From Roseibacillus sp. (GTDB lineage Bacteria > Verrucomicrobiota > Verrucomicrobiia > Verrucomicrobiales > Akkermansiaceae), in NCBI GenBank assembly GCA_051251855.1, contig JBPOGI010000001.1, forward strand, positions 1,344,001 to 1,408,000: 64,000 bases of DNA, in the 5' to 3' direction. Below the pieces are notes generated by a model that saw nothing but the letters and a program-made list of their open reading frames with translations, had not been told where the DNA came from and ran no database searches. This document shows positions 1-64,000 of the stretch, in pieces; position 1 is the stretch's first letter; every line of letters begins with the position of its first letter. The translations under genes were made by a program, and so were the position numbers.

Positions 1-1101
1 GAAGGTGAGCAAGCTCTTTGTGAAATCGTTGACAATCTCTGTTTCACCTCCACCTCTCAAACAACCCTCAGTCACCCATCAAAGCATACTGATTGGGCTA
101 AAAGCTTATCGAAAAGTCCATCAGGAATCCTCACCCGATTCATCGATAAACCGCGAAAAAATCGCTACCACGCTCAACTCCTTTCCGCTTTGTTTCGTCT
201 CATCGGGGACCAACTGTCAATTTTAGAAACCTTCTGCGGCGGCCAACAGAGCATCGAGGGCCGAATGCGAAGATTAAAAGCCGCAGCCAAAAAACTACAA
301 AATCATGCCTCGAACAAGTTCGATAACCGACAAAGATTCACCAAAGAAATAAAGCATCACCTGTTCATTGGCTACCCTCACCAAGCCGTCCGGGTATCTG
401 CTATGCTCTCTTTTCTCCACGACGAACTTGACCCAATCACTGACGCAACAGCCTTTCAATCCTTCCTCGAAAGGATAGCTCACATCTTTGTTGCAGAGAA
501 CTCCGATCATTTACTCGAGGTGATTTGTCGCCTCGCCATTGCAAAGGCTGCTTACGATGAGGGCTTTAAAATCGAAAAAATCGTCACCGAAAATAGCCGT
601 TCAAAAAAGGAACTCACAGTCGAAATGCGAAATGCTGAGGGGGTACCCTTTTTGATTAGTAAGGGCCGTAGATTCATTAAAGAGAATACCCAGTCAAACG
701 ATTTATCCTCTCAGATCCAAAATTGTGGGCGAGCAATGGGTGATTTTCCTTCCGGGCTAGAACCCGATATTTGCATCAAGTTCAATGATCGGATTTTTCT
801 CGGTGACGCCAAGAGGAACCCAACTGGCGACGGAAGGGCCTACCGGGCAAGTTCAATCAAAACCTGCGCGAGCTATCTCCTAGAATACAAAAACGAAATC
901 GAAAATTCCCATCCTAAGCTTACTCTCTTCTTTCTGCAGGGAGGCTCAAAAATCGCGAACATCACACGTGATTACATTGAGAGAGATGGCCTCCCAGATT
1001 GCAGACAAATTCCAATAATTGGCTTGGGTCTAGATCAAGATGATTTTGAAGGAACAGTCATTATGAAATGGTTTCAAAAAATCTCTGAAATCTCTGCATA
1101 G
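1..1101 (+). CDS. PD-(D/E)xK nuclease, McrC/DUF2357-like (5'-partial)
   Basis: Frame is open from base 1 (EGEQALCEIVD...HTDWAKSL); C-terminal LEPDICIKFNDRIFLGDAK fits PD...DAK. Confidence 0.6.
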   Translation, partial: EGEQALCEIVDNLCFTSTSQTTLSHPSKHTDWAKSLSKSPSGILTRFIDKPRKNRYHAQLLSALFRLIGDQLSILETFCGGQQSIEGRMRRLKAAAKKLQNHASNKFDNRQRFTKEIKHHLFIGYPHQAVRVSAMLSFLHDELDPITDATAFQSFLERIAHIFVAENSDHLLEVICRLAIAKAAYDEGFKIEKIVTENSRSKKELTVEMRNAEGVPFLISKGRRFIKENTQSNDLSSQIQNCGRAMGDFPSGLEPDICIKFNDRIFLGDAKRNPTGDGRAYRASSIKTCASYLLEYKNEIENSHPKLTLFFLQGGSKIANITRDYIERDGLPDCRQIPIIGLGLDQDDFEGTVIMKWFQKISEISA

Positions 1102-1138
1102 GGCTCAAACCACCTCAGAGTTTGGGGAAACAAGCCAT

Positions 1139-1663
1139 TTAAAACCTCCCCGCCCACTGCGCTGTCTTTTTCAGCAGTGGTGACGCTGATTGGAGGGTCT
1201 TGACCAGGCGGCGATGTTGCTTGAGGTATTGTTCGAGCACCCGTAAGGCGTCTTCCCCCATCTCTTGGCCAGCGAAGAGTTCCTTGCTACGTTCGGCAAA
1301 GTCGAGGCCGGGTTGAAGGCTTTCGCTCCCCAGCTCTGCTCCCACGGGATAGTGGCTGAGGAAGAGTCGCTCCTTCTTCTTCCCGGCTAGGGCCCAGCCA
1401 TCGATCATCCAGGTCGGCGAACCAAGAGCATCTCCATGAAGAAGCTCAATCAACTTCATCTCGACTTCCCAGAGGCTCTGAATGGTCGCCAAACTCATCC
1501 CTGCAATTCTCAGATACACCACCTGCCGAACACATTCGAACAGGCGCGGGTAGACCTCTTCTACCTCAAAGGCCTGCCCTTCCAAGCCCAGCGCTCGCAG
1601 GACTGCCCCGACTTCATCCTTGCGGCACAAGAGGTCGCACGCGATTTGCTTTCTTAGGTCCAT
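1139..1663 (-). CDS. Hypothetical protein
   Basis: 174-aa ORF, last gene of a co-directional cluster; no motif recognised. Confidence 0.6.
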   Translation of the reverse strand: MDLRKQIACDLLCRKDEVGAVLRALGLEGQAFEVEEVYPRLFECVRQVVYLRIAGMSLATIQSLWEVEMKLIELLHGDALGSPTWMIDGWALAGKKKERLFLSHYPVGAELGSESLQPGLDFAERSKELFAGQEMGEDALRVLEQYLKQHRRLVKTLQSASPLLKKTAQWAGRF

Positions 1664-1707
1664 GATTTCTTAAAGCTACCGAGTATAAAAAACCCACTGC
1701 CCACCAG

Positions 1708-2262
1708 CTAAACCTCAAACACTCCCTCGATCCCAAACTTCTTCACAGCGGCGGCGGCCATCTCTTCGTCGAAGAGGTTGCTCGTGAAATCAAAGTCCTC
1801 GCTCCGCAGCAGCTTCTCGAAAAACACCTTTGGGTCCATCCCTAGAATAATCTGCAAATAGGAGGCAAACTCATCGAAGGAAACGGCACAGAACTTTCGC
1901 CACTCTTCCACGGTCTCTTCCCGTTCATCAAGAATGCGGTAAGGATCCAGCATTTCTACTTTCCCGTCTTCGAGCCGAACCGGGTAAGGTGAGCCTCCGG
2001 TCTTTGACAACCACTCGTCAAAGCGCTCAGGGAAACACGTTCGCAATCCCCAGTCGAGAAAGGCGGCCCCATACCATGAGAAACGAAAGCGGTCTTCCGA
2101 ATCCTCCAGCAAATACCGCTCCTCCCCTGCCACCACCTCCAAGACCACCGCGCCACGATGGGTCAGGATGCCGTCGGTTTCGGGAGCTTGGTGCTTTTGC
2201 CAATAGGCCAAAAGCTCAGAAGGAAATTGATTGTAAAAGTAGTCGCGCAAGGGGGAAGACAT
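1708..2262 (-). CDS. Hypothetical protein
   Basis: 184-aa acidic ORF in the same cluster. Confidence 0.6.
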   Translation of the reverse strand: MSSPLRDYFYNQFPSELLAYWQKHQAPETDGILTHRGAVVLEVVAGEERYLLEDSEDRFRFSWYGAAFLDWGLRTCFPERFDEWLSKTGGSPYPVRLEDGKVEMLDPYRILDEREETVEEWRKFCAVSFDEFASYLQIILGMDPKVFFEKLLRSEDFDFTSNLFDEEMAAAAVKKFGIEGVFEV

Positions 2263-2316
2263 CTTTGCAGAGTTTGGTGATTTGAGACCTGTTTGAAAAG
2301 CTCAGAAGAAGAGAAT

Positions 2317-2733
2317 CTAGCTGATTCTCCCAATCTCGGCCAACGCCCTCCGCGCTCGCGCATCGGCATCCCTCTCCACAGGATTGAGTTGCCAGAGTTC
2401 CCAAAAGCCCGCCCATCGTTTCTCACGATGAAGAATACGCACCCAGTGGACGAGATAGAACCAACCGAGCAAGAGCGAAACACCCAAAGGAGACCAGGCC
2501 CGCATTTGTTCTTGATGACCTTCCTCATGAGCCAAGACCCACTCGTTATCTCCACCGGGAGTGACCATGATCAATCCCGGTAAGGCTAACCCGAGCGCGC
2601 CCGACTTCCAAAGACGCTGCACCCGCACCACGCGCGCGGGCACAAACCAGACCCACGCCCATAGGGCCATGTTGACTACTACGAAGACCAGCAGCCCTGC
2701 TAAATTCAGTTTCAAACTCAAGAGATGTTCCAT
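2317..2733 (-). CDS. Small membrane-associated HExxH metallopeptidase-like protein (DUF4157-like)
   Basis: VLAHEEGHQEQ plus downstream NPVERDA; hydrophobic N-terminus. Confidence 0.6.
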   Translation of the reverse strand: MEHLLSLKLNLAGLLVFVVVNMALWAWVWFVPARVVRVQRLWKSGALGLALPGLIMVTPGGDNEWVLAHEEGHQEQMRAWSPLGVSLLLGWFYLVHWVRILHREKRWAGFWELWQLNPVERDADARARRALAEIGRIS

Positions 2734-2742
2734 TTTTTTGTT

Positions 2743-3030
2743 CTAATATTTTCGATTACTATACTCGGTTTCACAGTCACTGCAGATGGTCGCGGCGCCG
2801 GGTCCAAACGCTTTCACAAGCACCCAAATCGGAAGCCCAAGAATCACAAATCCGCCCAAGCCAACCACCAGAACTCCAGAAACAACGCCTTCCAAGCTCG
2901 CCTCCGCAGCCCAACCGACCGCTACGCCCAGCATGAAAAAAACCAGGAGAAGGGGTTGCAGACAACCCATACGCTCTTCCTTTTTCGGCACCGTCCCACT
3001 CCGGCAATGTTCGCAGTATCTCTTAGTCAT
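2743..3030 (-). CDS. Zinc-ribbon membrane protein (CxxC - two hydrophobic segments - CxxC)
   Basis: MTKRYCEHC...ICSDC; ATG at 3030 preceded by GGAGGGAGG. Confidence 0.6.
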   Translation of the reverse strand: MTKRYCEHCRSGTVPKKEERMGCLQPLLLVFFMLGVAVGWAAEASLEGVVSGVLVVGLGGFVILGLPIWVLVKAFGPGAATICSDCETEYSNRKY

Positions 3031-4117
3031 GGCTTCCTCCCTCCACTTGGGGCTCGCTACCATCGGGTAGGTCACTTCCCCTCTTCTCCGGGATCTTCGC
3101 GGCCCCCAACTGAGTCCTGACTTCCGCTAGCAGAGACTCCAGAACACCTTCCGAAATACCCCGCCCGGTCTGTAAAAAGCGGTGCCATACCAGAATAGCG
3201 ACCTCCTTAAACAAAGACTCCGGCAGTTCAGAAAGAGCCATCTCTTTTGGAAGCGCAAAGCCATAGCTGATGCGCTCTTGGGGCAGCGTGAGGGGATGCT
3301 TCTCACCGGCCTCGATACGGATGGAAATCGAGGCTCGGTTCCAAGGCTTTCGCGCCACCGCACCCTCCACAACGACCACCCCTCCCAGGATTTGCAGCTG
3401 GTAGAGATTGGGCACCAGAACGCACAACTCCTCGGATCGGACTTCGACTCTCATCACTTGGTCCGAATCCAAGTTCAAAGGAAAATGCCCATCAGCAAAA
3501 GTGTTCGCGATCACCTCTGGGCTCTCCAACATCAGATGGCAAGGATACTCCCCAGTCACCTGGTGCTGCTTCTTCATGAAGGGAGGAAAGAGCCGCCAGT
3601 CGGCTTCCCACAGCGGGCGCAAAGAACCACCTCTCTGGTAACTCTCGTCTTCCCCCCGAGAAGGAAAGGTCAGGAGACTCAAACAGGATAGAAGTTCATT
3701 CTTAAGAACAAAAAAACCTAACTGCTCGAACTTAGAGACCAAGTCAGTTGCCAGCACATCCAGCTCCTCAAGCCCCATGTTCTTCAAGTCAAAATCAAGC
3801 TCAACCGTCTCGAAAAGAACCGCAACGTTCTTGGAACTCTCAACCGGGGAGCCCATATCCTTCAGGCGCGCTCCTGGCAGCAGGAGATACTGGGACTGTT
3901 CTCCCGGAACGGCGACCAGCCAAAACCGCAACCACAACACGAGGGAACAACCCACCCTCTTATCGGATAGAGCCCGTTCTGGAGTCTCGGCCACGAAGTA
4001 GTCATGCCCTTTCCCGGAGCCCCCGAGCGTCAGTTCGTCCACAATCTTCTTGAACGAAGGCTCCTGCAGGACAGGCCGAGAACGCTCGTCATCGAGCAAC
4101 TCAATGGCTAGGCCCAT
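3023..4117 (-). CDS. Hypothetical protein
   Basis: 364-aa ORF overlapping both neighbours by a few bases. Confidence 0.65.
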   Translation of the reverse strand: MGLAIELLDDERSRPVLQEPSFKKIVDELTLGGSGKGHDYFVAETPERALSDKRVGCSLVLWLRFWLVAVPGEQSQYLLLPGARLKDMGSPVESSKNVAVLFETVELDFDLKNMGLEELDVLATDLVSKFEQLGFFVLKNELLSCLSLLTFPSRGEDESYQRGGSLRPLWEADWRLFPPFMKKQHQVTGEYPCHLMLESPEVIANTFADGHFPLNLDSDQVMRVEVRSEELCVLVPNLYQLQILGGVVVVEGAVARKPWNRASISIRIEAGEKHPLTLPQERISYGFALPKEMALSELPESLFKEVAILVWHRFLQTGRGISEGVLESLLAEVRTQLGAAKIPEKRGSDLPDGSEPQVEGGSHD

Positions 4118-5114
4118 CGGTCACCTCCCTACCACCAAAGCGAAACAACTCTCCCGAAAAACACATCGGCATCTCCCTCCTCTTGACCTCTCGCTCGGTC
4201 CGCCTGCTCAGCCGCTTAATAGCGCCACCCACTTGCCCGCCATTACCACTTCGAGCCCAAACCGACTCCAAGGTCTCTGCACCTAGCCCAGTCATGCAGA
4301 GGGTATCGAGAAGAGGGCGACGGCAGAACCCAAACGCCAATCCCTCGCAAACAGCCTTCACATGCCGAACCGTGAACAAGCCGGAGCGCATCAAATACTC
4401 ATAACCATTATGATTCTCGACCCAGAGATACAGAAACGGCACCCGTTCGACATACCCTGTCTCCAGACAAGTCATCTCCATCACCGCCAAGATTCCGTCC
4501 GAGCCACGCTCTCGAAAGACATCCTTCCGAGCAGGTCCATAATAATTATGACGGCTTGTTCGTCGCCAAAGATCCTGATCCTTCAGTTGAACATGCTCAA
4601 ACTCCGCAATCCGCAACCGGGAGCGCCCATCATTGAAGCACTGACGGTCCTCACTCTCGAGAATCGCCATCAACTCGTCATCATAAACCGCCAGATTGGT
4701 CATCACGTGGAAGGTCGCTGGAGTCAGATCCTGATAGCTCTCCTTACGAGCGAGGTATCCCTTCGAGTAAAAAACGAAGGCACTCCAATCCACCCCCGCC
4801 GAAGGATGCCAGAGCACCGAGCTGAAATCACTGGGCTCCTGTTCCAGCTCCTTCACAAATAGATCGCTCAAGCGGCGGACCTCAAAATCCGGGGCCCACT
4901 GGAGGCTCATATCATAAAGATCCCGCCCCATGCGCCCCATGCGTCGGGGGCGACGCGGCGAAGGACGACGCTCACTCGGCCCAACTGGCTTAGCTGGCTC
5001 TGCCTCCTCATTGCTCAACCGGAAGTCCGGCTCCGCTTGCTCGTTTCTCTCTTTCATTTTCATCACTTTCATAAACACAATTCTCCTATGAAAAGCCCAC
5101 CCGGGCCTTTCCAC
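4101..5114 (-). CDS. Hypothetical protein, possible Rossmann/methyltransferase-like fold; start uncertain
   Basis: 337-aa ORF; LWHPSAGVD resembles a degenerate SAM-binding loop. Confidence 0.55.
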   Translation of the reverse strand: MERPGWAFHRRIVFMKVMKMKERNEQAEPDFRLSNEEAEPAKPVGPSERRPSPRRPRRMGRMGRDLYDMSLQWAPDFEVRRLSDLFVKELEQEPSDFSSVLWHPSAGVDWSAFVFYSKGYLARKESYQDLTPATFHVMTNLAVYDDELMAILESEDRQCFNDGRSRLRIAEFEHVQLKDQDLWRRTSRHNYYGPARKDVFRERGSDGILAVMEMTCLETGYVERVPFLYLWVENHNGYEYLMRSGLFTVRHVKAVCEGLAFGFCRRPLLDTLCMTGLGAETLESVWARSGNGGQVGGAIKRLSRRTEREVKRREMPMCFSGELFRFGGREVTDGPSH

Positions 5115-5135
5115 ACAACCACTCTGACCCCAATC

Positions 5136-6437
5136 CTAACCAGCCTGAGAGAAGCCCACCGCTGGAGCCTTCTCCTCGGGCTTGACCGGCTTACCGCAGT
5201 AGACCTCCGCGAGGGAATAGGCCTCGCGCTCAACCTCTAACTGCCGCCCTAACTTCGTCGCCAACGCTTCCGCTTCAGCACGGGGCAGTAGCCCAAACTC
5301 GCGAAATGTCTTCAAGCGCCCCGAGCGCAACAGCGCTGGGTCAATCTTATCCACATGGGTATTGAAGGTCGCCACCACGTGGAGCCCCAGAGCCTGCCCC
5401 AAGATTCCATCCGTGCAGTTGAGCAAGTTACTCACCAAGGAGGCCTGGTAACCCGTGACCTGCTCGCGAGCCTGAATCAAGGCCTCGGCATCTTCCACAA
5501 TCAGCACCGTCCGCTTACCTTCTGGTCTTTTCTCCGCCAACTCAGCCCAGAACGAAAACGACTCAGGGCTCGAAATGGTCTCGAAATACTGGGTGGGCAA
5601 ATAGATAATTTGGTGCTGCGACTTAATGGTCGAAATCAAGTGCAGCAACAACGAGGTCTTTCCCACCCCGGGAGCACCCTGCAAGAGATGCAAACCCGAA
5701 CCGTCCTTCTCGAGCGAATCCAGCAACTGCTTTTGATAACCCAGAATTCCTTTCCCGCCGTAGTGCATGGTGAGTTCCTCCGGCGACATCTTTCGATCAT
5801 CCTCCATCTTCATGGGCGTTAGATTCAAATCTCCCCGGCGAGGGCACTTTGCCAAAAACTGCACCGTGGGCATCGTCCTTCGTGAGGAGGGCAACTCGTG
5901 CATGATGAAATACTTGTCCATCACCCTCTGCCACATCTCCTCACACTCCTCGTGCGAATCACTGACAATATCGACGAACCAGTTGATTCCCTTGTGCCCG
6001 CGAAAGCGAAGAAAGCGGCGATGAGACTCGTCACTCAGATTCACAATGAACTGATAGACCACCCGCAACTCACTCCCCACCTGACGAATCCCCAGGTAGT
6101 TGCCGCTTCGCAACTCTTTCCGAGGCGGCTCGAAGCATTCTTTGAACACCTTCTCATGAACCTCTGACCAAGTATCCCGGTCACTCAATCCATCCGTCTC
6201 GTCCCGAAGCGAAAACTCGATCTGCTCGTGAAAATCCTGCAACAGGTTCTCAATGCGAAAAATGCCTCCCAAACGAATGCGATGGAAAGGCCCCGCCCCC
6301 ATCTGGTGGGTGATGAGCGCCTCATCATCCTTATTAGCCAATTCGCACTCATTGAGAGCACGAACAGAGGGAAAAGGAGCATGAGACGGTGACTGCGGGG
6401 CGGGCTGAGACCGAGGTTTTGTGATAGAATTACTCAT
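5136..6437 (-). CDS. AAA+ ATPase
   Basis: Walker A GAPGVGKT, Walker B LIVEDAE, LLNCTDG, second region of homology IDPALLRSGR. Confidence 0.9.
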   Translation of the reverse strand: MSNSITKPRSQPAPQSPSHAPFPSVRALNECELANKDDEALITHQMGAGPFHRIRLGGIFRIENLLQDFHEQIEFSLRDETDGLSDRDTWSEVHEKVFKECFEPPRKELRSGNYLGIRQVGSELRVVYQFIVNLSDESHRRFLRFRGHKGINWFVDIVSDSHEECEEMWQRVMDKYFIMHELPSSRRTMPTVQFLAKCPRRGDLNLTPMKMEDDRKMSPEELTMHYGGKGILGYQKQLLDSLEKDGSGLHLLQGAPGVGKTSLLLHLISTIKSQHQIIYLPTQYFETISSPESFSFWAELAEKRPEGKRTVLIVEDAEALIQAREQVTGYQASLVSNLLNCTDGILGQALGLHVVATFNTHVDKIDPALLRSGRLKTFREFGLLPRAEAEALATKLGRQLEVEREAYSLAEVYCGKPVKPEEKAPAVGFSQAG

Positions 6438-6567
6438 AGACAGGGACGCCTTTCGATGACAGGATAGACGAAGTCAGAAAGACGAGACAAACTGTAAACA
6501 AGAAGACGGGGAACATCAAGATGTTTTTACGCTTCATCCTGTAATTTTAAATTTTCATCTATTTTCC

Positions 6568-7317
6568 ATGCTCCTTCTCGCCTCTATTGACGACCTCAAG
6601 CCTGAAAACAGCTACCTGATTAAGGGGCTCAAATCCTTTGAGGAAAAAACCACCCTGATTGGCTTCGCAGAACAGCTCATTGGATTCTTCAAAGCCTTCC
6701 ACAAGGCAAAGGGCCTCACCCCCCTCGAACACAACATCATCGCCGACCTCGAGAGTAAGCTTGGGCTCGACGTGAATCAGAACAAGAACGAAGACCCCAA
6801 GGACCTTCTTCGCACGATTCGGCACATGCTCTATGGCCACCAAACCATCTCAGGAGATCGAAGCGACAAAGAAATCACCCTCGATCACCAGGCACGAATA
6901 CAGATCCTACTCGCCAAACGCCTCGCCATTCACCGCGTCCCCCGCGAGATACGAGAATCCACATTGCAACGTCCCCTGCCCGAACTCGAAAAACTCCTCA
7001 TCCTCCCCATCGAGAACCTCAAGAGCGAACTGCTCCAATCTCCTCCAATCAAACCCAGCATAGTTGAACTCGACCGCAAACCCAACAGCCTCCTTGAGGG
7101 CCGTGCCCGCAGCGTTCTCCGTGTCCCTCTCACCCGAAACGCCGGGGATATTTTTCTCGAGCTCAACGAAATCAAAGCCAAACAACACCTCAAAGCACCT
7201 TCCATCAAACTGGAAGCGGTCGAACTCCTCATCGAGTATCTCTTCGAGCTCCAGCCCGACTCCAAGGAAGTGCAGAAGATTCGCTCCTTGTTGGAGAAAG
7301 CCAGCAAGGAGTCTTAA
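6568..7317 (+). CDS. Hypothetical protein divergent from the AAA ATPase cluster
   Basis: 249-aa ORF; no motif recognised. Confidence 0.6.
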   Translation: MLLLASIDDLKPENSYLIKGLKSFEEKTTLIGFAEQLIGFFKAFHKAKGLTPLEHNIIADLESKLGLDVNQNKNEDPKDLLRTIRHMLYGHQTISGDRSDKEITLDHQARIQILLAKRLAIHRVPREIRESTLQRPLPELEKLLILPIENLKSELLQSPPIKPSIVELDRKPNSLLEGRARSVLRVPLTRNAGDIFLELNEIKAKQHLKAPSIKLEAVELLIEYLFELQPDSKEVQKIRSLLEKASKES

Positions 7318-7429
7318 CAAAGGAGAGATTGCAGGCTCTCGCTCTTCCAGCTGAAAGCGCCCAAAGCTATACTACTAGCGTGAAAGAGCCGCTCACCTCA
7401 GCTTCTGTTTCACCAACCTAGACCACTCC

Positions 7430-8536
7430 ATGTCGACAACAAACGAAGCCCCTTTTTCTCCTCTCCAAGCCTTCCTTGAAAGCGAGGGCATCTTATTCGA
7501 ACATCCATCCCTCATCGAATCTCGTTTTCACGAAGAAATGGGTGAAGAATTATTCGAAGAATTCTACCAAGCGGAAGACAGCTTCATTGCCGGGAGAACT
7601 TCTCTCGAAGGGCTCTTCAGCATCCCTCAGACGAAGTCCCAACTTCATACTCTCTTCAGCCGCCAGAGCTACACCCTGAAGACTTGCTCCGAATGGCTCA
7701 CCGAGAAAGTCGAACAGCTACCCCCAGAACAACGCGAGCACATAACGGAATTGGGGTGCGCCACCGGCCTTCTCTCCAAATGGCTCAAAATCCAATTTCC
7801 TCACAGCCAGATCACTGGCCTAGACCGCAGCCCTGAATTCATCGAAATCGCGAGAGAGTCAGCCCCAGACTGTCACTTCATCGAATGGGACTATTCCTGC
7901 GGTAGTCCGCCCGAGGAGCTTCAACCCGCGACCGTCACGATCTCAGCCCTCGGAATCGACTTCTCCCTGAGACAAGATGAAATTTCAATCGAGCAAACCG
8001 ACCCCCCCTATCGCAAAGCCGATTCTTACGAATGGAGATACGAAGAGGCTAAGCGCATTTTGAAGTATTGGCGGGCCTCATGCGCCGAGGGAGCCACACT
8101 CCACACCATCCTCCGCGTCCCTCAACTCATTCACCTCCTTCCCTTTATTGATGCAGCTCAAGATGCCGGTTGGCAACTCGACCTCAAATCATCCGAGAAA
8201 GTCAAAATTGAAGACCCCTACGGTGAAGATGAAGTCATGCCCGGGCTCTGCTTCAAAGCGGTTCAAATCGAAACGTCACCAACCCGTATTCCCGAAGAAC
8301 GAGTGACCGGGTTCTGGATCTCTGACAGCATCGAAACAACCTTTCAAAACATTGAAGCCAGAGAGGTCTACAATCAACTCAAAGACGGAGTGGTCACCTC
8401 ACGAAAGGAGCAGGCATACGCAGATGGCACGACTAAGGTCATCATCGAGAAAACGTTCGGAACCTTCCGCATCCGATACAGCTACACCAGCACCGAATAC
8501 GCCGAGCTCGAGTTCCTTCCTCTCTTGCAGTTGTGA
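7430..8536 (+). CDS. Class I SAM-dependent methyltransferase
   Basis: ITELGCATG motif I followed by ITGLDRS. Confidence 0.75.
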   Translation: MSTTNEAPFSPLQAFLESEGILFEHPSLIESRFHEEMGEELFEEFYQAEDSFIAGRTSLEGLFSIPQTKSQLHTLFSRQSYTLKTCSEWLTEKVEQLPPEQREHITELGCATGLLSKWLKIQFPHSQITGLDRSPEFIEIARESAPDCHFIEWDYSCGSPPEELQPATVTISALGIDFSLRQDEISIEQTDPPYRKADSYEWRYEEAKRILKYWRASCAEGATLHTILRVPQLIHLLPFIDAAQDAGWQLDLKSSEKVKIEDPYGEDEVMPGLCFKAVQIETSPTRIPEERVTGFWISDSIETTFQNIEAREVYNQLKDGVVTSRKEQAYADGTTKVIIEKTFGTFRIRYSYTSTEYAELEFLPLLQL

Positions 8537-8557
8537 AGTGTCCCCTCACCCACTCCA

Positions 8558-8684
8558 CTAGAACTTTAAAACTGCTTTGAAAGAAAAGCGTGGGAGTGGT
8601 TTTCCTGACAAACCTCTGCACAGTTGCACCTCAAGAACCGACTCGCCAGCGTGGTCGACTTCTTAACACCTAGTCTTGTTAGGA
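8558..8684 (-). repeat. attC-like element, copy A (degenerate)
   Basis: 127 bp; minus strand TCCTAAC (contains the upstream gene's TAA)...GTTCTAG; shares TCAAG..CGAC..CCAGCG.GGTCGA core with copies B and C. Confidence 0.45.
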
Positions 8685-9143
8685 CCTGATGGTCGCGGAT
8701 TTGTCCACCGCCTCTTGCTCAAGAGGTGCTTCCGGGTATCCAACCGTGAGACATTCAGTCAAATACTGCCTCAGAAATCTTTCAACACTGCCAAGCCTCT
8801 CATATTGGGACGTGTGAACACATTCGTGGGCAATCAATTCGCGCTCTCCCCAGCAATCCGTTCTAATGAAGATCCCATACCGAAGCGCCATTCCTCCTGT
8901 GTTAGGTGAAATCAACCCGGTAGCTGTTGCGGCAGCACTGAGAACGGGGTCACTTGGACTGGGAACAACGCTTACCTTCAGCACTCGGATCTTCTCAGGA
9001 TGCGAGACTCCAACTAGTCGCGCATCAGCAATCCCCTCCTCTGAAAGTGGCTCGCCCTGCAGCAGGATCATCTTCTCCTGCTCTTCGACCCATTGTGTCG
9101 CGAGAGGAAGAATCGTCTCAAATTGGCTGAGGATACTATTCAT
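8679..9143 (-). CDS. DUF4157-like HExxH metallopeptidase-like protein
   Basis: LIAHECVHTSQYERLG...APLEQEA; lies exactly between two attC-like repeats. Confidence 0.75.
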   Translation of the reverse strand: MNSILSQFETILPLATQWVEEQEKMILLQGEPLSEEGIADARLVGVSHPEKIRVLKVSVVPSPSDPVLSAAATATGLISPNTGGMALRYGIFIRTDCWGERELIAHECVHTSQYERLGSVERFLRQYLTECLTVGYPEAPLEQEAVDKSATIRS

Positions 9144-9149
9144 TTTCTA

Positions 9150-9278
9150 AGACAACGTTTCAACACGACCTATCCGACTGGCTTGACGCACCTTCGCTAC
9201 CCGTACCATGCCCCTGCCTCCAGTCAAGCCTTCGACCCACCAGCGGGGTCGAATTTATGATTCTTCGTATTGTCAGCC
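9150..9278 (-). repeat. attC-like element, copy B
   Basis: 129 bp; terminal GACAA/TTGTC inverted repeat, internal GGCTTGAC/GTCAAGCC and TTCGACCC/GGGTCGAA; overlaps the HIRAN gene stop codon. Confidence 0.6.
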
Positions 9279-9884
9279 TTCTGGAACTGCCGCCTTGCGA
9301 ACGACGACTTCAACGGCACCGTAGCCACCGTGCCTATGAACCTCCTCTATCTCGCAGAGCAAGCAAACACCATCACGCAACTGTTTCCAAATCGCTACAT
9401 TACTCGTCCGCGGAATATACCCCAGCATAGCACTTTCAAATAATACAGCCACGGCATTGGCGTCATGCGGGTGAGAGGTCAACGCCACCATCCTTAAAAT
9501 CCCCCCAATTTTCAGTGTTCTCTTTATACCCGGTCCGTCGTAATACTGAAAGCCAGCAATAGGATACCTCTTTCCGTCCTCATAGAGGCCTGGAGCGCTT
9601 CTCTTGCGGCGTCGAACCGGTTGCTCACTCCGCTCATCACTGCAAGTAGGTTCAGGAAATCGGAGAATCCTCTCCGGCTTAAATGGATGAGTCAGATCTA
9701 GGATATCGATACCCAGCTCGCTAATCATTCGTTCAATGTCCAAGCTACACTTGTCACTCTGACGGATTGCTAAATCTAGCGAGTTTTGGCGCTCACCCAA
9801 AGCGCCATTCGCCGACCCGCATGCCAGCCTGAGCAACTTGTGAACTAGGTCAAATTCCCTCATCGATCCCCGAGTATGCTGCAA
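9273..9884 (-). CDS. HIRAN domain protein; start uncertain
   Basis: IAGFQYYDG...HPHDANAVAV...LGYIPR. Confidence 0.75.
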   Translation of the reverse strand: MQHTRGSMREFDLVHKLLRLACGSANGALGERQNSLDLAIRQSDKCSLDIERMISELGIDILDLTHPFKPERILRFPEPTCSDERSEQPVRRRKRSAPGLYEDGKRYPIAGFQYYDGPGIKRTLKIGGILRMVALTSHPHDANAVAVLFESAMLGYIPRTSNVAIWKQLRDGVCLLCEIEEVHRHGGYGAVEVVVRKAAVPEG

Positions 9885-9950
9885 ACTGGGATAATAAGTC
9901 GATCTTTTACTGGGGTGTCACTCGGCCGATTATGCTCATCGATTTCTTCA

Positions 9951-10080
9951 GCCGAACGTTCAATTACACCGAATCCGACCGACGCAGTGCCCTTTCATTA
10001 TTTTCACCACCTTCCCTCCTCCAGTCAAGCCTCCGACCCACCAGCGGTGGTCGAACTTATGGCTCTTCGTTTTGTTCTGA
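9951..10080 (-). repeat. attC-like element, copy C
   Basis: 130 bp; GAAC...GTTC ends; right half nearly identical to copy B (CCTCCAGTCAAGCCTyCGACCCACCAGCGG). Confidence 0.6.
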
Positions 10081-10099
10081 TACACCTTTCGCCTCTCAT

Positions 10100-10458
10100 T
10101 TATGTAGGGTCTTCGCGAGTCCTCAAGAGTCGCTTCCCATAAATTATTAGAGATTGTCCAAGCCTGAACTTTGACTCACCGTTAGTCTTGACTGTCAAAG
10201 TGACGTCTTCGTCACGCTTCCAATTCTTTCTCTCTAACAATGCCCTTGGCCTGACTCCTACCCTGCCGAGGAGAGGTCAACCGTATCCTTATGGCGGCAC
10301 CTTCGCTCATATTGCGGTCGGCAAAGCCGCTAGGCTTTCCAGATAAGGAAGAAGCCATCGCACTCGGAATGCCACAAATTCACAATGGCCAGAGGCGATC
10401 AGGCAATTTGATTCGCGGCGAAGAACTGCAGGGCTAAGACGAGAATTAGATTACGCAC
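10100..10458 (-). pseudogene. Possible decayed cassette gene
   Basis: Signal-peptide-like start MRNLILVLALQFFAANQIA interrupted by stops; a later fragment ends just before copy C. Confidence 0.3.
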
Positions 10459-10857
10459 ATCTAGAAAAGTAGTGCTATTGGAAAATTTTCATAAGTGAAT
10501 ACGCAATTTTCGCACCTCTGGTGTCATTAGATTCTGAGTAGGGAGCAGTTAATCTGTGGGGCCGGGTTAAAGGTGATTCTTTGCGATGCTGGGAGCAGTG
10601 GGCTGCTTCGTGCCAGTTAGCTGACTCGAACCTTTCTCCCTGACCGCTCCTGACCGCTAGGAAATCTCAAAGACAACGAGCCATCCTGTAACAAAAATAT
10701 CAGCATCGCACGGAGGGTGGATCCTCCAATCTTGACGAGCCGACCTTCGCGCGATTCAACCACTACCAACACTCTCCCCGCGTCTGCTATTCCAGCAGGT
10801 CCGGGAGCCACCTGGCAATCGCCACGGCAGGCTCCTGAGTAGGGGTCGTCGTGTTGT

Positions 10858-11547
10858 TTGCCTTTCACAACCAACCGAAAGGAAACCCCAACGATGAGTC
10901 CCATGATGGAAGAAATGTTAGTACAAGAAGTCGTGCCTCGCCTGCGAAATGCAGCAAGCACAATTCCGAAAATCGGCCATGAAGACAACGATGAAATCGT
11001 TCAGGACGCCACTTTGATGGCGGCCCGAATGATGGACTCCGCCGAAAAGGCAGGCCGCAGATTCACCGCCGGAACCATGTCTTACTATACGATCAAAGCT
11101 GCGAGAAGCGGACGCCGTAGTTATTACAGTGGTCGCAGTGAAGCATTATCAGCCGGTTGTCAAATCGACGGCAAGGCAAAGCACCAATGGATGGATATGG
11201 AGGTCGAGTTCGAGAACGGAGATGTCGGGACCTTGCACGACGTCATAGCGCCCAGTCGCTACTTTGGCCAAGAACCCGATCCTGCCGAGGAAGCCGCACG
11301 TAATCTCGATTGGGAGGCCTTTTTCGCCAATCACTCGAAGCGCCACCGCAAAGCCATTCTTGCACTAGTTGAAGGTAATACCATGCGCGAAGCTGGAAGA
11401 CGATGTGGCCTCAAAGATAGCGCCGCGCTGAACTTGAAACGCCGCATCGCCGCCGACCTCATCGAGTTTTTCGGCGAGGACGTAATCCGGTGTTTGTTGG
11501 ACGGCGCGCGCCCTCACTGGGAATCCGGTCTACAGATATCGCGTTAG
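10858..11547 (+). CDS. Sigma-factor-like / HTH DNA-binding protein; start may be ATG at 10894
   Basis: DNDEIVQDA region-2-like segment and C-terminal region-4-like HTH (ILALVEGNTMREAGRRCGLK). Confidence 0.55.
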   Translation: MPFTTNRKETPTMSPMMEEMLVQEVVPRLRNAASTIPKIGHEDNDEIVQDATLMAARMMDSAEKAGRRFTAGTMSYYTIKAARSGRRSYYSGRSEALSAGCQIDGKAKHQWMDMEVEFENGDVGTLHDVIAPSRYFGQEPDPAEEAARNLDWEAFFANHSKRHRKAILALVEGNTMREAGRRCGLKDSAALNLKRRIAADLIEFFGEDVIRCLLDGARPHWESGLQISR

Positions 11548-11713
11548 CGGTATCTACCGTGTTACCGATGAATTCAATGCGTCAGAGCAGTCGAAGACAC
11601 GAGGTCACTCCCAGAATCCTGAGCATAAGCTTCGAGATGACATCGCCGCGCGAAAAAGCAACCTGAGTAAAAGTCTTCAACAGCCGCAGAATAACAAAAC
11701 AACAAGCTTGCCA

Positions 11714-11749
11714 CGCCACCTTCGTTGAGGGTGGCGGGCCTGCTTTTTT
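11714..11749 (+). terminator. Intrinsic terminator
   Basis: CGCCACC/GGTGGCG stem followed by a T tract. Confidence 0.6.
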
Positions 11750-12011
11750 ATCTCCCTCCATCGCGACGGCTTCATCAAAGCTGGCTCAACACCCGGAGGA
11801 TTGATTACTGAAATCCTACCAACAGTTTTAAAAGGCTAAGCAATGTCCGTTCAGACACTGAAAACGTTCGACCCCACAAAAAACGCAAAAATCCTTCGCC
11901 ACTATTTCGCCAGTAAGTGGCCACAAACCCCTGCATTTGGGTGCATACTGCTGCATTTCCAACACACACTAAATCCGATTCAACCCTTTAACAGAAAGAG
12001 ATTTAAGAGAG

Positions 12012-12085
12012 AGGCGGCGGGCGGATTCGAACCGCCGAATACAGGTTTTGCAAACCCGCGCCTTAGACCACTTGGCCACGCCGCC
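12012..12085 (-). tRNA. tRNA-Cys (GCA), CCA not encoded
   Basis: GGCGGCG/CGCCGCC acceptor stem, anticodon loop TTGCAAA, T arm GGCGG-TTCGAAT-CCGCC. Confidence 0.95.
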
Positions 12086-12230
12086 TTAGTTTTCTTCCGC
12101 TCAAACGCGAACGGGCGCAAGGCTTAGAGTCTCGACGGGAAGCTGTCAATCCCCCTCTTGCTCGAATCTTCCATTCCGTCACAGAAAAGCGTGTGCCCTC
12201 CAGCACTCTTGGGGTTAGAATATCCCGCGC

Positions 12231-13790
12231 ATGGAACTGTATCCCCGAGAATCCGAAAATCGCCCTGAGGCTCCCGCCATTCGCGCCTCCATTCATGTCG
12301 GCGCTTCGGCCATCTCCATGCTCATTCTCGACTGCGGAGATCCCGAACAACCACTCCCTCTTGAATTCCTCGAACAACCCCTTCCCTTAGGTCGAGACGT
12401 TTTCTCCAATGGTCTGGTTTCGCGCTCTACTACAGAGCGAGCCGTCGAAATCCTTACTGGGTATCTCGTCTCTCTTCGCGAGCTCGGAGCTGGTCCTGAA
12501 GAAGTCTCACGCGTGGTCGTTTCCAATATTCTTTCTGAAGCCACCAACAAGGAAATCGTTTCCAACCGTCTCTCGGTAGCCACCGGACTATCCATCGAGA
12601 TTCTTGACGATGGTGAAATGACCCGACTCGTCTACCTCAAGACCCTACGCCGACTCCACGAAATTGAGTCCATGAAAAAGCGGGTCACGCTCGTCGCCCA
12701 CGTGGGTCCCGGTAATACGCGCGCCCTTCTTTTTGCGAAAGGCCACATCGACGAATACGAATCCTACCGACTTGGCACCCACCGTACTGCCGAAATCATC
12801 GACGCCTCCTTCACCGAGGGCGAGGCCCAGCTTCGCCTCATTCGCGACAGCGCCTCGGGACCAATCTCGCGCGTCCAGTTCGACCTCCGCGAGCACCAAG
12901 TAGAAGAGCTCGTCCTCATCGGTTACGAGATTCAACTGCTAGCCCCTTACCTTCTCAAGTCCGAAAACGCTTCCCGTTGCTCAGTCAAGGCGTTACGCAC
13001 TCTTTGCCAAGAAGCGGCCAATCTTCCAGAAGACCAACGCGCTGCCGCCTACCAACTCGACTACCACACCGCCGACGCGCTTCTTCCCGCCCTCCAGATC
13101 AATCTCTCCATCGCAGAGGCATTCGGAGTTAAATATATTCACATCCCTACCTCAGATTACGAGCGAGGACTCCTCCACGATCTGCCCTTCTCTGCTGGCC
13201 TCACCCGCGAGTTTGAAGACGAGGTGATTCGTTCCGCATCCAACCTCGCCGAAAAATACGAGACCCATAGTAATCACGGAGAACAAGTCGCTTTTCTCTG
13301 CAAAAGACTCTTCGAAGAAACGCAAAACCTTCACCGCCTCTCGGACCAAGACAGCCTCCTCCTCCACGTCGCGGCTATCGTTCATGAGGTTGGAGGTTTC
13401 GTCAGCCCCCACGCGCACCACAAGCACTCCCAATACATCATCCTTAATTCCGAAATCTTTGGACTCTCAGAGCGGGAGCGCACCCTGGTCGCCTTAATCG
13501 CTCGCTATCACCGCATGTCAGCCCCCAAGCTCACCCACGATCTCTACCGCGCGCTCTCCCACCCCGACCGCATTCGGGTGAGCAAGCTTGCCGCCCTCCT
13601 CCGCGTCGCCGACGCCCTTGAGCGTACCCACTCAAACCGTGTCCGAGACCTCACCGTATCCATCGTCAAAAACAAACTCGTCCTCCAACTTAAGGACATC
13701 CCCGATGCTACCGCCGAACGCCTCGCCCTTGAGGGTAAGGCCGACCTCTTCCAAGACATTTTCGGCCTCGAAGTGATCATCAGCGAATAA
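12231..13790 (+). CDS. ppx: Exopolyphosphatase, Ppx/GppA family with HD domain
   Basis: Ppx/GppA-type N-terminus, VHEVG...HHKHS and IARYHR motifs; adjacent to ppk1. Confidence 0.88.
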   Translation: MELYPRESENRPEAPAIRASIHVGASAISMLILDCGDPEQPLPLEFLEQPLPLGRDVFSNGLVSRSTTERAVEILTGYLVSLRELGAGPEEVSRVVVSNILSEATNKEIVSNRLSVATGLSIEILDDGEMTRLVYLKTLRRLHEIESMKKRVTLVAHVGPGNTRALLFAKGHIDEYESYRLGTHRTAEIIDASFTEGEAQLRLIRDSASGPISRVQFDLREHQVEELVLIGYEIQLLAPYLLKSENASRCSVKALRTLCQEAANLPEDQRAAAYQLDYHTADALLPALQINLSIAEAFGVKYIHIPTSDYERGLLHDLPFSAGLTREFEDEVIRSASNLAEKYETHSNHGEQVAFLCKRLFEETQNLHRLSDQDSLLLHVAAIVHEVGGFVSPHAHHKHSQYIILNSEIFGLSERERTLVALIARYHRMSAPKLTHDLYRALSHPDRIRVSKLAALLRVADALERTHSNRVRDLTVSIVKNKLVLQLKDIPDATAERLALEGKADLFQDIFGLEVIISE

Positions 13791-13804
13791 CTTGCCTTTC
13801 AAAC

Positions 13805-15892
13805 ATGCCCGACCAATTCATCAATCGCGAACTCTCCTGGCTTGAGTTCAATCAACGCGTCCTCGAACAAGCAAAGAGACCTAACATCCCTATTCTCGAG
13901 CGTGTCAAATTTCTCGCCATCACAGCCTCGAACCTCGACGAATTTTTCCAAGTGCGCGTGGGTGGGCTCACAATGATGCGACGTTCTGGTTCAACCCTGC
14001 GCGATCAGACCGGCCTTACCCCCTCCCAACAGCTGGCCCAGATTCGTAAGCGCTGTCAGCAAATGTCCGAAGAGCAATATCGCATCCTCGTCGACGAAAT
14101 TTCTCCCGAGCTCTCCCAGCGTGGATTGATCTACTTGCAACCCAAAGACCTTACCCCCGAAGAGCGCATTGGAGTCGACGACTACTTCTCCTCTTTCATT
14201 TTCCCCATGCTCACTCCTCTGGCACTAGAGTCTTCCCAGCACGCCATTGCCCTTCCTTCTCTTCAAATCGTCATTGCGGCACGCCTCGAGTCCGCCGAAG
14301 AGACTCGCTACGCTTTCGTCCCCATCCCCATCAACATTCCTCGGTTCATCTCGGTTCCTCGTGAAGACGGCGAAGGGTTCGTCATGTTAGAGGACCTTGT
14401 TCGCTTTCATCTCGGCGACCTCTTTCCTCGCGAAACAGTCACTGGCACAGCCCTTTTCCGCCTCACCCGCAACACTGACATCGCCGTTGACGAGGAAGAC
14501 GCCTCTGACCTCATTGACGACATGAAGGAAGTTCTCTCCGCTCGGCGCTTCTCGGCCACAGTCCGCCTACAACTTCGCACCGGAGCCCCTCGCGACATCA
14601 CGCGCCTAATCCAAGAGCTCACTGGAACCGGCCCCGGCCACCTTTATCGTGTCCCAGGTCCCCTGGCGCTCGCCGAGTTCATGCAGCTCGCTTTTCGTCC
14701 CGGTTACGATCATCTCCGAGAGAAAAATTGGGCCCCACAACCCCCTCCTGCTCCCGACCCTGCTATCTCAATCTTCGAAGCCATTGCCTCTAAGGATGTC
14801 CTGCTTTCTCACCCCTACGAGTCCTTCGAACCCGTCGTGCGCTTGCTCAAGGAATCAGCCGAGGACCCCGGTGTTCTCTCCATCAAACAAGTTCTCTACC
14901 GCACCGCCGAACAATCGGGTGTTATCGACGCTCTCATTCGTGCTGCGCAAAACGGCAAGCAAGTCACCGTCCTCATCGAGCTCAAAGCACGCTTCGACGA
15001 GGCTCGCAACCTTCACCGCGCCGAGGAGTTGCAACGCGCCGGAGTGCAAGTCGTCTATGGCGTCAAAGGGCTCAAGACCCACGCCAAGATCACCCTCGTC
15101 TCTCGCAACGAAGACGGACGTTTACGCCGCTACGTCCATCTCGGCACTGGCAACTACAACGAGTCCACCGCCCGACTCTACACCGACATTTCTTACCTCA
15201 CCTGCCGCCCCGAGTATGGCGCCGACGCTTCCCTCTTCTTCAACGCCGTCACTGGCCGCTCCAAGCTCGTTCGTCTTCAAAAACTGGCTCCCGCACCCAC
15301 CATGCTCAAGCAACGAGTCCTCGAGCTCATCGAAGGTGAAATCAGCCGCGCCCAGCAAGGAGACACCGCCCTCATCATGGCCAAGATGAACTCGCTTCAA
15401 CATCCCGAAATCATCTCCGCACTCTACAGAGCCTCCCGCGCCGGAGTCGAAATCAAACTTAACGTGCGAGGCATCTGCTGTCTCAAGACCGGCAACCGCA
15501 AGGACGCGAAAAACATTCAAGTGGTCTCCATTGTCGATCGCTTCCTCGAGCATGCCCGCATCTTCTACTTTCATCGCGGGGGCGACCCCGACATCTACAT
15601 TTCCTCCGCCGACTGGATGGTTCGTAACCTCGACTCCCGCGTCGAGCTCATGACCCCCATCGAAGACCGTTCATGCAAGCGCCAACTCATTCGAATTCTT
15701 GAAGCCTGCTTCAAAGACAACACCAATTCATTTCTCATTAGAAGCGACGGCACCAGCACCCCCATTCAGCCAGCCAAAGGAGAACGCACCTTCCGGCTCC
15801 AAGAGCACCTCTACAAGCAAGCCGCCAAAGCTGCTCGCAACCACGAGCGCCAGAAAGCAACCACCTTCGAGCCCTACCTCCCCAACGACTAG
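13805..15892 (+). CDS. ppk1: Polyphosphate kinase 1
   Basis: NRELSWLEFNQRVL, SNLDEFF, ELKARFDE, KTHAK, HLGTGNYN, RFLEH. Confidence 0.97.
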   Translation: MPDQFINRELSWLEFNQRVLEQAKRPNIPILERVKFLAITASNLDEFFQVRVGGLTMMRRSGSTLRDQTGLTPSQQLAQIRKRCQQMSEEQYRILVDEISPELSQRGLIYLQPKDLTPEERIGVDDYFSSFIFPMLTPLALESSQHAIALPSLQIVIAARLESAEETRYAFVPIPINIPRFISVPREDGEGFVMLEDLVRFHLGDLFPRETVTGTALFRLTRNTDIAVDEEDASDLIDDMKEVLSARRFSATVRLQLRTGAPRDITRLIQELTGTGPGHLYRVPGPLALAEFMQLAFRPGYDHLREKNWAPQPPPAPDPAISIFEAIASKDVLLSHPYESFEPVVRLLKESAEDPGVLSIKQVLYRTAEQSGVIDALIRAAQNGKQVTVLIELKARFDEARNLHRAEELQRAGVQVVYGVKGLKTHAKITLVSRNEDGRLRRYVHLGTGNYNESTARLYTDISYLTCRPEYGADASLFFNAVTGRSKLVRLQKLAPAPTMLKQRVLELIEGEISRAQQGDTALIMAKMNSLQHPEIISALYRASRAGVEIKLNVRGICCLKTGNRKDAKNIQVVSIVDRFLEHARIFYFHRGGDPDIYISSADWMVRNLDSRVELMTPIEDRSCKRQLIRILEACFKDNTNSFLIRSDGTSTPIQPAKGERTFRLQEHLYKQAAKAARNHERQKATTFEPYLPND

Positions 15893-15966
15893 TAAAGGTT
15901 TCGCAAACAAGCTTCCAAGTATCAGCCTCGACTCAGCGCCAAAAAACACCCAGTCTCCCGCCCTCA

Positions 15967-17220
15967 ATGCCTCAGCAGGACAAAAACATTCGCCGCGCCG
16001 CCGTCTCTATTCTTCGAGCTTGGTCCAAGGGCCACGTCTACGCTGAAAACCTCATCGACAAGCATGCTCGCAAGAACAAGCTCTCGACCGCTGATCGTGG
16101 CTTGCTCAATGCCATTATTCTCGCTGTTCTGCGCAATCGGCGACTCCTCGATTTCTACATCGGGCATCTTCGAAAAGGGAAACTCGACCACGAAACCCGC
16201 GATATCCTCCGAGTCGGACTCGCCCAAATTCTGCTCCTCGGCATCCCCGAGCACGCCGCCGTCAACGAGACCGTGAACTGCGGTCGCGCACCCGTGCGCG
16301 GGCTCATCAATGCCGTCCTTCGCCAAGCTATCGAGCGTCGCAAAGGCATGATGTCCAAAGCGGCCTCTCTTCCACCAGCTCAACTATACTCCCACCCCGA
16401 TTGGCTCGCCAAGCGATGGCGCGGACAATTTGGTAAAGACCACACCACCGAGTTGATGCACTGGAACAACTATCCCGCCGACACCACTCTGCGACTCAAC
16501 CCTCTGCGTCCCGACTCCGCCGCACTCGCGACCGACCCACGTCTCGAAGCCATTCCTGAAGTCGACGGATTCTTCATCCTCGACGGAGCCGTTCCCCGCG
16601 ATTGGACCGAAGCAGGCCTCGTCTACATGACCGACCCTGCCACCCGCTTATCGGTCGAACTCCTCGACCCTAAGCCTGGCGAAAAAGTGCTAGACGCTTG
16701 CGCCGCCCCCGGTGGCAAAGCGGCCTTTATCGCGGCCAAGATGAATAACCAAGGCCAAGTCCTTTGCACCGACCTCAACGAACTTCGCCTTCCCCGCCTT
16801 CAGGAAAACCTCACCAACTTAGGCGTCACCATCGCTGAGACCAAAGCCTTCGACTGGACCTCCCCCCCCCCCGAAGAGTGGCTCAAAAGCTTCGACGCCA
16901 TCCTTCTCGACGTCCCCTGTTCTAATACAGGTGTTCTGCGTCGTCGAGTTGACGCTCGATGGCGCCTCACTTCCGAACAAATCGATGAACTTACAGTCAT
17001 CCAGAAAACCATTCTCACCAACGCTACCAAGTGCCTAAAGCCAGACGGACGCCTCGTGTATTCAACCTGCTCCATCGAAACTGATGAGAACCAAGACCTC
17101 ATCTACCCATTTGCAAAAGGCCACAACCTAACCGTCGCCGAAGCCCGTCAATCCTTGCCCCATCGCGACAAGCAGGACGGAGCCTTTGCCGCCCTACTGC
17201 GCTTCCGCGAGGGCGCGTAG
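15967..17220 (+). CDS. rsmB: 16S rRNA m5C967 methyltransferase
   Basis: NusB-like N-terminus, LDACAAPGGK, DVPCS, YSTCS. Confidence 0.92.
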   Translation: MPQQDKNIRRAAVSILRAWSKGHVYAENLIDKHARKNKLSTADRGLLNAIILAVLRNRRLLDFYIGHLRKGKLDHETRDILRVGLAQILLLGIPEHAAVNETVNCGRAPVRGLINAVLRQAIERRKGMMSKAASLPPAQLYSHPDWLAKRWRGQFGKDHTTELMHWNNYPADTTLRLNPLRPDSAALATDPRLEAIPEVDGFFILDGAVPRDWTEAGLVYMTDPATRLSVELLDPKPGEKVLDACAAPGGKAAFIAAKMNNQGQVLCTDLNELRLPRLQENLTNLGVTIAETKAFDWTSPPPEEWLKSFDAILLDVPCSNTGVLRRRVDARWRLTSEQIDELTVIQKTILTNATKCLKPDGRLVYSTCSIETDENQDLIYPFAKGHNLTVAEARQSLPHRDKQDGAFAALLRFREGA

Positions 17221-17263
17221 TCCAACCTTGCCCTCTCCCTCTCAAAAGAGTTAAACTCTCTCC

Positions 17264-17428
17264 ATGAAAACCTTCGTCAACTTCACCCTCGCCATCCTTC
17301 TGCTGATTGCCTTCGTGGGTTCAGGTGCCTTCTTCGTCATAATTTCCAGCGATCTCAAGCTGGAACGTAACGAACCCGCGAACACCATCCCTCCAGCTAC
17401 AGAGGCTGGAGAGGCTCTCGAAGAGTAG
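17264..17428 (+). CDS. Small single-pass membrane protein, 54 aa (not in ORF track)
   Basis: MKTFVNFTLAILLLIAFVGSGAFFVIISSDLKLERNEPANTIPPATEAGEALEE; fills the intergenic gap. Confidence 0.6.
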   Translation: MKTFVNFTLAILLLIAFVGSGAFFVIISSDLKLERNEPANTIPPATEAGEALEE

Positions 17429-17433
17429 TAGTG

Positions 17434-19284
17434 TTAGGCTTGGATCAGCTCATCATCCTCTTCCCTAGACAAGGCTAGCGCGCAGTCAATCAGTGCCAAG
17501 TGACAATACGCCTGAGGAAAATTCCCGAGATGGCGACGAGTCTTGATATCTAGATCTTCTCCAAAGAGACCATGCTCGTTTGATGCCGCGAGCAGGCCTT
17601 CATACATCTCGCGAGCTTCCTCCTTCTTCTTAATCTGCACCAAAGCTTTCACCAACCAGAACGAACAAACGGTGAAGGCACTTTTAGGCTCGCCAAAATC
17701 ATCGTGATTTCGATACCTGAACATAAGCCCATTTTCACAAAGCTCTTCTTGGGACTTCACCACCGTCGATACAAAACGAGGATGGGTCGGCTCGATAAAT
17801 CCATACTCAGCCATCAACAGATTAGAAGCGTCCAGATCATCCTCGCCGTAAGCTTGTACAAAGGCGCCCTTCTCTTCGTCCCAACCCTTTTCATGAATAT
17901 CTTCATGAATCTCTTCCATTGCAGGTCGCTGCATATCGGCCCACTCATTCTTACCAAGAAGCTCCGCAATCTTAATCGCACGATCCATTGCCACCCAACA
18001 CAGCATTTTAGAAAAAACAAAGTGTCTCTTATCTCCACGAATCTCCCAAATTCCCTTATCGGGTGTTTTCCACGTATTCAGAACAATGCGAGATACCGCT
18101 CTTACTCGTGTCCAAATATGGTCTAAGGACTCTGGCGTGCGCTGCCTCTGTAAAAGATCTTGATAGACGACATCAAGCATCACCCCATAAATATCATGTT
18201 GCGACTGGGTGTAGGCCGCGTTGCCAATCCTCACCGGATTCGACCCCTGATAACCCGACAGGTGATCCAGCGTGTGCTCCGTCAAATCACGTTCTCCCCG
18301 AAGACCATACATGATCTGTAAGGAATCATCCTTCGTCGGCATCGTGCGGAGCATCCAGTCGATGAAGCGCGTCGCCATTGCGGGATGCCCAATTTTGTGA
18401 AGAACCGCCACCGTCATCGAAGCATCACGAATCCAACAAAAGCGATAATCCCAATTTCGTTCCTCCCCAATCGTCTCCGGCAACGAAGTGGTCGCTGCCG
18501 CCACCAAAGCACCGGTAGGGCTGAACTGCAGTAATTTGAGAAGGAGCGCACTCCGAATCATTTCGTCCTGATACTGAACCGTCTTGTGTGTCCTCGCCAC
18601 CCAGAGCAACCAATAGGAACGCGTCCGTTGCAACATCAACTCCACCAACTCAGAATCCGGCTCCTGCACCTTATCGTGATAACTTAGTAAAAAATAGCCA
18701 TCCTCCGTAAGCTCAAGAGCTTCCCCGCGCTTCACCCCTTCAGCATCCAAATCAGTCCACAAATAGACCGATTCATACACATCACCCTTCTCGGACTGCC
18801 ACTCTGTCGTCGCTTTCAGTCCACCTTTGTGACTCTCAATCTTGGTGACGTCCTGCGCATACTCTAACTGTGGGTCGAAATTCACCTTCACTCGGGGCTT
18901 TCCGCTCACCACCCGCAAGACGCGCACAATATCAGAGGCCACGTCCCCCCTCGTACCCGCTCGTCCATCCCATGTGTAGCGAGGCATGAAGTCGATCACT
19001 TCAAAGGCTCCTGAGCGGCCTTCAAACCGGGTCACGAAAATATTCGTGTTCCGCTCATAGGCTTGCGAAGCCACCTTCCCGTCCTCCATGGCGATTCCAA
19101 AGCGTCCACCTTTTTCCTCGTCTAACAAAGAGGCAAAAACGGTTCCCGAGTCAAAGTCAGGCAAGCAGGCGAAAACAATACTCCCCAGCGCGTCAACAAG
19201 AGCACAAGTGCGCCCGTTGCCAATCAGAGCCATGTGGTAATCATCGTGGAGGCCGATCTCGTCGGCAGAAGAAACTGAAGTCAT
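17434..19284 (-). CDS. Glycoside hydrolase family 15, probable trehalase
   Basis: TTSLPE, RNWDYRFCWIRD, GIWEIRG, GNFPQA; directly downstream of trehalose synthase. Confidence 0.9.
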   Translation of the reverse strand: MTSVSSADEIGLHDDYHMALIGNGRTCALVDALGSIVFACLPDFDSGTVFASLLDEEKGGRFGIAMEDGKVASQAYERNTNIFVTRFEGRSGAFEVIDFMPRYTWDGRAGTRGDVASDIVRVLRVVSGKPRVKVNFDPQLEYAQDVTKIESHKGGLKATTEWQSEKGDVYESVYLWTDLDAEGVKRGEALELTEDGYFLLSYHDKVQEPDSELVELMLQRTRSYWLLWVARTHKTVQYQDEMIRSALLLKLLQFSPTGALVAAATTSLPETIGEERNWDYRFCWIRDASMTVAVLHKIGHPAMATRFIDWMLRTMPTKDDSLQIMYGLRGERDLTEHTLDHLSGYQGSNPVRIGNAAYTQSQHDIYGVMLDVVYQDLLQRQRTPESLDHIWTRVRAVSRIVLNTWKTPDKGIWEIRGDKRHFVFSKMLCWVAMDRAIKIAELLGKNEWADMQRPAMEEIHEDIHEKGWDEEKGAFVQAYGEDDLDASNLLMAEYGFIEPTHPRFVSTVVKSQEELCENGLMFRYRNHDDFGEPKSAFTVCSFWLVKALVQIKKKEEAREMYEGLLAASNEHGLFGEDLDIKTRRHLGNFPQAYCHLALIDCALALSREEDDELIQA

Positions 19285-19293
19285 CGAAATATT

Positions 19294-21492
19294 TTAAAGG
19301 GAAAGTTCACGCTGCAGGCTCTCAAGAAAGACCCGCACACCGCTCGTATCAGTGCGATATCCAGCACGCGTCGATCCAGTGCCCACTTTCACGGTGTAAT
19401 AGTCCGTCCCTTCCGGGGTCAACGCAAACATCGTCTCGTCAGTCTGATCATCGCCAGCCGCAAACGCGACCTTCGTCTTCCACAATCCCATTAGATAGTC
19501 AACAGCAGCTCCCTTGCTTACTTGAAGACTCGACACCTCCACAATTTTTTTCCCGTGGTGCACAGTCACCGGTAAGTTCGCGGCCATCGCCGTCAACTCA
19601 TCTAACAATCCGCGCGCACGCCAAAGACCAAACTCAGGTTCAGCCATACGGTAATGCCAAACTACCGCTGACTGCTTCTCCTCTACATGAGTCCCCGGCG
19701 TTAAAAGCGCTGCTTGCTCCAAGTGCTCTCGGATTTGATGCCTCCACTCCGTATCAACGTGAGGATTGAAGAGCGCCCACTCACCCTCTCCACCATCCAA
19801 CCAGCGGTAGCCATGCTCCCCTACGAGGGTCAGCCCCAAACCTCCCAAATGCTGTTCGAGAAATTCAGGTGGCCTTCCACTCACAATACCAATCTTCATG
19901 CGATCCGCCGCACCCAATGATTTTAGTAAAGGCGGAAGCTCCGCATCTGGTATTGCATCTTCCGGCTTATCGACGAAGTCACGTAACGTGCCATCATAAT
20001 CCAGAAAGAGACCCACCGACTCACCCTGCCGCCAACGATTCGCAATTGTCTTCGCCAAGGGCTCCATTTCAAAGACCGCCACCCGTTGCTCACGCGCAGG
20101 CACCTTTTCCAAATCTTCCACAAAGCTCTGCGCCCAAGGTCCGCTGTGTCGCAGCCGAAGCCGCTTCTGCATCGCCTCGATGCGTGACTTACGTTCCTCA
20201 TCCGGCATCTCTAGTGCATGCGCAATCGCCCCCGCCACCTCATCAGTATTGTGCGGATTGACCTGAATCGCATTCGACAACTCCTCCGCAGCCCCCGCCA
20301 ATTCGCTCAAAATCAAAACTCCCGGGCGCCCCGCAATTTCCTCACGCTGACAGTCCAAAAATTCTTTTGCTACCAAGTTCATACCATCACGCAGTGGCGT
20401 CACCAGACACAACTCCGAGAGAGCATAAAGAGCCGCCAAATCCGCAGGAGGAAAGCCACGATGCAAAAATTGGACTGGAGAATGCCCCACCGAACCAAAC
20501 TCGCCATTAATCGCCCCCACTGCGCGCTGCACCTCCTCAGTGAGCTGATCATACTCTTCCACTCCTTGTCGCGAAGGAACCGAAATCAGTACAAAGACCA
20601 CCTCCTCGCTCATCTCAGGATGATTCTCCAAGAAGCGATGAATCGCCTTAAGCTTTTGTGGCACTCCCTTGGTGTAATCTAATCGCTCCACACTCAACAC
20701 CAGCCGCTTGCCATTCAACTCAGCACGATGAGTCGCCACGATCTCATCGAACCCCTCGCTCTCCATACTCTTCTGGAATCCAAGATGATTGTGCCCAATG
20801 GGCGCCGCCAACAAGCGGACCTCCCGCCCTCCATACCAAATCCCATCCATCTCAGACTCCATCCCCAACACCCTCAACAAGGAAGAACGGAAGTGACGGA
20901 GATAGGAATGGGTATGAAAGCCAATTACATCCGCGCCTAATAACCCCCGCAACAACTCCGTACGATGCGGCAAGACTCGAAAGACTTCACTACTACAAAA
21001 CGGAGTATGCAAAAAGAAGCCCACGCGCAGATTTAAGCCCTTACCGCGCAACAGCTCCGGCAGAAGGAACAGATGATAATCGTGAATCCAAACCATATCC
21101 CCTTCTTCCGCGATACTCAAAATGACATCCGCAAACTTCTGATTCACCGCCTTATAAGCTTCCCACCACTCCTGAGAGAAATCGGCTCGTTCCACCATGT
21201 AATGGAGAATAGGCCACAAAGTCGAATTGGCGTAGCCCTCGTAGAATCCATCCAACTCCTGCTGCGAAAGATAGACCGGCCACGTATTCTGCGCATTGAG
21301 CTGCTTCGTAATCGCATCCGTGTCCTCAAAATCCTCTTCCGCCCCTCCCGGCCAACCTACCCAAACTTGCTCATTCTCCAAGTCAGCTCCCTCTAAGGCA
21401 CTCGCCAAGCCTCCCGCCGTTCGCGTCGCAGTGCCATCCGCTGCAATTTTCACAGGAAGCCGGTTCGATACCATAAAGAGTCTTTTTTTCAT
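19294..21492 (-). CDS. Bifunctional trehalose-6-phosphate synthase/phosphatase (OtsA-OtsB fusion)
   Basis: GT20 motifs SNRLP, WIHDYHL, ERLDYTKG, DGMNLVAKE; HAD motifs FLDYDGTL, GDDQTDE. Confidence 0.95.
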   Translation of the reverse strand: MKKRLFMVSNRLPVKIAADGTATRTAGGLASALEGADLENEQVWVGWPGGAEEDFEDTDAITKQLNAQNTWPVYLSQQELDGFYEGYANSTLWPILHYMVERADFSQEWWEAYKAVNQKFADVILSIAEEGDMVWIHDYHLFLLPELLRGKGLNLRVGFFLHTPFCSSEVFRVLPHRTELLRGLLGADVIGFHTHSYLRHFRSSLLRVLGMESEMDGIWYGGREVRLLAAPIGHNHLGFQKSMESEGFDEIVATHRAELNGKRLVLSVERLDYTKGVPQKLKAIHRFLENHPEMSEEVVFVLISVPSRQGVEEYDQLTEEVQRAVGAINGEFGSVGHSPVQFLHRGFPPADLAALYALSELCLVTPLRDGMNLVAKEFLDCQREEIAGRPGVLILSELAGAAEELSNAIQVNPHNTDEVAGAIAHALEMPDEERKSRIEAMQKRLRLRHSGPWAQSFVEDLEKVPAREQRVAVFEMEPLAKTIANRWRQGESVGLFLDYDGTLRDFVDKPEDAIPDAELPPLLKSLGAADRMKIGIVSGRPPEFLEQHLGGLGLTLVGEHGYRWLDGGEGEWALFNPHVDTEWRHQIREHLEQAALLTPGTHVEEKQSAVVWHYRMAEPEFGLWRARGLLDELTAMAANLPVTVHHGKKIVEVSSLQVSKGAAVDYLMGLWKTKVAFAAGDDQTDETMFALTPEGTDYYTVKVGTGSTRAGYRTDTSGVRVFLESLQRELSL

Positions 21493-21658
21493 AAATCTTA
21501 AGAGGAAAAACGAGAGTCAAACCGTTTACCTTCACCCCCTAAGCTACCATCCTCAGAATTCTACCCAAGACCCGAAAACTTTTTCCTAAAGAGCTCTCAG
21601 CAGCCCCCCTAAAAAATGGCCATTCCCTTTTGCTCCGACCTTCGCTCTGATAGCACGC

Positions 21659-22420
21659 GTGAACCACTCCGTCTCCTACTGGCCCTTCGCCCAAATCCCG
21701 CTCTCTGAATTCGCTCATAAGCTTCTCAGCTTTGGCTACCAAGGCATTGACCTCCTCCACCCCGCGCAAGCTCTCACTGTCGCTCCATTGGGCATCAAAT
21801 GCCCCGTCACCGCAGCCCCCGAGCATTCCTCTGGCCTCGGTTGTATCGAACGCGCTTTCAATCGCATCGAGCACCACGAAACACTCTATCAAATCTACCA
21901 CGATCTCATCCCTGCAGCTGCTGAGGCGGGAATCCCCCAAGTCATTTGCTTTTCAGGCAATCGCGAGGGTCTCGACGACCTCACCGGACTCGAAAACTGC
22001 GCTCGCGGCCTCGAACCTCTCCTCCCCCTCGCCGAAAAGCACGGCATCACCCTCCTCATGGAATTGCTCAATTCCAAAGTCGATCACCCCGACTACCAGT
22101 GCGACCACACCGCTTGGGGAGCCGCCCTGTGTGAAAGGCTCGCAAACCCACATTTCAAGCTCCTTTACGACATCTACCACATGCAAATCATGGAAGGCGA
22201 CGTCATCCGCACCATCCGCGAGTTTCACCAACACATCGGCCACTATCACACCGGAGGCAACCCGGGTCGCAACGAGATCGACCACACCCAAGAGCTGAAT
22301 TACCCCGCCATTGTCTCAGCCATTCGCCAAACTGGCTTTGAAGGCTACCTCGGCCAAGAATTCATTCCAACGAAGGACCCCTTTGAGTCGCTAGCAAACG
22401 CCATCAAGCTCTGCTCGTAA
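21659..22420 (+). CDS. Hydroxypyruvate isomerase family TIM-barrel protein
   Basis: MELLNSKVDH, LYDIYHMQIMEGD, HYHTGGNPGRNE. Confidence 0.85.
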   Translation: MNHSVSYWPFAQIPLSEFAHKLLSFGYQGIDLLHPAQALTVAPLGIKCPVTAAPEHSSGLGCIERAFNRIEHHETLYQIYHDLIPAAAEAGIPQVICFSGNREGLDDLTGLENCARGLEPLLPLAEKHGITLLMELLNSKVDHPDYQCDHTAWGAALCERLANPHFKLLYDIYHMQIMEGDVIRTIREFHQHIGHYHTGGNPGRNEIDHTQELNYPAIVSAIRQTGFEGYLGQEFIPTKDPFESLANAIKLCS

Positions 22421-22429
22421 AAGCACGAA

Positions 22430-23119
22430 CTATTGCGAAGGACGCCCTGTAGCATCAATCCTATCAACCGTAAGGGAGTGATAGAGGTTCTTTCCCACCT
22501 TCTTGACCCAGGCACAACGATTCGGAATCACTTTTGTGTAATTACCCTTGGCATAGACGGGCTCGCTCTTGCCATTGGCATAGGATTGACGAACTTTGAG
22601 ATTCCACGCTTCCTCCCGAGCGACCCTTTCATTTTTGCTCGGATTGATTTCCAACACAACCCCTTCGTTTCGGCGTGAAAAGCAATCAATCCTTCCCGTT
22701 CTCTTCTCTCTTAAAAATCCATAGTTGAGATTCACCTCGCATCGGATACCGGCACCATCCGTCGCCACGCTCATCTCCCCTCGATCGCCGAACCAACTTC
22801 CATCGCTCGAAAATCTTTCCCAATCTCGGCCGCGCTTAGGACCATCTAGAGGCATACTCTCACCACTGCGAATGAGCACGGAGGGCAAGCTGTAGATGCC
22901 ATTTCCTGATTCCCCTGCCAAACGCCGGTTCAGGAGAGCAGCTTCATCCTCGCGATAAAGACCTTCCCTAATCTTACTTCCTCCGGAGACGACAAACACC
23001 TTTTGCATCACCCTGATTTGATTGTGGACCCGAGTGGCCACTTTGCTCGATTGGGAACAGCTTAACAGAAACAAGGTTGAGGCAAGAGCCTTACAAATAG
23101 AAGGTTTCACACCAAACAT
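22430..23119 (-). CDS. Hypothetical lipoprotein
   Basis: 229 aa, lipobox-like LLLSC. Confidence 0.55.
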   Translation of the reverse strand: MFGVKPSICKALASTLFLLSCSQSSKVATRVHNQIRVMQKVFVVSGGSKIREGLYREDEAALLNRRLAGESGNGIYSLPSVLIRSGESMPLDGPKRGRDWERFSSDGSWFGDRGEMSVATDGAGIRCEVNLNYGFLREKRTGRIDCFSRRNEGVVLEINPSKNERVAREEAWNLKVRQSYANGKSEPVYAKGNYTKVIPNRCAWVKKVGKNLYHSLTVDRIDATGRPSQ

Positions 23120-23216
23120 TCACTGATCAACCTCCAATCAGTCAAGATAGAAACCGAATAGTTGAGGAACCCATACAGCCCTTGCACCAAGGCAAATTTT
23201 CCGATAAAGCCACCTC

Positions 23217-24245
23217 ATGCCAGTCGCAACTCCAGCCCAGTACCGGGACATGCTCGATGCCGCTCAAAAGAACGGTTACGCCTATCCTGCCATCAACATC
23301 ACTTCCATCATCACCGCGAACGCCTCTCTCAAGGCCTTCGCCGATGCTAAGTCTGATGGCATCATCCAAGTTTCCACCGGTGGTGGCCAGTTTGCTTCCG
23401 GACTGAACGTCAACGACGCCGCTTTCGGGGCCATCGTCCTCGCCGAAGCCGTCCACCGCCTCGCGGAGAAATACGATGTCCTTATCGCCCTCCACACCGA
23501 CCACTGTCACCCCGAAAAAGTCGACTCTTTCCTTCGTCCCCTCCTCGACGAATCACGGAAGCGCAAAGAGGCCGGTCTTGGGCCACTCTTCAACTCTCAC
23601 ATGTTCGACGGCTCCGTCGTTGAGCTCGACGAAAACATGAAAATCTCCGCCGAACTTCTCAAGGAATGTGTCGAACTCGACATCATCCTTGAAATCGAAG
23701 CCGGCTGCGTCGGTGGCGAAGAAGACGGACACGACACCTCCGGCCTTCCCATCGAAAAGCTCTACACCAGCCCCGACGACATGATGCAGGTCTACGAAAC
23801 CCTCAACCCCATCGGACGCTTTATGTTCGCAGCCACGTTCGGAAATGTTCACGGCGCCTACAAGCCCGGCTCAGTCAAACTCAAGCCCACCATCCTTCGC
23901 GATGGCCAAAAAGTAGTCACCGACAAATACGGCGCCGAAGCTGAAATGGACCTAGTCTTCCACGGTGGTTCAGGCACCTCTGCCGAAGACCTGCAAGAGA
24001 CCCTCGACTACGGCGTCATTAAGATGAATATCGACACCGACACTCAATACGCCTTCACCCGCCCCATCGTCACCCACATGTGTGAGAACATCGAAGGCGT
24101 TCTTAAGGTCGATGGCGAAGTCGGTAACAAGAAGGTCTATGATCCACGTGGCTACCTCAAAAAGGCCGAAGCCTCTGTCGCAGCTCGCCTCGTGCAGGCT
24201 TGTGACGAGCTCAAGTCTAGCGGACAAACCATCTACTCGGCCTAA
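23217..24245 (+). CDS. fbaA: Class II fructose-bisphosphate aldolase
   Basis: LHTDHC, SHMFDGS, FGNVHGAYK, VFHGGSG, KMNIDTD. Confidence 0.96.
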   Translation: MPVATPAQYRDMLDAAQKNGYAYPAINITSIITANASLKAFADAKSDGIIQVSTGGGQFASGLNVNDAAFGAIVLAEAVHRLAEKYDVLIALHTDHCHPEKVDSFLRPLLDESRKRKEAGLGPLFNSHMFDGSVVELDENMKISAELLKECVELDIILEIEAGCVGGEEDGHDTSGLPIEKLYTSPDDMMQVYETLNPIGRFMFAATFGNVHGAYKPGSVKLKPTILRDGQKVVTDKYGAEAEMDLVFHGGSGTSAEDLQETLDYGVIKMNIDTDTQYAFTRPIVTHMCENIEGVLKVDGEVGNKKVYDPRGYLKKAEASVAARLVQACDELKSSGQTIYSA

Positions 24246-24263
24246 AATCCTCTTCCCCTTTTT

Positions 24264-24301
24264 AAAGACCTCCCGAGCAACCTGCTCGCGAGGTCTTTTT
24301 T
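24264..24301 (+). terminator. Intrinsic terminator after fbaA
   Basis: AAAGACCTC.CGAGCA/TGCTCG.GAGGTCTTT stem with T tract. Confidence 0.8.
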
Positions 24302-24326
24302 ATGGAACTTCAGGCTCTAGCCTGAA

Positions 24327-25130
24327 TTACCCACCAACTAAAGGCCCCAACTGAATCTCCTGAGCCGAGAGAGACTCACCATCAAAATCCAGCGCGAGCC
24401 CTTTACTCACCTTCATCAAGGATCCAGTATTCCAAACCGTTCGCTCACCCACCACAAATTTTCCGCGTCGATGAAAATGCCCGCAGACGAGAATCTTACT
24501 TTCAGGCGCAAACCGATGCAGAAAACGTTCCCCTTCCTTGAAGAACCCTCCCCAAACTCTCACCACCTCCGTCAGTCTCTCAGGCGGCCACAAGGCAATC
24601 TTGAGATAGTCAACGATGCCATCGGGAGCTTTTCCAGAAGGCCGCAACAGTCGACCCACCTCGCGGGCACATTCCCAACGAGTATCCAAAGAGTCGCTCT
24701 CTCTCTTCTTAAGAAGTTCGTGAACCTCTTCCCGTTTCGCAAAGAGTTCACGACTCCAAGGAGACATGGTGTCGTAAATCATATCACCGTGAGTCACTAG
24801 AATGTGCCCCCCGGCAAGCTTCAACCAACCCTCGCCTGAGACATTGGGGTCGTGATTCCCTGTCAGAGCGACGAACAAAATTCCACGCCTTTCGCAGGCC
24901 TCTTCCAAATCCTTCCAAAGACGATTGGCTGCATTTCGCCAACCTTCGACCAATTCCTCCCGTCCATCACCAACCATTACGAGAGTTCCAACTCCTTCTA
25001 AGAGATGCTCCACCCGTGCAATCGAATTCACCTGCGATCCCGGATGCCCCAGATGCCAATCGGATACCATTCGAACCGGTAGCGGTAGCTCCCGAGTCCC
25101 CGTGGTCAACTCTGACAATGCCGCATTCAA
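24327..25130 (-). CDS. Calcineurin-like metallophosphoesterase
   Basis: SDWHLG, VGD, GNHD, THGD, CGHFH. Confidence 0.85.
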
Positions 25131-25714
25131 GACGAAGTCACTTCCAAGCGCTGTCTCACCGCCTCATAAAGACAGACCCCCGTAGCCACGCTCGCATTCA
25201 AACAAGGCACTTGACCCAACATCGGCAACTTCACTAGAAAATCACACCCCTCTTCCGTCAAACGGCGCAAACCATCCCCTTCCGCCCCGATCACCAGTCC
25301 CAGGCTTCCCTTCAAGTCGGTCTCAAAGAGAGTCTTCTCAGCCTTATCGCTGGTTCCAACCAACCACATTCCAGCCTCTTGCAAAGACTTCATTGCTCGC
25401 GACAAGTTCGTCACTCGCACAAAAGGCACCGAATCGGCCGCACCGACTGAAATCCGGCGCACCGTATCGGTAATCCCTGCCGACTTGTCCTTCGGAACAA
25501 TCACCGCCTGCACTCCAGCGCCATCAGCCGTCCTCAGAATGGCACCCAGGTTGTGAGGATCCTGCACACAGTCCAAAATCAGGAGAAAATTCATCTCCCC
25601 CGACCTGACTTTATCGACAAGGTCTTCCTCTACCAAAGTATTCCCACGCACGGGACCACTGGGCCGGCCACGGACATGTCGATTCTCGCGGGCTTCACCG
25701 GTTCGTTTTCGCAT
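25127..25714 (-). CDS. rlmB: 23S rRNA Gm2251 methyltransferase (SpoU/TrmH family)
   Basis: [24 protein letters not shown]; start placed at ATG 25714. Confidence 0.85.
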
Positions 25715-25751
25715 CGCGGAGAGACTACGAAGTCCCCTCAAAAATGTCCAC

Positions 25752-26465
25752 TTACCAAATCCACACAACCGGACGAACGACTACCTTCACGTCCCCCCCG
25801 TTCTCCTGCTCACTCTCCTCAATGGCCGAGGCCACTCCATCCTCGAACTCAATCACCACCTTCGAAGTCTCCTCTTGAGTCGTATGGGTATATCGACGAT
25901 AGACCGCCCCAGTATAAGTATCCACCACCGGTTCGAAGTGCTTCACCTCCTCGTATTTGGTAAATTCCATCGATCCTCCCATTCCTTCTTTAGTCCGACG
26001 CAAAGTCTGCTTGGTAGGTTTCCCCAATACCCGACAAACCTCGTCACGTGACATTCCAAGCGCAATCTCACCCTCTTCGATGAGCCGCTTCACCTCCATC
26101 TCACGGGTATAGACCGTCTTGAGAAGCTCTTGAATATTTCCTTCTTTCGCAGACAACAGCGACGGCTTAATCCATCCAATCTGCCCCTGCCCTTGGACCT
26201 TACAGGCCCGATTATCGAATCCAATCAGCTTCACCTTTCCCCCTTTGATAACCCCCAGCTTACGCCCTCCATTCTTGGAAGTATAAACCTGCGCGGGCTC
26301 AGTAACCGTCAGCTCAACGCCCTCTTTTTCAGGGACAAGATCAGCCACATACACGACCTCTGGATCCGAATCGATCAGCGAGCGCTTCCCTCCACCACGT
26401 TCCCGCTCCGCTGCTAGGACCATCACCGATCCCAAAAATATCCCAATAAACAGGTGGCTCTTCAT
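25752..26465 (-). CDS. Exported hypothetical protein
   Basis: Signal peptide; [14 protein letters not shown] resembles a SmpA/OmlA-type motif. Confidence 0.65.
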
Positions 26466-26527
26466 TCCTTATTCTACCCCACTAAGACGGCAGTGAAAGG
26501 GAGAATATTCGCGATAAATGAGGGAAA

Positions 26528-27742
26528 TCAGCCCTCCTTCGAAAACAAGACCACACGATTCGTGTTGGTTCCCTTACCCAAGTTTTCCACGCCCCAGCAA
26601 TTAGCTGTTTTGGTGAATTCTTGTTCATTCACCAAAATCAGCTCCGCTTTCAGGCCCGCCGAAATGCCTGCCGGCACCACCAATTCCTCCAATAGAATCG
26701 AGCCATTCCGCACTTCACCAACCTCAAATGCGACCTGCCCACCAGGCTTCAAAACCCTTACTATCTCGCCAAGAACCCTTTCCATTGCCTCTTGCCACTC
26801 TTCGGGTTTGCGAAACCCCCAAATCTTGACCGCTGAAGCATCAAAACCGTTGAACCAACATCTGAGCCAATTATCTCCCTTATAATCAATCACATCCAGA
26901 AATGGCGGAGAGGTCACCACCAGATCCACGCTCTCCGAAGCTAGAGCAAAAGTCTCCGCAGCCGATGAGGTAAGAATCCGAGCCCCTTGTCCTCGCTTCA
27001 CAAATCCTCCCTCCTTCTGAGAGTCAAAACTCTTCAAAAGAGAGCGACTCTTTTTCAACACAATGGCAGGAACGTCACGAACAGGGGGAACCTGCTCACG
27101 CTTGGCATTAATTTTTTCCTGAGCCCGAATCGAAGTCGCCTGATTGGGTGGAAGAGTATAGACCGAAAAAAAGCCCGGTGAATGTCCCGTCAGTCGATTC
27201 GTTGCGACCATCCGGATCCACCGATCCACTTCATCCATGAGCTGCCCTTTCTCCCCAAAATAGCGCTGCAAGGCTCTCATTTGAACCAATGTCTCAGGGT
27301 GAAAAAACACATTAAGTTTCTCACTCTCCACCGATGGACCCTCAAAGGAAATCTTCAGCAACCTTTCCTCCACATCTTCTAACCTTGGAGGCTGCAGTCT
27401 CGGAAGGCACAGAATTGGAGCCAAGGGATTGATGTCACAGCCAATCACTTCGCGGTCCAACAACGCGGCCTCTACCAGCGTCGTCCCTCGTCCCATAAAA
27501 GGATCGTAAACCACATCACCAACCTGGGTGAGACGCTCAATAAAAAAACGAGGCAGCTGAGGCTTAAAACAGGCCCGATAAGAGACCTCATGAAGAGAAT
27601 GAGCAGCTCGCTGCTTTGAAGTCCAAAACTCATTTACATAGTAAGGAACTTCGACTCCTCCGAGTTTCCGCTTTAAGCACCGAGTTTGTTCTCCAAACTC
27701 TTGAAAACTTTTGAGGTCGGACGCGAACTGAGCCGCTGTCAT
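26528..27742 (-). CDS. DNA amino-methyltransferase, probably m4C
   Basis: Motif I YDPFMGRGTT N-terminal; motif IV VTSPPF C-terminal. Confidence 0.85.
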   Translation of the reverse strand: MTAAQFASDLKSFQEFGEQTRCLKRKLGGVEVPYYVNEFWTSKQRAAHSLHEVSYRACFKPQLPRFFIERLTQVGDVVYDPFMGRGTTLVEAALLDREVIGCDINPLAPILCLPRLQPPRLEDVEERLLKISFEGPSVESEKLNVFFHPETLVQMRALQRYFGEKGQLMDEVDRWIRMVATNRLTGHSPGFFSVYTLPPNQATSIRAQEKINAKREQVPPVRDVPAIVLKKSRSLLKSFDSQKEGGFVKRGQGARILTSSAAETFALASESVDLVVTSPPFLDVIDYKGDNWLRCWFNGFDASAVKIWGFRKPEEWQEAMERVLGEIVRVLKPGGQVAFEVGEVRNGSILLEELVVPAGISAGLKAELILVNEQEFTKTANCWGVENLGKGTNTNRVVLFSKEG

Positions 27743-29391
27743 TTTCCTAAACCTCGAATAGCTTGCTCCATCATTTTGCGGGCCTTGCTTCGATGCTGAA
27801 TTGAAACCTCGGCGTCGGCCATATGAAAGGAAGAAAAAGTATGCGAACTCATAGACTGCTCTGCCGCATTGCTCTGCGCTGTGGCGTAAATCGACCGATA
27901 CTTTCGACCCACGTCACTTTCACTCATCCCCATTCTCTTTTGGCTCAACTCCCGATTCAATTCTAGAATCTGTGTCACAACGTTCAGTTGACGATTATCT
28001 TGCAGCACATCTCTCACCGTTTGATCTCCTCCAGCCTTCGAGTTCAATGCCAGACCATCCGACTTTGGGGGAATCACCGCCAATGAAAGGAGAAGCCGAG
28101 TCACTCGATCAAAACGCTCCATCTTCTCGCGCGCCCCCACGAAACTCCCCAAACTTGCCTTCTCCCAAACAATTGGGACATCAATTCGGCAAGCAAAACG
28201 CTTGGAGTGAGAACGTGTCGACGATGACGCCCCTTTCCAAACATCGTTTCGAACAGCCATTGGCTCAGTCAGAATAGCCAAGACGTTCCCCTCACTCGTC
28301 ACAACGGGCGCACCGCTCGACATTCTGATAAGGGAAGAAGTTCCCTCGTAGCTATCAGCGTTCACCTTGCGCAGCTTTCCCAATTCCAGCGAAACAGAGT
28401 TAACTCCACTTAGAAACCCCAAGGACGCTACCGCAATCCCTAGCACCGGCACTTCTCCCTGAGGCTGTACCGTCAAGACATGGTCGACAGGCTCAGAAAC
28501 CGCCAAGCGAACCAAATTTACTCCCTTAGCAACTTCCAAGTCGCCAAAAGATTTCCTCTCACGTCCAGTAGCATCAACAATTTTAAGCTGACTATTTCCG
28601 TCGAGGACATGGGCCGCTGTATAAAGATAGGTCGTAATGCCATCTTGAACAAAAAAACCAGTTCCTTCCCCCCCACTTCCCGAAATCGAGACCAGCGCAC
28701 CTTCAATCCTGCTTTGTAAGGAGTCTAATTCATCTCTCTCTTTTTGCTTATCAATTCGACCCTGTTTAAAGGCTGAGAGCGGTGGCTCAGCAGCTCCTAC
28801 CTCCCCAGAAGGGACCTGCACAGGAGGAGGATTCAGAAAAAGCGCCAATTCTCTTGCCCTCTCCGCAACCTCTTCTTCACTACGCAAAAAAAAACGCTTC
28901 GTCCATTCTGCAGGAGCGGTCTCGCTATTAAGAGTTGCGAAACCACTTGCGTGACGAACTTTCACCCCAGTCTCGGTGATACCATTAATTTCTACATTTT
29001 CGAGAGTGCGGCCGGCAACCTCAAGGACCGCATATTTCTCGCCAAAGGCCTTACTCCTCACTTTAGCCTCATACTTCTTCTGATAGGCGTCAAATTTCTT
29101 GCGGAGTTCCCGCATTTTTTCCTCGGTTGCCTCCTTCGCCTTGCGCAACTCATCAAGCTGCACATCTTTCTCATCGGCCGAACGCGCTTTCGCCTCTACT
29201 TCATCATAGGTCTCAAATTTGAGGTCATACTCATCCAGTTCCAAATAAGCCTCCTCAAGCTCGCTTTCTAAGATTCCCTTCTCCTCTAAGAGAAACTCAA
29301 ATTCCTCCTGTTGGAGTCCGTCATCCTCTTCTTCAAGACACCCGCTCAAACAGAACGTTGATATAAGAGCTAGTGAGAAAATAGACTTCAT
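27739..29391 (-). CDS. Lipoprotein with coiled coil and trypsin-like domain
   Basis: LSGC lipobox; GTGFF...YTAAHVL...SSGAPV; start at ATG 29391. Confidence 0.7.
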   Translation of the reverse strand: MKSIFSLALISTFCLSGCLEEEDDGLQQEEFEFLLEEKGILESELEEAYLELDEYDLKFETYDEVEAKARSADEKDVQLDELRKAKEATEEKMRELRKKFDAYQKKYEAKVRSKAFGEKYAVLEVAGRTLENVEINGITETGVKVRHASGFATLNSETAPAEWTKRFFLRSEEEVAERARELALFLNPPPVQVPSGEVGAAEPPLSAFKQGRIDKQKERDELDSLQSRIEGALVSISGSGGEGTGFFVQDGITTYLYTAAHVLDGNSQLKIVDATGRERKSFGDLEVAKGVNLVRLAVSEPVDHVLTVQPQGEVPVLGIAVASLGFLSGVNSVSLELGKLRKVNADSYEGTSSLIRMSSGAPVVTSEGNVLAILTEPMAVRNDVWKGASSSTRSHSKRFACRIDVPIVWEKASLGSFVGAREKMERFDRVTRLLLSLAVIPPKSDGLALNSKAGGDQTVRDVLQDNRQLNVVTQILELNRELSQKRMGMSESDVGRKYRSIYATAQSNAAEQSMSSHTFSSFHMADAEVSIQHRSKARKMMEQAIRGLGK

Positions 29392-29528
29392 CAAGGTCAG
29401 TTCTAAACCAGAGTATGGTTGCACCAAGAGCAAAGTCACCTGCTGCCAAGAAAAGTGGTAGCATTGAATCATTTTCCACTTGTCAAGATAGCGCCCTTCG
29501 GACTAAAACGCCGCCCCCTCACTTTGAA

Positions 29529-29604
29529 GGCCTGTTAGCTCAGTTGGTAGAGCAGAGGATTGAAAATCCTTGTGTCCTTGGTTCGATTCCGAGACGGGCC
29601 ACCA
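29529..29604 (+). tRNA. tRNA-Phe (GAA), CCA encoded
   Basis: GGCCTGT/ACGGGCC stem, anticodon arm GAGGA-TTGAAAA-TCCTT, TTCGATT loop. Confidence 0.97.
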
Positions 29605-29640
29605 CTTTTTCGCCATCTTCGGCATTCCCTCCCACTCCAT

Positions 29641-30342
29641 ATGAAAACCGGCAAATTGATTCACGATTTGCCGGATGGAGAAAAGCCCCGCGAGAAGATG
29701 CTACGCCTTGGACCGGGCTCTCTGGGAGACGATGAACTCCTTGCCATCTTCTTGCGAACCGGAGTCCCCGGTGAAAACGCCATCGCAATCGGTCGCCGTC
29801 TCCTCGACAATCACGGAGGGCTTCCGGGTCTCGCGCGAACCGAACTCCCAATTCTGGCCAAAGAACATGGTCTGGGCCCAGCCAAAGCCTGTCAACTGGC
29901 TGCCGCCTTCGAGCTGGGAGTCCGCCTCGCACGCCGTAACTTAGATCGCACCGAGCTCAGAAGTCCTGAGCAAATCTACCGCTTTATGGCCCCACAGATG
30001 CAGGCCCTCAAAACAGAGTCCCTCCGTGTCCTCGCACTCGACTCTCGTCTACGATGCCAACAAGTTCAGGAGGTTACCCACGGCAGCAGCAACCAAACCC
30101 TTGCTATTGTGCGAGATGTCTTGCGACCCGTCATCGTCAGTCAGTCACCTTCCTTCGCTATCGTCCACAATCACCCTTCAGGCGACCCCACTCCCAGCCA
30201 AGCGGATATACACTTCACTCGTAAGCTACATGAGGCGGCTTCTCTTTTACAACTAGAGCTCATTGACCACGTCATTGTCGGACATCCATCCTCGGAGGGT
30301 GAGGCTTATTACTCGTTCCTTGAAAATGGGAAACTTGATTAA
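29641..30342 (+). CDS. radC: RadC / JAB-domain protein
   Basis: KPREK, ELLAIFLRTG, HNHPSGDPTPS, DHVI; start moved downstream of the tRNA. Confidence 0.92.
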   Translation: MKTGKLIHDLPDGEKPREKMLRLGPGSLGDDELLAIFLRTGVPGENAIAIGRRLLDNHGGLPGLARTELPILAKEHGLGPAKACQLAAAFELGVRLARRNLDRTELRSPEQIYRFMAPQMQALKTESLRVLALDSRLRCQQVQEVTHGSSNQTLAIVRDVLRPVIVSQSPSFAIVHNHPSGDPTPSQADIHFTRKLHEAASLLQLELIDHVIVGHPSSEGEAYYSFLENGKLD

Positions 30343-30373
30343 GGGAGGCTTCTCTCTCGGCCGCTCACCAACG

Positions 30374-30401
30374 AAAAAGAGCCTCGATTAGGAGGCTCTT
30401 T
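30374..30401 (-). terminator. Intrinsic terminator of the respiratory operon, possibly bidirectional
   Basis: AAAGAGCCTC/GAGGCTCTTT stem with flanking A tract. Confidence 0.75.
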
Positions 30402-30431
30402 CGAAGACTAAAGACTAGAGAAAATGCTCTC

Positions 30432-31220
30432 TTAATTGACGGCAACCTCAGGAGAAGACTCCTCTTTCGTATTACGCTTGAGAGCTGCTTCCGACTGCTC
30501 ATCAGCCCAACTGTCAAAGGAACCCTGCTTCACCACTTCCATCAACCCACGCATGTTACCATGTTGGTCGCCACAAAGCTGAGCGCACACCACATAGGTT
30601 TCGAGAGTCTTCGTCGGAGTAAACCACATCGGAATGTCCTGTCCGGGAATAGCATCCTGCTGAACACGCATTGGAACAATGGCGTAGTTGTGAATCACAT
30701 CTGTTGCCGTGACCATGACGATAGTTGGCTTATCAACCGGAACCTTCATTGTCGCTGCAGTAAAATCGTCCCATCCATTTGGATCGTCAGGGTCAATACA
30801 AGGATCCCCTACATTCGCTACCAAGTGACGGTCGATACGGCCGAACTTACCATCCTTACCAGGATAATGGTAATTCCAAGCAAACTGATAACCGATAGCG
30901 CGCACACGCACTGGGTCCTGCTTTTGAATGTCTTCATATTTATCAGTCCGTTCACGCCAGAGAGGAAAAGCAAAACCAAGAAGGAGAACTGCCTCAATAA
31001 TCACAACGCCAACCTCCAAGTGGCTCGAAACGTGATTTTTAACACCCGTATAATCCGCCTTAGGATTGCGGCGAGCAGCAAAACGCCAACAGCAGTAGAA
31101 GAAAAATACTGTCCAACCTACAAAGAGGATGAGCATGAACCAATGCACAACAGCAATCAGGTGGTCGACACCACCGCCGTGTTCGGAAAAGTTTTCGGTT
31201 ACACCGAGAAGTTCGTTCAT
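30432..31220 (-). CDS. coxB: Cytochrome c oxidase subunit II
   Basis: Two TM segments; DVIH...CAQLCGDQHGNM CuA site. Confidence 0.93.
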   Translation of the reverse strand: MNELLGVTENFSEHGGGVDHLIAVVHWFMLILFVGWTVFFFYCCWRFAARRNPKADYTGVKNHVSSHLEVGVVIIEAVLLLGFAFPLWRERTDKYEDIQKQDPVRVRAIGYQFAWNYHYPGKDGKFGRIDRHLVANVGDPCIDPDDPNGWDDFTAATMKVPVDKPTIVMVTATDVIHNYAIVPMRVQQDAIPGQDIPMWFTPTKTLETYVVCAQLCGDQHGNMRGLMEVVKQGSFDSWADEQSEAALKRNTKEESSPEVAVN

Positions 31221-31223
31221 AAT

Positions 31224-31433
31224 TTAGTGAGAGCTTTGAGGGTTGAAATCGTCTTTGTAGCGCGAGTCGAGGTTGGCTTGCTCACGGCGCATCATGCGTG
31301 CCATGAGAAACCCCACAATTCCAAGAATGCCAACGATGACGATGAGGAGAAATAAAATGGCCAAACCAGCCGCATTGCCTCCAGCAGCATGAAATGCCTT
31401 AGCACATGTGGTGCATCCGAGTATAAAGTTCAT
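31224..31433 (-). CDS. Small membrane protein with N-terminal CxxC
   Basis: GCTTC then one TM helix; tightly packed in operon. Confidence 0.7.
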   Translation of the reverse strand: MNFILGCTTCAKAFHAAGGNAAGLAILFLLIVIVGILGIVGFLMARMMRREQANLDSRYKDDFNPQSSH

Positions 31434-31445
31434 TTCGATACAGAG

Positions 31446-31649
31446 TTATAGAATTAAATTCTTGGCCTTACGGTAAAACCGCACGCCGTAATACGGCAAC
31501 AGAACTGAAGCAATCGACATAACGACGCCAAGAATCGTCACCGACATCCCGCTCCCGCGAGGAGCGAAACCAAAACACCAAACGGCAAGTCCTACACAAA
31601 GAAGGGTCGCAAAGGTAATGAAGACAAGATGGAATCCGCGTAGAGACAT
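31446..31649 (-). CDS. Small two-helix membrane protein
   Basis: 67 aa, hydrophobic, within operon. Confidence 0.7.
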   Translation of the reverse strand: MSLRGFHLVFITFATLLCVGLAVWCFGFAPRGSGMSVTILGVVMSIASVLLPYYGVRFYRKAKNLIL

Positions 31650-31657
31650 GACTTAAT

Positions 31658-32038
31658 CTACTGTGGTGGTTTCGAGGGGTCGTAGAAGCCCGACTTATTT
31701 TCCTTGGTCGTCCCTTTGCCATACTCAATGGGATCCGAAAACGCCCAAGCAGTAATTGCCATAAGGAAAACGCCAAGAACGATACCCATGATAAAGAGAA
31801 AATAAACCAGTTTTTTCTCATGGTTCAAGTGCATGAAGATTAACATCACTAACGAAGCCTTAAAGGCTGCGATCACGAGTCCCAGCACCATATCATAGAC
31901 ATCGAAACCATGTCCCCCGAAATCGAGGGCAGGCACAGTCGCAACTGCAACTGTTATACCAGTGAAAATGAAAAGGGTAAGCCCAATAAAGGTATAAAGC
32001 TTCTTAGCTTTTTGAATTTCTGCAACAGAGTCAGCCAT
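31658..32038 (-). CDS. Cytochrome c oxidase subunit IV family
   Basis: KASLVMLIFMHL motif. Confidence 0.85.
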   Translation of the reverse strand: MADSVAEIQKAKKLYTFIGLTLFIFTGITVAVATVPALDFGGHGFDVYDMVLGLVIAAFKASLVMLIFMHLNHEKKLVYFLFIMGIVLGVFLMAITAWAFSDPIEYGKGTTKENKSGFYDPSKPPQ

Positions 32039-32044
32039 GGTGAA

Positions 32045-33790
32045 TTACATCAAGTAAAGGATTGGGAAGAGGAAGATCCAGACGAGGTCAACGAAGTGCC
32101 AAAATAAGCCTCCAACCTCGACTCGGTTCGCGAGACGCTCGGGATTGTTCAAATACATTTTCTTTCCGAAGAAAAGAAAATGACCTAGGACAATGATACC
32201 ACCGATAACGTGGAGTCCATGCAGTCCGGTAATAAGGAAATAAATAGCGTAGTAGTTATTCCAACGGGGGGTGAACTTACTTTCCAAGTTCACCTCTTCA
32301 CGAGGAACGACTACTTCCGGGAAATGCTTCGCATAATCTTTCTTGTGGTTAGGGCCCGCAAATCCACTAAAGACACCCTTCTCATCATTACCCTCCCCCA
32401 TGTTCACCAATTCCTGCCATCCCATACGGTAGCGTTCAGTGTCGGTAGGAACATGCGTCGGCTTGCCATCTTTCCCCAACCCATGCTTTTTGAGAAGTTC
32501 CTTCTCCAACTCCCCGATGTGCTTTATATGTTTCTCCCAAAGCGCTTTCACCTCTGGATTATTCTTAATAATCCATGTGGACTGAATCGCAACCTCGGGG
32601 TCGATGCCCTTCTCCTCTGCTCGCTGAGCAACGAACCGAAAATCTACAGCATCAGCCGCCATCTCAATCTGGCTATGCTTGCTGTCCATCTCACCTCCAA
32701 GAAGAGTACCATCCTTAAAGCTAGCCGAAGAAGCCGTTTCGAGAACATCACGTGGCTTGAGAACAAAAGTTACCTTCGGCTCAATATTGAAAGTGACGGA
32801 TGAAGGAGCCCTAACGATAAAATCATCAAAAGCAGGGTTAAGCTCAAGTTTGTCCTTAATCTTGTAGGAAGGCTCATTACGCATGTCCTTAGGAAGATCC
32901 TTCCTAAGACGCGCCCATGCATCGCGATTTTGCTTTGTGCGAATAGCAGCATTGTGCGCTTTCGCATCGAGATGCACTTCACGGAGTTTCTTGAGAAGTC
33001 CCAAGGTAAGAAGCTCACCCTCTTTCGCCAACTCAGTCTCGGCAACTTCGGGGTTGCTTCGACCACTCACGGTTGAAGCGAGCTTCACGTCACGCTTCTG
33101 AGATTGAGCCTGTAGCATCAAATCCTGAATAGTCGGGTCGTAAAAACGCTCAAGGTCGATCGTAATCGTGTCTGCGTTGAAGATTACCTGATTGAAGTAA
33201 TGCTTCTCTTTCTTACCCTTGGATTTGCCACCATGATCGTCGGCAGACTCTTCCTTGTCGGCAACAAGAATCATGCCACTAGATTCGAAGGAGCCATTGG
33301 CATGTTCCTCGGCTTTTTTGGCGTGGGAGTCCCCATGCCCTTCGGGGTGGTAGTGTTCAATCTTCCCCTCGGAATCGATAGTGAATTTGTGAGTGTGGCC
33401 TTCCAAGACAACAAAGTCTTTCATGCGCACCGCTTGGTGACTCCACTTTGCCTTATACTCGATCCCTTTGAGGACCATAAAGAGACCAGCACAAAGTAAT
33501 GTGATCACCATGTAGACCTGAAACTGACGCCACTTGCGCATCTTGAGAGAAGCCCAAGCAAAGACGATCGTAACTGAAGAAAAGATGAGAATGAAGGTAT
33601 TGATCAAACCAGGCACCACAGGCAACGCCCGCTCTGGCCAAGGAAAGTCAGCATAGACTCGCAAGAAAACGTATCCGGAGAAGAGACCTCCAAAGAGCAT
33701 CACTTCCGATGCAAGGAACAACCAAAGGCCTACTTTTGCATTGTAAAGGCCGGTGTCCTTGCGGGCGGTAACAGTATAGGGAATATCCAT
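32045..33790 (-). CDS. coxC: Cytochrome c oxidase subunit III with large insertion
   Basis: FLASEVMLF, TGLHGLHV, FWHFVDLVW; about 385 soluble residues inserted. Confidence 0.9.
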   Translation of the reverse strand: MDIPYTVTARKDTGLYNAKVGLWLFLASEVMLFGGLFSGYVFLRVYADFPWPERALPVVPGLINTFILIFSSVTIVFAWASLKMRKWRQFQVYMVITLLCAGLFMVLKGIEYKAKWSHQAVRMKDFVVLEGHTHKFTIDSEGKIEHYHPEGHGDSHAKKAEEHANGSFESSGMILVADKEESADDHGGKSKGKKEKHYFNQVIFNADTITIDLERFYDPTIQDLMLQAQSQKRDVKLASTVSGRSNPEVAETELAKEGELLTLGLLKKLREVHLDAKAHNAAIRTKQNRDAWARLRKDLPKDMRNEPSYKIKDKLELNPAFDDFIVRAPSSVTFNIEPKVTFVLKPRDVLETASSASFKDGTLLGGEMDSKHSQIEMAADAVDFRFVAQRAEEKGIDPEVAIQSTWIIKNNPEVKALWEKHIKHIGELEKELLKKHGLGKDGKPTHVPTDTERYRMGWQELVNMGEGNDEKGVFSGFAGPNHKKDYAKHFPEVVVPREEVNLESKFTPRWNNYYAIYFLITGLHGLHVIGGIIVLGHFLFFGKKMYLNNPERLANRVEVGGLFWHFVDLVWIFLFPILYLM

Positions 33791-33811
33791 GATATCAGGA
33801 AAGTCGACAGG

Positions 33812-35713
33812 TTAGGCAACAGTAGGCTTAGACTCCTCTTTGGTTGGAGCGGACTCGGGTGCAGCCTTAGAAGGCTCATGCCACTGTGGCATGTAATCTT
33901 CATCACAATCAGGACGAGAATATTCGTAAGGACCGCGATAGACTGAAGGCTCGGTAAGGAAGTTTCCATGCCCTGGAGGCGTTGGAGTCGCCCACTCAAG
34001 GGTCGTCGCATTCCAAGGATTGTCGTTCTCAACCTTCTTACCACGGCGCCATGCGAAGAAAACGTTAAGGATGAAAGGAATCTGTGCCAGCGCGAGCAAG
34101 AAAGCGGCATTCGACATCGTGATATTGAGAGGCATATACTGCTCAACCGTATTGCCGAAGACGTTTGCACTCTCGCTCGCTTGGGCCAAGTAAGCGTCTC
34201 CTCCGTTATACCAACGACGATGGAAACCAGCCATTCCCTGCACCAACATTGGGAAGAAGAGCAAGTTAACGAAAATCAACGAAGGCCAGAAGTGAAGGTG
34301 CCCCAGAAGGTTGTTCATGTATCGGCCAGTAATCTTTGGATACCAGTGGTAGACGCCTGCGAAAAGACCAAAGAGAATACCAGGTGCTACCACGTAGTGG
34401 AAGTGACCAATCACGTAGTAGGTGTCGTGAAGGTGAAGCCCCACAAGGTTGAAGGCAAGAGGCAGACCGGTAAGGCCACCAATTCCAAACATAGGAATAA
34501 ATGCAGTTGCCCAAAGCATCGGCACTGTGAACCGAATCGAACCACCCCACATCGAGATAATAAGTGAAGTCAGAAGAATCACCGACGGAATCGAAATCAA
34601 TACCGTCGTTGTCTGGAAGAAGGTCGAAATCACGGGACCCATTCCGGTGAGATACATATGGTGAGCCCAAACAATGAAACTCAAGAAACCGAGGATAATT
34701 ACAGACCAAACCATGGGACGGTATCCCCAGAGAGGCTTACGAGTATTGCAGGGAATAATTTCCGCGACACAAGCAATGGCAGGAAGGAGAAGAACATAAA
34801 CCTCGGGGTGACCTAGGAACCAGAAAAGGTGCTGATAGAGAAGAGGACTACCACTACCAGCAACCTCCAAAGCACCACTACCTGTCACCAAACCAGAAGG
34901 CATGAAGAAAGAAGATCCAAAGACACGGTCACTCAGCTGCATCAGAGCTGCTGCTTCAAGGGGTGGGAAAGCAAGCAAAAGAAGAAAACCGGTCACCAGC
35001 ATGGCCCATACGAAAAACGGCAAACGCATCCAAGTCATCCCCTTCGCTCGAAGGTTAATAATGGTGGTCAAGAAGTTGACCGCACCAAGGAGCGAGGAAG
35101 AGATGAGAAAGACCATCGCTAGTAACCACCAAGTCTGTCCGGTCATCCACTGGTTGGGAGCACCCGCCTGTTGCAGACCAGCAAGAGGAGAATAGTTTGT
35201 CCAGCCTGATTGAGCTGCACCGGTATTGAGGAAGAAACTTGCCAACATCAACATACCGCCAACGAAGTAGAGCCAGAAACTCCACATGTTCAACTTAGGG
35301 AAAGCCATGTCGATTGCTCCAATCTGAAGGGGCATCACGTAATTACCGAAAGCGGCGAATCCAAGAGGAACCACTCCCAAGAAAACCATAATCGTTCCGT
35401 GCATCGCACCGAACATATTGTAGGTCTCCCCCTTCACCATTCCGTCCTGAAGCCAACGAGCCTTCCAGTCTGCGCTGAAAAAGAAAGACATCCACTCGGG
35501 AAGTGGCTCATGAGGATAGGCGATTGACCAGCGCATCACCATCATCAAACAGAATCCGATGAGAAGAAAAATTAGGGAAACTAATCCGTATTGGATGCCG
35601 ATCGTCTTGTGGTCAGTCGAGAAAAAATACTTCTCAAGAAAGCTCGGATTATGATGGTCATCATGGTGATGATCATCGTGAGAATGGTCTGCGGTTGGTG
35701 CTGCTGCGCTCAT
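33812..35713 (-). CDS. coxA: Cytochrome c oxidase subunit I, A1 type
   Basis: DHKTIG, MHG, GHPEVY, WAHHM, HDTYY, GHFHY. Confidence 0.96.
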   Translation of the reverse strand: MSAAAPTADHSHDDHHHDDHHNPSFLEKYFFSTDHKTIGIQYGLVSLIFLLIGFCLMMVMRWSIAYPHEPLPEWMSFFFSADWKARWLQDGMVKGETYNMFGAMHGTIMVFLGVVPLGFAAFGNYVMPLQIGAIDMAFPKLNMWSFWLYFVGGMLMLASFFLNTGAAQSGWTNYSPLAGLQQAGAPNQWMTGQTWWLLAMVFLISSSLLGAVNFLTTIINLRAKGMTWMRLPFFVWAMLVTGFLLLLAFPPLEAAALMQLSDRVFGSSFFMPSGLVTGSGALEVAGSGSPLLYQHLFWFLGHPEVYVLLLPAIACVAEIIPCNTRKPLWGYRPMVWSVIILGFLSFIVWAHHMYLTGMGPVISTFFQTTTVLISIPSVILLTSLIISMWGGSIRFTVPMLWATAFIPMFGIGGLTGLPLAFNLVGLHLHDTYYVIGHFHYVVAPGILFGLFAGVYHWYPKITGRYMNNLLGHLHFWPSLIFVNLLFFPMLVQGMAGFHRRWYNGGDAYLAQASESANVFGNTVEQYMPLNITMSNAAFLLALAQIPFILNVFFAWRRGKKVENDNPWNATTLEWATPTPPGHGNFLTEPSVYRGPYEYSRPDCDEDYMPQWHEPSKAAPESAPTKEESKPTVA

Positions 35714-35737
35714 CGTCGGAATCTAGATCAAGTTCTG

Positions 35738-36523
35738 TTAGTTTCCACCAGCATTTGCAACTGGAAGGTATGTTTCGAAGTCAATGATGGTTGCGGGATC
35801 CATCGTTTCGCCTGGAAGAAGTTTCATATGGCCGTCCAAAAGCTCTTGAGCACTCGTAGCCTTGCCGGCTCCACGCGCTTCGTAGGCATCAATTGCAACT
35901 TGGGCCTGCTCGATGGTGACGACATCACCAACGTTGTTTAGTCCATTGCGAAGATATGTCATCAAAGGTGCGAGCTCTTTCGCTGAGAGAGGTCCTTGTG
36001 CGGGCATCGCCCCATTCCATGTCTTACCAGCCACCTCGATAGGTCCTTGGACTCCGTTAAGAATAATCATTCCTAGAGCTTCGGTATTATCACCAACCAC
36101 CCACTCAGAATCAGCAAGTGGAGGAAAATTCGCTCCATCACCTTTACCGTCAGCGCCGTGACAACCAGCGCACTTACCGTAGGTTTTAGCTCCTTGCTTC
36201 ACGAAGAAAGGAAGCATCTCTCCTTCAGTAACTTCTTCGACCCCACCGGAAGTGTCTGGCTCGAAGTCATTCGCCCACATAGTGCTCTCATCGTATGCAA
36301 AGAGAGCTCCACCCTTACCGAGCACACCACCACCTACCAAAAGAGCTATACCAGCGCAAAGGAACAGCCAGAGCGGCACGGGCTCCATACCGTTTTCGTG
36401 AAGACGACGCTCACGAATCGTCGCAGGGGTCGCCCCCTCAAAAACAGCGTGCGTCTCAGCTACGTTGATCTCCTCGTCGAGGTCAGGTCGAAGCCGGGCG
36501 TTAGGTTCTTGCTCAGAAGACAT
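35738..36523 (-). CDS. Membrane-anchored monoheme cytochrome c
   Basis: One TM helix, CAGCH, GAMP axial Met. Confidence 0.9.
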   Translation of the reverse strand: MSSEQEPNARLRPDLDEEINVAETHAVFEGATPATIRERRLHENGMEPVPLWLFLCAGIALLVGGGVLGKGGALFAYDESTMWANDFEPDTSGGVEEVTEGEMLPFFVKQGAKTYGKCAGCHGADGKGDGANFPPLADSEWVVGDNTEALGMIILNGVQGPIEVAGKTWNGAMPAQGPLSAKELAPLMTYLRNGLNNVGDVVTIEQAQVAIDAYEARGAGKATSAQELLDGHMKLLPGETMDPATIIDFETYLPVANAGGN

Positions 36524-36541
36524 GGTTAAATTCGTTAGCGC

Positions 36542-37174
36542 TTACTTTTTGCGAGGGTTAAGAGAGGTCGGAATGGTATTATCCTTCCGCATCGAAAGGA
36601 GGTAGGCCGCAAGTGCTTTCGCCTCAGGCTTAGGTTTACTGGCACTTCCATTGAACATGAAAGAAAGTGACGGGCACACGGACTTGTAGTCGTAGTCGCG
36701 TGGATTGTAGAGGTGATTGAGTAGCCACTGCTCGGGTGTAATCGCCTGCTCTGCCCCTTGACGCTGTGCGCGAATCGCAACATTACTTAAGTCCTGACCG
36801 ACTCGGCCCTGACCAATGTAGGCAAACTTTTCGCCGGCAAAATCGAAAGGATTGGTCTCGCGACGGGAATCTTCGATACCTTCCGCTGCATTCGAGGGAA
36901 CACCCGCCCAGTCTTCGCGATACATGTCTGTCCCCGCATAGCTTGGACGAATCAATTGAGTGTGGCAAAGAGCACATCCATTGGCGGCATAGATGGGAGC
37001 GCCGTCAGTGCGGCCGGTCCGCTGAAATTCGTAGACACCGTCGAAGCCGTCCTGTGCCTCGTTAAAGGTAGGAGCCTCCAGATTGGCCATCTGAACATAG
37101 GGAATCGCAATTGCGAAAACCCATGGAAGTCCAAAGGCGGCGCTGAGACCGATGAGAAAAGTTTTAAAGTTCAT
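36542..37174 (-). CDS. CcoO/FixO-like monoheme cytochrome c
   Basis: GCALCHTQLIRP, GRVGQDLS, HLYNPR. Confidence 0.85.
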   Translation of the reverse strand: MNFKTFLIGLSAAFGLPWVFAIAIPYVQMANLEAPTFNEAQDGFDGVYEFQRTGRTDGAPIYAANGCALCHTQLIRPSYAGTDMYREDWAGVPSNAAEGIEDSRRETNPFDFAGEKFAYIGQGRVGQDLSNVAIRAQRQGAEQAITPEQWLLNHLYNPRDYDYKSVCPSLSFMFNGSASKPKPEAKALAAYLLSMRKDNTIPTSLNPRKK

Positions 37175-38667
37175 TATGCCTTGGCTGCTTGAAGTTCTTC
37201 AATATCACCCTCTGGGCCGTGAGGAGAATTCGCATGATGTCCCCCATCAAGCAATGTGGGATGGGTGCTTCGGCGACCAAGCCGTGCCCACATCAAAAGG
37301 AGGTGAGAGAGAAAGATGAAGTTAGCAAGGGCGATGAAGAGCCATGCGAGAGTCGTTCCCACCGCATAAGCCTTACCAAAAGTCGCAGCATCTGCCCAGG
37401 GGGCACTGGAATCATTCTGAGCACCTCCTTGGAAAGCTCCCCCAATAATGGAACACAACACGACGGCTGCGACACCATAGAGAGACAGGAAGAAATGGCT
37501 CTTGATGAATCGCTTAGACAACCACTCGCGACGAGTGACGCGAGGCACCACAAAGTAGATGAGTCCGAAAATGCACATGCTGAAAAATCCGTAAATCGCA
37601 AGAATATCGAAACCGTACCCTGTGAGACTAAATTGAGTCGCGGCAAGGCTCCCGCTCGTGTTTAAGAAGAGGCCAAAGATTCCCAAAAGAAGCATCCCAA
37701 CCATACCACCTAAGGTGAAATGAAGAGAGGGACTATTGCGAGCAGCTCCACTTTCATCCTGAAGAATCGTGCGTAAAATATTTACTGCAACCGCCAGCGC
37801 AGGAATCAAGAAAAGAACAGTCGCAGCAGCACCAACATAAGGCAAAAACTGGGGAATGGGTGCACCAGCCAATTTTTGGAAGCCAGCCCATGGCGCAATG
37901 ACCATCAAAGACCAAAAACCGAAAAGCGCCAGGTGGTAGCTGTGAACCGGCCGACCGGTGACCTTAGGTGCCAAGTAGTAAGCCGAAGAAATGGCCACCG
38001 GTGCGAGGAAGAGGAAGAGCATTCCAGAACGGAACCATTCTGAAACAGCAGCCTTCATCAAGGGATGTCCATCGAGAACGAAGACAAATAAGTGAGCGCT
38101 GAAGAAGATCCATGGAAATGCAATAATCGCGGCCAACAAATACCATTGAGAAACATAAATATGCCCCTTTTCGCGAACCTGGAACTGAATCCCCGACCAA
38201 ATGGTGGTCAAGATGTAACTAATGAGAAGCATAGGCCAAACGAAAGTAGGAAAAGCCATCCAAGTCACCCCAGTGCTACCACCCAAAAGAATACCAACAA
38301 GACCAAGACTGATAGCGATATTCCAAATGTGACCAGCAATCAAAATAAGAACACTGTTCTTCGACTCTTTGCGACAAAGACGAGCCATGAGCCAAATAAT
38401 GGCACCAAAGGCAGCCTGACAGGCCCATCCGTAAAGAAGGATATTCTGATGAGCGAGAGAGAGACGACCAGTTGTTGCCCATGCCGCATCTCCGAGGAAA
38501 TCCGGTGAGTGGCTCTTGAAAGAGGAAGCAAATCCAAGAAGCACCGCAACGAAAAGCCAAAGGGCTCCGCTGGTGAAAAAGAACATCACCGGGTGCCGCA
38601 GCGAGCGGTCGATATCGGCGCGCAATTTGGCGTCCTTGGGATCAGAATTCTGTGCAGTTGCAGACAT
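37174..38667 (-). CDS. CcoN-like heme-copper oxidase subunit I homologue lacking active-site ligands
   Basis: GRL..AHQN, HIYVSQWY, YYLAPKVTGRPVHSY, WAG retained; His ligands replaced. Confidence 0.85.
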   Translation of the reverse strand: MSATAQNSDPKDAKLRADIDRSLRHPVMFFFTSGALWLFVAVLLGFASSFKSHSPDFLGDAAWATTGRLSLAHQNILLYGWACQAAFGAIIWLMARLCRKESKNSVLILIAGHIWNIAISLGLVGILLGGSTGVTWMAFPTFVWPMLLISYILTTIWSGIQFQVREKGHIYVSQWYLLAAIIAFPWIFFSAHLFVFVLDGHPLMKAAVSEWFRSGMLFLFLAPVAISSAYYLAPKVTGRPVHSYHLALFGFWSLMVIAPWAGFQKLAGAPIPQFLPYVGAAATVLFLIPALAVAVNILRTILQDESGAARNSPSLHFTLGGMVGMLLLGIFGLFLNTSGSLAATQFSLTGYGFDILAIYGFFSMCIFGLIYFVVPRVTRREWLSKRFIKSHFFLSLYGVAAVVLCSIIGGAFQGGAQNDSSAPWADAATFGKAYAVGTTLAWLFIALANFIFLSHLLLMWARLGRRSTHPTLLDGGHHANSPHGPEGDIEELQAAKA

Positions 38668-38670
38668 GAC

Positions 38671-39318
38671 TTAGAGAGCAGAAGGGTCAGCGGGTTTAAA
38701 GAGAGTCTCCGGGCGAGGGGCTTGCGGAGCTGGAGCGGGAGATTTCTTAGCAGCGGGAGCTGGCTTCACTTCGGGAGCTGGTTTCGCTTCAGGAGCTGGT
38801 TTCGCTTCGGGAGCTGGCTTCGCTTCGGGAGCTGGTTTCGCTTCAGGAGCTGGTTTCGCTTCGGGAGCTGGTTTCGCTTCAGGAGCTGGTTTTGCTTCAG
38901 GAGCTGGTTTCGCTTCGGGAGCTGGCTTCGCTTCAGGAGCCGCAGCCTCGTCCGAGCTCTCCCCTTCTTCTGCGGGAGCCTCCTCGGCAACTGTCGCAGG
39001 GTCGCGGAACATGTCGTTCTTCATTGCCAAAGGCTTGCTGCTCACCCACTTGGCTCCAACGAGGGCAAAAACCTCTGAGGGAGGAACTTGAAGCTTGTCG
39101 CCATTCTCAACACGCTCAAAATTTTTGAGCTGCTCAGCTTCTACAAGCTCCCTTACCGCAAGACGGCGAGTCGCGCCGGCCTCATCAGCGGCAGTCACTT
39201 CAGGGGAACTGACCATAGGAGCTAGAATGAGTGCAATAATACCGAAGAGCAGAAAGGCTCCCAGCACGAGCCAAAAGGCCGTGAATCGCTTGATTGGTGT
39301 ATCGTTCGTAGCAGACAT
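38671..39318 (-). CDS. ActG-like single-pass protein with APEAKP repeat tail
   Basis: Follows actF; one TM helix; LQVPPSEVFALV resembles the ActG core. Confidence 0.6.
   Translation of the reverse strand: MSATNDTPIKRFTAFWLVLGAFLLFGIIALILAPMVSSPEVTAADEAGATRRLAVRELVEAEQLKNFERVENGDKLQVPPSEVFALVGAKWVSSKPLAMKNDMFRDPATVAEEAPAEEGESSDEAAAPEAKPAPEAKPAPEAKPAPEAKPAPEAKPAPEAKPAPEAKPAPEAKPAPEAKPAPEVKPAPAAKKSPAPAPQAPRPETLFKPADPSAL
38756..38940. repeat. 18-bp coding tandem repeat, 10 copies
   Basis: GGAGCTGGYTTYRCTTCR x10, encoding APEAKP on the minus strand. Confidence 0.95.
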
Positions 39319-40671
39319 TTAGTTGTGAACGTTGGCAGATTCGAGAATACGAGGATCGCGATGCGGATAGAGCGAAACCGAGGTGATATTGCGGAGCAAG
39401 AAGAAGACAAATCCACAGCCGACAATGAAGAAGGCAATTAAGTCGCCAATCCAAGCACCGGGCATCCAGAGCTTAGGGTCGTGAGAAACAACATTTCCAA
39501 CCGAAGGACCGCGCTCAGGAATGATCATGTGGTAGATATCGAGGAAGTGCATGAAGAGAAGGTATCCCGCAATCGCCAACATGAAGTTATTCTTCTTCTT
39601 CAGGTCTGAACGAAGAAGCAACAAGAACGGCGCCCCAAAATGCCCTAAGACGAGAACGTAACTGAGAACATTCCAGTTTTCAGTGTTCCGAAGAATGAAG
39701 TAACGGGTCTCCTCCGTGACATTCGCATACCAGTAAAGAAAGAATTGTGAGAACGAGATATAGGCCCAGAAGATGGTAAAAGCGAAGATGAGCTTACCCA
39801 TTAAATGGTCGTGCTCAGCAGTGACCACCTTCTTCATGAAGCCAGCCTTCCGAAGAAGAATACTGACTATCAAAATGACCGCCATGGAGTTCAAAGCACT
39901 ACCAGCGAAGATGTAAACACCCCACATGGTAGAGAACCAAGTGTAGTCGAGGCCCATCACCCAATCAACACCGATAAAAGTGAGAGTCACTCCAAAGATT
40001 GCGATTCCCCAGGAAGACATCGAGCGAGCCTTAAAAAGGCGGTCAGTTCCTGGCGAAGGACAAGTATCTTGGTCGACTGACAACTTACGGAGCTTCCAAA
40101 TCACGAAGCCGAGACCAAGGAAGAAGATCACGAAGCGAGCGTGCCAGAATTCAAGGCTGAGATACCAAATCTTGGCAATCAACATTCCGTCATGTTTAGC
40201 AGCGCGAGCTTCAAGTCCTGCTGCCGCACTGGTATCTTCAAGACCATAGTCCTTCGCATACTGAATTGCGGTTTTGTGCTCAGTCATCCACTCGAAAAGG
40301 AATGTCTGAACACTTGGGAAAAGAAGAGGAAGGGCGAAGATGAACATGAACGGGAAAACAAAGCCCACGTTCTCAAAAATACGGCGAACTGAAGTCCCCC
40401 ACCCTGAATTCGACACGTTGTGAAGCAGCGTCCAAAAACAACCACCCAAAGCAATCGTGAAAAAGTAGAAAACGGCAAATAACCAAGAGAAGGAATAGTT
40501 ACCTTTCAGTTCGCTAGGTTTCTCTGGATTATGTCCCCAAAGGAAAACTGCGCTGGCAAGCAAGCCGATCAAAGCGACCGCTCCACAAACAAGCATCATT
40601 AGCTGAACCTTGCTCTTCGGCAATTGTTCTCCATTAACCGGAATATCGGCGGATGTTACTCTATGTCCCAT
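39319..40671 (-). CDS. actF: Alternative complex III subunit F
   Basis: DWVMGLDYTWFSTMWG, HLMGKL, SQFFLYWYANVTEET. Confidence 0.9.
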   Translation of the reverse strand: MGHRVTSADIPVNGEQLPKSKVQLMMLVCGAVALIGLLASAVFLWGHNPEKPSELKGNYSFSWLFAVFYFFTIALGGCFWTLLHNVSNSGWGTSVRRIFENVGFVFPFMFIFALPLLFPSVQTFLFEWMTEHKTAIQYAKDYGLEDTSAAAGLEARAAKHDGMLIAKIWYLSLEFWHARFVIFFLGLGFVIWKLRKLSVDQDTCPSPGTDRLFKARSMSSWGIAIFGVTLTFIGVDWVMGLDYTWFSTMWGVYIFAGSALNSMAVILIVSILLRKAGFMKKVVTAEHDHLMGKLIFAFTIFWAYISFSQFFLYWYANVTEETRYFILRNTENWNVLSYVLVLGHFGAPFLLLLRSDLKKKNNFMLAIAGYLLFMHFLDIYHMIIPERGPSVGNVVSHDPKLWMPGAWIGDLIAFFIVGCGFVFFLLRNITSVSLYPHRDPRILESANVHN

Positions 40672-41327
40672 TACTGTCCTTCCCCTTTCTGTCCCAAATC
40701 TTCTGCTGAAACCTCGCGGGCTTCTTGCATCGCACGCACATAAGCGACAATCGCCCAGCGGTCTTCAACTGGAATGTTCATGCCGTAGGCACCCATCATT
40801 CCCTTACCGTGAGTAATCACGTGATAAAGCATCCCATCAGGGTAGCTCTCAGTTTGAAACGTTCCTTCGTGCAAATTACGCACTCCGGTCAAACCCAACT
40901 TTGAAACAGTGCCGCCTCCGTCGCCGGACTCACCGTGACAAATAGCACAGAAGATTCCGTAGCGGTCATGGCCACGAGCAAAAAATGCTTCTGCAGTCTC
41001 TGCCGTGAGCGCTAACTCTTCGGGCATCCCTGTTCCGTAATAACCTTCCGTCAAACCGGTGTAGTAGTAGCCGGTGCGACCTTCGCCGAACTCCACCGAA
41101 AAGACACCGTCATCACCTGAATTAGGAATGGTGCCCACTACTGGGAGGCGTGAGCCTTTGCCATCTTCGAAAAAGTCGTTTGGCTTTTGCCCCTTGACCT
41201 TATCCTGCTCGTCCATATCTGGGAAGAGACGGAAAGGTGGACGCTCGAACTTACTGCCCGGAATCCCGAAGATTCCGACAACCGCCAAAGCGATGAAGGC
41301 GTAGACTATGAAAAAGTATTTGAGCAT
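40671..41327 (-). CDS. actE: Alternative complex III subunit E, monoheme cytochrome c
   Basis: PDMDEQ, CAICH, GKGMM, DRWAIVAYVR. Confidence 0.9.
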   Translation of the reverse strand: MLKYFFIVYAFIALAVVGIFGIPGSKFERPPFRLFPDMDEQDKVKGQKPNDFFEDGKGSRLPVVGTIPNSGDDGVFSVEFGEGRTGYYYTGLTEGYYGTGMPEELALTAETAEAFFARGHDRYGIFCAICHGESGDGGGTVSKLGLTGVRNLHEGTFQTESYPDGMLYHVITHGKGMMGAYGMNIPVEDRWAIVAYVRAMQEAREVSAEDLGQKGEGQ

Positions 41328-41336
41328 GGTTTTGCT

Positions 41337-41891
41337 TTAGTTTTCGTCTTCGACCAGTTCGATGTTAGCTCCGCCGATTTCGTCGAGGAGCGCCTTTGTT
41401 CCCTCCGCAGAGAACTTGGGGTCGCGTGCTTCGATAGAAATAAAGAATCCATCGTCGGTTGCGCGGGCGAACTGCTTACTAGCAAACAAAGGGTGATTAA
41501 GGCGTGGCAACTGCATCAGACCAAGAAGTCCAAACAAAGTAGTGAAACCTGAGAAAAGAACCGTCAGCTCGAACATGATCGGGAAGAAGGCTGGGACGGT
41601 GAAGATGTTTGCGGGTTTTCCCTGAACCACCGTGGGATAAATCTCGACTTGAGTAATATAGGCAAGGGCAAGAGCGGTACAGAAACCAGTCAACCCTCCA
41701 AAAAAGACGAAGTAAGGAAGGATTGAGCGCTTAATCCCCATCGCATCATCGAGACCGTGAATAGGATAAGAAGAGTGGCAATCCCACTTCTCGAAACCCG
41801 CATCGCGAACTTTCTCTGCTGCCTTGTAGAGCTTCGAGGCACTCTCGAATTCTGCCAAGTAACCGTAAACTCGTTTGACCGTGGTGCTCAT
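41337..41891 (-). CDS. actD: Alternative complex III subunit D (DUF3341)
   Basis: YPIHG, PIMFELTVL, DGFFISI. Confidence 0.9.
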   Translation of the reverse strand: MSTTVKRVYGYLAEFESASKLYKAAEKVRDAGFEKWDCHSSYPIHGLDDAMGIKRSILPYFVFFGGLTGFCTALALAYITQVEIYPTVVQGKPANIFTVPAFFPIMFELTVLFSGFTTLFGLLGLMQLPRLNHPLFASKQFARATDDGFFISIEARDPKFSAEGTKALLDEIGGANIELVEDEN

Positions 41892-43381
41892 CAGACTTTT
41901 GCCTCCCCATTTTCAATTTCAAGTTGATAGGCAGGGATAACCTCTGTGCCTTCGTCAACATGCTCTTCGTTATCTTCGAAGTGCGGGTCGCTTTCCAGCT
42001 TGGTCCACTTCACCTCCGCAATGTTAATGCAGGGCAAGAATCGGAGGAAGAGAAGGAAGAGCGTTAGGAACATTCCAATCGTGCCCACGAAGAGCATAAT
42101 GTCGTTTCCGCTTGGGTAGAAATACTTCCAGTCGCCAGGCAACCACATGCGGGAAAGAGTCGTGACAATAATCACAAAGCGTTCGAACCACATGCCGATG
42201 TTCACACACATACAAACTGCCATCACAACCCAGAGATTCTCGCGGCATTTTTTCCACCAGAAAATCTGAGGAGAAATTACGTTACAAGCCATCATGGTGA
42301 AGTAGGCCCAGTTGTAGGGACCAGCGATACGGAACTTGAAGGCTTCCATCTCATATTTAGCCGCTCCGTAGAACGCCATGAAGAGCTCCATAAGATAGGC
42401 GTATCCAACAATGGAACCGGTCAGGAGGATGATTTTCGCCATGTTATCGACGTGCTTCATCGTGATGAGGTCACTGAGGCCGTAGATGAAGCGAGCAGGA
42501 ATCATGATGGTCAATACCATCGCAAATCCGCCGAAAATCGCACCAGCGACAAAGTAAGGTGGGAAAATGGTGGTGTGCCATCCGGGAACGACAGAGGTCG
42601 CGAAGTCAAACGATACCACGGAGTGAACCGAGAGAACGAGTGGTGTCGAAAGAGCAGCCAAAAGCAAGTAGGCCATCTCATAGTGAGACCAGTGACGGTT
42701 CGAACCACGCCAGCCCAAACTGAAGACTCCGTAAAGAAGCTTACGAATCTTTCCAGTCGCTCGATCACGAATAGTCGCAAGGTCAGGAACCATTCCGAGA
42801 TACCAGAAGATAAGAGAAATGGTAAAGTAAGTCGAAACCGCGAAAACGTCCCAAAGAAGCGGAGACTTGAAGTTCTGCCAAATCGCGTTCGGGTTTGGAA
42901 TAGGAGCTAAATACCAAGCCATCCAAACACGACCAACGTGGAAGGCTGGGAAAATACCTGCGCACATCACCGCAAAAATGGTCATCGCCTCAGCGGCTCG
43001 GTTAATCGAGGTCCGCCAGTTCTGACGAGTCAGGAAGAGAATGGCCGAAATCAGCGTTCCTGCGTGACCAATACCAATCCAGAAAACGAAGTTTACAATC
43101 GGCCAACCCCACATCGCACGGTTGGAGTTTCCCCAAACGCCTACTCCAGTAGAAACAAGCTGGAACAAGCCCCCTCCCACTCCGATGGCTGCGATAAGAG
43201 CACAAGGAATGAAGAGCATCCACCAAAGCATAGGCTGGGGATTTTCGACCACTCCACAGATCCGCTCCGTGATCCAATTGTAGGACCGCTTGTTGAGAAT
43301 CAACTTCTCACGTTCAAGAACGGGCAACTTGGGCCCTTCTCTCTTCGCTGAAGTCTCGTTACTGACTGTTGCTTCCGCCAT
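41891..43381 (-). CDS. actC: Alternative complex III subunit C (NrfD family)
   Basis: [41 protein letters not shown]. Confidence 0.95.
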
Positions 43382-43387
43382 GCCCTA

Positions 43388-46300
43388 TTAGTGAATGTTG
43401 ATGGTCGCTTGTCCCACGCTCTTCGCGTCGGGCATTGCTGTGTTAGGATTTTTCACCCGCGCCAGGTAACTGGTCCGTGGCAAGGTGCCGATATAGTTCA
43501 AAAGGTCGTAGTTGCGCTGCGAGTTCTTAGCGCGCACCATGGCAGACTTGTCGCCGTCAAGCTTGTTACCGAAAGTAATGGCTCCTGCTGGACAAGCGTC
43601 CTGACAGGCCACCTTCGCAGAATCAACCTTGATGCGAAGGTCTTCGTTAGAAATCTCAACGCTAGTAGAAGCGACTCCAAGAGACTTCTTCCGAGTAATT
43701 TGTTTCTGCTTAATTTTAGCATTCTCAAGACGCTGCACGCAATAGGTGCACTTCTCCATCACCCCGCGCATGCGCACAGAAACGTTCGGGTTACGTTGAA
43801 GAGAGCGAGAATCACCCACCTGCTTCTCGCCCCAAGGACCCTTGTAGAGATTCTTCTCAACAAGAGGATTGCGCTTGTTGTAGTCGAAGAAGTTGAAGCG
43901 ACGTGCCTTATAAGGACAGTTATTCGCGCAGTAGCGGGTTCCGATACAGCGGTTGTAGGCCATCGCGTTGAGACCTTCCTCGGTGTGAACCGTTGCGTTG
44001 ACGGGGCAAACTACCTCACAAGGAGCAAGCTCACACTGCTGGCAAGCAACAGGCTGAGGAATCATCTCTGGATTATCCTCATCTCCATCAGGAGTCGCAG
44101 CATAGTAGCGGTCCATCCGAATCCAGTGCATTTCGCGACCTTTCGCGACTTGCTCTTTACCAACGACAGGAATCGTATTCTCAGACTGACAAGCGACCAA
44201 ACAAGCGTTGCAACCCATGCAAGTATTGAGGTCAATCGCCATCGCCCACTGGTGAATTTCATCCGAAATCAGTGGCTTACCCTCAGTATCGTTGGGCTTG
44301 TAGATGGAGTGATTCTTCGGCATGTGCGAATCCATGCCTTGCTTCGCGACCTTCTTGAGTTGGGTCTTGAAGTCCTTGGTGCCGTGACCTTTTGTCTCGA
44401 CATCAGCGGTAGAAATTTCACGAGCGAGCGCGCGACCATACATCGCGTGGTGCTCTTGGGTAAGCGCTACCGGATAGCGACCTGAATTCTTAGCAACCTT
44501 GGCACCGGTAGCGGCCCAAAGAGCGTCGAAGTTGCGGAGAGGATAAACGTTGAAGCCAGCATTGAGCCCCACATCACCAACCGTTGGCTGAGCAGAATTA
44601 AACTGAATGGCTCCACTACGGTCTTCATCGTCTGTTGCCTGCCCATAACCCACTGGAAGAACGATGGTGTTTTCAGCGAGACCAAAAGAAACAAGGACAG
44701 GCAGCTTAACTGATTTGCCACCGAGCGTGACATCGATCATGTAAGCACGAGCCTTTTCCCCTTCTCCAATCTCAGGACGGGGAGAGTTCTTAACGTCGAC
44801 CCCTGCCACATTGTTAATGGGCTCGAGCTCAACCAACTCCTTAGAAATTCCCAAAGCATCGGCTGTTTTGGGAGAAATGTAAGCGACGTTGTCCCAAGTG
44901 AGCTTGGAAATCGGGTCGGGAGCCTCTTGCAACCATGAGTTATCGATGTAGCGACCGTCCCAAACGGAAGCATCAGCTGCGAAAATCACATCCAAGGCAT
45001 CTTTGGTCGGAGCAGCTGCCTCGAGAGCTTTGCCAGGGTTAGCATTTACGTTAGGAGCCTTAGCTTCGGGATAAGTAGCATCAACGAAACCTTCTTGAAG
45101 AGCCTTTGCCCAAGAAGAAGCGTCTTTGCCAACAGCGGCATCAAAGGTCTTGCGAACTTCATCGTAGCCCGCAGAAGGAGTCGTTTCGTCACCCAGCTTC
45201 AGCTCGCCTCCATTAAGAAGTGCGCTCAACAATTCTAGCTCGCCCACTCCGTCATAGAGAGGAAGAATCAGAGGTTGAATCAGAGCATGGGTTCCTTTTG
45301 CCGTTTTGGCATCCGACCAGCTTTCCAAGTAGTGAGCGGCAGGAACGTGCCAAGTGGTAGCGTAAGAAGTTGCATCGGTGCGAAGACCCAAATGAATGGA
45401 AGTCTTCACCTTGCCGAGCAACTCCTTGAAATTAACATCCGCAGGAGAATCGTAAACAGGGTTACTAGGGGTGAGGAGAATGAGAGTCTCCAGCGCGCCT
45501 CCCTCAAGGTCCTTCACCAACTGAGTGAATCCAGCAAAGTTCTTCGTTCCGGTTTGAACGAGAGTGGCAGGCTTTCCTTTTCCAACGTTACCAAGAGCAA
45601 CGTTGATAGCGGCAACCACCTCATGGAGTTCTTTGGACTGACGGCTACCCGCAAGAACCACAGACTTGCCCTTGTTAGACTGTAAGTCCTTCGCACACTC
45701 AGCGACCCACTTGGCATCGGACTCTGAAAGAGAAACATCTCCTTGAACCTTCGCTCCAACAGCCTTGCCAACTGCAGTTGCGATCTTAATAAACTGACTT
45801 GGAGCGATGCGAAGACGATGATCAGCTACCCCACCAGTGAGAGAGTAGGCTGCCTCTACCTGGTAGAGACGGTTCATCTCCTCCGCCTTCATCTCGTGGG
45901 CGTAAAGCTTGTCCTTATCGTGCGCACCACCTTGACGGCGGTCGAAGAACGGCTTCACAGGACCAACTTGGTCAAGTGAGGTGAAATCGCAGTCGAAAGA
46001 AAGAATGCGGTCCGCTTTTTCGAAATCAACCACCATGCGAACTCCAGCGCCAAGAACCTCTTCAGAAGCGTGACTCTCTAGAGCCTCGTAACGGTAGGCC
46101 TTGGCCGCGGGAAACTTCTTTTTAATTTCGCCCCAAACACGATTGCGGGTCGGGCTGTCATCTTCTCCAAAAACAAAGCCTACTTTACCAGGATTCGCAG
46201 AGAGCTCCTTGAGCGCAGCATCCAATTCGGCACGAGTAGACTTTTTACCGTCCTTGAGGACATCCTTGGAACGGAAGGGATCGTAAAGATTGAGAATGGA

Positions 46301-46738
46301 AGCCTGAGTGAAAGCATCAGTTCCGCTTGCGTCTGCAAAAGCGTTGTTAGGCTCCAACTTGGTGGGGCGACCCTCGAAAGTGGTCACCACCAAAGGAACC
46401 GCTCCTCCTGGACGAGGCATGGTGGTCGCGTAATAGAGAGCCTTTCCGGGAATCACCCACTCAGGAGCCTGGGTATAAGGAACAATGTAAGTCTCTGGGC
46501 GACGACAAGACGCCAAACCAAAACCGGCAAGTGCTGAGGAAGCACCCATCAATTTGACGAAACTACGACGGGAAAGCTCGCGCTCTTCTTCGGTCAACTC
46601 GCCGCTTTTCTCGGGAAATTCGCGATGCAGCCAATCCTGAAACAGAGGATTACCTTCCAACTCGGCGGGACTGCGCCAAACCTGAGTCTCCAGCTCGTCA
46701 GCGGGCACTTCAGGATGATTCCAAACTCGTTTACTCAT
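43388..46738 (-). CDS. actB: Alternative complex III subunit B
   Basis: Tat motif SRRSFVK, molybdopterin-oxidoreductase-like body, Fe-S motifs CMGCNACLVAC and CIGTRYCANNC. Confidence 0.95.
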   Translation of the reverse strand: MSKRVWNHPEVPADELETQVWRSPAELEGNPLFQDWLHREFPEKSGELTEEERELSRRSFVKLMGASSALAGFGLASCRRPETYIVPYTQAPEWVIPGKALYYATTMPRPGGAVPLVVTTFEGRPTKLEPNNAFADASGTDAFTQASILNLYDPFRSKDVLKDGKKSTRAELDAALKELSANPGKVGFVFGEDDSPTRNRVWGEIKKKFPAAKAYRYEALESHASEEVLGAGVRMVVDFEKADRILSFDCDFTSLDQVGPVKPFFDRRQGGAHDKDKLYAHEMKAEEMNRLYQVEAAYSLTGGVADHRLRIAPSQFIKIATAVGKAVGAKVQGDVSLSESDAKWVAECAKDLQSNKGKSVVLAGSRQSKELHEVVAAINVALGNVGKGKPATLVQTGTKNFAGFTQLVKDLEGGALETLILLTPSNPVYDSPADVNFKELLGKVKTSIHLGLRTDATSYATTWHVPAAHYLESWSDAKTAKGTHALIQPLILPLYDGVGELELLSALLNGGELKLGDETTPSAGYDEVRKTFDAAVGKDASSWAKALQEGFVDATYPEAKAPNVNANPGKALEAAAPTKDALDVIFAADASVWDGRYIDNSWLQEAPDPISKLTWDNVAYISPKTADALGISKELVELEPINNVAGVDVKNSPRPEIGEGEKARAYMIDVTLGGKSVKLPVLVSFGLAENTIVLPVGYGQATDDEDRSGAIQFNSAQPTVGDVGLNAGFNVYPLRNFDALWAATGAKVAKNSGRYPVALTQEHHAMYGRALAREISTADVETKGHGTKDFKTQLKKVAKQGMDSHMPKNHSIYKPNDTEGKPLISDEIHQWAMAIDLNTCMGCNACLVACQSENTIPVVGKEQVAKGREMHWIRMDRYYAATPDGDEDNPEMIPQPVACQQCELAPCEVVCPVNATVHTEEGLNAMAYNRCIGTRYCANNCPYKARRFNFFDYNKRNPLVEKNLYKGPWGEKQVGDSRSLQRNPNVSVRMRGVMEKCTYCVQRLENAKIKQKQITRKKSLGVASTSVEISNEDLRIKVDSAKVACQDACPAGAITFGNKLDGDKSAMVRAKNSQRNYDLLNYIGTLPRTSYLARVKNPNTAMPDAKSVGQATINIH

Positions 46739-46757
46739 CTTGGGCGTAAAATTCTAA

Positions 46758-47486
46758 TTAGCGGTGACAGGTAGCGCAGCTCTCTTTGGGCTTCACATTC
46801 CAGTGTGCCTTCAGGTAATTCCCGAAATCGGTCTGGGACTCAATGGCGTTGCCTTTCGCATCCTTGATGGGATTGGCCTTCAAATACTTCTCAACGTCGT
46901 AATCGAGGTTAGTCACCTCTTCAATAGGACGAAGATGCTCCTCGGGGGCTCGGTGACAATCAAGACACCATCCCATTGAAAGAGACTCTTCATGATGAAC
47001 AATCTTCATCTTATCAACGTCACCGTGACAACTCTGACAAGAGACCCCGCGGTTTACGTGTGCAGAGTGGTTAAAGTAGACATAATCGGGCGCCTTGTGA
47101 ACACGCACCCACTCAAGAGGAACCGGCGTCACTTCAGCACCGCTTTTTTGGTCAATGCCCATTGCAGCGTAGAGAGGAGAAAGCTTTGGACTATCCGACT
47201 TTACCTTGTTGGGTCCGTGGCAATTCCAACAGACATTCGCCGATGGCACATTCGCGTGGGAACCATGCTCTACAAAACTGTGACAGTAACGACAATCCAT
47301 CCCCAACTGGTTCACGTGAATCTCGTGACTGTAAGGGATTGGTTGGGTGGGTTGGTATCCGACCCGTAGTGAGCTTGGGTTAATGTAGACCGCAAACACA
47401 AACGTCACTCCGAACGCAAGAGCCCCGAGGCAAATTGCGAGTTTGAGTGGTGTAAAATTGGACCAACGAGGAAAGAAATTCGCCAT
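46758..47486 (-). CDS. actA: Alternative complex III subunit A, pentaheme cytochrome c
   Basis: Five CxxCH: CRYCH, CWNCH, CQSCH, CLDCH, CATCH. Confidence 0.95.
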   Translation of the reverse strand: MANFFPRWSNFTPLKLAICLGALAFGVTFVFAVYINPSSLRVGYQPTQPIPYSHEIHVNQLGMDCRYCHSFVEHGSHANVPSANVCWNCHGPNKVKSDSPKLSPLYAAMGIDQKSGAEVTPVPLEWVRVHKAPDYVYFNHSAHVNRGVSCQSCHGDVDKMKIVHHEESLSMGWCLDCHRAPEEHLRPIEEVTNLDYDVEKYLKANPIKDAKGNAIESQTDFGNYLKAHWNVKPKESCATCHR

Positions 47487-47507
47487 GGACGGACTGAGGT
47501 TACGAGC

Positions 47508-47550
47508 TTGTGAAATTTTTCACAAGCTCAGTTTGTGAAATTTTTCACAA
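47508..47550. promoter_or_regulatory. Two identical palindromic operators (Rex-type; also fits CRP family)
   Basis: TTGTGAAATTTTTCACAA at 47508-47525 and 47533-47550, just upstream of actA. Confidence 0.8.
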
Positions 47551-47800
47551 AGTTTGTGACAGCCCGAAAGAGTGTCCTCGTTCGTGCTGCGCGGACGGTG
47601 TAAGACCCAATCGAACCTTCACGCAACTGCTTTCTGCAAAAAAGTCTGACTGTGAGATCGAGTCTCAATAACAAGTGGATTTGGGAGTAATTTTAGTCCC
47701 GAATCAGAGTCCACTCTTCGAGCCCTTTCAAGGAACCTCTATTAGTCTGCCTTCTTCATAAGGATCGATGTCAGCGAAAGAACAACACCTGCGGCAGGTC

Positions 47801-48847
47801 CTATCTTCCCCGACGCCCTCGCCCTGGTTTCTCGTCGATGACCCCGTCTCCATCCCGATCCTCGCCGTAAGGAATCTCATTCTTAAAGTGGACCCCCTTG
47901 CGGCGCCCTTCCTGAACATGCTCGCGATAGACCTTGCGCTGCTCAGCCTTTGCAAAGACTGCGTTCGCCTTTTCCAGAGCCTTCTTTAATTCTCCACTCG
48001 TCGCTGAGAGAGAGAATTCACCCAAAACCTTTCCTTCTTGGCCAAAAGCATCTGCCTGAATCACAAAATACCCTGCCTGAGACTTCTCCCCTGCCACCAA
48101 TTCAGCCCAATCAGCATCCGAACTCTTTTCCGCAAAATCATGATGAAAACGCCCCACAACCTCGGAATCATTAAGAACCGCCTGCAACACCTTGGTTACT
48201 CGCCTACGCTCCTCTTTGCTTGATACAGTCAAGAGCAAGAGCCGTTGGTCTCCCGAAGCCACATTGAGCGCCTGCCGTGAGGTATGAAAGTCCTGAACGA
48301 CGGCTTCACTGGCAGCTCCCTTAGCTCGGTAGTCTCCCGCTATTTTCTTCAAAACCGTGATGAGAGCCTCAGGATCATCGGCAGCCCCTCCTCGACGTCC
48401 TAACAACGAACTCGGGCCACGGCCACTTTTCGAGAGTCGCGTTTCACCATCAGGAGCAAGAATACAAAAAGCGGTATTCGCAAAGGCTCCTCTCAAGAAA
48501 GTGCGAACCATCTCTTGATGCTTCTCGGACTCATAAGATTCCAAGCGAACACACACGAAGTCGCGACTGGAGGCGATAAAGTCATCTTGCGAGAACAAAC
48601 TGTTCTGCGTAGCGGTATAGCCCGGTCAGAAAACCCCAGGGATGCCATTACAAGTTGCCGCTGCAGCCATAAAAAATATCGGCCGCTGGGAACGCTTGGC
48701 CTCAGCCAAAGCCGAATCCCAAGTAGTATACCAAGCCACCCCTGGTGCGCCTACAGCCTGAGGCGAGGCCGTCAGGTCCTCTGGACGCGGGCCTTGCGAG
48801 AAAACAAGTGCACTACTACTGAATAGAAGGAAAAATATTCTTTTCAT
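47801..48847 (-). CDS. Exported thioredoxin-like protein with in-frame UGA (candidate selenoprotein, 348 aa)
   Basis: Track ORFs 48626..48928 and 47801..48598 share a frame and are separated only by TGA 48626-48628: CNGIPGVF*PGYTATQNSLFSQDDF. Confidence 0.7.
48589..48608 (-). promoter_or_regulatory. Candidate SECIS hairpin
   Basis: GC-AGAACA-GUU-UGUUCU-C-GC; G-initiated loop 26 nt after the UGA. Confidence 0.5.
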
Positions 48848-48938
48848 CACTCCTACTAACCCCGCCTTTCCAAGAGAGTCGCGCTGATTCTTGTTAAGAA
48901 TCGGACATACACTCCTCACTCTCGCCACCCCTCAGCTT

Positions 48939-50894
48939 CTAAGCAGAAATCTGACGCGGTATCTCATCGGTATTTTGCGGTTTCATCGGCCCATTCAACT
49001 CCCCCATGCGACGAAGAAACTCGGAATAGTAGAGCACTTCCAAGCGCCCGTCGGCGTGCTCAACCACGCAACTCATACTCTCTACCCAATCTCCCGAATT
49101 AAGATAACGAATATCCTCCATCGTCTTATCTTCTGCGGTATGAATATGCCCGCAGATGATTCCATCGCAACCCCTCTTGCGAGCTAGACCCACAAGCTGT
49201 TCTTCGTATTTACCGACAAAGCTCACCGCATTCTTCACCTTCTCTTTAATCCTTTTGCTGATGGAGTGATACTCTTGACCCCGCCACCTGCGGTAACGAT
49301 TGTAGACCCGATTGACCTTTAGCAAGGAATCATAACCAAAGGCTCCCAACATCGCCACAAAACGAAAATTGGACGCAATATGATCGAAGCCATCTCCGTG
49401 AATCACGAGATATTTTCGTCCATCCACCCCTTGATGGATCGCCTCCTTCCTCAACTTTATTAGCCCGAAGTCGATGGGAAAAAAGCGCTCCAAAACATCA
49501 TCATGATTTCCTCGAAGATAGGTCACCTCGGTCTCCTCCTTCTCGCTCTTTTTTAGTATCGTTCGAATTACGCGAGTATGGCGCTTGCTCCAGATAGTTC
49601 CCCGCTTCAAAGCCCAGCCATCAATGATATCACCATTTAGGTAGAGCTTCTTGCAGCGGGTATGCTTCAGGAAGTCGACGAGTTCCTTTGTCTTGGACTC
49701 TGGTGTTCCTAAATGAATATCAGAAATAAAGATACTCTCGAAACGGAGAACGCTACTCCCCGTCCGGACTTTCTTGGGGGCACCGTATCGTTCGGCAGTT
49801 GCCGAAAGCAAAGACTCAAAGGTGTCGACAATCTGACTCCAGCCATTCTTCTCGCTGTGAGAGCGCGCCATTTGGCTCAAATCCCTCCAACTGGAAGCCT
49901 TTGCTAACACTTTCGCACGGCGCACAAATCCCTCCTCGTCACCTCGTGGCACTTTCAAACCATTGCCCCCATCGACAACATGAATCCTCGAAGCCGCATA
50001 ATCGTAGCTCAAGGTCACAAGTCCACTGGCCATCCCCTCTAACAAAACATTCCCGAATGTCTCTGTTTCACTCGGAAAGAGAAGAACATCAGCTGAAGCA
50101 TAGTGCCGCGCCAACTCCTCCCCACAAAGAACCCCAGCGAAGATCACCTCAGGGAACCCTCGCTCAAGCTTAGCCCTCAATGGACCATCCCCCACCACCA
50201 CGCACTTCGCCTCCTCACACTCCTCTCGCGCCCGTCTAAATGCCTCTAACCCGAATTCCAGATTTTTCTCCGCCGCCAGGCGCCCAACGATCAGATAGAC
50301 TGGTTCATCTTCATTGACTCCCCACTCTCGCCTTAAGCCCGCATCTCTCTTCTCAGGATGAAAAAGAGCAGCGTCCACCCCTCGCCCCAACACCTCCACG
50401 TTCTCAAAGGCATGCATCCGCAGGGTCTCCGCGACATCAGCCGAAGGAGTCACCGTTAAATCCGCTAACTCATGAATCTTCCGCAACCAAGCTAACATCG
50501 GAGCCTTCAGCCCGCCCAATCGATACTGCTCCAAATAGTCGTGAAAACAGGTATGAAATCCTATTACAGACGGAATACCTAAACTCTGTGCGGCTTGCAA
50601 AGCCGAAAGCCCCATCGGACTCTCCGTCGCGACATAGACCACGTCTGGCCTCTTCCGAAACCAACGCTTCCGGAACTTCACCGGCCGAGGCAGACCAATG
50701 CGAATCTCTTTATACCCCGGCATGCGAAAAAACCGCGCTGTAGTATCGCCCCCTTCTTCCGGCTTCTCATCCGCAGTGTGAATCACGTGCACTAGGTGCC
50801 CCTTGAGACGCAAGCCTTCCACCAAGCGGCCAATCGTCATAGCCACTCCATTGACGTCCGGAGTAAAAGTATCTGTTACAATATCAATTCTCAT
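48939..50894 (-). CDS. GT4 glycosyltransferase fused to PlcP/LpxH-like metallophosphoesterase
   Basis: VTDTFTPDVNGV, GRLAAEKN, ETFGNVLLE; then ISDIHLG, GDIIDGW, GNHD, IHGD, CGHIH, NSGDWVE. Confidence 0.88.
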   Translation of the reverse strand: MRIDIVTDTFTPDVNGVAMTIGRLVEGLRLKGHLVHVIHTADEKPEEGGDTTARFFRMPGYKEIRIGLPRPVKFRKRWFRKRPDVVYVATESPMGLSALQAAQSLGIPSVIGFHTCFHDYLEQYRLGGLKAPMLAWLRKIHELADLTVTPSADVAETLRMHAFENVEVLGRGVDAALFHPEKRDAGLRREWGVNEDEPVYLIVGRLAAEKNLEFGLEAFRRAREECEEAKCVVVGDGPLRAKLERGFPEVIFAGVLCGEELARHYASADVLLFPSETETFGNVLLEGMASGLVTLSYDYAASRIHVVDGGNGLKVPRGDEEGFVRRAKVLAKASSWRDLSQMARSHSEKNGWSQIVDTFESLLSATAERYGAPKKVRTGSSVLRFESIFISDIHLGTPESKTKELVDFLKHTRCKKLYLNGDIIDGWALKRGTIWSKRHTRVIRTILKKSEKEETEVTYLRGNHDDVLERFFPIDFGLIKLRKEAIHQGVDGRKYLVIHGDGFDHIASNFRFVAMLGAFGYDSLLKVNRVYNRYRRWRGQEYHSISKRIKEKVKNAVSFVGKYEEQLVGLARKRGCDGIICGHIHTAEDKTMEDIRYLNSGDWVESMSCVVEHADGRLEVLYYSEFLRRMGELNGPMKPQNTDEIPRQISA

Positions 50895-51024
50895 AATTTG
50901 AGAGGCCCACTGGTCTCTTCGTAGTGTTCTTTTTCATGAAACCTAAGGAATTCAAAACAACCTGAGGTGAAGATTTCGTCACACAGAGACTTATAAGGTT
51001 TCCCCCACAAGAGCTGAGCAACCG

Positions 51025-52755
51025 CTATCTCATGACACTTTCAATCCCCATCGCCGACTTCCTCACAAACTTAGGCAGCGCTTTTTCACCATGCCTACCC
51101 ACCAGTCGATAAGCGAACGATAGCAGACTCAGAACCACTAAATGGTCGAGCAGACGATAGCCTCTCCGCTCACGTAGGAGAACACTACTAACGAACCCAA
51201 TTGTCCGTCGCTTGAGCCGAAAAGGTTCGAAATCGATCTTAATTCGGTAGCGAGAACGCTCACTGCGCGGCCATTTCTCCTTATACTCAGCCTTCACCAC
51301 CTTGATTGCATTAACAGTCTCTGGATTCCATTCCTGAAAGTAGTACCTTCGCACCAAAGCCATGACTTCAAAGGTATCCTGCATAAACTCGATATCGCCT
51401 ACTGGCAGTTCAGCCTCCCGTGCTAAGGCTTTCATTTCATCAAACAGCGGCAAGATCTCTCCCGCATCCCGAAGGGCTGCTTCGTGGTCGGGAACGAAAT
51501 AGCGCATCAACTTGCGCACCGAAGAGGTGCAGAAAATACAATCCCAATAGACATGGAACAAAGGAGGAACCCTCACCCTTCGAAAGAACATTTCTTTGCA
51601 CGCAAAACTAGGAATGTAGAGCAAACGACGAATTACGGTCTCGGAGAGCCTCAACAACTTGATTGCGGCCTCCGCTCGCAAGTCTCCCATATAAAGTCGA
51701 ATCGACTCTTCACTTGTCCAACCATGCCGAAAGCTTCCGATCGCGCTTACGCAATTCAACACAATCCAAACTTCTTCATCGGTTGCCTGCTCGCTCACAA
51801 AAGGGCGACGACGGAATCCATGCCATCCACCCGTTTGGCACCACATCGAAAAGCCCACAAGACTCTCGTCGCCAGCCAATTCTCTTTGAAACTCCTCACA
51901 GTCCCACCCAATGAAGGATGGATATTCCCCCGCACCCTCATACTCACGCCGCCCCTGAAATTCAATAATCTTTGCCTGCTTTGTCTTCGCCAAGACCTCG
52001 CTCAATGGCAAATAGCGAAAGAAATCTGAGTCTCCATGCTTGAATGATAATATCAAGGCATTGGACCGAACACCCTTCACCACCTGAGCCACTCGATCCC
52101 GATGCCAAATCAAGTCTCCAATCGGATGAGCTCCCACCGTCCAGGTCCGCAGAATCAGAGTCTTCCCCAACTCCTCAAAGAGAGGCAGCAGCCGCTGTAA
52201 CAAAACACGTGCGTCTCGTGCTGTTCGCACATGTAGTCGCGACCGAATTGCATCCTTCACATCCAAGCCATCACTCTCCCCTATCCGCAGCACCAAACCC
52301 GACACTTCGGGAAAATCCTCAAAGAAGCCTCGTATCATCTCCCCATACCATTCCTCGATAGCCTCTCGAGAATTCCCCACCCGCTCGTCTATTGCCGCAC
52401 TCGTGCAAATCACATCCGAGGTCACGAACACTCTCAGCCCTCTGTCCAAATGAAAGCGCATCACCCTCCTTACCCGCTCGCCGAGCCTACCATTACGCTT
52501 TCGCACCTCCTCCTCAAACCAATGATGAACACTCAGATGCGCCAAGTCATCGAGGGTCACCGCATTGTAACCCAGCTCCCCAACCCTGCGCGCAAAGTGC
52601 TCGCTTTCCCGCTCAATCATCTCCCACTGCGCCTCCGCCTCCAAGCCATCCGCTTTCAAATGGTCGAAAGGAATCTTTGACCAATTGATTCGCCTCTTCA
52701 AGTAGCCCCGAAAGAACGGTGCGATAGCATCAATGAGAAAGAGCTTCTCCACCAC
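51025..52755 (-). CDS. Hypothetical protein, possible glycoside-hydrolase-like barrel
   Basis: 576 aa; GYNAVTLDD, LRIGESDG, ILRTW, EFQGRREYEG loosely recall GH67-type barrels. Confidence 0.55.
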   Translation of the reverse strand: MVEKLFLIDAIAPFFRGYLKRRINWSKIPFDHLKADGLEAEAQWEMIERESEHFARRVGELGYNAVTLDDLAHLSVHHWFEEEVRKRNGRLGERVRRVMRFHLDRGLRVFVTSDVICTSAAIDERVGNSREAIEEWYGEMIRGFFEDFPEVSGLVLRIGESDGLDVKDAIRSRLHVRTARDARVLLQRLLPLFEELGKTLILRTWTVGAHPIGDLIWHRDRVAQVVKGVRSNALILSFKHGDSDFFRYLPLSEVLAKTKQAKIIEFQGRREYEGAGEYPSFIGWDCEEFQRELAGDESLVGFSMWCQTGGWHGFRRRPFVSEQATDEEVWIVLNCVSAIGSFRHGWTSEESIRLYMGDLRAEAAIKLLRLSETVIRRLLYIPSFACKEMFFRRVRVPPLFHVYWDCIFCTSSVRKLMRYFVPDHEAALRDAGEILPLFDEMKALAREAELPVGDIEFMQDTFEVMALVRRYYFQEWNPETVNAIKVVKAEYKEKWPRSERSRYRIKIDFEPFRLKRRTIGFVSSVLLRERRGYRLLDHLVVLSLLSFAYRLVGRHGEKALPKFVRKSAMGIESVMR

Positions 52756-52900
52756 CCCGTCCTACTCTCTAAGCCCGTCCAACACCCACGAATCTCAGTG
52801 ACAAAACCGTCACTCTTCTTCCATAGCAGCAGCCGGTTCATCGCCGAACCATAAGAGGGAGCATCAGGCTTTAGCCTGATTCAAATTCAGAAAAAGTCCT

Positions 52901-53263
52901 TCACATTCTCGAAGTCCCCCGTCCATCACCGGCACGCTTCGATGCCGGAATCTCTGGGAGCTCCACCATCTCAGCCCCAACAAGCTTCTTCCCAGTCCAA
53001 GCGAGGAGATAGTTTGCGATTTCGGTCTCATCCAAGTCCACCTCAAGCATCTTAGGATCGCGAAACCACTCAGCCGGCCAGAGAATCAGATCCGCAACTT
53101 CCCCGCCAGGCAAAGTCATCTCGATGAGCTCCCCATAGTAGCCAGCCACCTCTTCTTCGGTGTCAGGATCGCTGATCACTTCGATCATAGCGACAAGCTC
53201 GTGATATTCGAGGTCCTCGACCGCATGAGGAGGACTCTCTACATTAAATTCAGGCCGAATCAT
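52901..53263 (-). CDS. Small acidic protein, colicin/pyocin immunity-like
   Basis: YHELVAMIEVI...PGGEVADLILWP; starts just after the aroA stop. Confidence 0.5.
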   Translation of the reverse strand: MIRPEFNVESPPHAVEDLEYHELVAMIEVISDPDTEEEVAGYYGELIEMTLPGGEVADLILWPAEWFRDPKMLEVDLDETEIANYLLAWTGKKLVGAEMVELPEIPASKRAGDGRGTSRM

Positions 53264-53267
53264 GATG

Positions 53268-54605
53268 TTAAGAGAACTTTTCGCCCTTCCAACCTTCGAG
53301 GTTCTTCCAGAAACTTGGCCAGGTCTTCGCCACGCACTCTGGCTCACCGATCTTAAATAAATCCTCCTCCGCTGGAGCATCATCATTCTTGTCCTTAGCC
53401 CGAATCGCCAAAGCCGAACGCATTACTCCGAAACACATCGCGATACGATGATCGTCGAACGAATTCGTCTCCACTTTCCGCGCAACCATTTCAACCAACT
53501 TCTCAGGAGTCATCCAATACTCTCCACCGCGAACTATCATATCATCCTCTTTTACCGTCACCTCCACGCCTAACAGCGCCAGGCCCAAACGCATGGCTTC
53601 GATTCGGTCACATTCCTTGACCCGTAGACTCTCCAGCCCCGTAAAGGACCACTCCCCTTCATAAAAGGCCGCCATTACCATCCCCGTCATGGCCACATCA
53701 GGCATCGCCGAAAAATCGAATCGCTTCTCCTCCTCTTCATCCACCTTTTCGAAATCCTCTAACTGAAACCCATCCCCCGAGCGCCCAAACCGCGCACCGA
53801 AGGACCGACACACCTCTACAAATCCCTCGTCTCCTTGAAGCGTCTCTTCTCCCCATTCCGCAATTTGCAAGGGTTGCTTAACCAGAGTAGCCCACGCACA
53901 GGGATAACTCGCCCCGCTCATATCCGCCGGAATCAAGTAACGCGCCGGCGCCGTCAAACCTTCCGCCACCTTCATCATCCGACCCTCATCTTGCACCTCA
54001 ACCACCACTCCCCATTGCCGGAGAATCTCCAAAGTCATCTCCACATAAGGCTGCGACGGCGGAATCTCCTCCATTTTCACAACCAAACCACCCGAAACCC
54101 TTGGTGCAACCAACAAAAGGGCGCTCACAAACTGAGAGGATACCTTTCCTGAGAGAACTATCTCATTCCTCTTCAACTGCCCTCCCAAGCCAGTAAATCT
54201 CACCGGCAAAAAGCCATGTCTTCCACTACATGTCAGGGGGACACCCAACTCCATTAAGGCTGAGAACAAGTCCTCCTGTGGGCGCTCATGCATTCGACTC
54301 ACCCCCTTCAAACCATACTCTCCCTCGACGACCAAACTCGCCGCCGACATAAACCGCGCCACTGTTCCCGCGTTCCCAATGAACACTTCCCTGTTCGCGA
54401 CTTGCAACCGTTCCGGCGGACGCACCAGCAACTCCTCCCCGACCTCCTCAAACTCTACACCAAAAGCCGACAAAACGGAACGCATGTGCACCGTATCATC
54501 ACTCTCCAACAAATTCGCCAACGCCACCTCCTGTCCACTCAGCGCCGCCAAAAACAGCACTCGGTTCGTCACCGACTTCGACCCTGGAATCCTAATCATC
54601 TTCAA
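53268..54605 (-). CDS. aroA: EPSP synthase
   Basis: PGSKSVTNR, GNAGTVAR, SSQF, LRVKECDR, DDHRIAM. Confidence 0.96.
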   Translation of the reverse strand: MKMIRIPGSKSVTNRVLFLAALSGQEVALANLLESDDTVHMRSVLSAFGVEFEEVGEELLVRPPERLQVANREVFIGNAGTVARFMSAASLVVEGEYGLKGVSRMHERPQEDLFSALMELGVPLTCSGRHGFLPVRFTGLGGQLKRNEIVLSGKVSSQFVSALLLVAPRVSGGLVVKMEEIPPSQPYVEMTLEILRQWGVVVEVQDEGRMMKVAEGLTAPARYLIPADMSGASYPCAWATLVKQPLQIAEWGEETLQGDEGFVEVCRSFGARFGRSGDGFQLEDFEKVDEEEEKRFDFSAMPDVAMTGMVMAAFYEGEWSFTGLESLRVKECDRIEAMRLGLALLGVEVTVKEDDMIVRGGEYWMTPEKLVEMVARKVETNSFDDHRIAMCFGVMRSALAIRAKDKNDDAPAEEDLFKIGEPECVAKTWPSFWKNLEGWKGEKFS

Positions 54606-54731
54606 AGCATTCTAGATAAACGACCCTTACTAAAAAGGAAAGCCTTGCCTACAATTCTAGCCTAGCTAGCGCAATCGAAGCTTAGCAATCCATCCAACTC
54701 ATCGCTAAGGAAGAGCGCCCTTCGCAGATAC

Positions 54732-54817
54732 GAGGGTCGACTTCAGCCGCCCACCATCAGTCTGGCCCAATCAAAACGTCGCCTAATACAGCGCCCTCCG
54801 ACTAAAGTCGACGCCTC
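54732..54817. repeat. REP-like inverted repeat pair
   Basis: GTCGACTTCAG...CTAAAGTCGAC imperfect inverted arms in an intergenic region. Confidence 0.45.
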
Positions 54818-54856
54818 TTATCTCCCCCCTTCGGTCGCAGCCTTGACAGCGTATAA

Positions 54857-55504
54857 TTAGCGTACCTCCGGCAACTCGATAGCAGCAATCTCGGACATCA
54901 CTTTGTCGGCAATCGATTGGTAGACTTCGCGGCCCTTGCCCTTCAAGTCCTCCGCATCGAATTCGATGGGCTCACCAACCACAAGAGTGACTTGGTGAAT
55001 CTTCCAAAAAGCAGCTCCTCGCGGAAGAGCTTCGTGTGCGCCGAAAAGACGACAAGGAACAACCGGAACCTTGGCCTTAGAGATAATGAGGCCTACCCCA
55101 GCCTTCGCATCTAACATCTTACCATCCCAAGAGCGTTCACCCTCGGGAAACATGACCACCCGCTCGCCCGACTTCAGGATCTTGATCACATTTTTAAGAC
55201 TACTCATATCAGGATTCTCCTGATCGATAGGAATCGAATTCCATCGAGGATAAAGCCAGGCACAAAAGCCCGTGAAGAGGGTTTTGCGAGCCAAATAAAA
55301 GACACCGTTCTTGTGAGCAATCCCTACCAAAGGAGGATCAAGAAAACTGACATGGTTACAAACGATCAAGGCACCCCCTTCTTCGATGAGATGCTCTCTT
55401 CCGACCACTTCATAGTTAAAGGACGCCTTCGCCACTCCACGGAACCAGCTCCAGCCAGCCCAATAGACCCAATTCATATCTTGCAACAATTTCATGACTA
55501 CCAA
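54857..55504 (-). CDS. plsC: 1-acyl-sn-glycerol-3-phosphate acyltransferase
   Basis: NHVSFLD and FPEGER. Confidence 0.88.
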   Translation of the reverse strand: MVVMKLLQDMNWVYWAGWSWFRGVAKASFNYEVVGREHLIEEGGALIVCNHVSFLDPPLVGIAHKNGVFYLARKTLFTGFCAWLYPRWNSIPIDQENPDMSSLKNVIKILKSGERVVMFPEGERSWDGKMLDAKAGVGLIISKAKVPVVPCRLFGAHEALPRGAAFWKIHQVTLVVGEPIEFDAEDLKGKGREVYQSIADKVMSEIAAIELPEVR

Positions 55505-56142
55505 CCTAGTTTCTTAAGTTCATTTTTCACTTCGACCACTACATCTTCAATGTCCATTTCCGAGCTATCGACCTCAACGGCTCCATCCGCTTTTCTTAGG
55601 GGAGAAGTCTTACGCTCTGAATCGTGCTTATCTCTCTCCGCCACTGCATCATCTGCTCCTTCTGCCTCCCGACGCTTACGCCGTATCTCTTCACTTGCAG
55701 TGACAAAGACTTTAAAAGGGGTGTCAGGAAAAACCACCGTGCCGATATCCCGCCCCTCCATCACAAGGTTACTGTGATTCAAAAACTCTCTTTGCTTAGC
55801 GACCAAGAGTTCACGCACTTCAGGAATGGCGGCCACATGTGAGACCGCCGCATTCACCTCATCGCTCTTAAGCTCCTCGATGCTTGGCTCCACTTCGTCG
55901 ACCTTCATCACAGTCTGGCCATCACGAACAACACAGCCCCACTCCACATTGGGAAGCAGAGCAACCACCTCATCCGGCTTAGTGGGATCGACTCCGCGCT
56001 GCAGAACTTCCCAAGTGACAGCTCGATACATTGAACCGGAGTTCACCATCGTCATCCCCCAGTCTTCGGCCAGTCGGCGAGCAACGGTACTTTTCCCGGA
56101 TGCAGCCGGCCCATCAATCGCGATCGCTCGATAAGAGCTCAT
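55498..56142 (-). CDS. cmk: Cytidylate kinase
   Basis: IAIDGPAASGKST, EGRDIGTVVFP; start at ATG 56142. Confidence 0.95.
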   Translation of the reverse strand: MSSYRAIAIDGPAASGKSTVARRLAEDWGMTMVNSGSMYRAVTWEVLQRGVDPTKPDEVVALLPNVEWGCVVRDGQTVMKVDEVEPSIEELKSDEVNAAVSHVAAIPEVRELLVAKQREFLNHSNLVMEGRDIGTVVFPDTPFKVFVTASEEIRRKRREAEGADDAVAERDKHDSERKTSPLRKADGAVEVDSSEMDIEDVVVEVKNELKKLGW

Positions 56143-56454
56143 CAAAGTTGAATCTCCCCTCCACAAAAAAGAGCTTTGAAAGCCTCATCTTCCTTTCCCT
56201 CCAATTCCAACCATGATCGCACCGTCAACATACTTGCGTTGAACATGCCCCCACCTTTAGAGAAAAATCAACCCCAACTCCTTTTGCACACGCTCTTTTC
56301 CTTCGAGAAAGACTATCAAGCCAACCTGCAGGCGAGTGACTCCGAAAAAAAGCCCCTCTTTTTCCTCATCGAATGCGCAAGCAGCCTCCAGCAAAGACGA
56401 CTTTGAGCCCCTTTGTCGCTTGCTTGATTTCACTAGTATGTCTTTATTATTCCA

Positions 56455-58158
56455 ATGACTGGAGCGACCGACGAAGAGCTGATCGAGCACTGGAAAAAGG
56501 AGCCCGCGCCTTTGCTCCCCCTTTTGCACGCTTTTCATGATCGGGATGGCTATCTCTCTGATGACGCCTTGCGCGCAGTCTCGGAAGGCCTCAAGACTCC
56601 CTTGGCCGATCTCTTTGGGACCGTTACGTTCTACCATCACTTCTCAAGAACACCCGGTGGCTTGGAAGCCCCTCGCGTCTGTACTGGAAACATTTGTTGC
56701 TTCCACGGTGGAAACGAAATCCTCGCCACTCTGAAAGCCCAGGGCCAAGCGGCCAGCGCCATGCCTTGCAGCGGACGTTGTGATGGCCCCGTCCCCGTCT
56801 TGCAAGGGCACACCACTCTCATCGGAACCTCTGCAGATAATCTGACCCCGACACCCAGCGCAGTCCCAGTCGCCAATCCGGGCGGTATCGAGGAATGCGT
56901 TTTCGCAAAAATCCGCGAGCCACAACGCAACACCCTCGACGGCTATCGTAACTCAGGCGGATTCGAAGCTTTAACAAATGCTCTCAAGGGCACACCCGAG
57001 CAAGTCATCGAGACCGTCACCGCCAGCAAACTCGCAGGACGTGGTGGAGCAGGCTTCCCAACCGGAATCAAATGGAAGGCCGTCGCCGACGCTCCCGGAG
57101 ACCCCAAATCCATTGTCTGCAACGCGGACGAAGGAGAACCCGGCTGCTTCAAGGACCGCGCAGTGATGGATTACGATCCCTATGCTCTGTTAGAAGGTAT
57201 GATTATCGCCGGATTCGCCACTGGAGCACCACAAGGTTTTGTCTATCTGCGGTACGAGTATCCCGAGACCAACGAACTTTTAGAGCAAGCAATCCTCGAC
57301 CTGAATGCAGGTGGACTACTCGGAGAAAACATCTTGGACAGCGGGTTCACCTTCCAACTCTACGTCCGCCGCGGAGCTGGCGCCTACATCTGTGGTGAGG
57401 AAGGCTCTCTTCTGAATAGCCTAGAAGGCAAACACCCTTTCCCTCGCAACAAGCCACCCTTCCCCGTCACTCACGGCTTTAACAACAAGCCCACCGTCGT
57501 CAACAACGTCGAAACCCTCGCCTCCATCCCTCCCATTCTCGTGAACGGGGCCGACTGGTATCGCGGACTCGGCTCCGGCGAACATCCCGGCACCAAACTT
57601 ATCAGCCTTTCCGGAGATATCGAACGTCCAGGTAACTACGAGGTGCCCATTGGTCTTCCACTCAAAACCCTCCTCTACGAATGGGCTGGCGGACCAAAAG
57701 ACGGTCGCTCCATCCAAGCGGTCACCATGGCCGGTCTTTCAGGGGGCTTCCTTGGACATCAAGTTCTCGACGATATCACTTTGGACGAACCCTGCATCCG
57801 CTCTCACGGTTCTTTCCTAGGTGCTGGGGGAATCATGGTCTTCGATGACACCCGCGACATAGTTCAGGTTGCTCATGATGCCATGGCTTTCTTTGCGCAC
57901 GAAAGCTGCGGCAAGTGTTTCCCCTGCCGCATCGGAACTCAGCGCCTCACCGAGCGTCTCGACGACCAAATCGTCCAGACCAAGCCCGAGGCATGGAAAG
58001 CCGAGGTCAACGACATCGGCGACGTCATGAAAGCGACCAGCGCCTGCGGCTTAGGTATGGCAGCCCCTAATGTGACCGAAAGCCTCCTCAAATACTTTCC
58101 CGAAGAAGTGGAACGAAGCCATCTAAAAACTGATAGCGAACAACCAGCCTTGACGTAG
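56455..58158 (+). CDS. Fused NuoE/NuoF-like diaphorase subunit of NAD-linked formate dehydrogenase
   Basis: CTGNIC...CSGRC, GRGGAGFP, NADEGEPG, YICGEE, ESCGKCFPC...C. Confidence 0.92.
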   Translation: MTGATDEELIEHWKKEPAPLLPLLHAFHDRDGYLSDDALRAVSEGLKTPLADLFGTVTFYHHFSRTPGGLEAPRVCTGNICCFHGGNEILATLKAQGQAASAMPCSGRCDGPVPVLQGHTTLIGTSADNLTPTPSAVPVANPGGIEECVFAKIREPQRNTLDGYRNSGGFEALTNALKGTPEQVIETVTASKLAGRGGAGFPTGIKWKAVADAPGDPKSIVCNADEGEPGCFKDRAVMDYDPYALLEGMIIAGFATGAPQGFVYLRYEYPETNELLEQAILDLNAGGLLGENILDSGFTFQLYVRRGAGAYICGEEGSLLNSLEGKHPFPRNKPPFPVTHGFNNKPTVVNNVETLASIPPILVNGADWYRGLGSGEHPGTKLISLSGDIERPGNYEVPIGLPLKTLLYEWAGGPKDGRSIQAVTMAGLSGGFLGHQVLDDITLDEPCIRSHGSFLGAGGIMVFDDTRDIVQVAHDAMAFFAHESCGKCFPCRIGTQRLTERLDDQIVQTKPEAWKAEVNDIGDVMKATSACGLGMAAPNVTESLLKYFPEEVERSHLKTDSEQPALT

Positions 58159-58168
58159 ATTTTAAGAA

Positions 58169-60886
58169 ATGACCATGCAACAATTGACGATGACCATCGA
58201 TGGTCAGGAAGTCTCCTTCTCCGAAGGCCAAACTATTTATGAGGTCGCGACCCAGATGGGGAAAGACGTCCCCACTCTTTGCTACGACGACCGCCTCGAA
58301 GCCTTTGGCGGCTGCCGCCTTTGTGTCGTGGAAGTGGAAGGTATCCGCAACCCCGTCGCCTCCTGCACCACCAAAGCCACCGCCGGCATGGTAGTGAAGA
58401 CCGCTCCTCAAAAAATCGAGAAATATCGCAAGACTCTTCTCGAGATGGTCAACTCAGAGAATCCCGAGTTAGAGGTCAGCCCTCTTCGAGGATACGCCAG
58501 TCAGCAACTCACCGGGCTGGTCAATCGTTACGATGCCAATCAGGGACGCTTCAAAGGAAAGACTTCTGGAACCAGTAACAAAAAAGATCTCAACCCTTTC
58601 ATCCTGCGCGACTACAACCTCTGCATCTCTTGCTACCGCTGTGTGAGAGTTTGTTCAGAGCAAGAAGGTGATTACGCCATCAGCGTGATGAACCGTGGTT
58701 TCGACACCCAAATCACCACCGAGTTTGGCAACGACCTACGTGACTCCGATTGCACCTTCTGCGGCCAATGCGTGCAGACCTGCCCTACTGGAGCTCTTGC
58801 CGACAAGAAAGCTCTCCGAGACGAGGACACTCCAGGCGAAGTCAAGAAGACGCGCACCGTCTGCCCTTTCTGCGCTGTCGGTTGCTCCATCGACCTGATG
58901 AGCAAAAACGACAAGATTGTCGGAGCACAGCCCGCCATGGACGGCCCAGCCAACAAAGGAGCACTCTGCATCAAAGGACAATTCACTTACGACTTCATTC
59001 AACACGAAGACCGCCTCAAGAAGCCTCTTATCAAACAAGCGGATGGCAGCTTTAAGGAAGTGGAATGGGATGAAGCTTTGAAAAAGGCAGCCGAAGGCTT
59101 TGCTAAAGCCAAAGATAAATACGGCCGCCATAGTATCTTCGGTATCGCCTCCGGTCGCGCTCCTCACGAGGCCGCCTACACGATGCAGAAGTTCATTCGA
59201 GCCGGCTTCGGGACGCATCATATCGATAACTGTTCGCGTGCTTGACACGCTCCCACGGTCGCCGGTCTGGCGGCCCAAATCGGAAGAGGCGCAATGTCCA
59301 ATCCTCTGGAGGACATGCAAAAGCCCGACACTATTTTTGCTATCGGCACCAATATGACCGAGTGCCACCCCGTCGCCGCGACAGGACTCAAAAAAGCACT
59401 CACTCAAGGAGCCAAGCTCATTGTCGCCGACCCGCGCAAAACGCGCTTGGCGAAGTTGGCCCATCTTCACTTGCCCATTCGGGTCGGTTCAGATGTCGCC
59501 CTTCTCCTCGGCATGGCTCACGTGATTGTCCGTGAAGGTCTCGCCGACACTGAGTTCATCGAAGAGCGAACCACCAAGTTCGAAGACTTTGCCGAACACC
59601 TCAAAGAGTTCACTCCCGAGTGGGCCTCAGAAATCTGTGAATGCCCGGCCGCCGATATCGAGCAAGCCGCCATTTGGTATGGCCAAGCCGACCGCGGAGC
59701 CATCTATTATACCCTCGGAATCACGGAGCACATTTGTGGTGTTGATAACGTACAATCTCTCTGCAACCTCGCCCTCATGACCGGAAACCTCGGTCGCGTA
59801 GGAACAGGCATCAACCCCATGCGTGGCCAGAATAATATCCAGGGTGCCGGAGACTGCGGGGCCGTCCCTGCTAACTACCCTGGGTTCCAACCTGTCAAAG
59901 ATGAGAAATTCCAAAAGAAGTTTGCTGAACTCTATCAGCAGCCTGACATGGACCTCGGCAATCACATGACCAAGGTCACCGCTCTCAACTTGTGCGGCGC
60001 CGAGGAGAACGGAATTCACGCCATGCTCATCAATGGCGAAAACACCGTCGTTACCGACCCCGATCGCAAGCACTGCGAACACGCTCTCAAATCTCTCGAT
60101 CACCTCGTGGTAGTCGACATTTTCCTAACAGAAACCGCTCAACTCGCCGATGTCGTGCTCCCCGCTTCGGCTTGGGGTGAGACCGATGGCGTGCAGGCCA
60201 ATACCGAACGCCGGGTGCAACGACTTCGCAAAGCTGTCCCCAGCTACGGAGATTCGATGCCGGACTGGTGGATTCTTTCAGGCATTGCCAAAGAACTCGG
60301 CATCCCCGGGTTCGAATACGAAAGCGCAAAGGACGTCTTCAACGAACTCTGTTCACTAAGCCCCATCTATGCCGGACTCGACTGGGACATCATCGGAGAC
60401 GGCGAATACCAGTGGCCAGTGCCCCACAAAGGACACCCCGGCACGCCTATGCTGCATGAGAACGAATTCAAAGACGGTAAACCTGGCCTCTTCCGCCTGA
60501 TAGGCTACCGCGACCCAGCAGAAGTCATTGATGCCGACTACCCCGTTTGGCTCACGACCGGACGCCGACTCGAAGCCTATCACACTCGCACTCAAACTGG
60601 TCGGGCCTCAGGAATCGACTACCTTCTTTCCCGCGAAACCCTCGAAGTCCACCCTGACGACGCGCGCGATTGGGGCCTCAGCGACGGAAGCCGAGTTAAG
60701 ATGGCGAGCCGCCGAGGCGAGATTGAAGTCGAAGTGGAAGTCACCACCCAAAGCCCACGTGGCACCGTCTTCACCTCCTTTAGCTTCGCTGACACCCAGG
60801 TCAACATCCTCACCGGTTCAGGTTACGATCCCGTCACCCAGACCGCCGAGTTAAAGGTCTGCCCCGTGCGTATCACGCCGGTCTAG
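58169..60886 (+). CDS. Selenocysteine-containing formate dehydrogenase alpha subunit, 905 aa, Sec359
   Basis: Two track ORFs are in frame across TGA 59243-59245: IDNCSRA*HAPTV matches the FdhF C-x-R-x-U-H site; MRGQNN present. Confidence 0.93.
59257..59275 (+). promoter_or_regulatory. SECIS element
   Basis: GGUCGCC-GGUCU-GGCGGCC, starting after an 11-nt spacer from the UGA, like E. coli fdhF. Confidence 0.88.
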
Positions 60887-60889
60887 TCT

Positions 60890-60958
60890 GAGGGAGCAAG
60901 GACATTCCCACCCTTGAATTCCAACCGAGACTCAGGGACAGAAATGTCCCTGACCCTC
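60890..60958. repeat. REP-like palindrome / hairpin between convergent genes
   Basis: GGACATT...AATGTCC arms; TCAGGGACA-GAAA-TGTCCCTGA perfect hairpin followed by an A tract. Confidence 0.55.
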
Positions 60959-61108
60959 AAAAAAAACAAACTAGGTAATTAGCCGTGACGCAGAACTCTG
61001 GGATGGGATGAATGCGAGACTTGCGCCTCGGCGCTTTCTCTTGCTGGACAGCACACCTTTTTCCTCAGGAAACTCACAATAAGTCCCTCGAGACGAATGG
61101 CTTCACAA

Positions 61109-61630
61109 CTATAGCCCAGAAGACTGCGCTACTTGCTCCGACTTCTTGAAGAGTGAAACGACAGCCTTCACCATCACCCCAAGTCCCCCCACCAAAAACA
61201 AGATGGGAAACCAAATGGAATATCCCGGCGCCTTAGTCTCCTTCTTAAGGACAGCCATCTGAGGGTCCTTAGGATTCACCCAACAGACTTGCTTACTTCC
61301 GACAGGATACTTCGTAACTAAACCGCCAATACGCTGGGCATCCTTCAGCCAAGCATTGCCACGAAGGTCATAATTCTCCGAACTATAGGGCTCCCCATTG
61401 AAGTCGTATCCGAACAGAATTCCTAAGCGGTAATCCATTGGAACCTCCGGCCCTATTCTTCTTTCTCGAATCTCAGACTCGAGGATGAAACAAGGAGTCT
61501 CCTTCCAACCGTCCATCTCTTTGGCACGACCAAAACTGGTTCCAAGTAGCCATGTAAAAACAGCGCCTGACAGAGCCAATAGCAATCCAATCCCTATTAG
61601 GTAAAAACTTCCAGCGGCTCCTTCTTTCAC
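61109..61630 (-). CDS. DUF3592 family membrane protein
   Basis: TM, WKETPCFI, YPVG...WVNPKDPQMAVL, TM. Confidence 0.75.
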   Translation of the reverse strand: MKEGAAGSFYLIGIGLLLALSGAVFTWLLGTSFGRAKEMDGWKETPCFILESEIRERRIGPEVPMDYRLGILFGYDFNGEPYSSENYDLRGNAWLKDAQRIGGLVTKYPVGSKQVCWVNPKDPQMAVLKKETKAPGYSIWFPILFLVGGLGVMVKAVVSLFKKSEQVAQSSGL

Positions 61631-61692
61631 GAGCGGAAACTAGGCTGCTTGCTGAGCTCTGACGAGTGATATTCTCACCTACTCTAGACAAT

Positions 61693-61722
61693 AAAAAAGG
61701 CACCGAATGAACTCGGTGCCTT
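61693..61722 (-). terminator. Intrinsic terminator
   Basis: AAGGCACCGA/TCGGTGCCTT stem with A tract on the left. Confidence 0.8.
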
Positions 61723-61753
61723 CTGAAATCTTCTGGTTAGACAAAAATGAACT

Positions 61754-64000
61754 TTAACCCTTAGCGGCCTCGCGAAGCTTTCTAATCGCTTCCTTAGCTC
61801 GCTCTTCAGGAGTCATCGGACCGTCTGCCTTCTCCACCTTCTCTTGCTCTTCCGCAGGAGCCACCTTCTTCACCTCTTTCTTCGCGGGAGGCTTTGGAGC
61901 ATCCACCTTCTCAGGAGTAGGAGCTGGGGCAGCTGCTTTTTTGACTTCCTTCTTTTCTGGAGCAACCGCAGGGGCAGCTTCCTTCTTCTCAGGAGCCTTC
62001 ACAGCCTTCTTCACTTCCTCCTTTTTTTCGGGAGTCGGTGCAACCTTCTCTACAGTCTCCTTTTTCTCAGGTGTTGGAGTTGGCTGAGCTACTTCCTTTT
62101 TCTTAGGGGTGGGCTCGGCTGGCACCGCTTTTGGCTTCTCTTCCTTTACTTCCTCTGGCTTTTCTTCGTCAGCTTTGGGAGCAGGGGCTGGCTTGGCCTT
62201 AGGAGCGTCCTTCTTCGCAGGAGCTTCCTCGACCTTCTTCTCAGGGGCTGGCTTGGCCTCAACCTTCTCTTTTGGAGTCGGAGCCGGCTCAACGACCTTC
62301 TTCTTATCCTCTGGCGCTGGGGCAGCCTCAGCTTTTTTCGCTGGGGCAGGTACGGGTTTTACTTCCTCTTTCTTAGACTTCTCTTCGGCCTTGGGCTGCG
62401 CCTTTGCCTTTTCTGCCGGAGCTGGCTTCGCGCCCTCTTTCTTGGCCGCTTCTTTCGGAGCATCCTTCTTTGGAGCTGGAGCCGCCTCAGGCTTTTTCAT
62501 TTCGGCTTGCTTGAGAGCAGGTGCATCTTTCCCCTTCGCCTCTGCAGGCTTCTTGCCTGGCACAGGAAGAACCTTAGGAGTCGCCGCTTTCGCTTTAGGG
62601 TCTTCCTTCTTGGGCTCCTCTTTCTTGGGCTCGGCCTTGGGCTCGGCCTTGGGCTTAGGAGCAGGTGGTTGAACGAACTCCACTTTCGCTTCCGGAAGAT
62701 TCTTACTCAACTCCTCAACGCCAGCCTTGGTCACTTTCGTATTGCTCAGGTAAACATTCTTGAGAGTCGCAGTCTTAGCGAGTTCAGCGATTCCCTCGTC
62801 GGTAACGTCTGTCCCAAAAAGAGAGAGACTTTCCAAATTAGGAAGAACCGCGAGCGTCTTGAGTCCAGCATCGGTCACCTTGGTCTCGTTAAGCATCAAC
62901 TTCTTCAAGTTGATCATGGTGGCCACAGACTTCATTCCCTCGTCCGTTACCGCCGTCTTTTTGACATCCAAATCAACGATGGCGCCCGAGACCGGCTCCA
63001 GTTTGGCCAGACCTTCGTCGCTAAAATCCTTTCCTTGGCTCACAGCTGTGAAGAAGAGATCTTCGGAGTCCTTCGAAGAAAAAGTCAATGCCCCGGGCAT
63101 TACCTTATCAATCGCTCCCTTCGCTTCTTCAACTTGATCGCGACGACTGACCTTTGGCTCTTCTTCTTTTTTCTCAGCGTCTTCAGCCGGTAGCTCTTCA
63201 GAAGCGGCTTCTCTCGCAGGCTTAAAAGCTTCCACATCCGCTAAGATGGTTTCATATCCTGCAACCTCAGAGAGAGGCTTATCCCCCTCTTCGTCAATGA
63301 GAGGAGTGCTATCAATCCACCAAGCGAGAATGCGCTTTTCGCCGTCGGTAAGATGCATTTCAGGCTCATCCTCTTTGCCAGTCGGCATGAACTCGTCATC
63401 ATCAAGATCGAGATGAACTCGAACGATCATCTCACTGTCTTTCGAATTTCCAGGGATGAGAGTCGGGAAGTCTTCCCCTCCTTTTCCTCCTTCGAGGAGC
63501 TTGGCAACCGAAGTCATTTCCAAGCCACCTTTAATCTTCTTCTTACCCAGAGGATTGAGTTCCGCTGGAGCGTGGCACTCCCAGCATTTGCCATACAAGA
63601 TAGGCTTCACCACTTGTGAGTAAACCAAGCGTTCGTTAGCAGGAATATCAGTAACCGCAGGCAACTTGGTAACTTCGTCTTCAGCCACTCCTAGAGGCTC
63701 GCCATTTTTGAGCTTCATGAAGTCGCCCGCAATATCCTTGTCGGTATGAACCATCTCGCCGCCCTTGTGCGCGCCAATCCCCATTGAAACCGCGGCAACG
63801 ATGATAAAGAGAGGGTAAAACGGAGACCACTTCTTTTGGTGATGAGCCCACATCTTCGAGACGAAAGCCAGAACTACGAAGGCCACAAACATGATGGAGA
63901 GCCACATGTGCATCCCCATGCGATTGCCTTCGGCAGCGAACTCAAGAGGAGCGTTCCCGTAGTCACCGCGCAAGAAGTGCAAGTAACCGAACCCTACAGC
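61754..64000 (-). CDS. Membrane protein with planctomycete-type cytochrome c, leucine-rich repeats and P/A/E/K-rich tail (5'-partial)
   Basis: AHKGGEMVH membrane motif, KCWECH...MP...WWID, LxxLxLxxTxVTDxG repeats; frame open to window end. Confidence 0.85.
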   Translation of the reverse strand, partial: AVGFGYLHFLRGDYGNAPLEFAAEGNRMGMHMWLSIMFVAFVVLAFVSKMWAHHQKKWSPFYPLFIIVAAVSMGIGAHKGGEMVHTDKDIAGDFMKLKNGEPLGVAEDEVTKLPAVTDIPANERLVYSQVVKPILYGKCWECHAPAELNPLGKKKIKGGLEMTSVAKLLEGGKGGEDFPTLIPGNSKDSEMIVRVHLDLDDDEFMPTGKEDEPEMHLTDGEKRILAWWIDSTPLIDEEGDKPLSEVAGYETILADVEAFKPAREAASEELPAEDAEKKEEEPKVSRRDQVEEAKGAIDKVMPGALTFSSKDSEDLFFTAVSQGKDFSDEGLAKLEPVSGAIVDLDVKKTAVTDEGMKSVATMINLKKLMLNETKVTDAGLKTLAVLPNLESLSLFGTDVTDEGIAELAKTATLKNVYLSNTKVTKAGVEELSKNLPEAKVEFVQPPAPKPKAEPKAEPKKEEPKKEDPKAKAATPKVLPVPGKKPAEAKGKDAPALKQAEMKKPEAAPAPKKDAPKEAAKKEGAKPAPAEKAKAQPKAEEKSKKEEVKPVPAPAKKAEAAPAPEDKKKVVEPAPTPKEKVEAKPAPEKKVEEAPAKKDAPKAKPAPAPKADEEKPEEVKEEKPKAVPAEPTPKKKEVAQPTPTPEKKETVEKVAPTPEKKEEVKKAVKAPEKKEAAPAVAPEKKEVKKAAAPAPTPEKVDAPKPPAKKEVKKVAPAEEQEKVEKADGPMTPEERAKEAIRKLREAAKG

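Follow-up and report, generated by a model that had tools for sequence, protein, structure and literature searches.

A ligand-less cbb3-derived module between ACIII and a lysine-less A1 oxidase in a Roseibacillus respiratory operon

The window analysed here, 64,000 nt from Roseibacillus sp. (contig JBPOGI010000001.1), carries on its minus strand, from 47486 to 30432, sixteen uninterrupted open reading frames spaced by -1 to 24 nt, which encode a full ACIII, a CcoN/CcoO/CcoP-like module and an aa3 oxidase and are preceded by two Rex-type boxes. The co-directional respiratory operon proposed in a preliminary description of this DNA is real: its reading frames are intact, its spacing is tight, its domain identities hold, and the survey of operon conservation called for in that description finds the same arrangement in 38/38 close-relative loci spanning actA to coxB, with the exact order in 35/38. 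An arrangement so widely kept can be put down neither to chance nor to an artefact of assembly.

Putative Rex-type operator boxes lie upstream of actA at 47533..47550 (a perfect palindrome, TTGTGAA-N4-TTCACAA) and at 47508..47525, 21 nt before the actA start. At least one such box, by the consensus given in part of PMC2883068, is found in 32/41 close-relative loci that have upstream DNA, and a Rex-family gene is present on C9. A terminator-like hairpin follows coxB at 30376..30401 on the minus strand (45-nt segment, -17.6 kcal/mol); it is absent from the list of a consensus terminator scan, and a sigma-70 scan of the sequence returned fewer sites than in shuffled sequences.

The operon opens with actA (46758..47486), a pentahaem cytochrome c whose five CxxCH motifs occur in 55/55 homologues, followed by actB (43388..46738), a Tat-exported CISM-like and Fe-S subunit, and actC (41891..43381), a quinol-binding NrfD-type subunit; all three are assigned by Pfam/NCBIfam, the last also by a PDB match to R. 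marinus 6F0K (E 1.7e-176). Then come actD (41337..41891; Pfam ActD, E 4.9e-59), actE (40671..41327; Pfam/NCBIfam), a monohaem cytochrome c with an N-terminal hydrophobic anchor, and the NrfD-type actF (39319..40671; PDB match 6F0K_F, E 4.6e-47). Together these make up an ACIII. The actG-like gene (38671..39318) encodes a protein with one TM segment and a tail of Pro/Ala/Glu/Lys repeats, and is assigned by profile comparison with Chloroflexus ActG 8K9E_G, a weak hit (E 0.0047); the gene at this position bears a c-haem motif in 28/49 family loci and lacks it in this operon. Cytochrome b (PF00033) has no match in 5/5 genomes, including this one (95% complete), and on gene content ACIII appears to replace bc1 here.

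A cbb3-derived three-gene module comes next. CcoN' (37174..38667) can be aligned along some 400 residues with the CcoN of P. stutzeri (3MK7), and its AF2 model (pLDDT 88.9) has the CcoN fold, with a TM score of 0.84 to 3MK7; against the curated CcoN model TIGR00780 it scores 83 bits, where the cut-off is 583. Only one of the six metal-site histidines of 3MK7, which we take to be ligands of haem b, haem b3 and CuB, has an equivalent (His60, here His73); His207, His257, His258, His345 and His347 are replaced, and so is Tyr251 of helix VII, presumably the cross-link tyrosine, whose column holds Ala. Compared with an intact cbb3, CcoN' lacks the CuB, haem b3 and cross-link ligands as well as the second haem b ligand, and is predicted to be unable to build the haem b3-CuB site, which bears out the earlier claim that the module cannot form an active site of its own. 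The superfamily has given rise several times to NO reductases with changed ligands, according to part of PMC11214002, and NO reduction or some other altered catalysis with a different ligand set might be entertained here; it is most improbable, however, given that the position of the high-spin haem histidine is hydrophobic, the former ligand columns vary freely among 59 relatives, and no conserved substitute set occupies the old site.

CcoO' (36542..37174), recognised by domain match and alignment, is a monohaem cytochrome whose sequence keeps the CxxCH of a cbb3 CcoO and has Cys167 in place of the distal (axial) Met. In the Akkermansiaceae family set both the CxxCH and the Cys are found in 58/58; in the Verrucomicrobiia locus set the ligand-less CcoO proteins keep CxxCH in 25/25, and at the distal position Met in 21/25 and His or Arg in 3/25. 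The CcoP-like protein (35738..36523), a membrane-anchored monohaem cytochrome c, falls below the cut-off of the ccoP model and retains its His/Met motif. A His/Cys haem in CcoO' would probably have a low potential and lie outside the main electron path, in a structural or buffering role; the substitution ill fits a simple high-potential wire, a point against the scaffold reading favoured below.

CcoN' has in addition five histidines (His25, His113, His455, His469 and His483) that are invariant in 60/60 sequences, where most intact copies have no histidine in the same columns; from the helix positions in the model they would face the cytoplasmic side, where both termini also carry invariant motifs. 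These traits and the invariant CcoO' cysteine could point to a neofunctionalised sensor or cofactor unit, in which the thiolate-ligated haem and the cytoplasmic-side His cluster serve to sense redox state or a gas, or else to bind haem or copper or pass it on. Such a role is unlikely: the features are largely confined to the Akkermansiaceae and their nearest relatives, the module persists in other ligand-less lineages that have the CcoO Met and lack most of the new histidines, and the operon has no partner regulator gene. A universal new metal site in all dead CcoN proteins was rejected on the same comparison of histidines.

The dead copies are under purifying selection. For ccoN', dN/dS is 0.03-0.05 against four Roseibacillus relatives, pairs in which dS is near saturation, and five other ligand-less pairs give 0.13-0.24. 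Selective constraint is somewhat looser on CcoN' than on intact copies (ratio of dN to that of ActC, 2.7 vs 1.9), and the ligand-less sequences sit on long branches. This faster amino-acid change is what a decaying relic, retained only through its position in an essential operon, would display, but the selection data largely refute that reading and its chance is negligible: every ligand-less pair measured has a dN/dS well under 1, family hits contain no internal stops, 171 CcoN' positions are at least 90% conserved among 60 sequences, and the neighbouring ccoS-like gene has been deleted cleanly, which means that deletion at this site is possible. The module is also transcribed at the level of ACIII in Methylacidiphilum fumariolicum SolV, where mean TPM values are 46 for actC, 43 for actD, 40 for actF, 36 for ccoN', 49 for ccoO', 58 for the cytochrome and 264 for coxA (PMC10205796). 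The low dN/dS and the transcribed SolV orthologue leave the original hypothesis standing against two of the objections it had named for itself, relaxed selection and lack of expression.

In 50/50 Verrucomicrobiia loci with actF, 25 intact and 25 ligand-less, ccoN and ccoO come after it; the module cytochrome is present in 49 of these loci and coxA in only 9. The module is tied to ACIII rather than to the oxidase, and SolV coxA mRNA exceeds that of ccoN' about 7-fold. The oxidase is encoded elsewhere in most ACIII loci, which counts against the scaffold reading favoured below. A three-part supercomplex, as envisaged in the preliminary description, is at most a candidate arrangement, since genes that lie together and are transcribed together need not encode proteins that touch. 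Ligand loss coincides with loss of a ccoS-like maturation gene, present in 25/25 intact and 0/25 ligand-less loci and, in a second, partly overlapping set, in 17/17 intact loci, 0/50 ligand-less loci and 2/2 partial losses. The ActC tree (28 rows) rejects a single origin of ligand loss, with p-AU 4.8e-7, but the CcoN tree (31 rows) does not, with p-AU 0.109. R. capsulatus ccoS mutants, as reported second-hand in part of PMC5742617, make a CcoNOP that is fully assembled and inactive, but theirs is a laboratory defect, whereas in the dead module the missing active site has become fixed and is maintained under selection.

Loss of the maturation gene would suit a cofactor-free protein and, with the retained membrane fold and the ACIII-like transcript level in SolV, could indicate a purely structural or assembly role, with the module lending stability to ACIII or to an ACIII-oxidase supercomplex and no physiological electron flow passing through its haems. 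We consider this distinctly unlikely, as all ligand-less CcoO proteins examined retain the haem motif, the CcoP-like cytochrome keeps its own, and the ACIII of R. marinus and F. johnsoniae function without such a module (from part of PMC5928083).

Among the oxidase genes, coxA (33812..35713) encodes an A1-type subunit I with all six histidines, the His-Tyr pair, the XGHPEVY motif and the D-channel Asp/Asn, in which motif and alignment checks place Leu380 at the K-channel lysine, K362. The CuA motif is present in CoxB, with Gln in place of the usual Glu. CoxC (32045..33790; domain match) holds an insert of about 390 aa that belongs to no recognised family and has no usable ESM Atlas match. Subunit IV (31658..32038; Pfam COX4_pro, TIGR02229 above cut-off), a 67-aa two-TM protein (31446..31649) that co-occurs with the lysine-less oxidase, and a 69-aa protein with CxxC and one TM (31223..31433), possibly a copper-handling factor, precede coxB (30432..31220), the last gene, whose product is a CuA subunit II; no cytochrome c is fused to it, nor to any of 50/50 CoxB proteins compared. 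CoxB having no cytochrome domain of its own, the CcoP-like cytochrome is the proposed carrier.

Clade-invariant Ser374 and Glu253 in CoxA, with Glu69 at the K-channel entry kept in CoxB and an extra buried Glu76, suggest that a Ser/Thr and glutamate route probably replaces the lysine. Glu253 as a general replacement was rejected, being found in just 8/42 lysine-less representatives. The hydrophobic residue and the grouping with the Methylacidiphilum enzyme would place CoxA in the 'KC-channel' A1 subclade of PMC8239418 (Elusimicrobia, Ca. Calescamantes, Methylacidiphilaceae), with which, as far as the part consulted describes it, it shares the A1 motif, the D-channel and a hydrophobic residue at K354/K362; the signature motifs of SolV CoxA match those of the enzyme described here, and ten lysine-less CoxA rows form one branch of an unrooted tree (SH-aLRT 100). 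The Akkermansiaceae are absent among the supplement rows listed in that part. The oxidase had been called atypical, and in its missing lysine, its CoxC insert and the terminal coxB it is, although lysine-less A1 enzymes had already been catalogued from sequence (part of PMC8239418).

That CcoN' partners this oxidase and supplies the missing proton route is a reading to which we give very little credence. The two traits do occur together in all 53 Akkermansiaceae genomes with CoxA, each of which retains ccoN', and in SolV; yet locus L039 has a lysine-less CoxA beside an intact CcoN, L066, L068 and Opitutaceae-type loci combine a ligand-less CcoN with a lysine-bearing CoxA, and the oxidase has compensating residues of its own.

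With a probability of roughly 0.55, we favour a reading of the sequences in which CcoN'O' and the cytochrome form a non-catalytic scaffold for the cytochromes that take electrons out of ACIII. The ancestor would have been a working ACIII-linked cbb3 (ccoS-ccoN-ccoO-monohaem ccoP), a type still intact in many Verrucomicrobiia and a closer relative of the module than P. stutzeri CcoNOP, with which the module shares the 12-helix fold, the order N-O-cytochrome and CxxCH motifs. From intact cbb3 it differs in the missing ccoS-like gene, the CcoO cysteine and the new histidines, and CcoN' is 32-38% identical both to intact ACIII-linked copies and to a paralogue in the same genome. CcoN', CcoO' and the CcoP-like cytochrome would assemble into a cofactor-poor membrane scaffold beside ACIII, in a quinol-to-O2 chain without bc1 in which ACIII oxidises quinol and the lysine-less aa3 oxidase reduces O2; the His/Met cytochrome would receive electrons from ActE/ActA and hand them to the CuA of CoxB, a transfer that the ActG-fused cytochrome may share in many relatives. 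The superoperons of ACIII-caa3 (R. marinus, 6F0K) and ACIII-aa3 (F. johnsoniae, 6BTM) similarly have an A-family oxidase after actABCDEF(G), a short-type subunit III and no bc1 found, but they have no cbb3-derived genes in between, no terminal coxB and no comparable CoxC insert. In known supercomplexes subunit II or ActA bears an additional cytochrome domain (part of PMC5928083), whereas here CoxB has none and ActA has five haems only. A pure scaffold leaves the new CcoN' histidines unexplained. A bolder and unlikely version would have a haem-copper oxidase converted, probably repeatedly, to a non-catalytic subunit, with the Akkermansiaceae gaining a transmembrane redox/gas sensor or cofactor-handling unit (thiolate c-haem outside, His metal/haem site inside) within an ACIII-aa3 supercomplex whose lysine-less oxidase is the sole working one.

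If the favoured scaffold is real, it would be a widespread pseudo-enzyme of the haem-copper superfamily, whose intact, half-lost and dead states coexist in one phylum; we found no paper on the dead cbb3 module. Bacteria credited with a high-affinity cbb3 oxidase may not possess one, and ecological inference would change accordingly: papers credit organisms such as SolV with a cbb3 oxidase, yet its sole annotated CcoN is the ligand-less copy. The predicted mis-annotation applies to such relatives and not to the Roseibacillus genome, which has two intact cbb3 oxidases elsewhere, so that a genome-level cbb3 call is right here. No other cbb3 occurs in 23/53 family genomes; an AOX search matched neither any genome nor its control and carries no weight here. 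These 23 genomes point to cultured aerobes with a lysine-less A-type oxidase as seemingly their only oxygen reductase, and it is the only intact one found in them, which, with invariant Glu253 and CoxB Glu76, sets the enzyme apart from the KC-channel set. A natural enzyme would thereby make testable a long-standing question, the proton path to the active-site tyrosine without a K-channel lysine, in a clade where Leu, Ile or Val holds that position in 64/64 members.

Sixteen intact minus-strand genes run from actA (47486) to coxB (30432) with intergenic gaps of -1 to 24 nt, confirming the co-directional super-operon of the preliminary description; a hairpin lies downstream of coxB. The genes for alternative complex III (ACIII) are ordinary, and the gene 3′ of actF matches ActG weakly. 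Its tail (about 38740-38945) is a tandem six-residue Pro/Glu/Ala/Lys repeat; in many relatives a cytochrome c domain takes this place, and one of them carries two haems there. Neither bc1 cytochrome b nor bd oxidase was found in this genome and four relatives (0/5 each). The cbb3-derived CcoN′, whose nearest named relatives are from Roseibacillus (85-91%), keeps only His60 of P. stutzeri CcoN: other residues stand where we would place the three histidines that bind CuB, the one that binds haem b3, the second of the haem b pair, and the tyrosine of the cross-link. The predicted model (pLDDT 88.9) has a TM score of 0.84 to 3MK7. Judged by its sequence, CcoN′ is a protein without an active site, as the preliminary description had claimed. 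Elsewhere the genome encodes two intact cbb3 enzymes, a canonical CcoN-O fusion on contig C9 and a ccoS-N-O-cytochrome cluster on contig C7 that has all ligands and 32% identity to CcoN′; clusters of the latter type are the parent subfamily of CcoN′. No paralogue is closer to the dead module than the C7 cluster (580597-583503), which is followed by a heavy-metal ATPase-like gene, and only a few of 53 Akkermansiaceae genomes have such a third COX1-family gene.

The module, composed of ccoN′, ccoO′, and a gene for a CcoP-like monohaem cytochrome c, belongs with ACIII. A phylum survey of 301 genomes gave CcoN′ matches in 94, and 60 regions were fetched around matches picked for family spread. Among the 50 Verrucomicrobiia loci with actF, ccoN and ccoO follow ACIII in every one and the module cytochrome in 49, but coxA in only 9; the module lies between ACIII and the oxidase in the window, but across these loci its link is to ACIII, not to the oxidase. 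CcoN is fully ligated in 25 of these loci and ligand-less in 25, with substitutions that differ between lineages; one ligand-less CcoN (locus L038) retains both haem b histidines. The remaining 10 regions all hold intact copies, nine not beside ACIII and one cut by a contig end, and 19/19 Planctomycetota matches are intact. At one locus (L074) the act genes and ccoN′ are separated by an inserted NosZ-like gene cluster, a type of layout published for a Methylacidiphilum species (bioRxiv 2024.01.15.574570).

Ligand loss is accompanied by loss of a maturation gene. The small gene between actG and ccoN, for which Pfam FixS is the best match in 2/4 seeds and FixQ a weak match in the others, is ccoS-like and occurs in 25/25 intact and 0/25 ligand-less loci; in a named set that partly overlaps these 50, it occurs in 17/17 intact, 0/50 ligand-less, and 2/2 partly degenerate loci, although kin are not independent and locus counts do not equal that many loss events. 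An inactive cbb3 is assembled in ccoS mutants (PMC5742617). Three loci are intermediate: L142 and L171 have lost CuB ligands or the tyrosine while keeping haem ligands and still have the ccoS-like gene, and L038 retains both haem b histidines. The ActC tree needs nine changes, five of them forced, and rejects a single origin of ligand loss (p-AU 4.8e-7); the CcoN tree needs two to three and does not (p-AU 0.109). Ligands were likely lost repeatedly; alternatively, cassettes may have been replaced within operons.

Against four Roseibacillus loci, dN/dS of ccoN′ is 0.03-0.05, with dS close to saturation; five other ligand-less pairs gave 0.13-0.24 and four intact pairs 0.02-0.12. Constraint is relaxed yet strong, and the preliminary description is not refuted on this count; ccoN′ is retained in 53/53 CoxA-bearing genomes of a 61-genome family sample. 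Expression can be read from Methylacidiphilum fumariolicum SolV, whose proteome and transcriptome form part of the PMC10205796 supplement and whose sole annotated CcoN, MFUM_v2_0384, has on visual inspection a single one of the six histidines left and no cross-link tyrosine. In the methane reactor, mean TPM was 40-85 for actA-G, 36 for ccoN′, 49 for ccoO′, and 58 for the cytochrome, as against 264 for coxA, 552 for coxC, and 454 for coxB (PMC10205796): the orthologous module is transcribed, which likewise fails to refute the preliminary description, and its transcripts track ACIII, not the oxidase. That ACIII and cbb3 genes adjoin in Verrucomicrobia has been reported before, with the cbb3 taken to be a functional oxidase (PMC8498564; PMC10205796; bioRxiv 2024.01.15.574570). 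A full-text literature search, returning mostly titles and abstract openings, yielded no description of a ligand-less CcoN, ccoS co-loss, or Cys-ligated CcoO, and the available portion of PMC11214002 has no mention of Verrucomicrobia. The component parts are of known kinds; what appears to be new is that an ACIII operon carries a cbb3 module that is catalytically dead yet under selection and expressed, which corrects published oxidase inventories and opens direct experiments. The initial observation stands, its interpretation only in part.

In known ACIII-oxidase supercomplexes, subunit II or ActA bears an additional cytochrome domain through which electrons reach the oxidase (PMC5928083; PMC8361435; PMC4013037). 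The window operon, in contrast, has neither domain, and candidates for this step come from the cbb3 relic. We posit, with a probability of roughly 0.55, that non-catalytic CcoN′O′ holds a cytochrome carrying electrons from ACIII toward the oxidase: quinol electrons would travel along ActC/ActB/ActA/ActE, reach the CcoP-like cytochrome on its CcoN′O′ support, and go on to CuA and the aa3 site. In 60 ligand-less sequences, that of the window and those of 59 close relatives, His73 of CcoN′ is invariant, as are the new His25, His113, His455, His469, and His483 (60/60). The Met of the CcoO′ S-x-M-P motif, present in 18/19 intact copies, is Cys in 58/58, and in alignment with solved CcoO this Cys falls on that Met; c-haems with His/Cys ligation have low potentials. 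Outside the family, ligand-less CcoO mostly keeps the Met and the new histidines are mostly missing. A module altered in these ways might instead have a sensor or cofactor role, which we regard as improbable. The actG-position gene has a c-haem motif in 28/49 family loci, and a cytochrome fused to CoxB was found in 0/50. That the module is purely structural seems slightly less probable still, and other explanations have a small share.

CoxA has a full metal site and D-channel, with Leu at the position of the K-channel lysine (K362), which has been called essential (PMC8079940). The lysine-less trait marks one clade (64 sequences in the sample, including 2/151 Planctomycetota genomes), in which Ser six residues before K362 and Glu253 are both invariant (64/64). 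Glu253 aligns to R. sphaeroides Ala247, and residues flanking the equivalent position are assigned to an O2 channel (PMC4256069). In CoxB, 51/51 family sequences carry a second buried Glu, at a position where lysine-bearing neighbours have Pro (3/3). Among the 150 best cluster representatives of A-family subunit I (P0001-P0150), Ser/Thr occupies -6 in 38/39 whose K362 site is hydrophobic and in 1/87 that keep the lysine; in a second lysine-less type the site is polar, with Gln or a different polar residue. In 23/53 family genomes, 95-98% complete so that second oxidases may sometimes be missed, COX1-family matches are CoxA and CcoN′ only; bd oxidase gave no match in these 23, and the lysine is absent in 20/20 checked. 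The complete Luteolibacter sp. Populi chromosome likewise has only CoxA and CcoN′, no bd oxidase, and no K362 lysine. The oxidase is non-standard as described, but A-family enzymes without the lysine have been catalogued before, those of Methylacidiphilaceae among them (PMC8239418 supplement; bioRxiv 2020.03.01.968255). The insert in CoxC (about residues 115-505; gene at 32045-33790) shows conserved spots across an alignment of 56 sequences but no family or Atlas match; by topology it is probably periplasmic, and it is a possible tether to ACIII. The small protein at 31223-31433, with an N-terminal CxxC in 49/49 homologues (pattern search gave 36, visual inspection the other 13), is a possible copper factor.

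Two perfect Rex-type palindromes, predicted operators, lie upstream of actA. Perfect boxes of this type elsewhere in the genome precede genes that read, by sequence, as nuoG (C1:20084), nuoD (C1:1148046), nuoB (C6:373008), atpB (C7:141412), and a prenyl-diphosphate synthase gene (C7:488424), pointing to a likely respiratory Rex regulon in Akkermansiaceae; the boxes before nuoB, nuoD, nuoG, and atpB, which are identical to those of the window, suggest control by the NADH/NAD+ ratio. In the wider sample, only 2/49 loci have such boxes before actA. The genes for haem A synthase and a Sco protein lie outside the operon (C1:1455968-1456957; C9:38451-38768). Within the window, three plus-strand genes (56455-60886) have N-termini that by eye resemble an NADH-dependent formate dehydrogenase or hydrogenase set.

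Follow-up and report, generated by a model that had tools for sequence, protein, structure and literature searches.

The Roseibacillus gene described here almost certainly encodes a thioredoxin-like selenoprotein, which is probably exported. Comparison across its homologues indicates that selenocysteine (Sec) is inserted at codon 74, an in-frame UGA, and SelB would bind a hairpin 24 nt past it. The gene lies on the minus strand (48847→47801; the strand was missing from the earlier note) of the window, by which we mean the whole stretch of 64,000 nucleotides that was analyzed. Its features are as follows.

47801..48847, minus strand: complete coding sequence of 348 codons (348 aa, codon 74 being Sec); TGA is the sole in-frame break
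48797..48847, minus strand: probable signal peptide, residues 1–17 (MKRIFFLLFSSSALVFS, then Q), read from the sequence
48317..48751, minus strand: predicted thioredoxin-fold domain 1, residues ~33–177, DsbD-gamma/DsbH/Thioredoxin_7-like, carrying the redox site
48650..48652, minus strand: Cys66 (TGT), on a hairpin insert between strand 1 and the active-site helix according to DSSP of the model
48626..48628, minus strand: UGA codon 74, predicted to be read as selenocysteine (TGA in 41/41 and 37/37 sites, TGT or TGC in 26/26 non-TGA matches)
48589..48608, minus strand: predicted bacterial SECIS (covariation, frozen synonymous codons, conserved loop G and U)
47951..48301, minus strand: predicted thioredoxin-fold domain 2, residues ~183–299, without a Cys motif
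47834..47860, minus strand: DRDGDGVID loop of the Dx[DN]xDG type, present in 33 of 39 aligned proteins and followed by an Arg/Gly-rich tail
47787..47799, minus strand: weak terminator-like hairpin directly past the stop, not above chance (2 sites observed, 2.4 expected)

Results

Gene layout

The frame starts with ATG at 48847, contains a lone TGA at 48628–48626 and ends with TAG at 47803–47801. Translation table 11 cuts it into two ORFs, 48626–48928 and 47801–48598; reading of the frame confirmed the earlier proposal that both belong to a single frame broken by UGA at codon 74. The peptides quoted in support of a signal peptide and a thioredoxin-like start are found in this joined frame. With TGA read through, the redox motif is C66-NGIPGVF-U74-PGY, which bears out the C-x7-U spacing. 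Of the 35 aligned proteins whose start is usable, 34 have an N-terminal hydrophobic stretch, as judged by a crude hydropathy test. The DRDGDGVID loop may be a calcium site, in keeping with its Dx[DN]xDG-type motif. Some homologues (L038, L045, L050 and protein P0165) have extra EF-hand-like repeats ahead of domain 1.

Conservation of the UGA codon

We compared 41 genome loci from Verrucomicrobiota and Planctomycetota at 33–70% identity. Homology flanks the column on both sides in 40 of them, and the remaining locus stops before the column. TGA occupied the column in all 41 sites, i.e., the 40 column-covering loci and a second copy in L040. Among 251 sampled Planctomycetota genomes, 37 genes from 32 genomes were inspected and all carried TGA (37/37), with C-x7-U spacing in 34, C-x8-U in two and C-x3-U in one. 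In Pirellulaceae (301 genomes), 63 genomes gave 86 matches, of which 80 had a TGA, counted without checking its position; the other six are fragments missing the column. A metagenome pattern scan that permitted TGT, TGC or TGG, at a fixed spacing that lets gapped forms escape, returned 26 non-TGA loci. All are homologues, 16 with TGT and 10 with TGC. The earlier note had proposed looking for homologues with TGA or Cys and for conservation on both sides, and both were found. Furthermore, C-x7-C occurs in five protein clusters.

One might read the UGA as a true stop, separating two genes or marking a pseudogene, or as a Trp codon. In agreement with this, databases keep the halves apart, 119 of 120 among the protein matches listed cover 65–77% of the query, and the Roseibacillus persicicus entry has 265 aa. 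Moreover, two of the 37 Planctomycetota copies (L135 and L140) are broken further downstream, and Trp stands at this position in proteins P0012 and P0290. However, two proteins from the same 90% cluster as P0012 terminate exactly at the column, and we hence infer that the gene caller read UGA as Trp. TGG was found in none of the 26 loci from the scan that permitted it, and TAA, TAG and TGG were absent from the column in every inspected site. Several homologous genes use TGA as their own terminal stop; UGA is therefore an ordinary stop in these organisms, which argues against Trp. The stop or Trp reading thus appears already contradicted by the comparative data, and we consider it barely credible. 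None of the findings that the earlier note had named as fatal to Sec, namely Trp or another residue at the site, TAA or TAG there, or a genome devoid of Sec machinery, emerged.

A quick tree of 67 proteins, midpoint-drawn, contained two well-supported subfamilies. Placing the Cys label on it needed four changes, three of them forced by starred branches; the tree, having no outgroup, is compatible with several Sec-to-Cys conversions.

The predicted SECIS hairpin

A hairpin with a G-initiated loop had been announced behind the UGA and is present there as GCAGAACA-GUU-UGUUCUCGC. Its core stem pairs 48605–48602 with 48596–48593, and the loop AGUUU (48601–48597) lies 24 nt past the UGA. As support for Sec, this hairpin fails when taken alone and succeeds through its conservation across homologues. 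In isolation it does not exceed chance (z of −0.21 for 60 nt, −0.63 for 50 nt and +1.09 for 80 nt), and a relaxed SECIS-like hairpin also stands behind 265 of 1523 (17%) ordinary TGA-ended long frames of the same genome. In 62 distinct sites, the distance from UGA to loop is 24 nt, and the loop G and U never vary (62/62), even though the codon at this place switches among Ser, Gly and Arg. We also compiled a diversity set of 52 distinct sites, made up of 21 of the 62 and 32 Planctomycetota sites with one duplicate. In this set 90% of cells are paired, five of six pairs are altered on both sides, and G29 and U30 are more than 90% conserved, not invariant. Covariation reached 0.611, compared with at most 0.171 for slid partners as a control. 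Codons 80–85 use a single synonymous codon in 91–100% of cases, a top-codon share of 0.976 vs a mean of 0.505 at 135 other conserved codons. Finally, 84 of 93 Sec forms preserve the full core stem and GU loop, vs 2 of 18 Cys forms. Judged by these comparisons, the predicted hairpin is a bacterial SECIS: its pairs covary, synonymous codon choice is frozen along it, and it degenerates in Cys forms.

According to PMC13188914, the bSECISearch consensus features a loop of 3–9 nt with G within the first two places, located 16–37 nt after the UGA, a stem of 4–16 bp and an energy of at most −7.5 kcal/mol. The in-ORF hairpin described here, with a loop of 3–5 nt starting with G then U, a distance of 24 nt from the UGA and a stem of 4–6 bp, fits this geometry. 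Its energy is borderline, with −5.5 to −7.0 kcal/mol for the upper hairpin and −10.5 kcal/mol for the 47 nt after the UGA.

Window positions 48590–48631, comprising UGA and SECIS, are an island of nucleotide conservation. They are the main stretch matched by contigs of other organisms, with 85% likeness in three runs.

Selenocysteine machinery and co-occurrence

The Roseibacillus genome encodes selA, selB and selD, all above curated cut-offs, and selC as tRNA-SeC(tca), i.e., the complete set on which the earlier note had made its proposal depend; selD itself holds an in-frame TGA. The Sec formate dehydrogenase invoked as a sign of Sec usage in the window was also recovered: the gene at 58169–60886 has TGA at 59243 within SRA-U-HAP (U-H-x-P) and matches Pfam Molybdopterin. 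At 56455–60886 (plus strand), a NuoE/F-like gene is followed by this formate dehydrogenase alpha subunit, with the TGA at 59243 and a hairpin. The same layout is reported for planctomycete P1 in PMC4807772.

In 201 Verrucomicrobiales genomes, the gene was found in 23 of 62 selA-positive and in none of 139 selA-negative genomes, a count that dropped seven weak matches and whose independence is overstated by the kinship of the genomes. All 23 carriers have the full gene with one TGA and a selA above cut-off. Similarly, selA was matched in 39 of the 41 locus genomes, with two lacking a match, and in 31 of 32 Planctomycetota carriers against a background of 198 of 251 Planctomycetota genomes. In a single instance, a subfamily-B copy (L065; G377:C11:2946–3842 and 7009–8367) is separated from selA by ~3 kb, the two being on opposite strands.

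Predicted fold and redox site

The structure model (pLDDT 90.0, pTM 0.88) features two tandem thioredoxin folds. The thioredoxin-like assignment of the earlier note thus stands for the fold, although not for a single domain. In the model, the active-site helix begins at Pro75 and Sec74 directly precedes it as U-P-G-Y. CxxC, UxxC and CxxU are absent from the helix start, and the only nearby Cys of the motif sits eight residues upstream. All 39 aligned proteins have Cys66, which is also retained in every Cys form inspected; one homologue, P0135, has lost both Cys66 and the site residue. From the model, Sec74 most probably takes the place of the first Cys, the attacking one, in a CxxC site that lacks its second Cys, the other Cys being carried on the insertion.

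A reversed register, in which Cys66 attacks and Sec74 resolves within a CxxU site stretched by the insertion, is distinctly improbable. It draws on the alignments, as hhalign pairs Cys66, not Sec74, with the first residue of a UxxC protein and the Pfam Thioredoxin_7 match reaches only as far as Cys66; in both cases the spacing from strand 1 places Cys66 at the first Cys of CxxC. CxxU families are also common in the catalogue of PMC13188914. The model speaks against this register, since with a helix starting at Pro75 the Sec lies just before the helix and not in its first turn. Furthermore, the F/W-U-P context resembles W-C-x-P and W-C-P sites.

If Sec74 attacks, it might alternatively form a lasting mixed bond with clients, as in ERp44- or AGR-like capture, isomerization or sensing, with Cys66 being structural or bonded elsewhere. 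We regard such a monothiol-type selenoprotein as unlikely, because Cys66 is invariant with the same spacing kept in Cys forms, and because it disappears jointly with the site residue in P0135. A role as a peroxide reductase or as a metal or metalloid binder, rather than a disulfide oxidoreductase, is given a comparably low chance to the reversed register. In its favor, peroxidases have one catalytic Sec or Cys and a displaced resolving Cys, and Thr125, judged by eye, would take the usual thioredoxin cis-Pro place. Against this, no peroxiredoxin or GPx appeared among the 50 VIA-align matches listed, and the family has no TxxU or UxxT motif.

A PDB sequence search gave no match. The top Foldseek rows were QSOX1 oxidoreductase fragments, ERp44 and PDI (E of 2e-5 to 7e-4). 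Because whole-chain TM-scores were 0.21–0.28 with rmsd mostly 12–22 Å and identity ~10%, the predicted likeness to PDI and QSOX is one of two consecutive thioredoxin folds and not of a common arrangement.

Relation to known families

Among the proteins with scores shown, no model of NCBIfam (June 2026) or Pfam was matched at its cut-off; the best E over 39 members was 0.0008 for NCBIfam and 0.0001 for Pfam. The VPGUxxT thioredoxin-like (seleno)proteins NF041382/NF041383 likewise have a Thioredoxin_7-like start, a short pre-Sec insertion and UGA recoding, and are weakly matched by 22 of 39 members (best member E 0.0016). However, our gene scores 14.6 bits, where the cut-off is 350, and has C-x7-U-P-G instead of VPGUxxT. 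The CxxU-containing Trx7/PDZ domain (seleno)protein NF041199 also combines an exported Trx7-type domain with Sec; here, the family reaches a best E of 0.0004–0.004 (~13–19 bits, cut-off 300), lacks the PDZ domain and has x7 rather than x2. As a positive control, the known Trx7/PDZ selenoprotein of carrier genome L072 passes NF041199 at 373.7 bits. With a score of 9.2 vs a cut-off of 805, the gene is not a member of TsoB (NF045694; UxxxxU, rhodanese/DsbD fusion). In contrast to periplasmic thioredoxins of the DsbD-gamma/DsbH/DUF255 type (PDB 3f9u, 2ju5, 3ira), it has Sec instead of a CxxC site, along with an inserted Cys-bearing hairpin and a second thioredoxin domain.

Table 1 of PMC13188914, a 2026 review of 119 families in which several rows state no motif, does not contain C-x7-U. 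Passages on BSepDB (PMC13326102) and deep-Sep (PMC12013277) do not list it either. Going by these sources, the family is apparently uncatalogued; it might still figure as a candidate among the sequences of BSepDB, in bioRxiv supplements, or in the work of Deng et al. or of Haft and Tolstoy (2025).

Several other selenoprotein candidates came to light. L099:1414-2484 (plus strand) is an exported Trx7-like frame with an in-frame TGA in YCRGVY-U-PG (C-x4-U-PG) and no NCBIfam match at E 0.1; it may belong to a sister family in which the insertion is shorter. L073:2577-3824 (minus strand), also exported and Trx7-like with an in-frame TGA, reads GHPFGCT-U-NNG (CxU) and again had no NCBIfam match at E 0.1. 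L071:3601-4125 (minus strand) is a small lipoprotein-like UxxC thioredoxin, kin to the VPGUxxT models, far below their cut-offs. A crude scan of the Roseibacillus genome itself (G000) yielded seven further Sec candidates (C1:1812083, C6:461828, C8:303831, C11:42439, C11:99364, C1:1584110 and C9:31936). They comprise FQEVPG-U-GPC beside selA, an MsrA-like GMG-U-FWG, a peroxiredoxin-like TPG-U-IKQC and four W/T-U-xx-C thioredoxin-like sites.

Genomic neighborhood

As previously remarked, the gene lies just upstream of the ACIII operon on the same strand, its end 314 bases before actA (47486). This adjacency is probably incidental, since of 47 other loci only one has ACIII genes beside the family gene, and there a further gene intervenes. 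Two perfect TTGTGAAAAATTTCACAA palindromes directly upstream of actA (window 47508–47525 and 47533–47550) agree with the Rex consensus given in PMC2883068. The genome has seven perfect Rex-type sites and eight with one mismatch, vs one in the control, and holds a gene with a Rex N-terminal domain; both boxes are retained in L022. The predicted Rex boxes suggest NADH-sensed control of the ACIII/oxidase operon, which would thus seem to be under its own control. Around the homologous loci, we found no conserved neighbor hinting at a client or reductant.

Discussion

Recoding in itself is ordinary among thioredoxin-fold bacterial selenoproteins; it is the motif and the two-domain layout that are unusual. 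Recoding is also the only well-supported part of our explanation, by sequence comparison. For the entire chain of events, we lean toward an exported disulfide oxidoreductase, combining sequence, model and analogy. After SelB-dependent insertion of Sec, the signal peptide would export the protein. Domain 1 would then set Sec74 before the active-site helix, in the place of the attacking Cys of thioredoxins, as the model supports. Sec74 might attack a disulfide or an oxidized thiol of a client, and Cys66 on the inserted hairpin might resolve the mixed bond, leaving a Cys66–Sec74 selenylsulfide that some reductant would reset. Such a dithiol role may be inferred from the retention of Cys66 in Cys forms and its joint loss in P0135. 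Client binding could finally fall to the Cys-free domain 2, in analogy to the a-b pairs of PDI and QSOX. Eukaryotic PDI-family a-b pairs, i.e., the QSOX1 oxidoreductase fragment, ERp44 and Mpd1p, similarly are secreted and join a redox thioredoxin domain to a Cys-free one. With TM-scores of at most 0.28 and ~10% identity, we treat this as an analogy of layout that does not imply kinship.

We may speculate, tentatively, that the gene represents a so far uncatalogued family of Planctomycetota and Verrucomicrobiota whose ancestor had Sec and whose redox site is of a new kind, in which an attacking Sec is resolved at a distance of eight residues by an upstream Cys on an inserted hairpin, next to a Cys-free second thioredoxin domain. 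Carriers were found in 63 of 301 Pirellulaceae, 32 of 251 Planctomycetota and 23 of 201 Verrucomicrobiales genomes searched, and the protein search returned 582 cluster representatives with an E of 0.001 or less. This points to a sizeable selenoprotein family that annotation has overlooked and of which databases hold pieces. Its two subfamilies supply an unusually clean covarying SECIS set. If our proposal is true, bacteria would possess in this family a selenium-based equivalent of PDI-type a-b proteins that works outside the cytoplasm. Sec and Cys versions both occur in nature and, together with cultured carriers, e.g., Roseibacillus persicicus (L024), offer a direct test of the benefit of selenium in extracytoplasmic redox chemistry.
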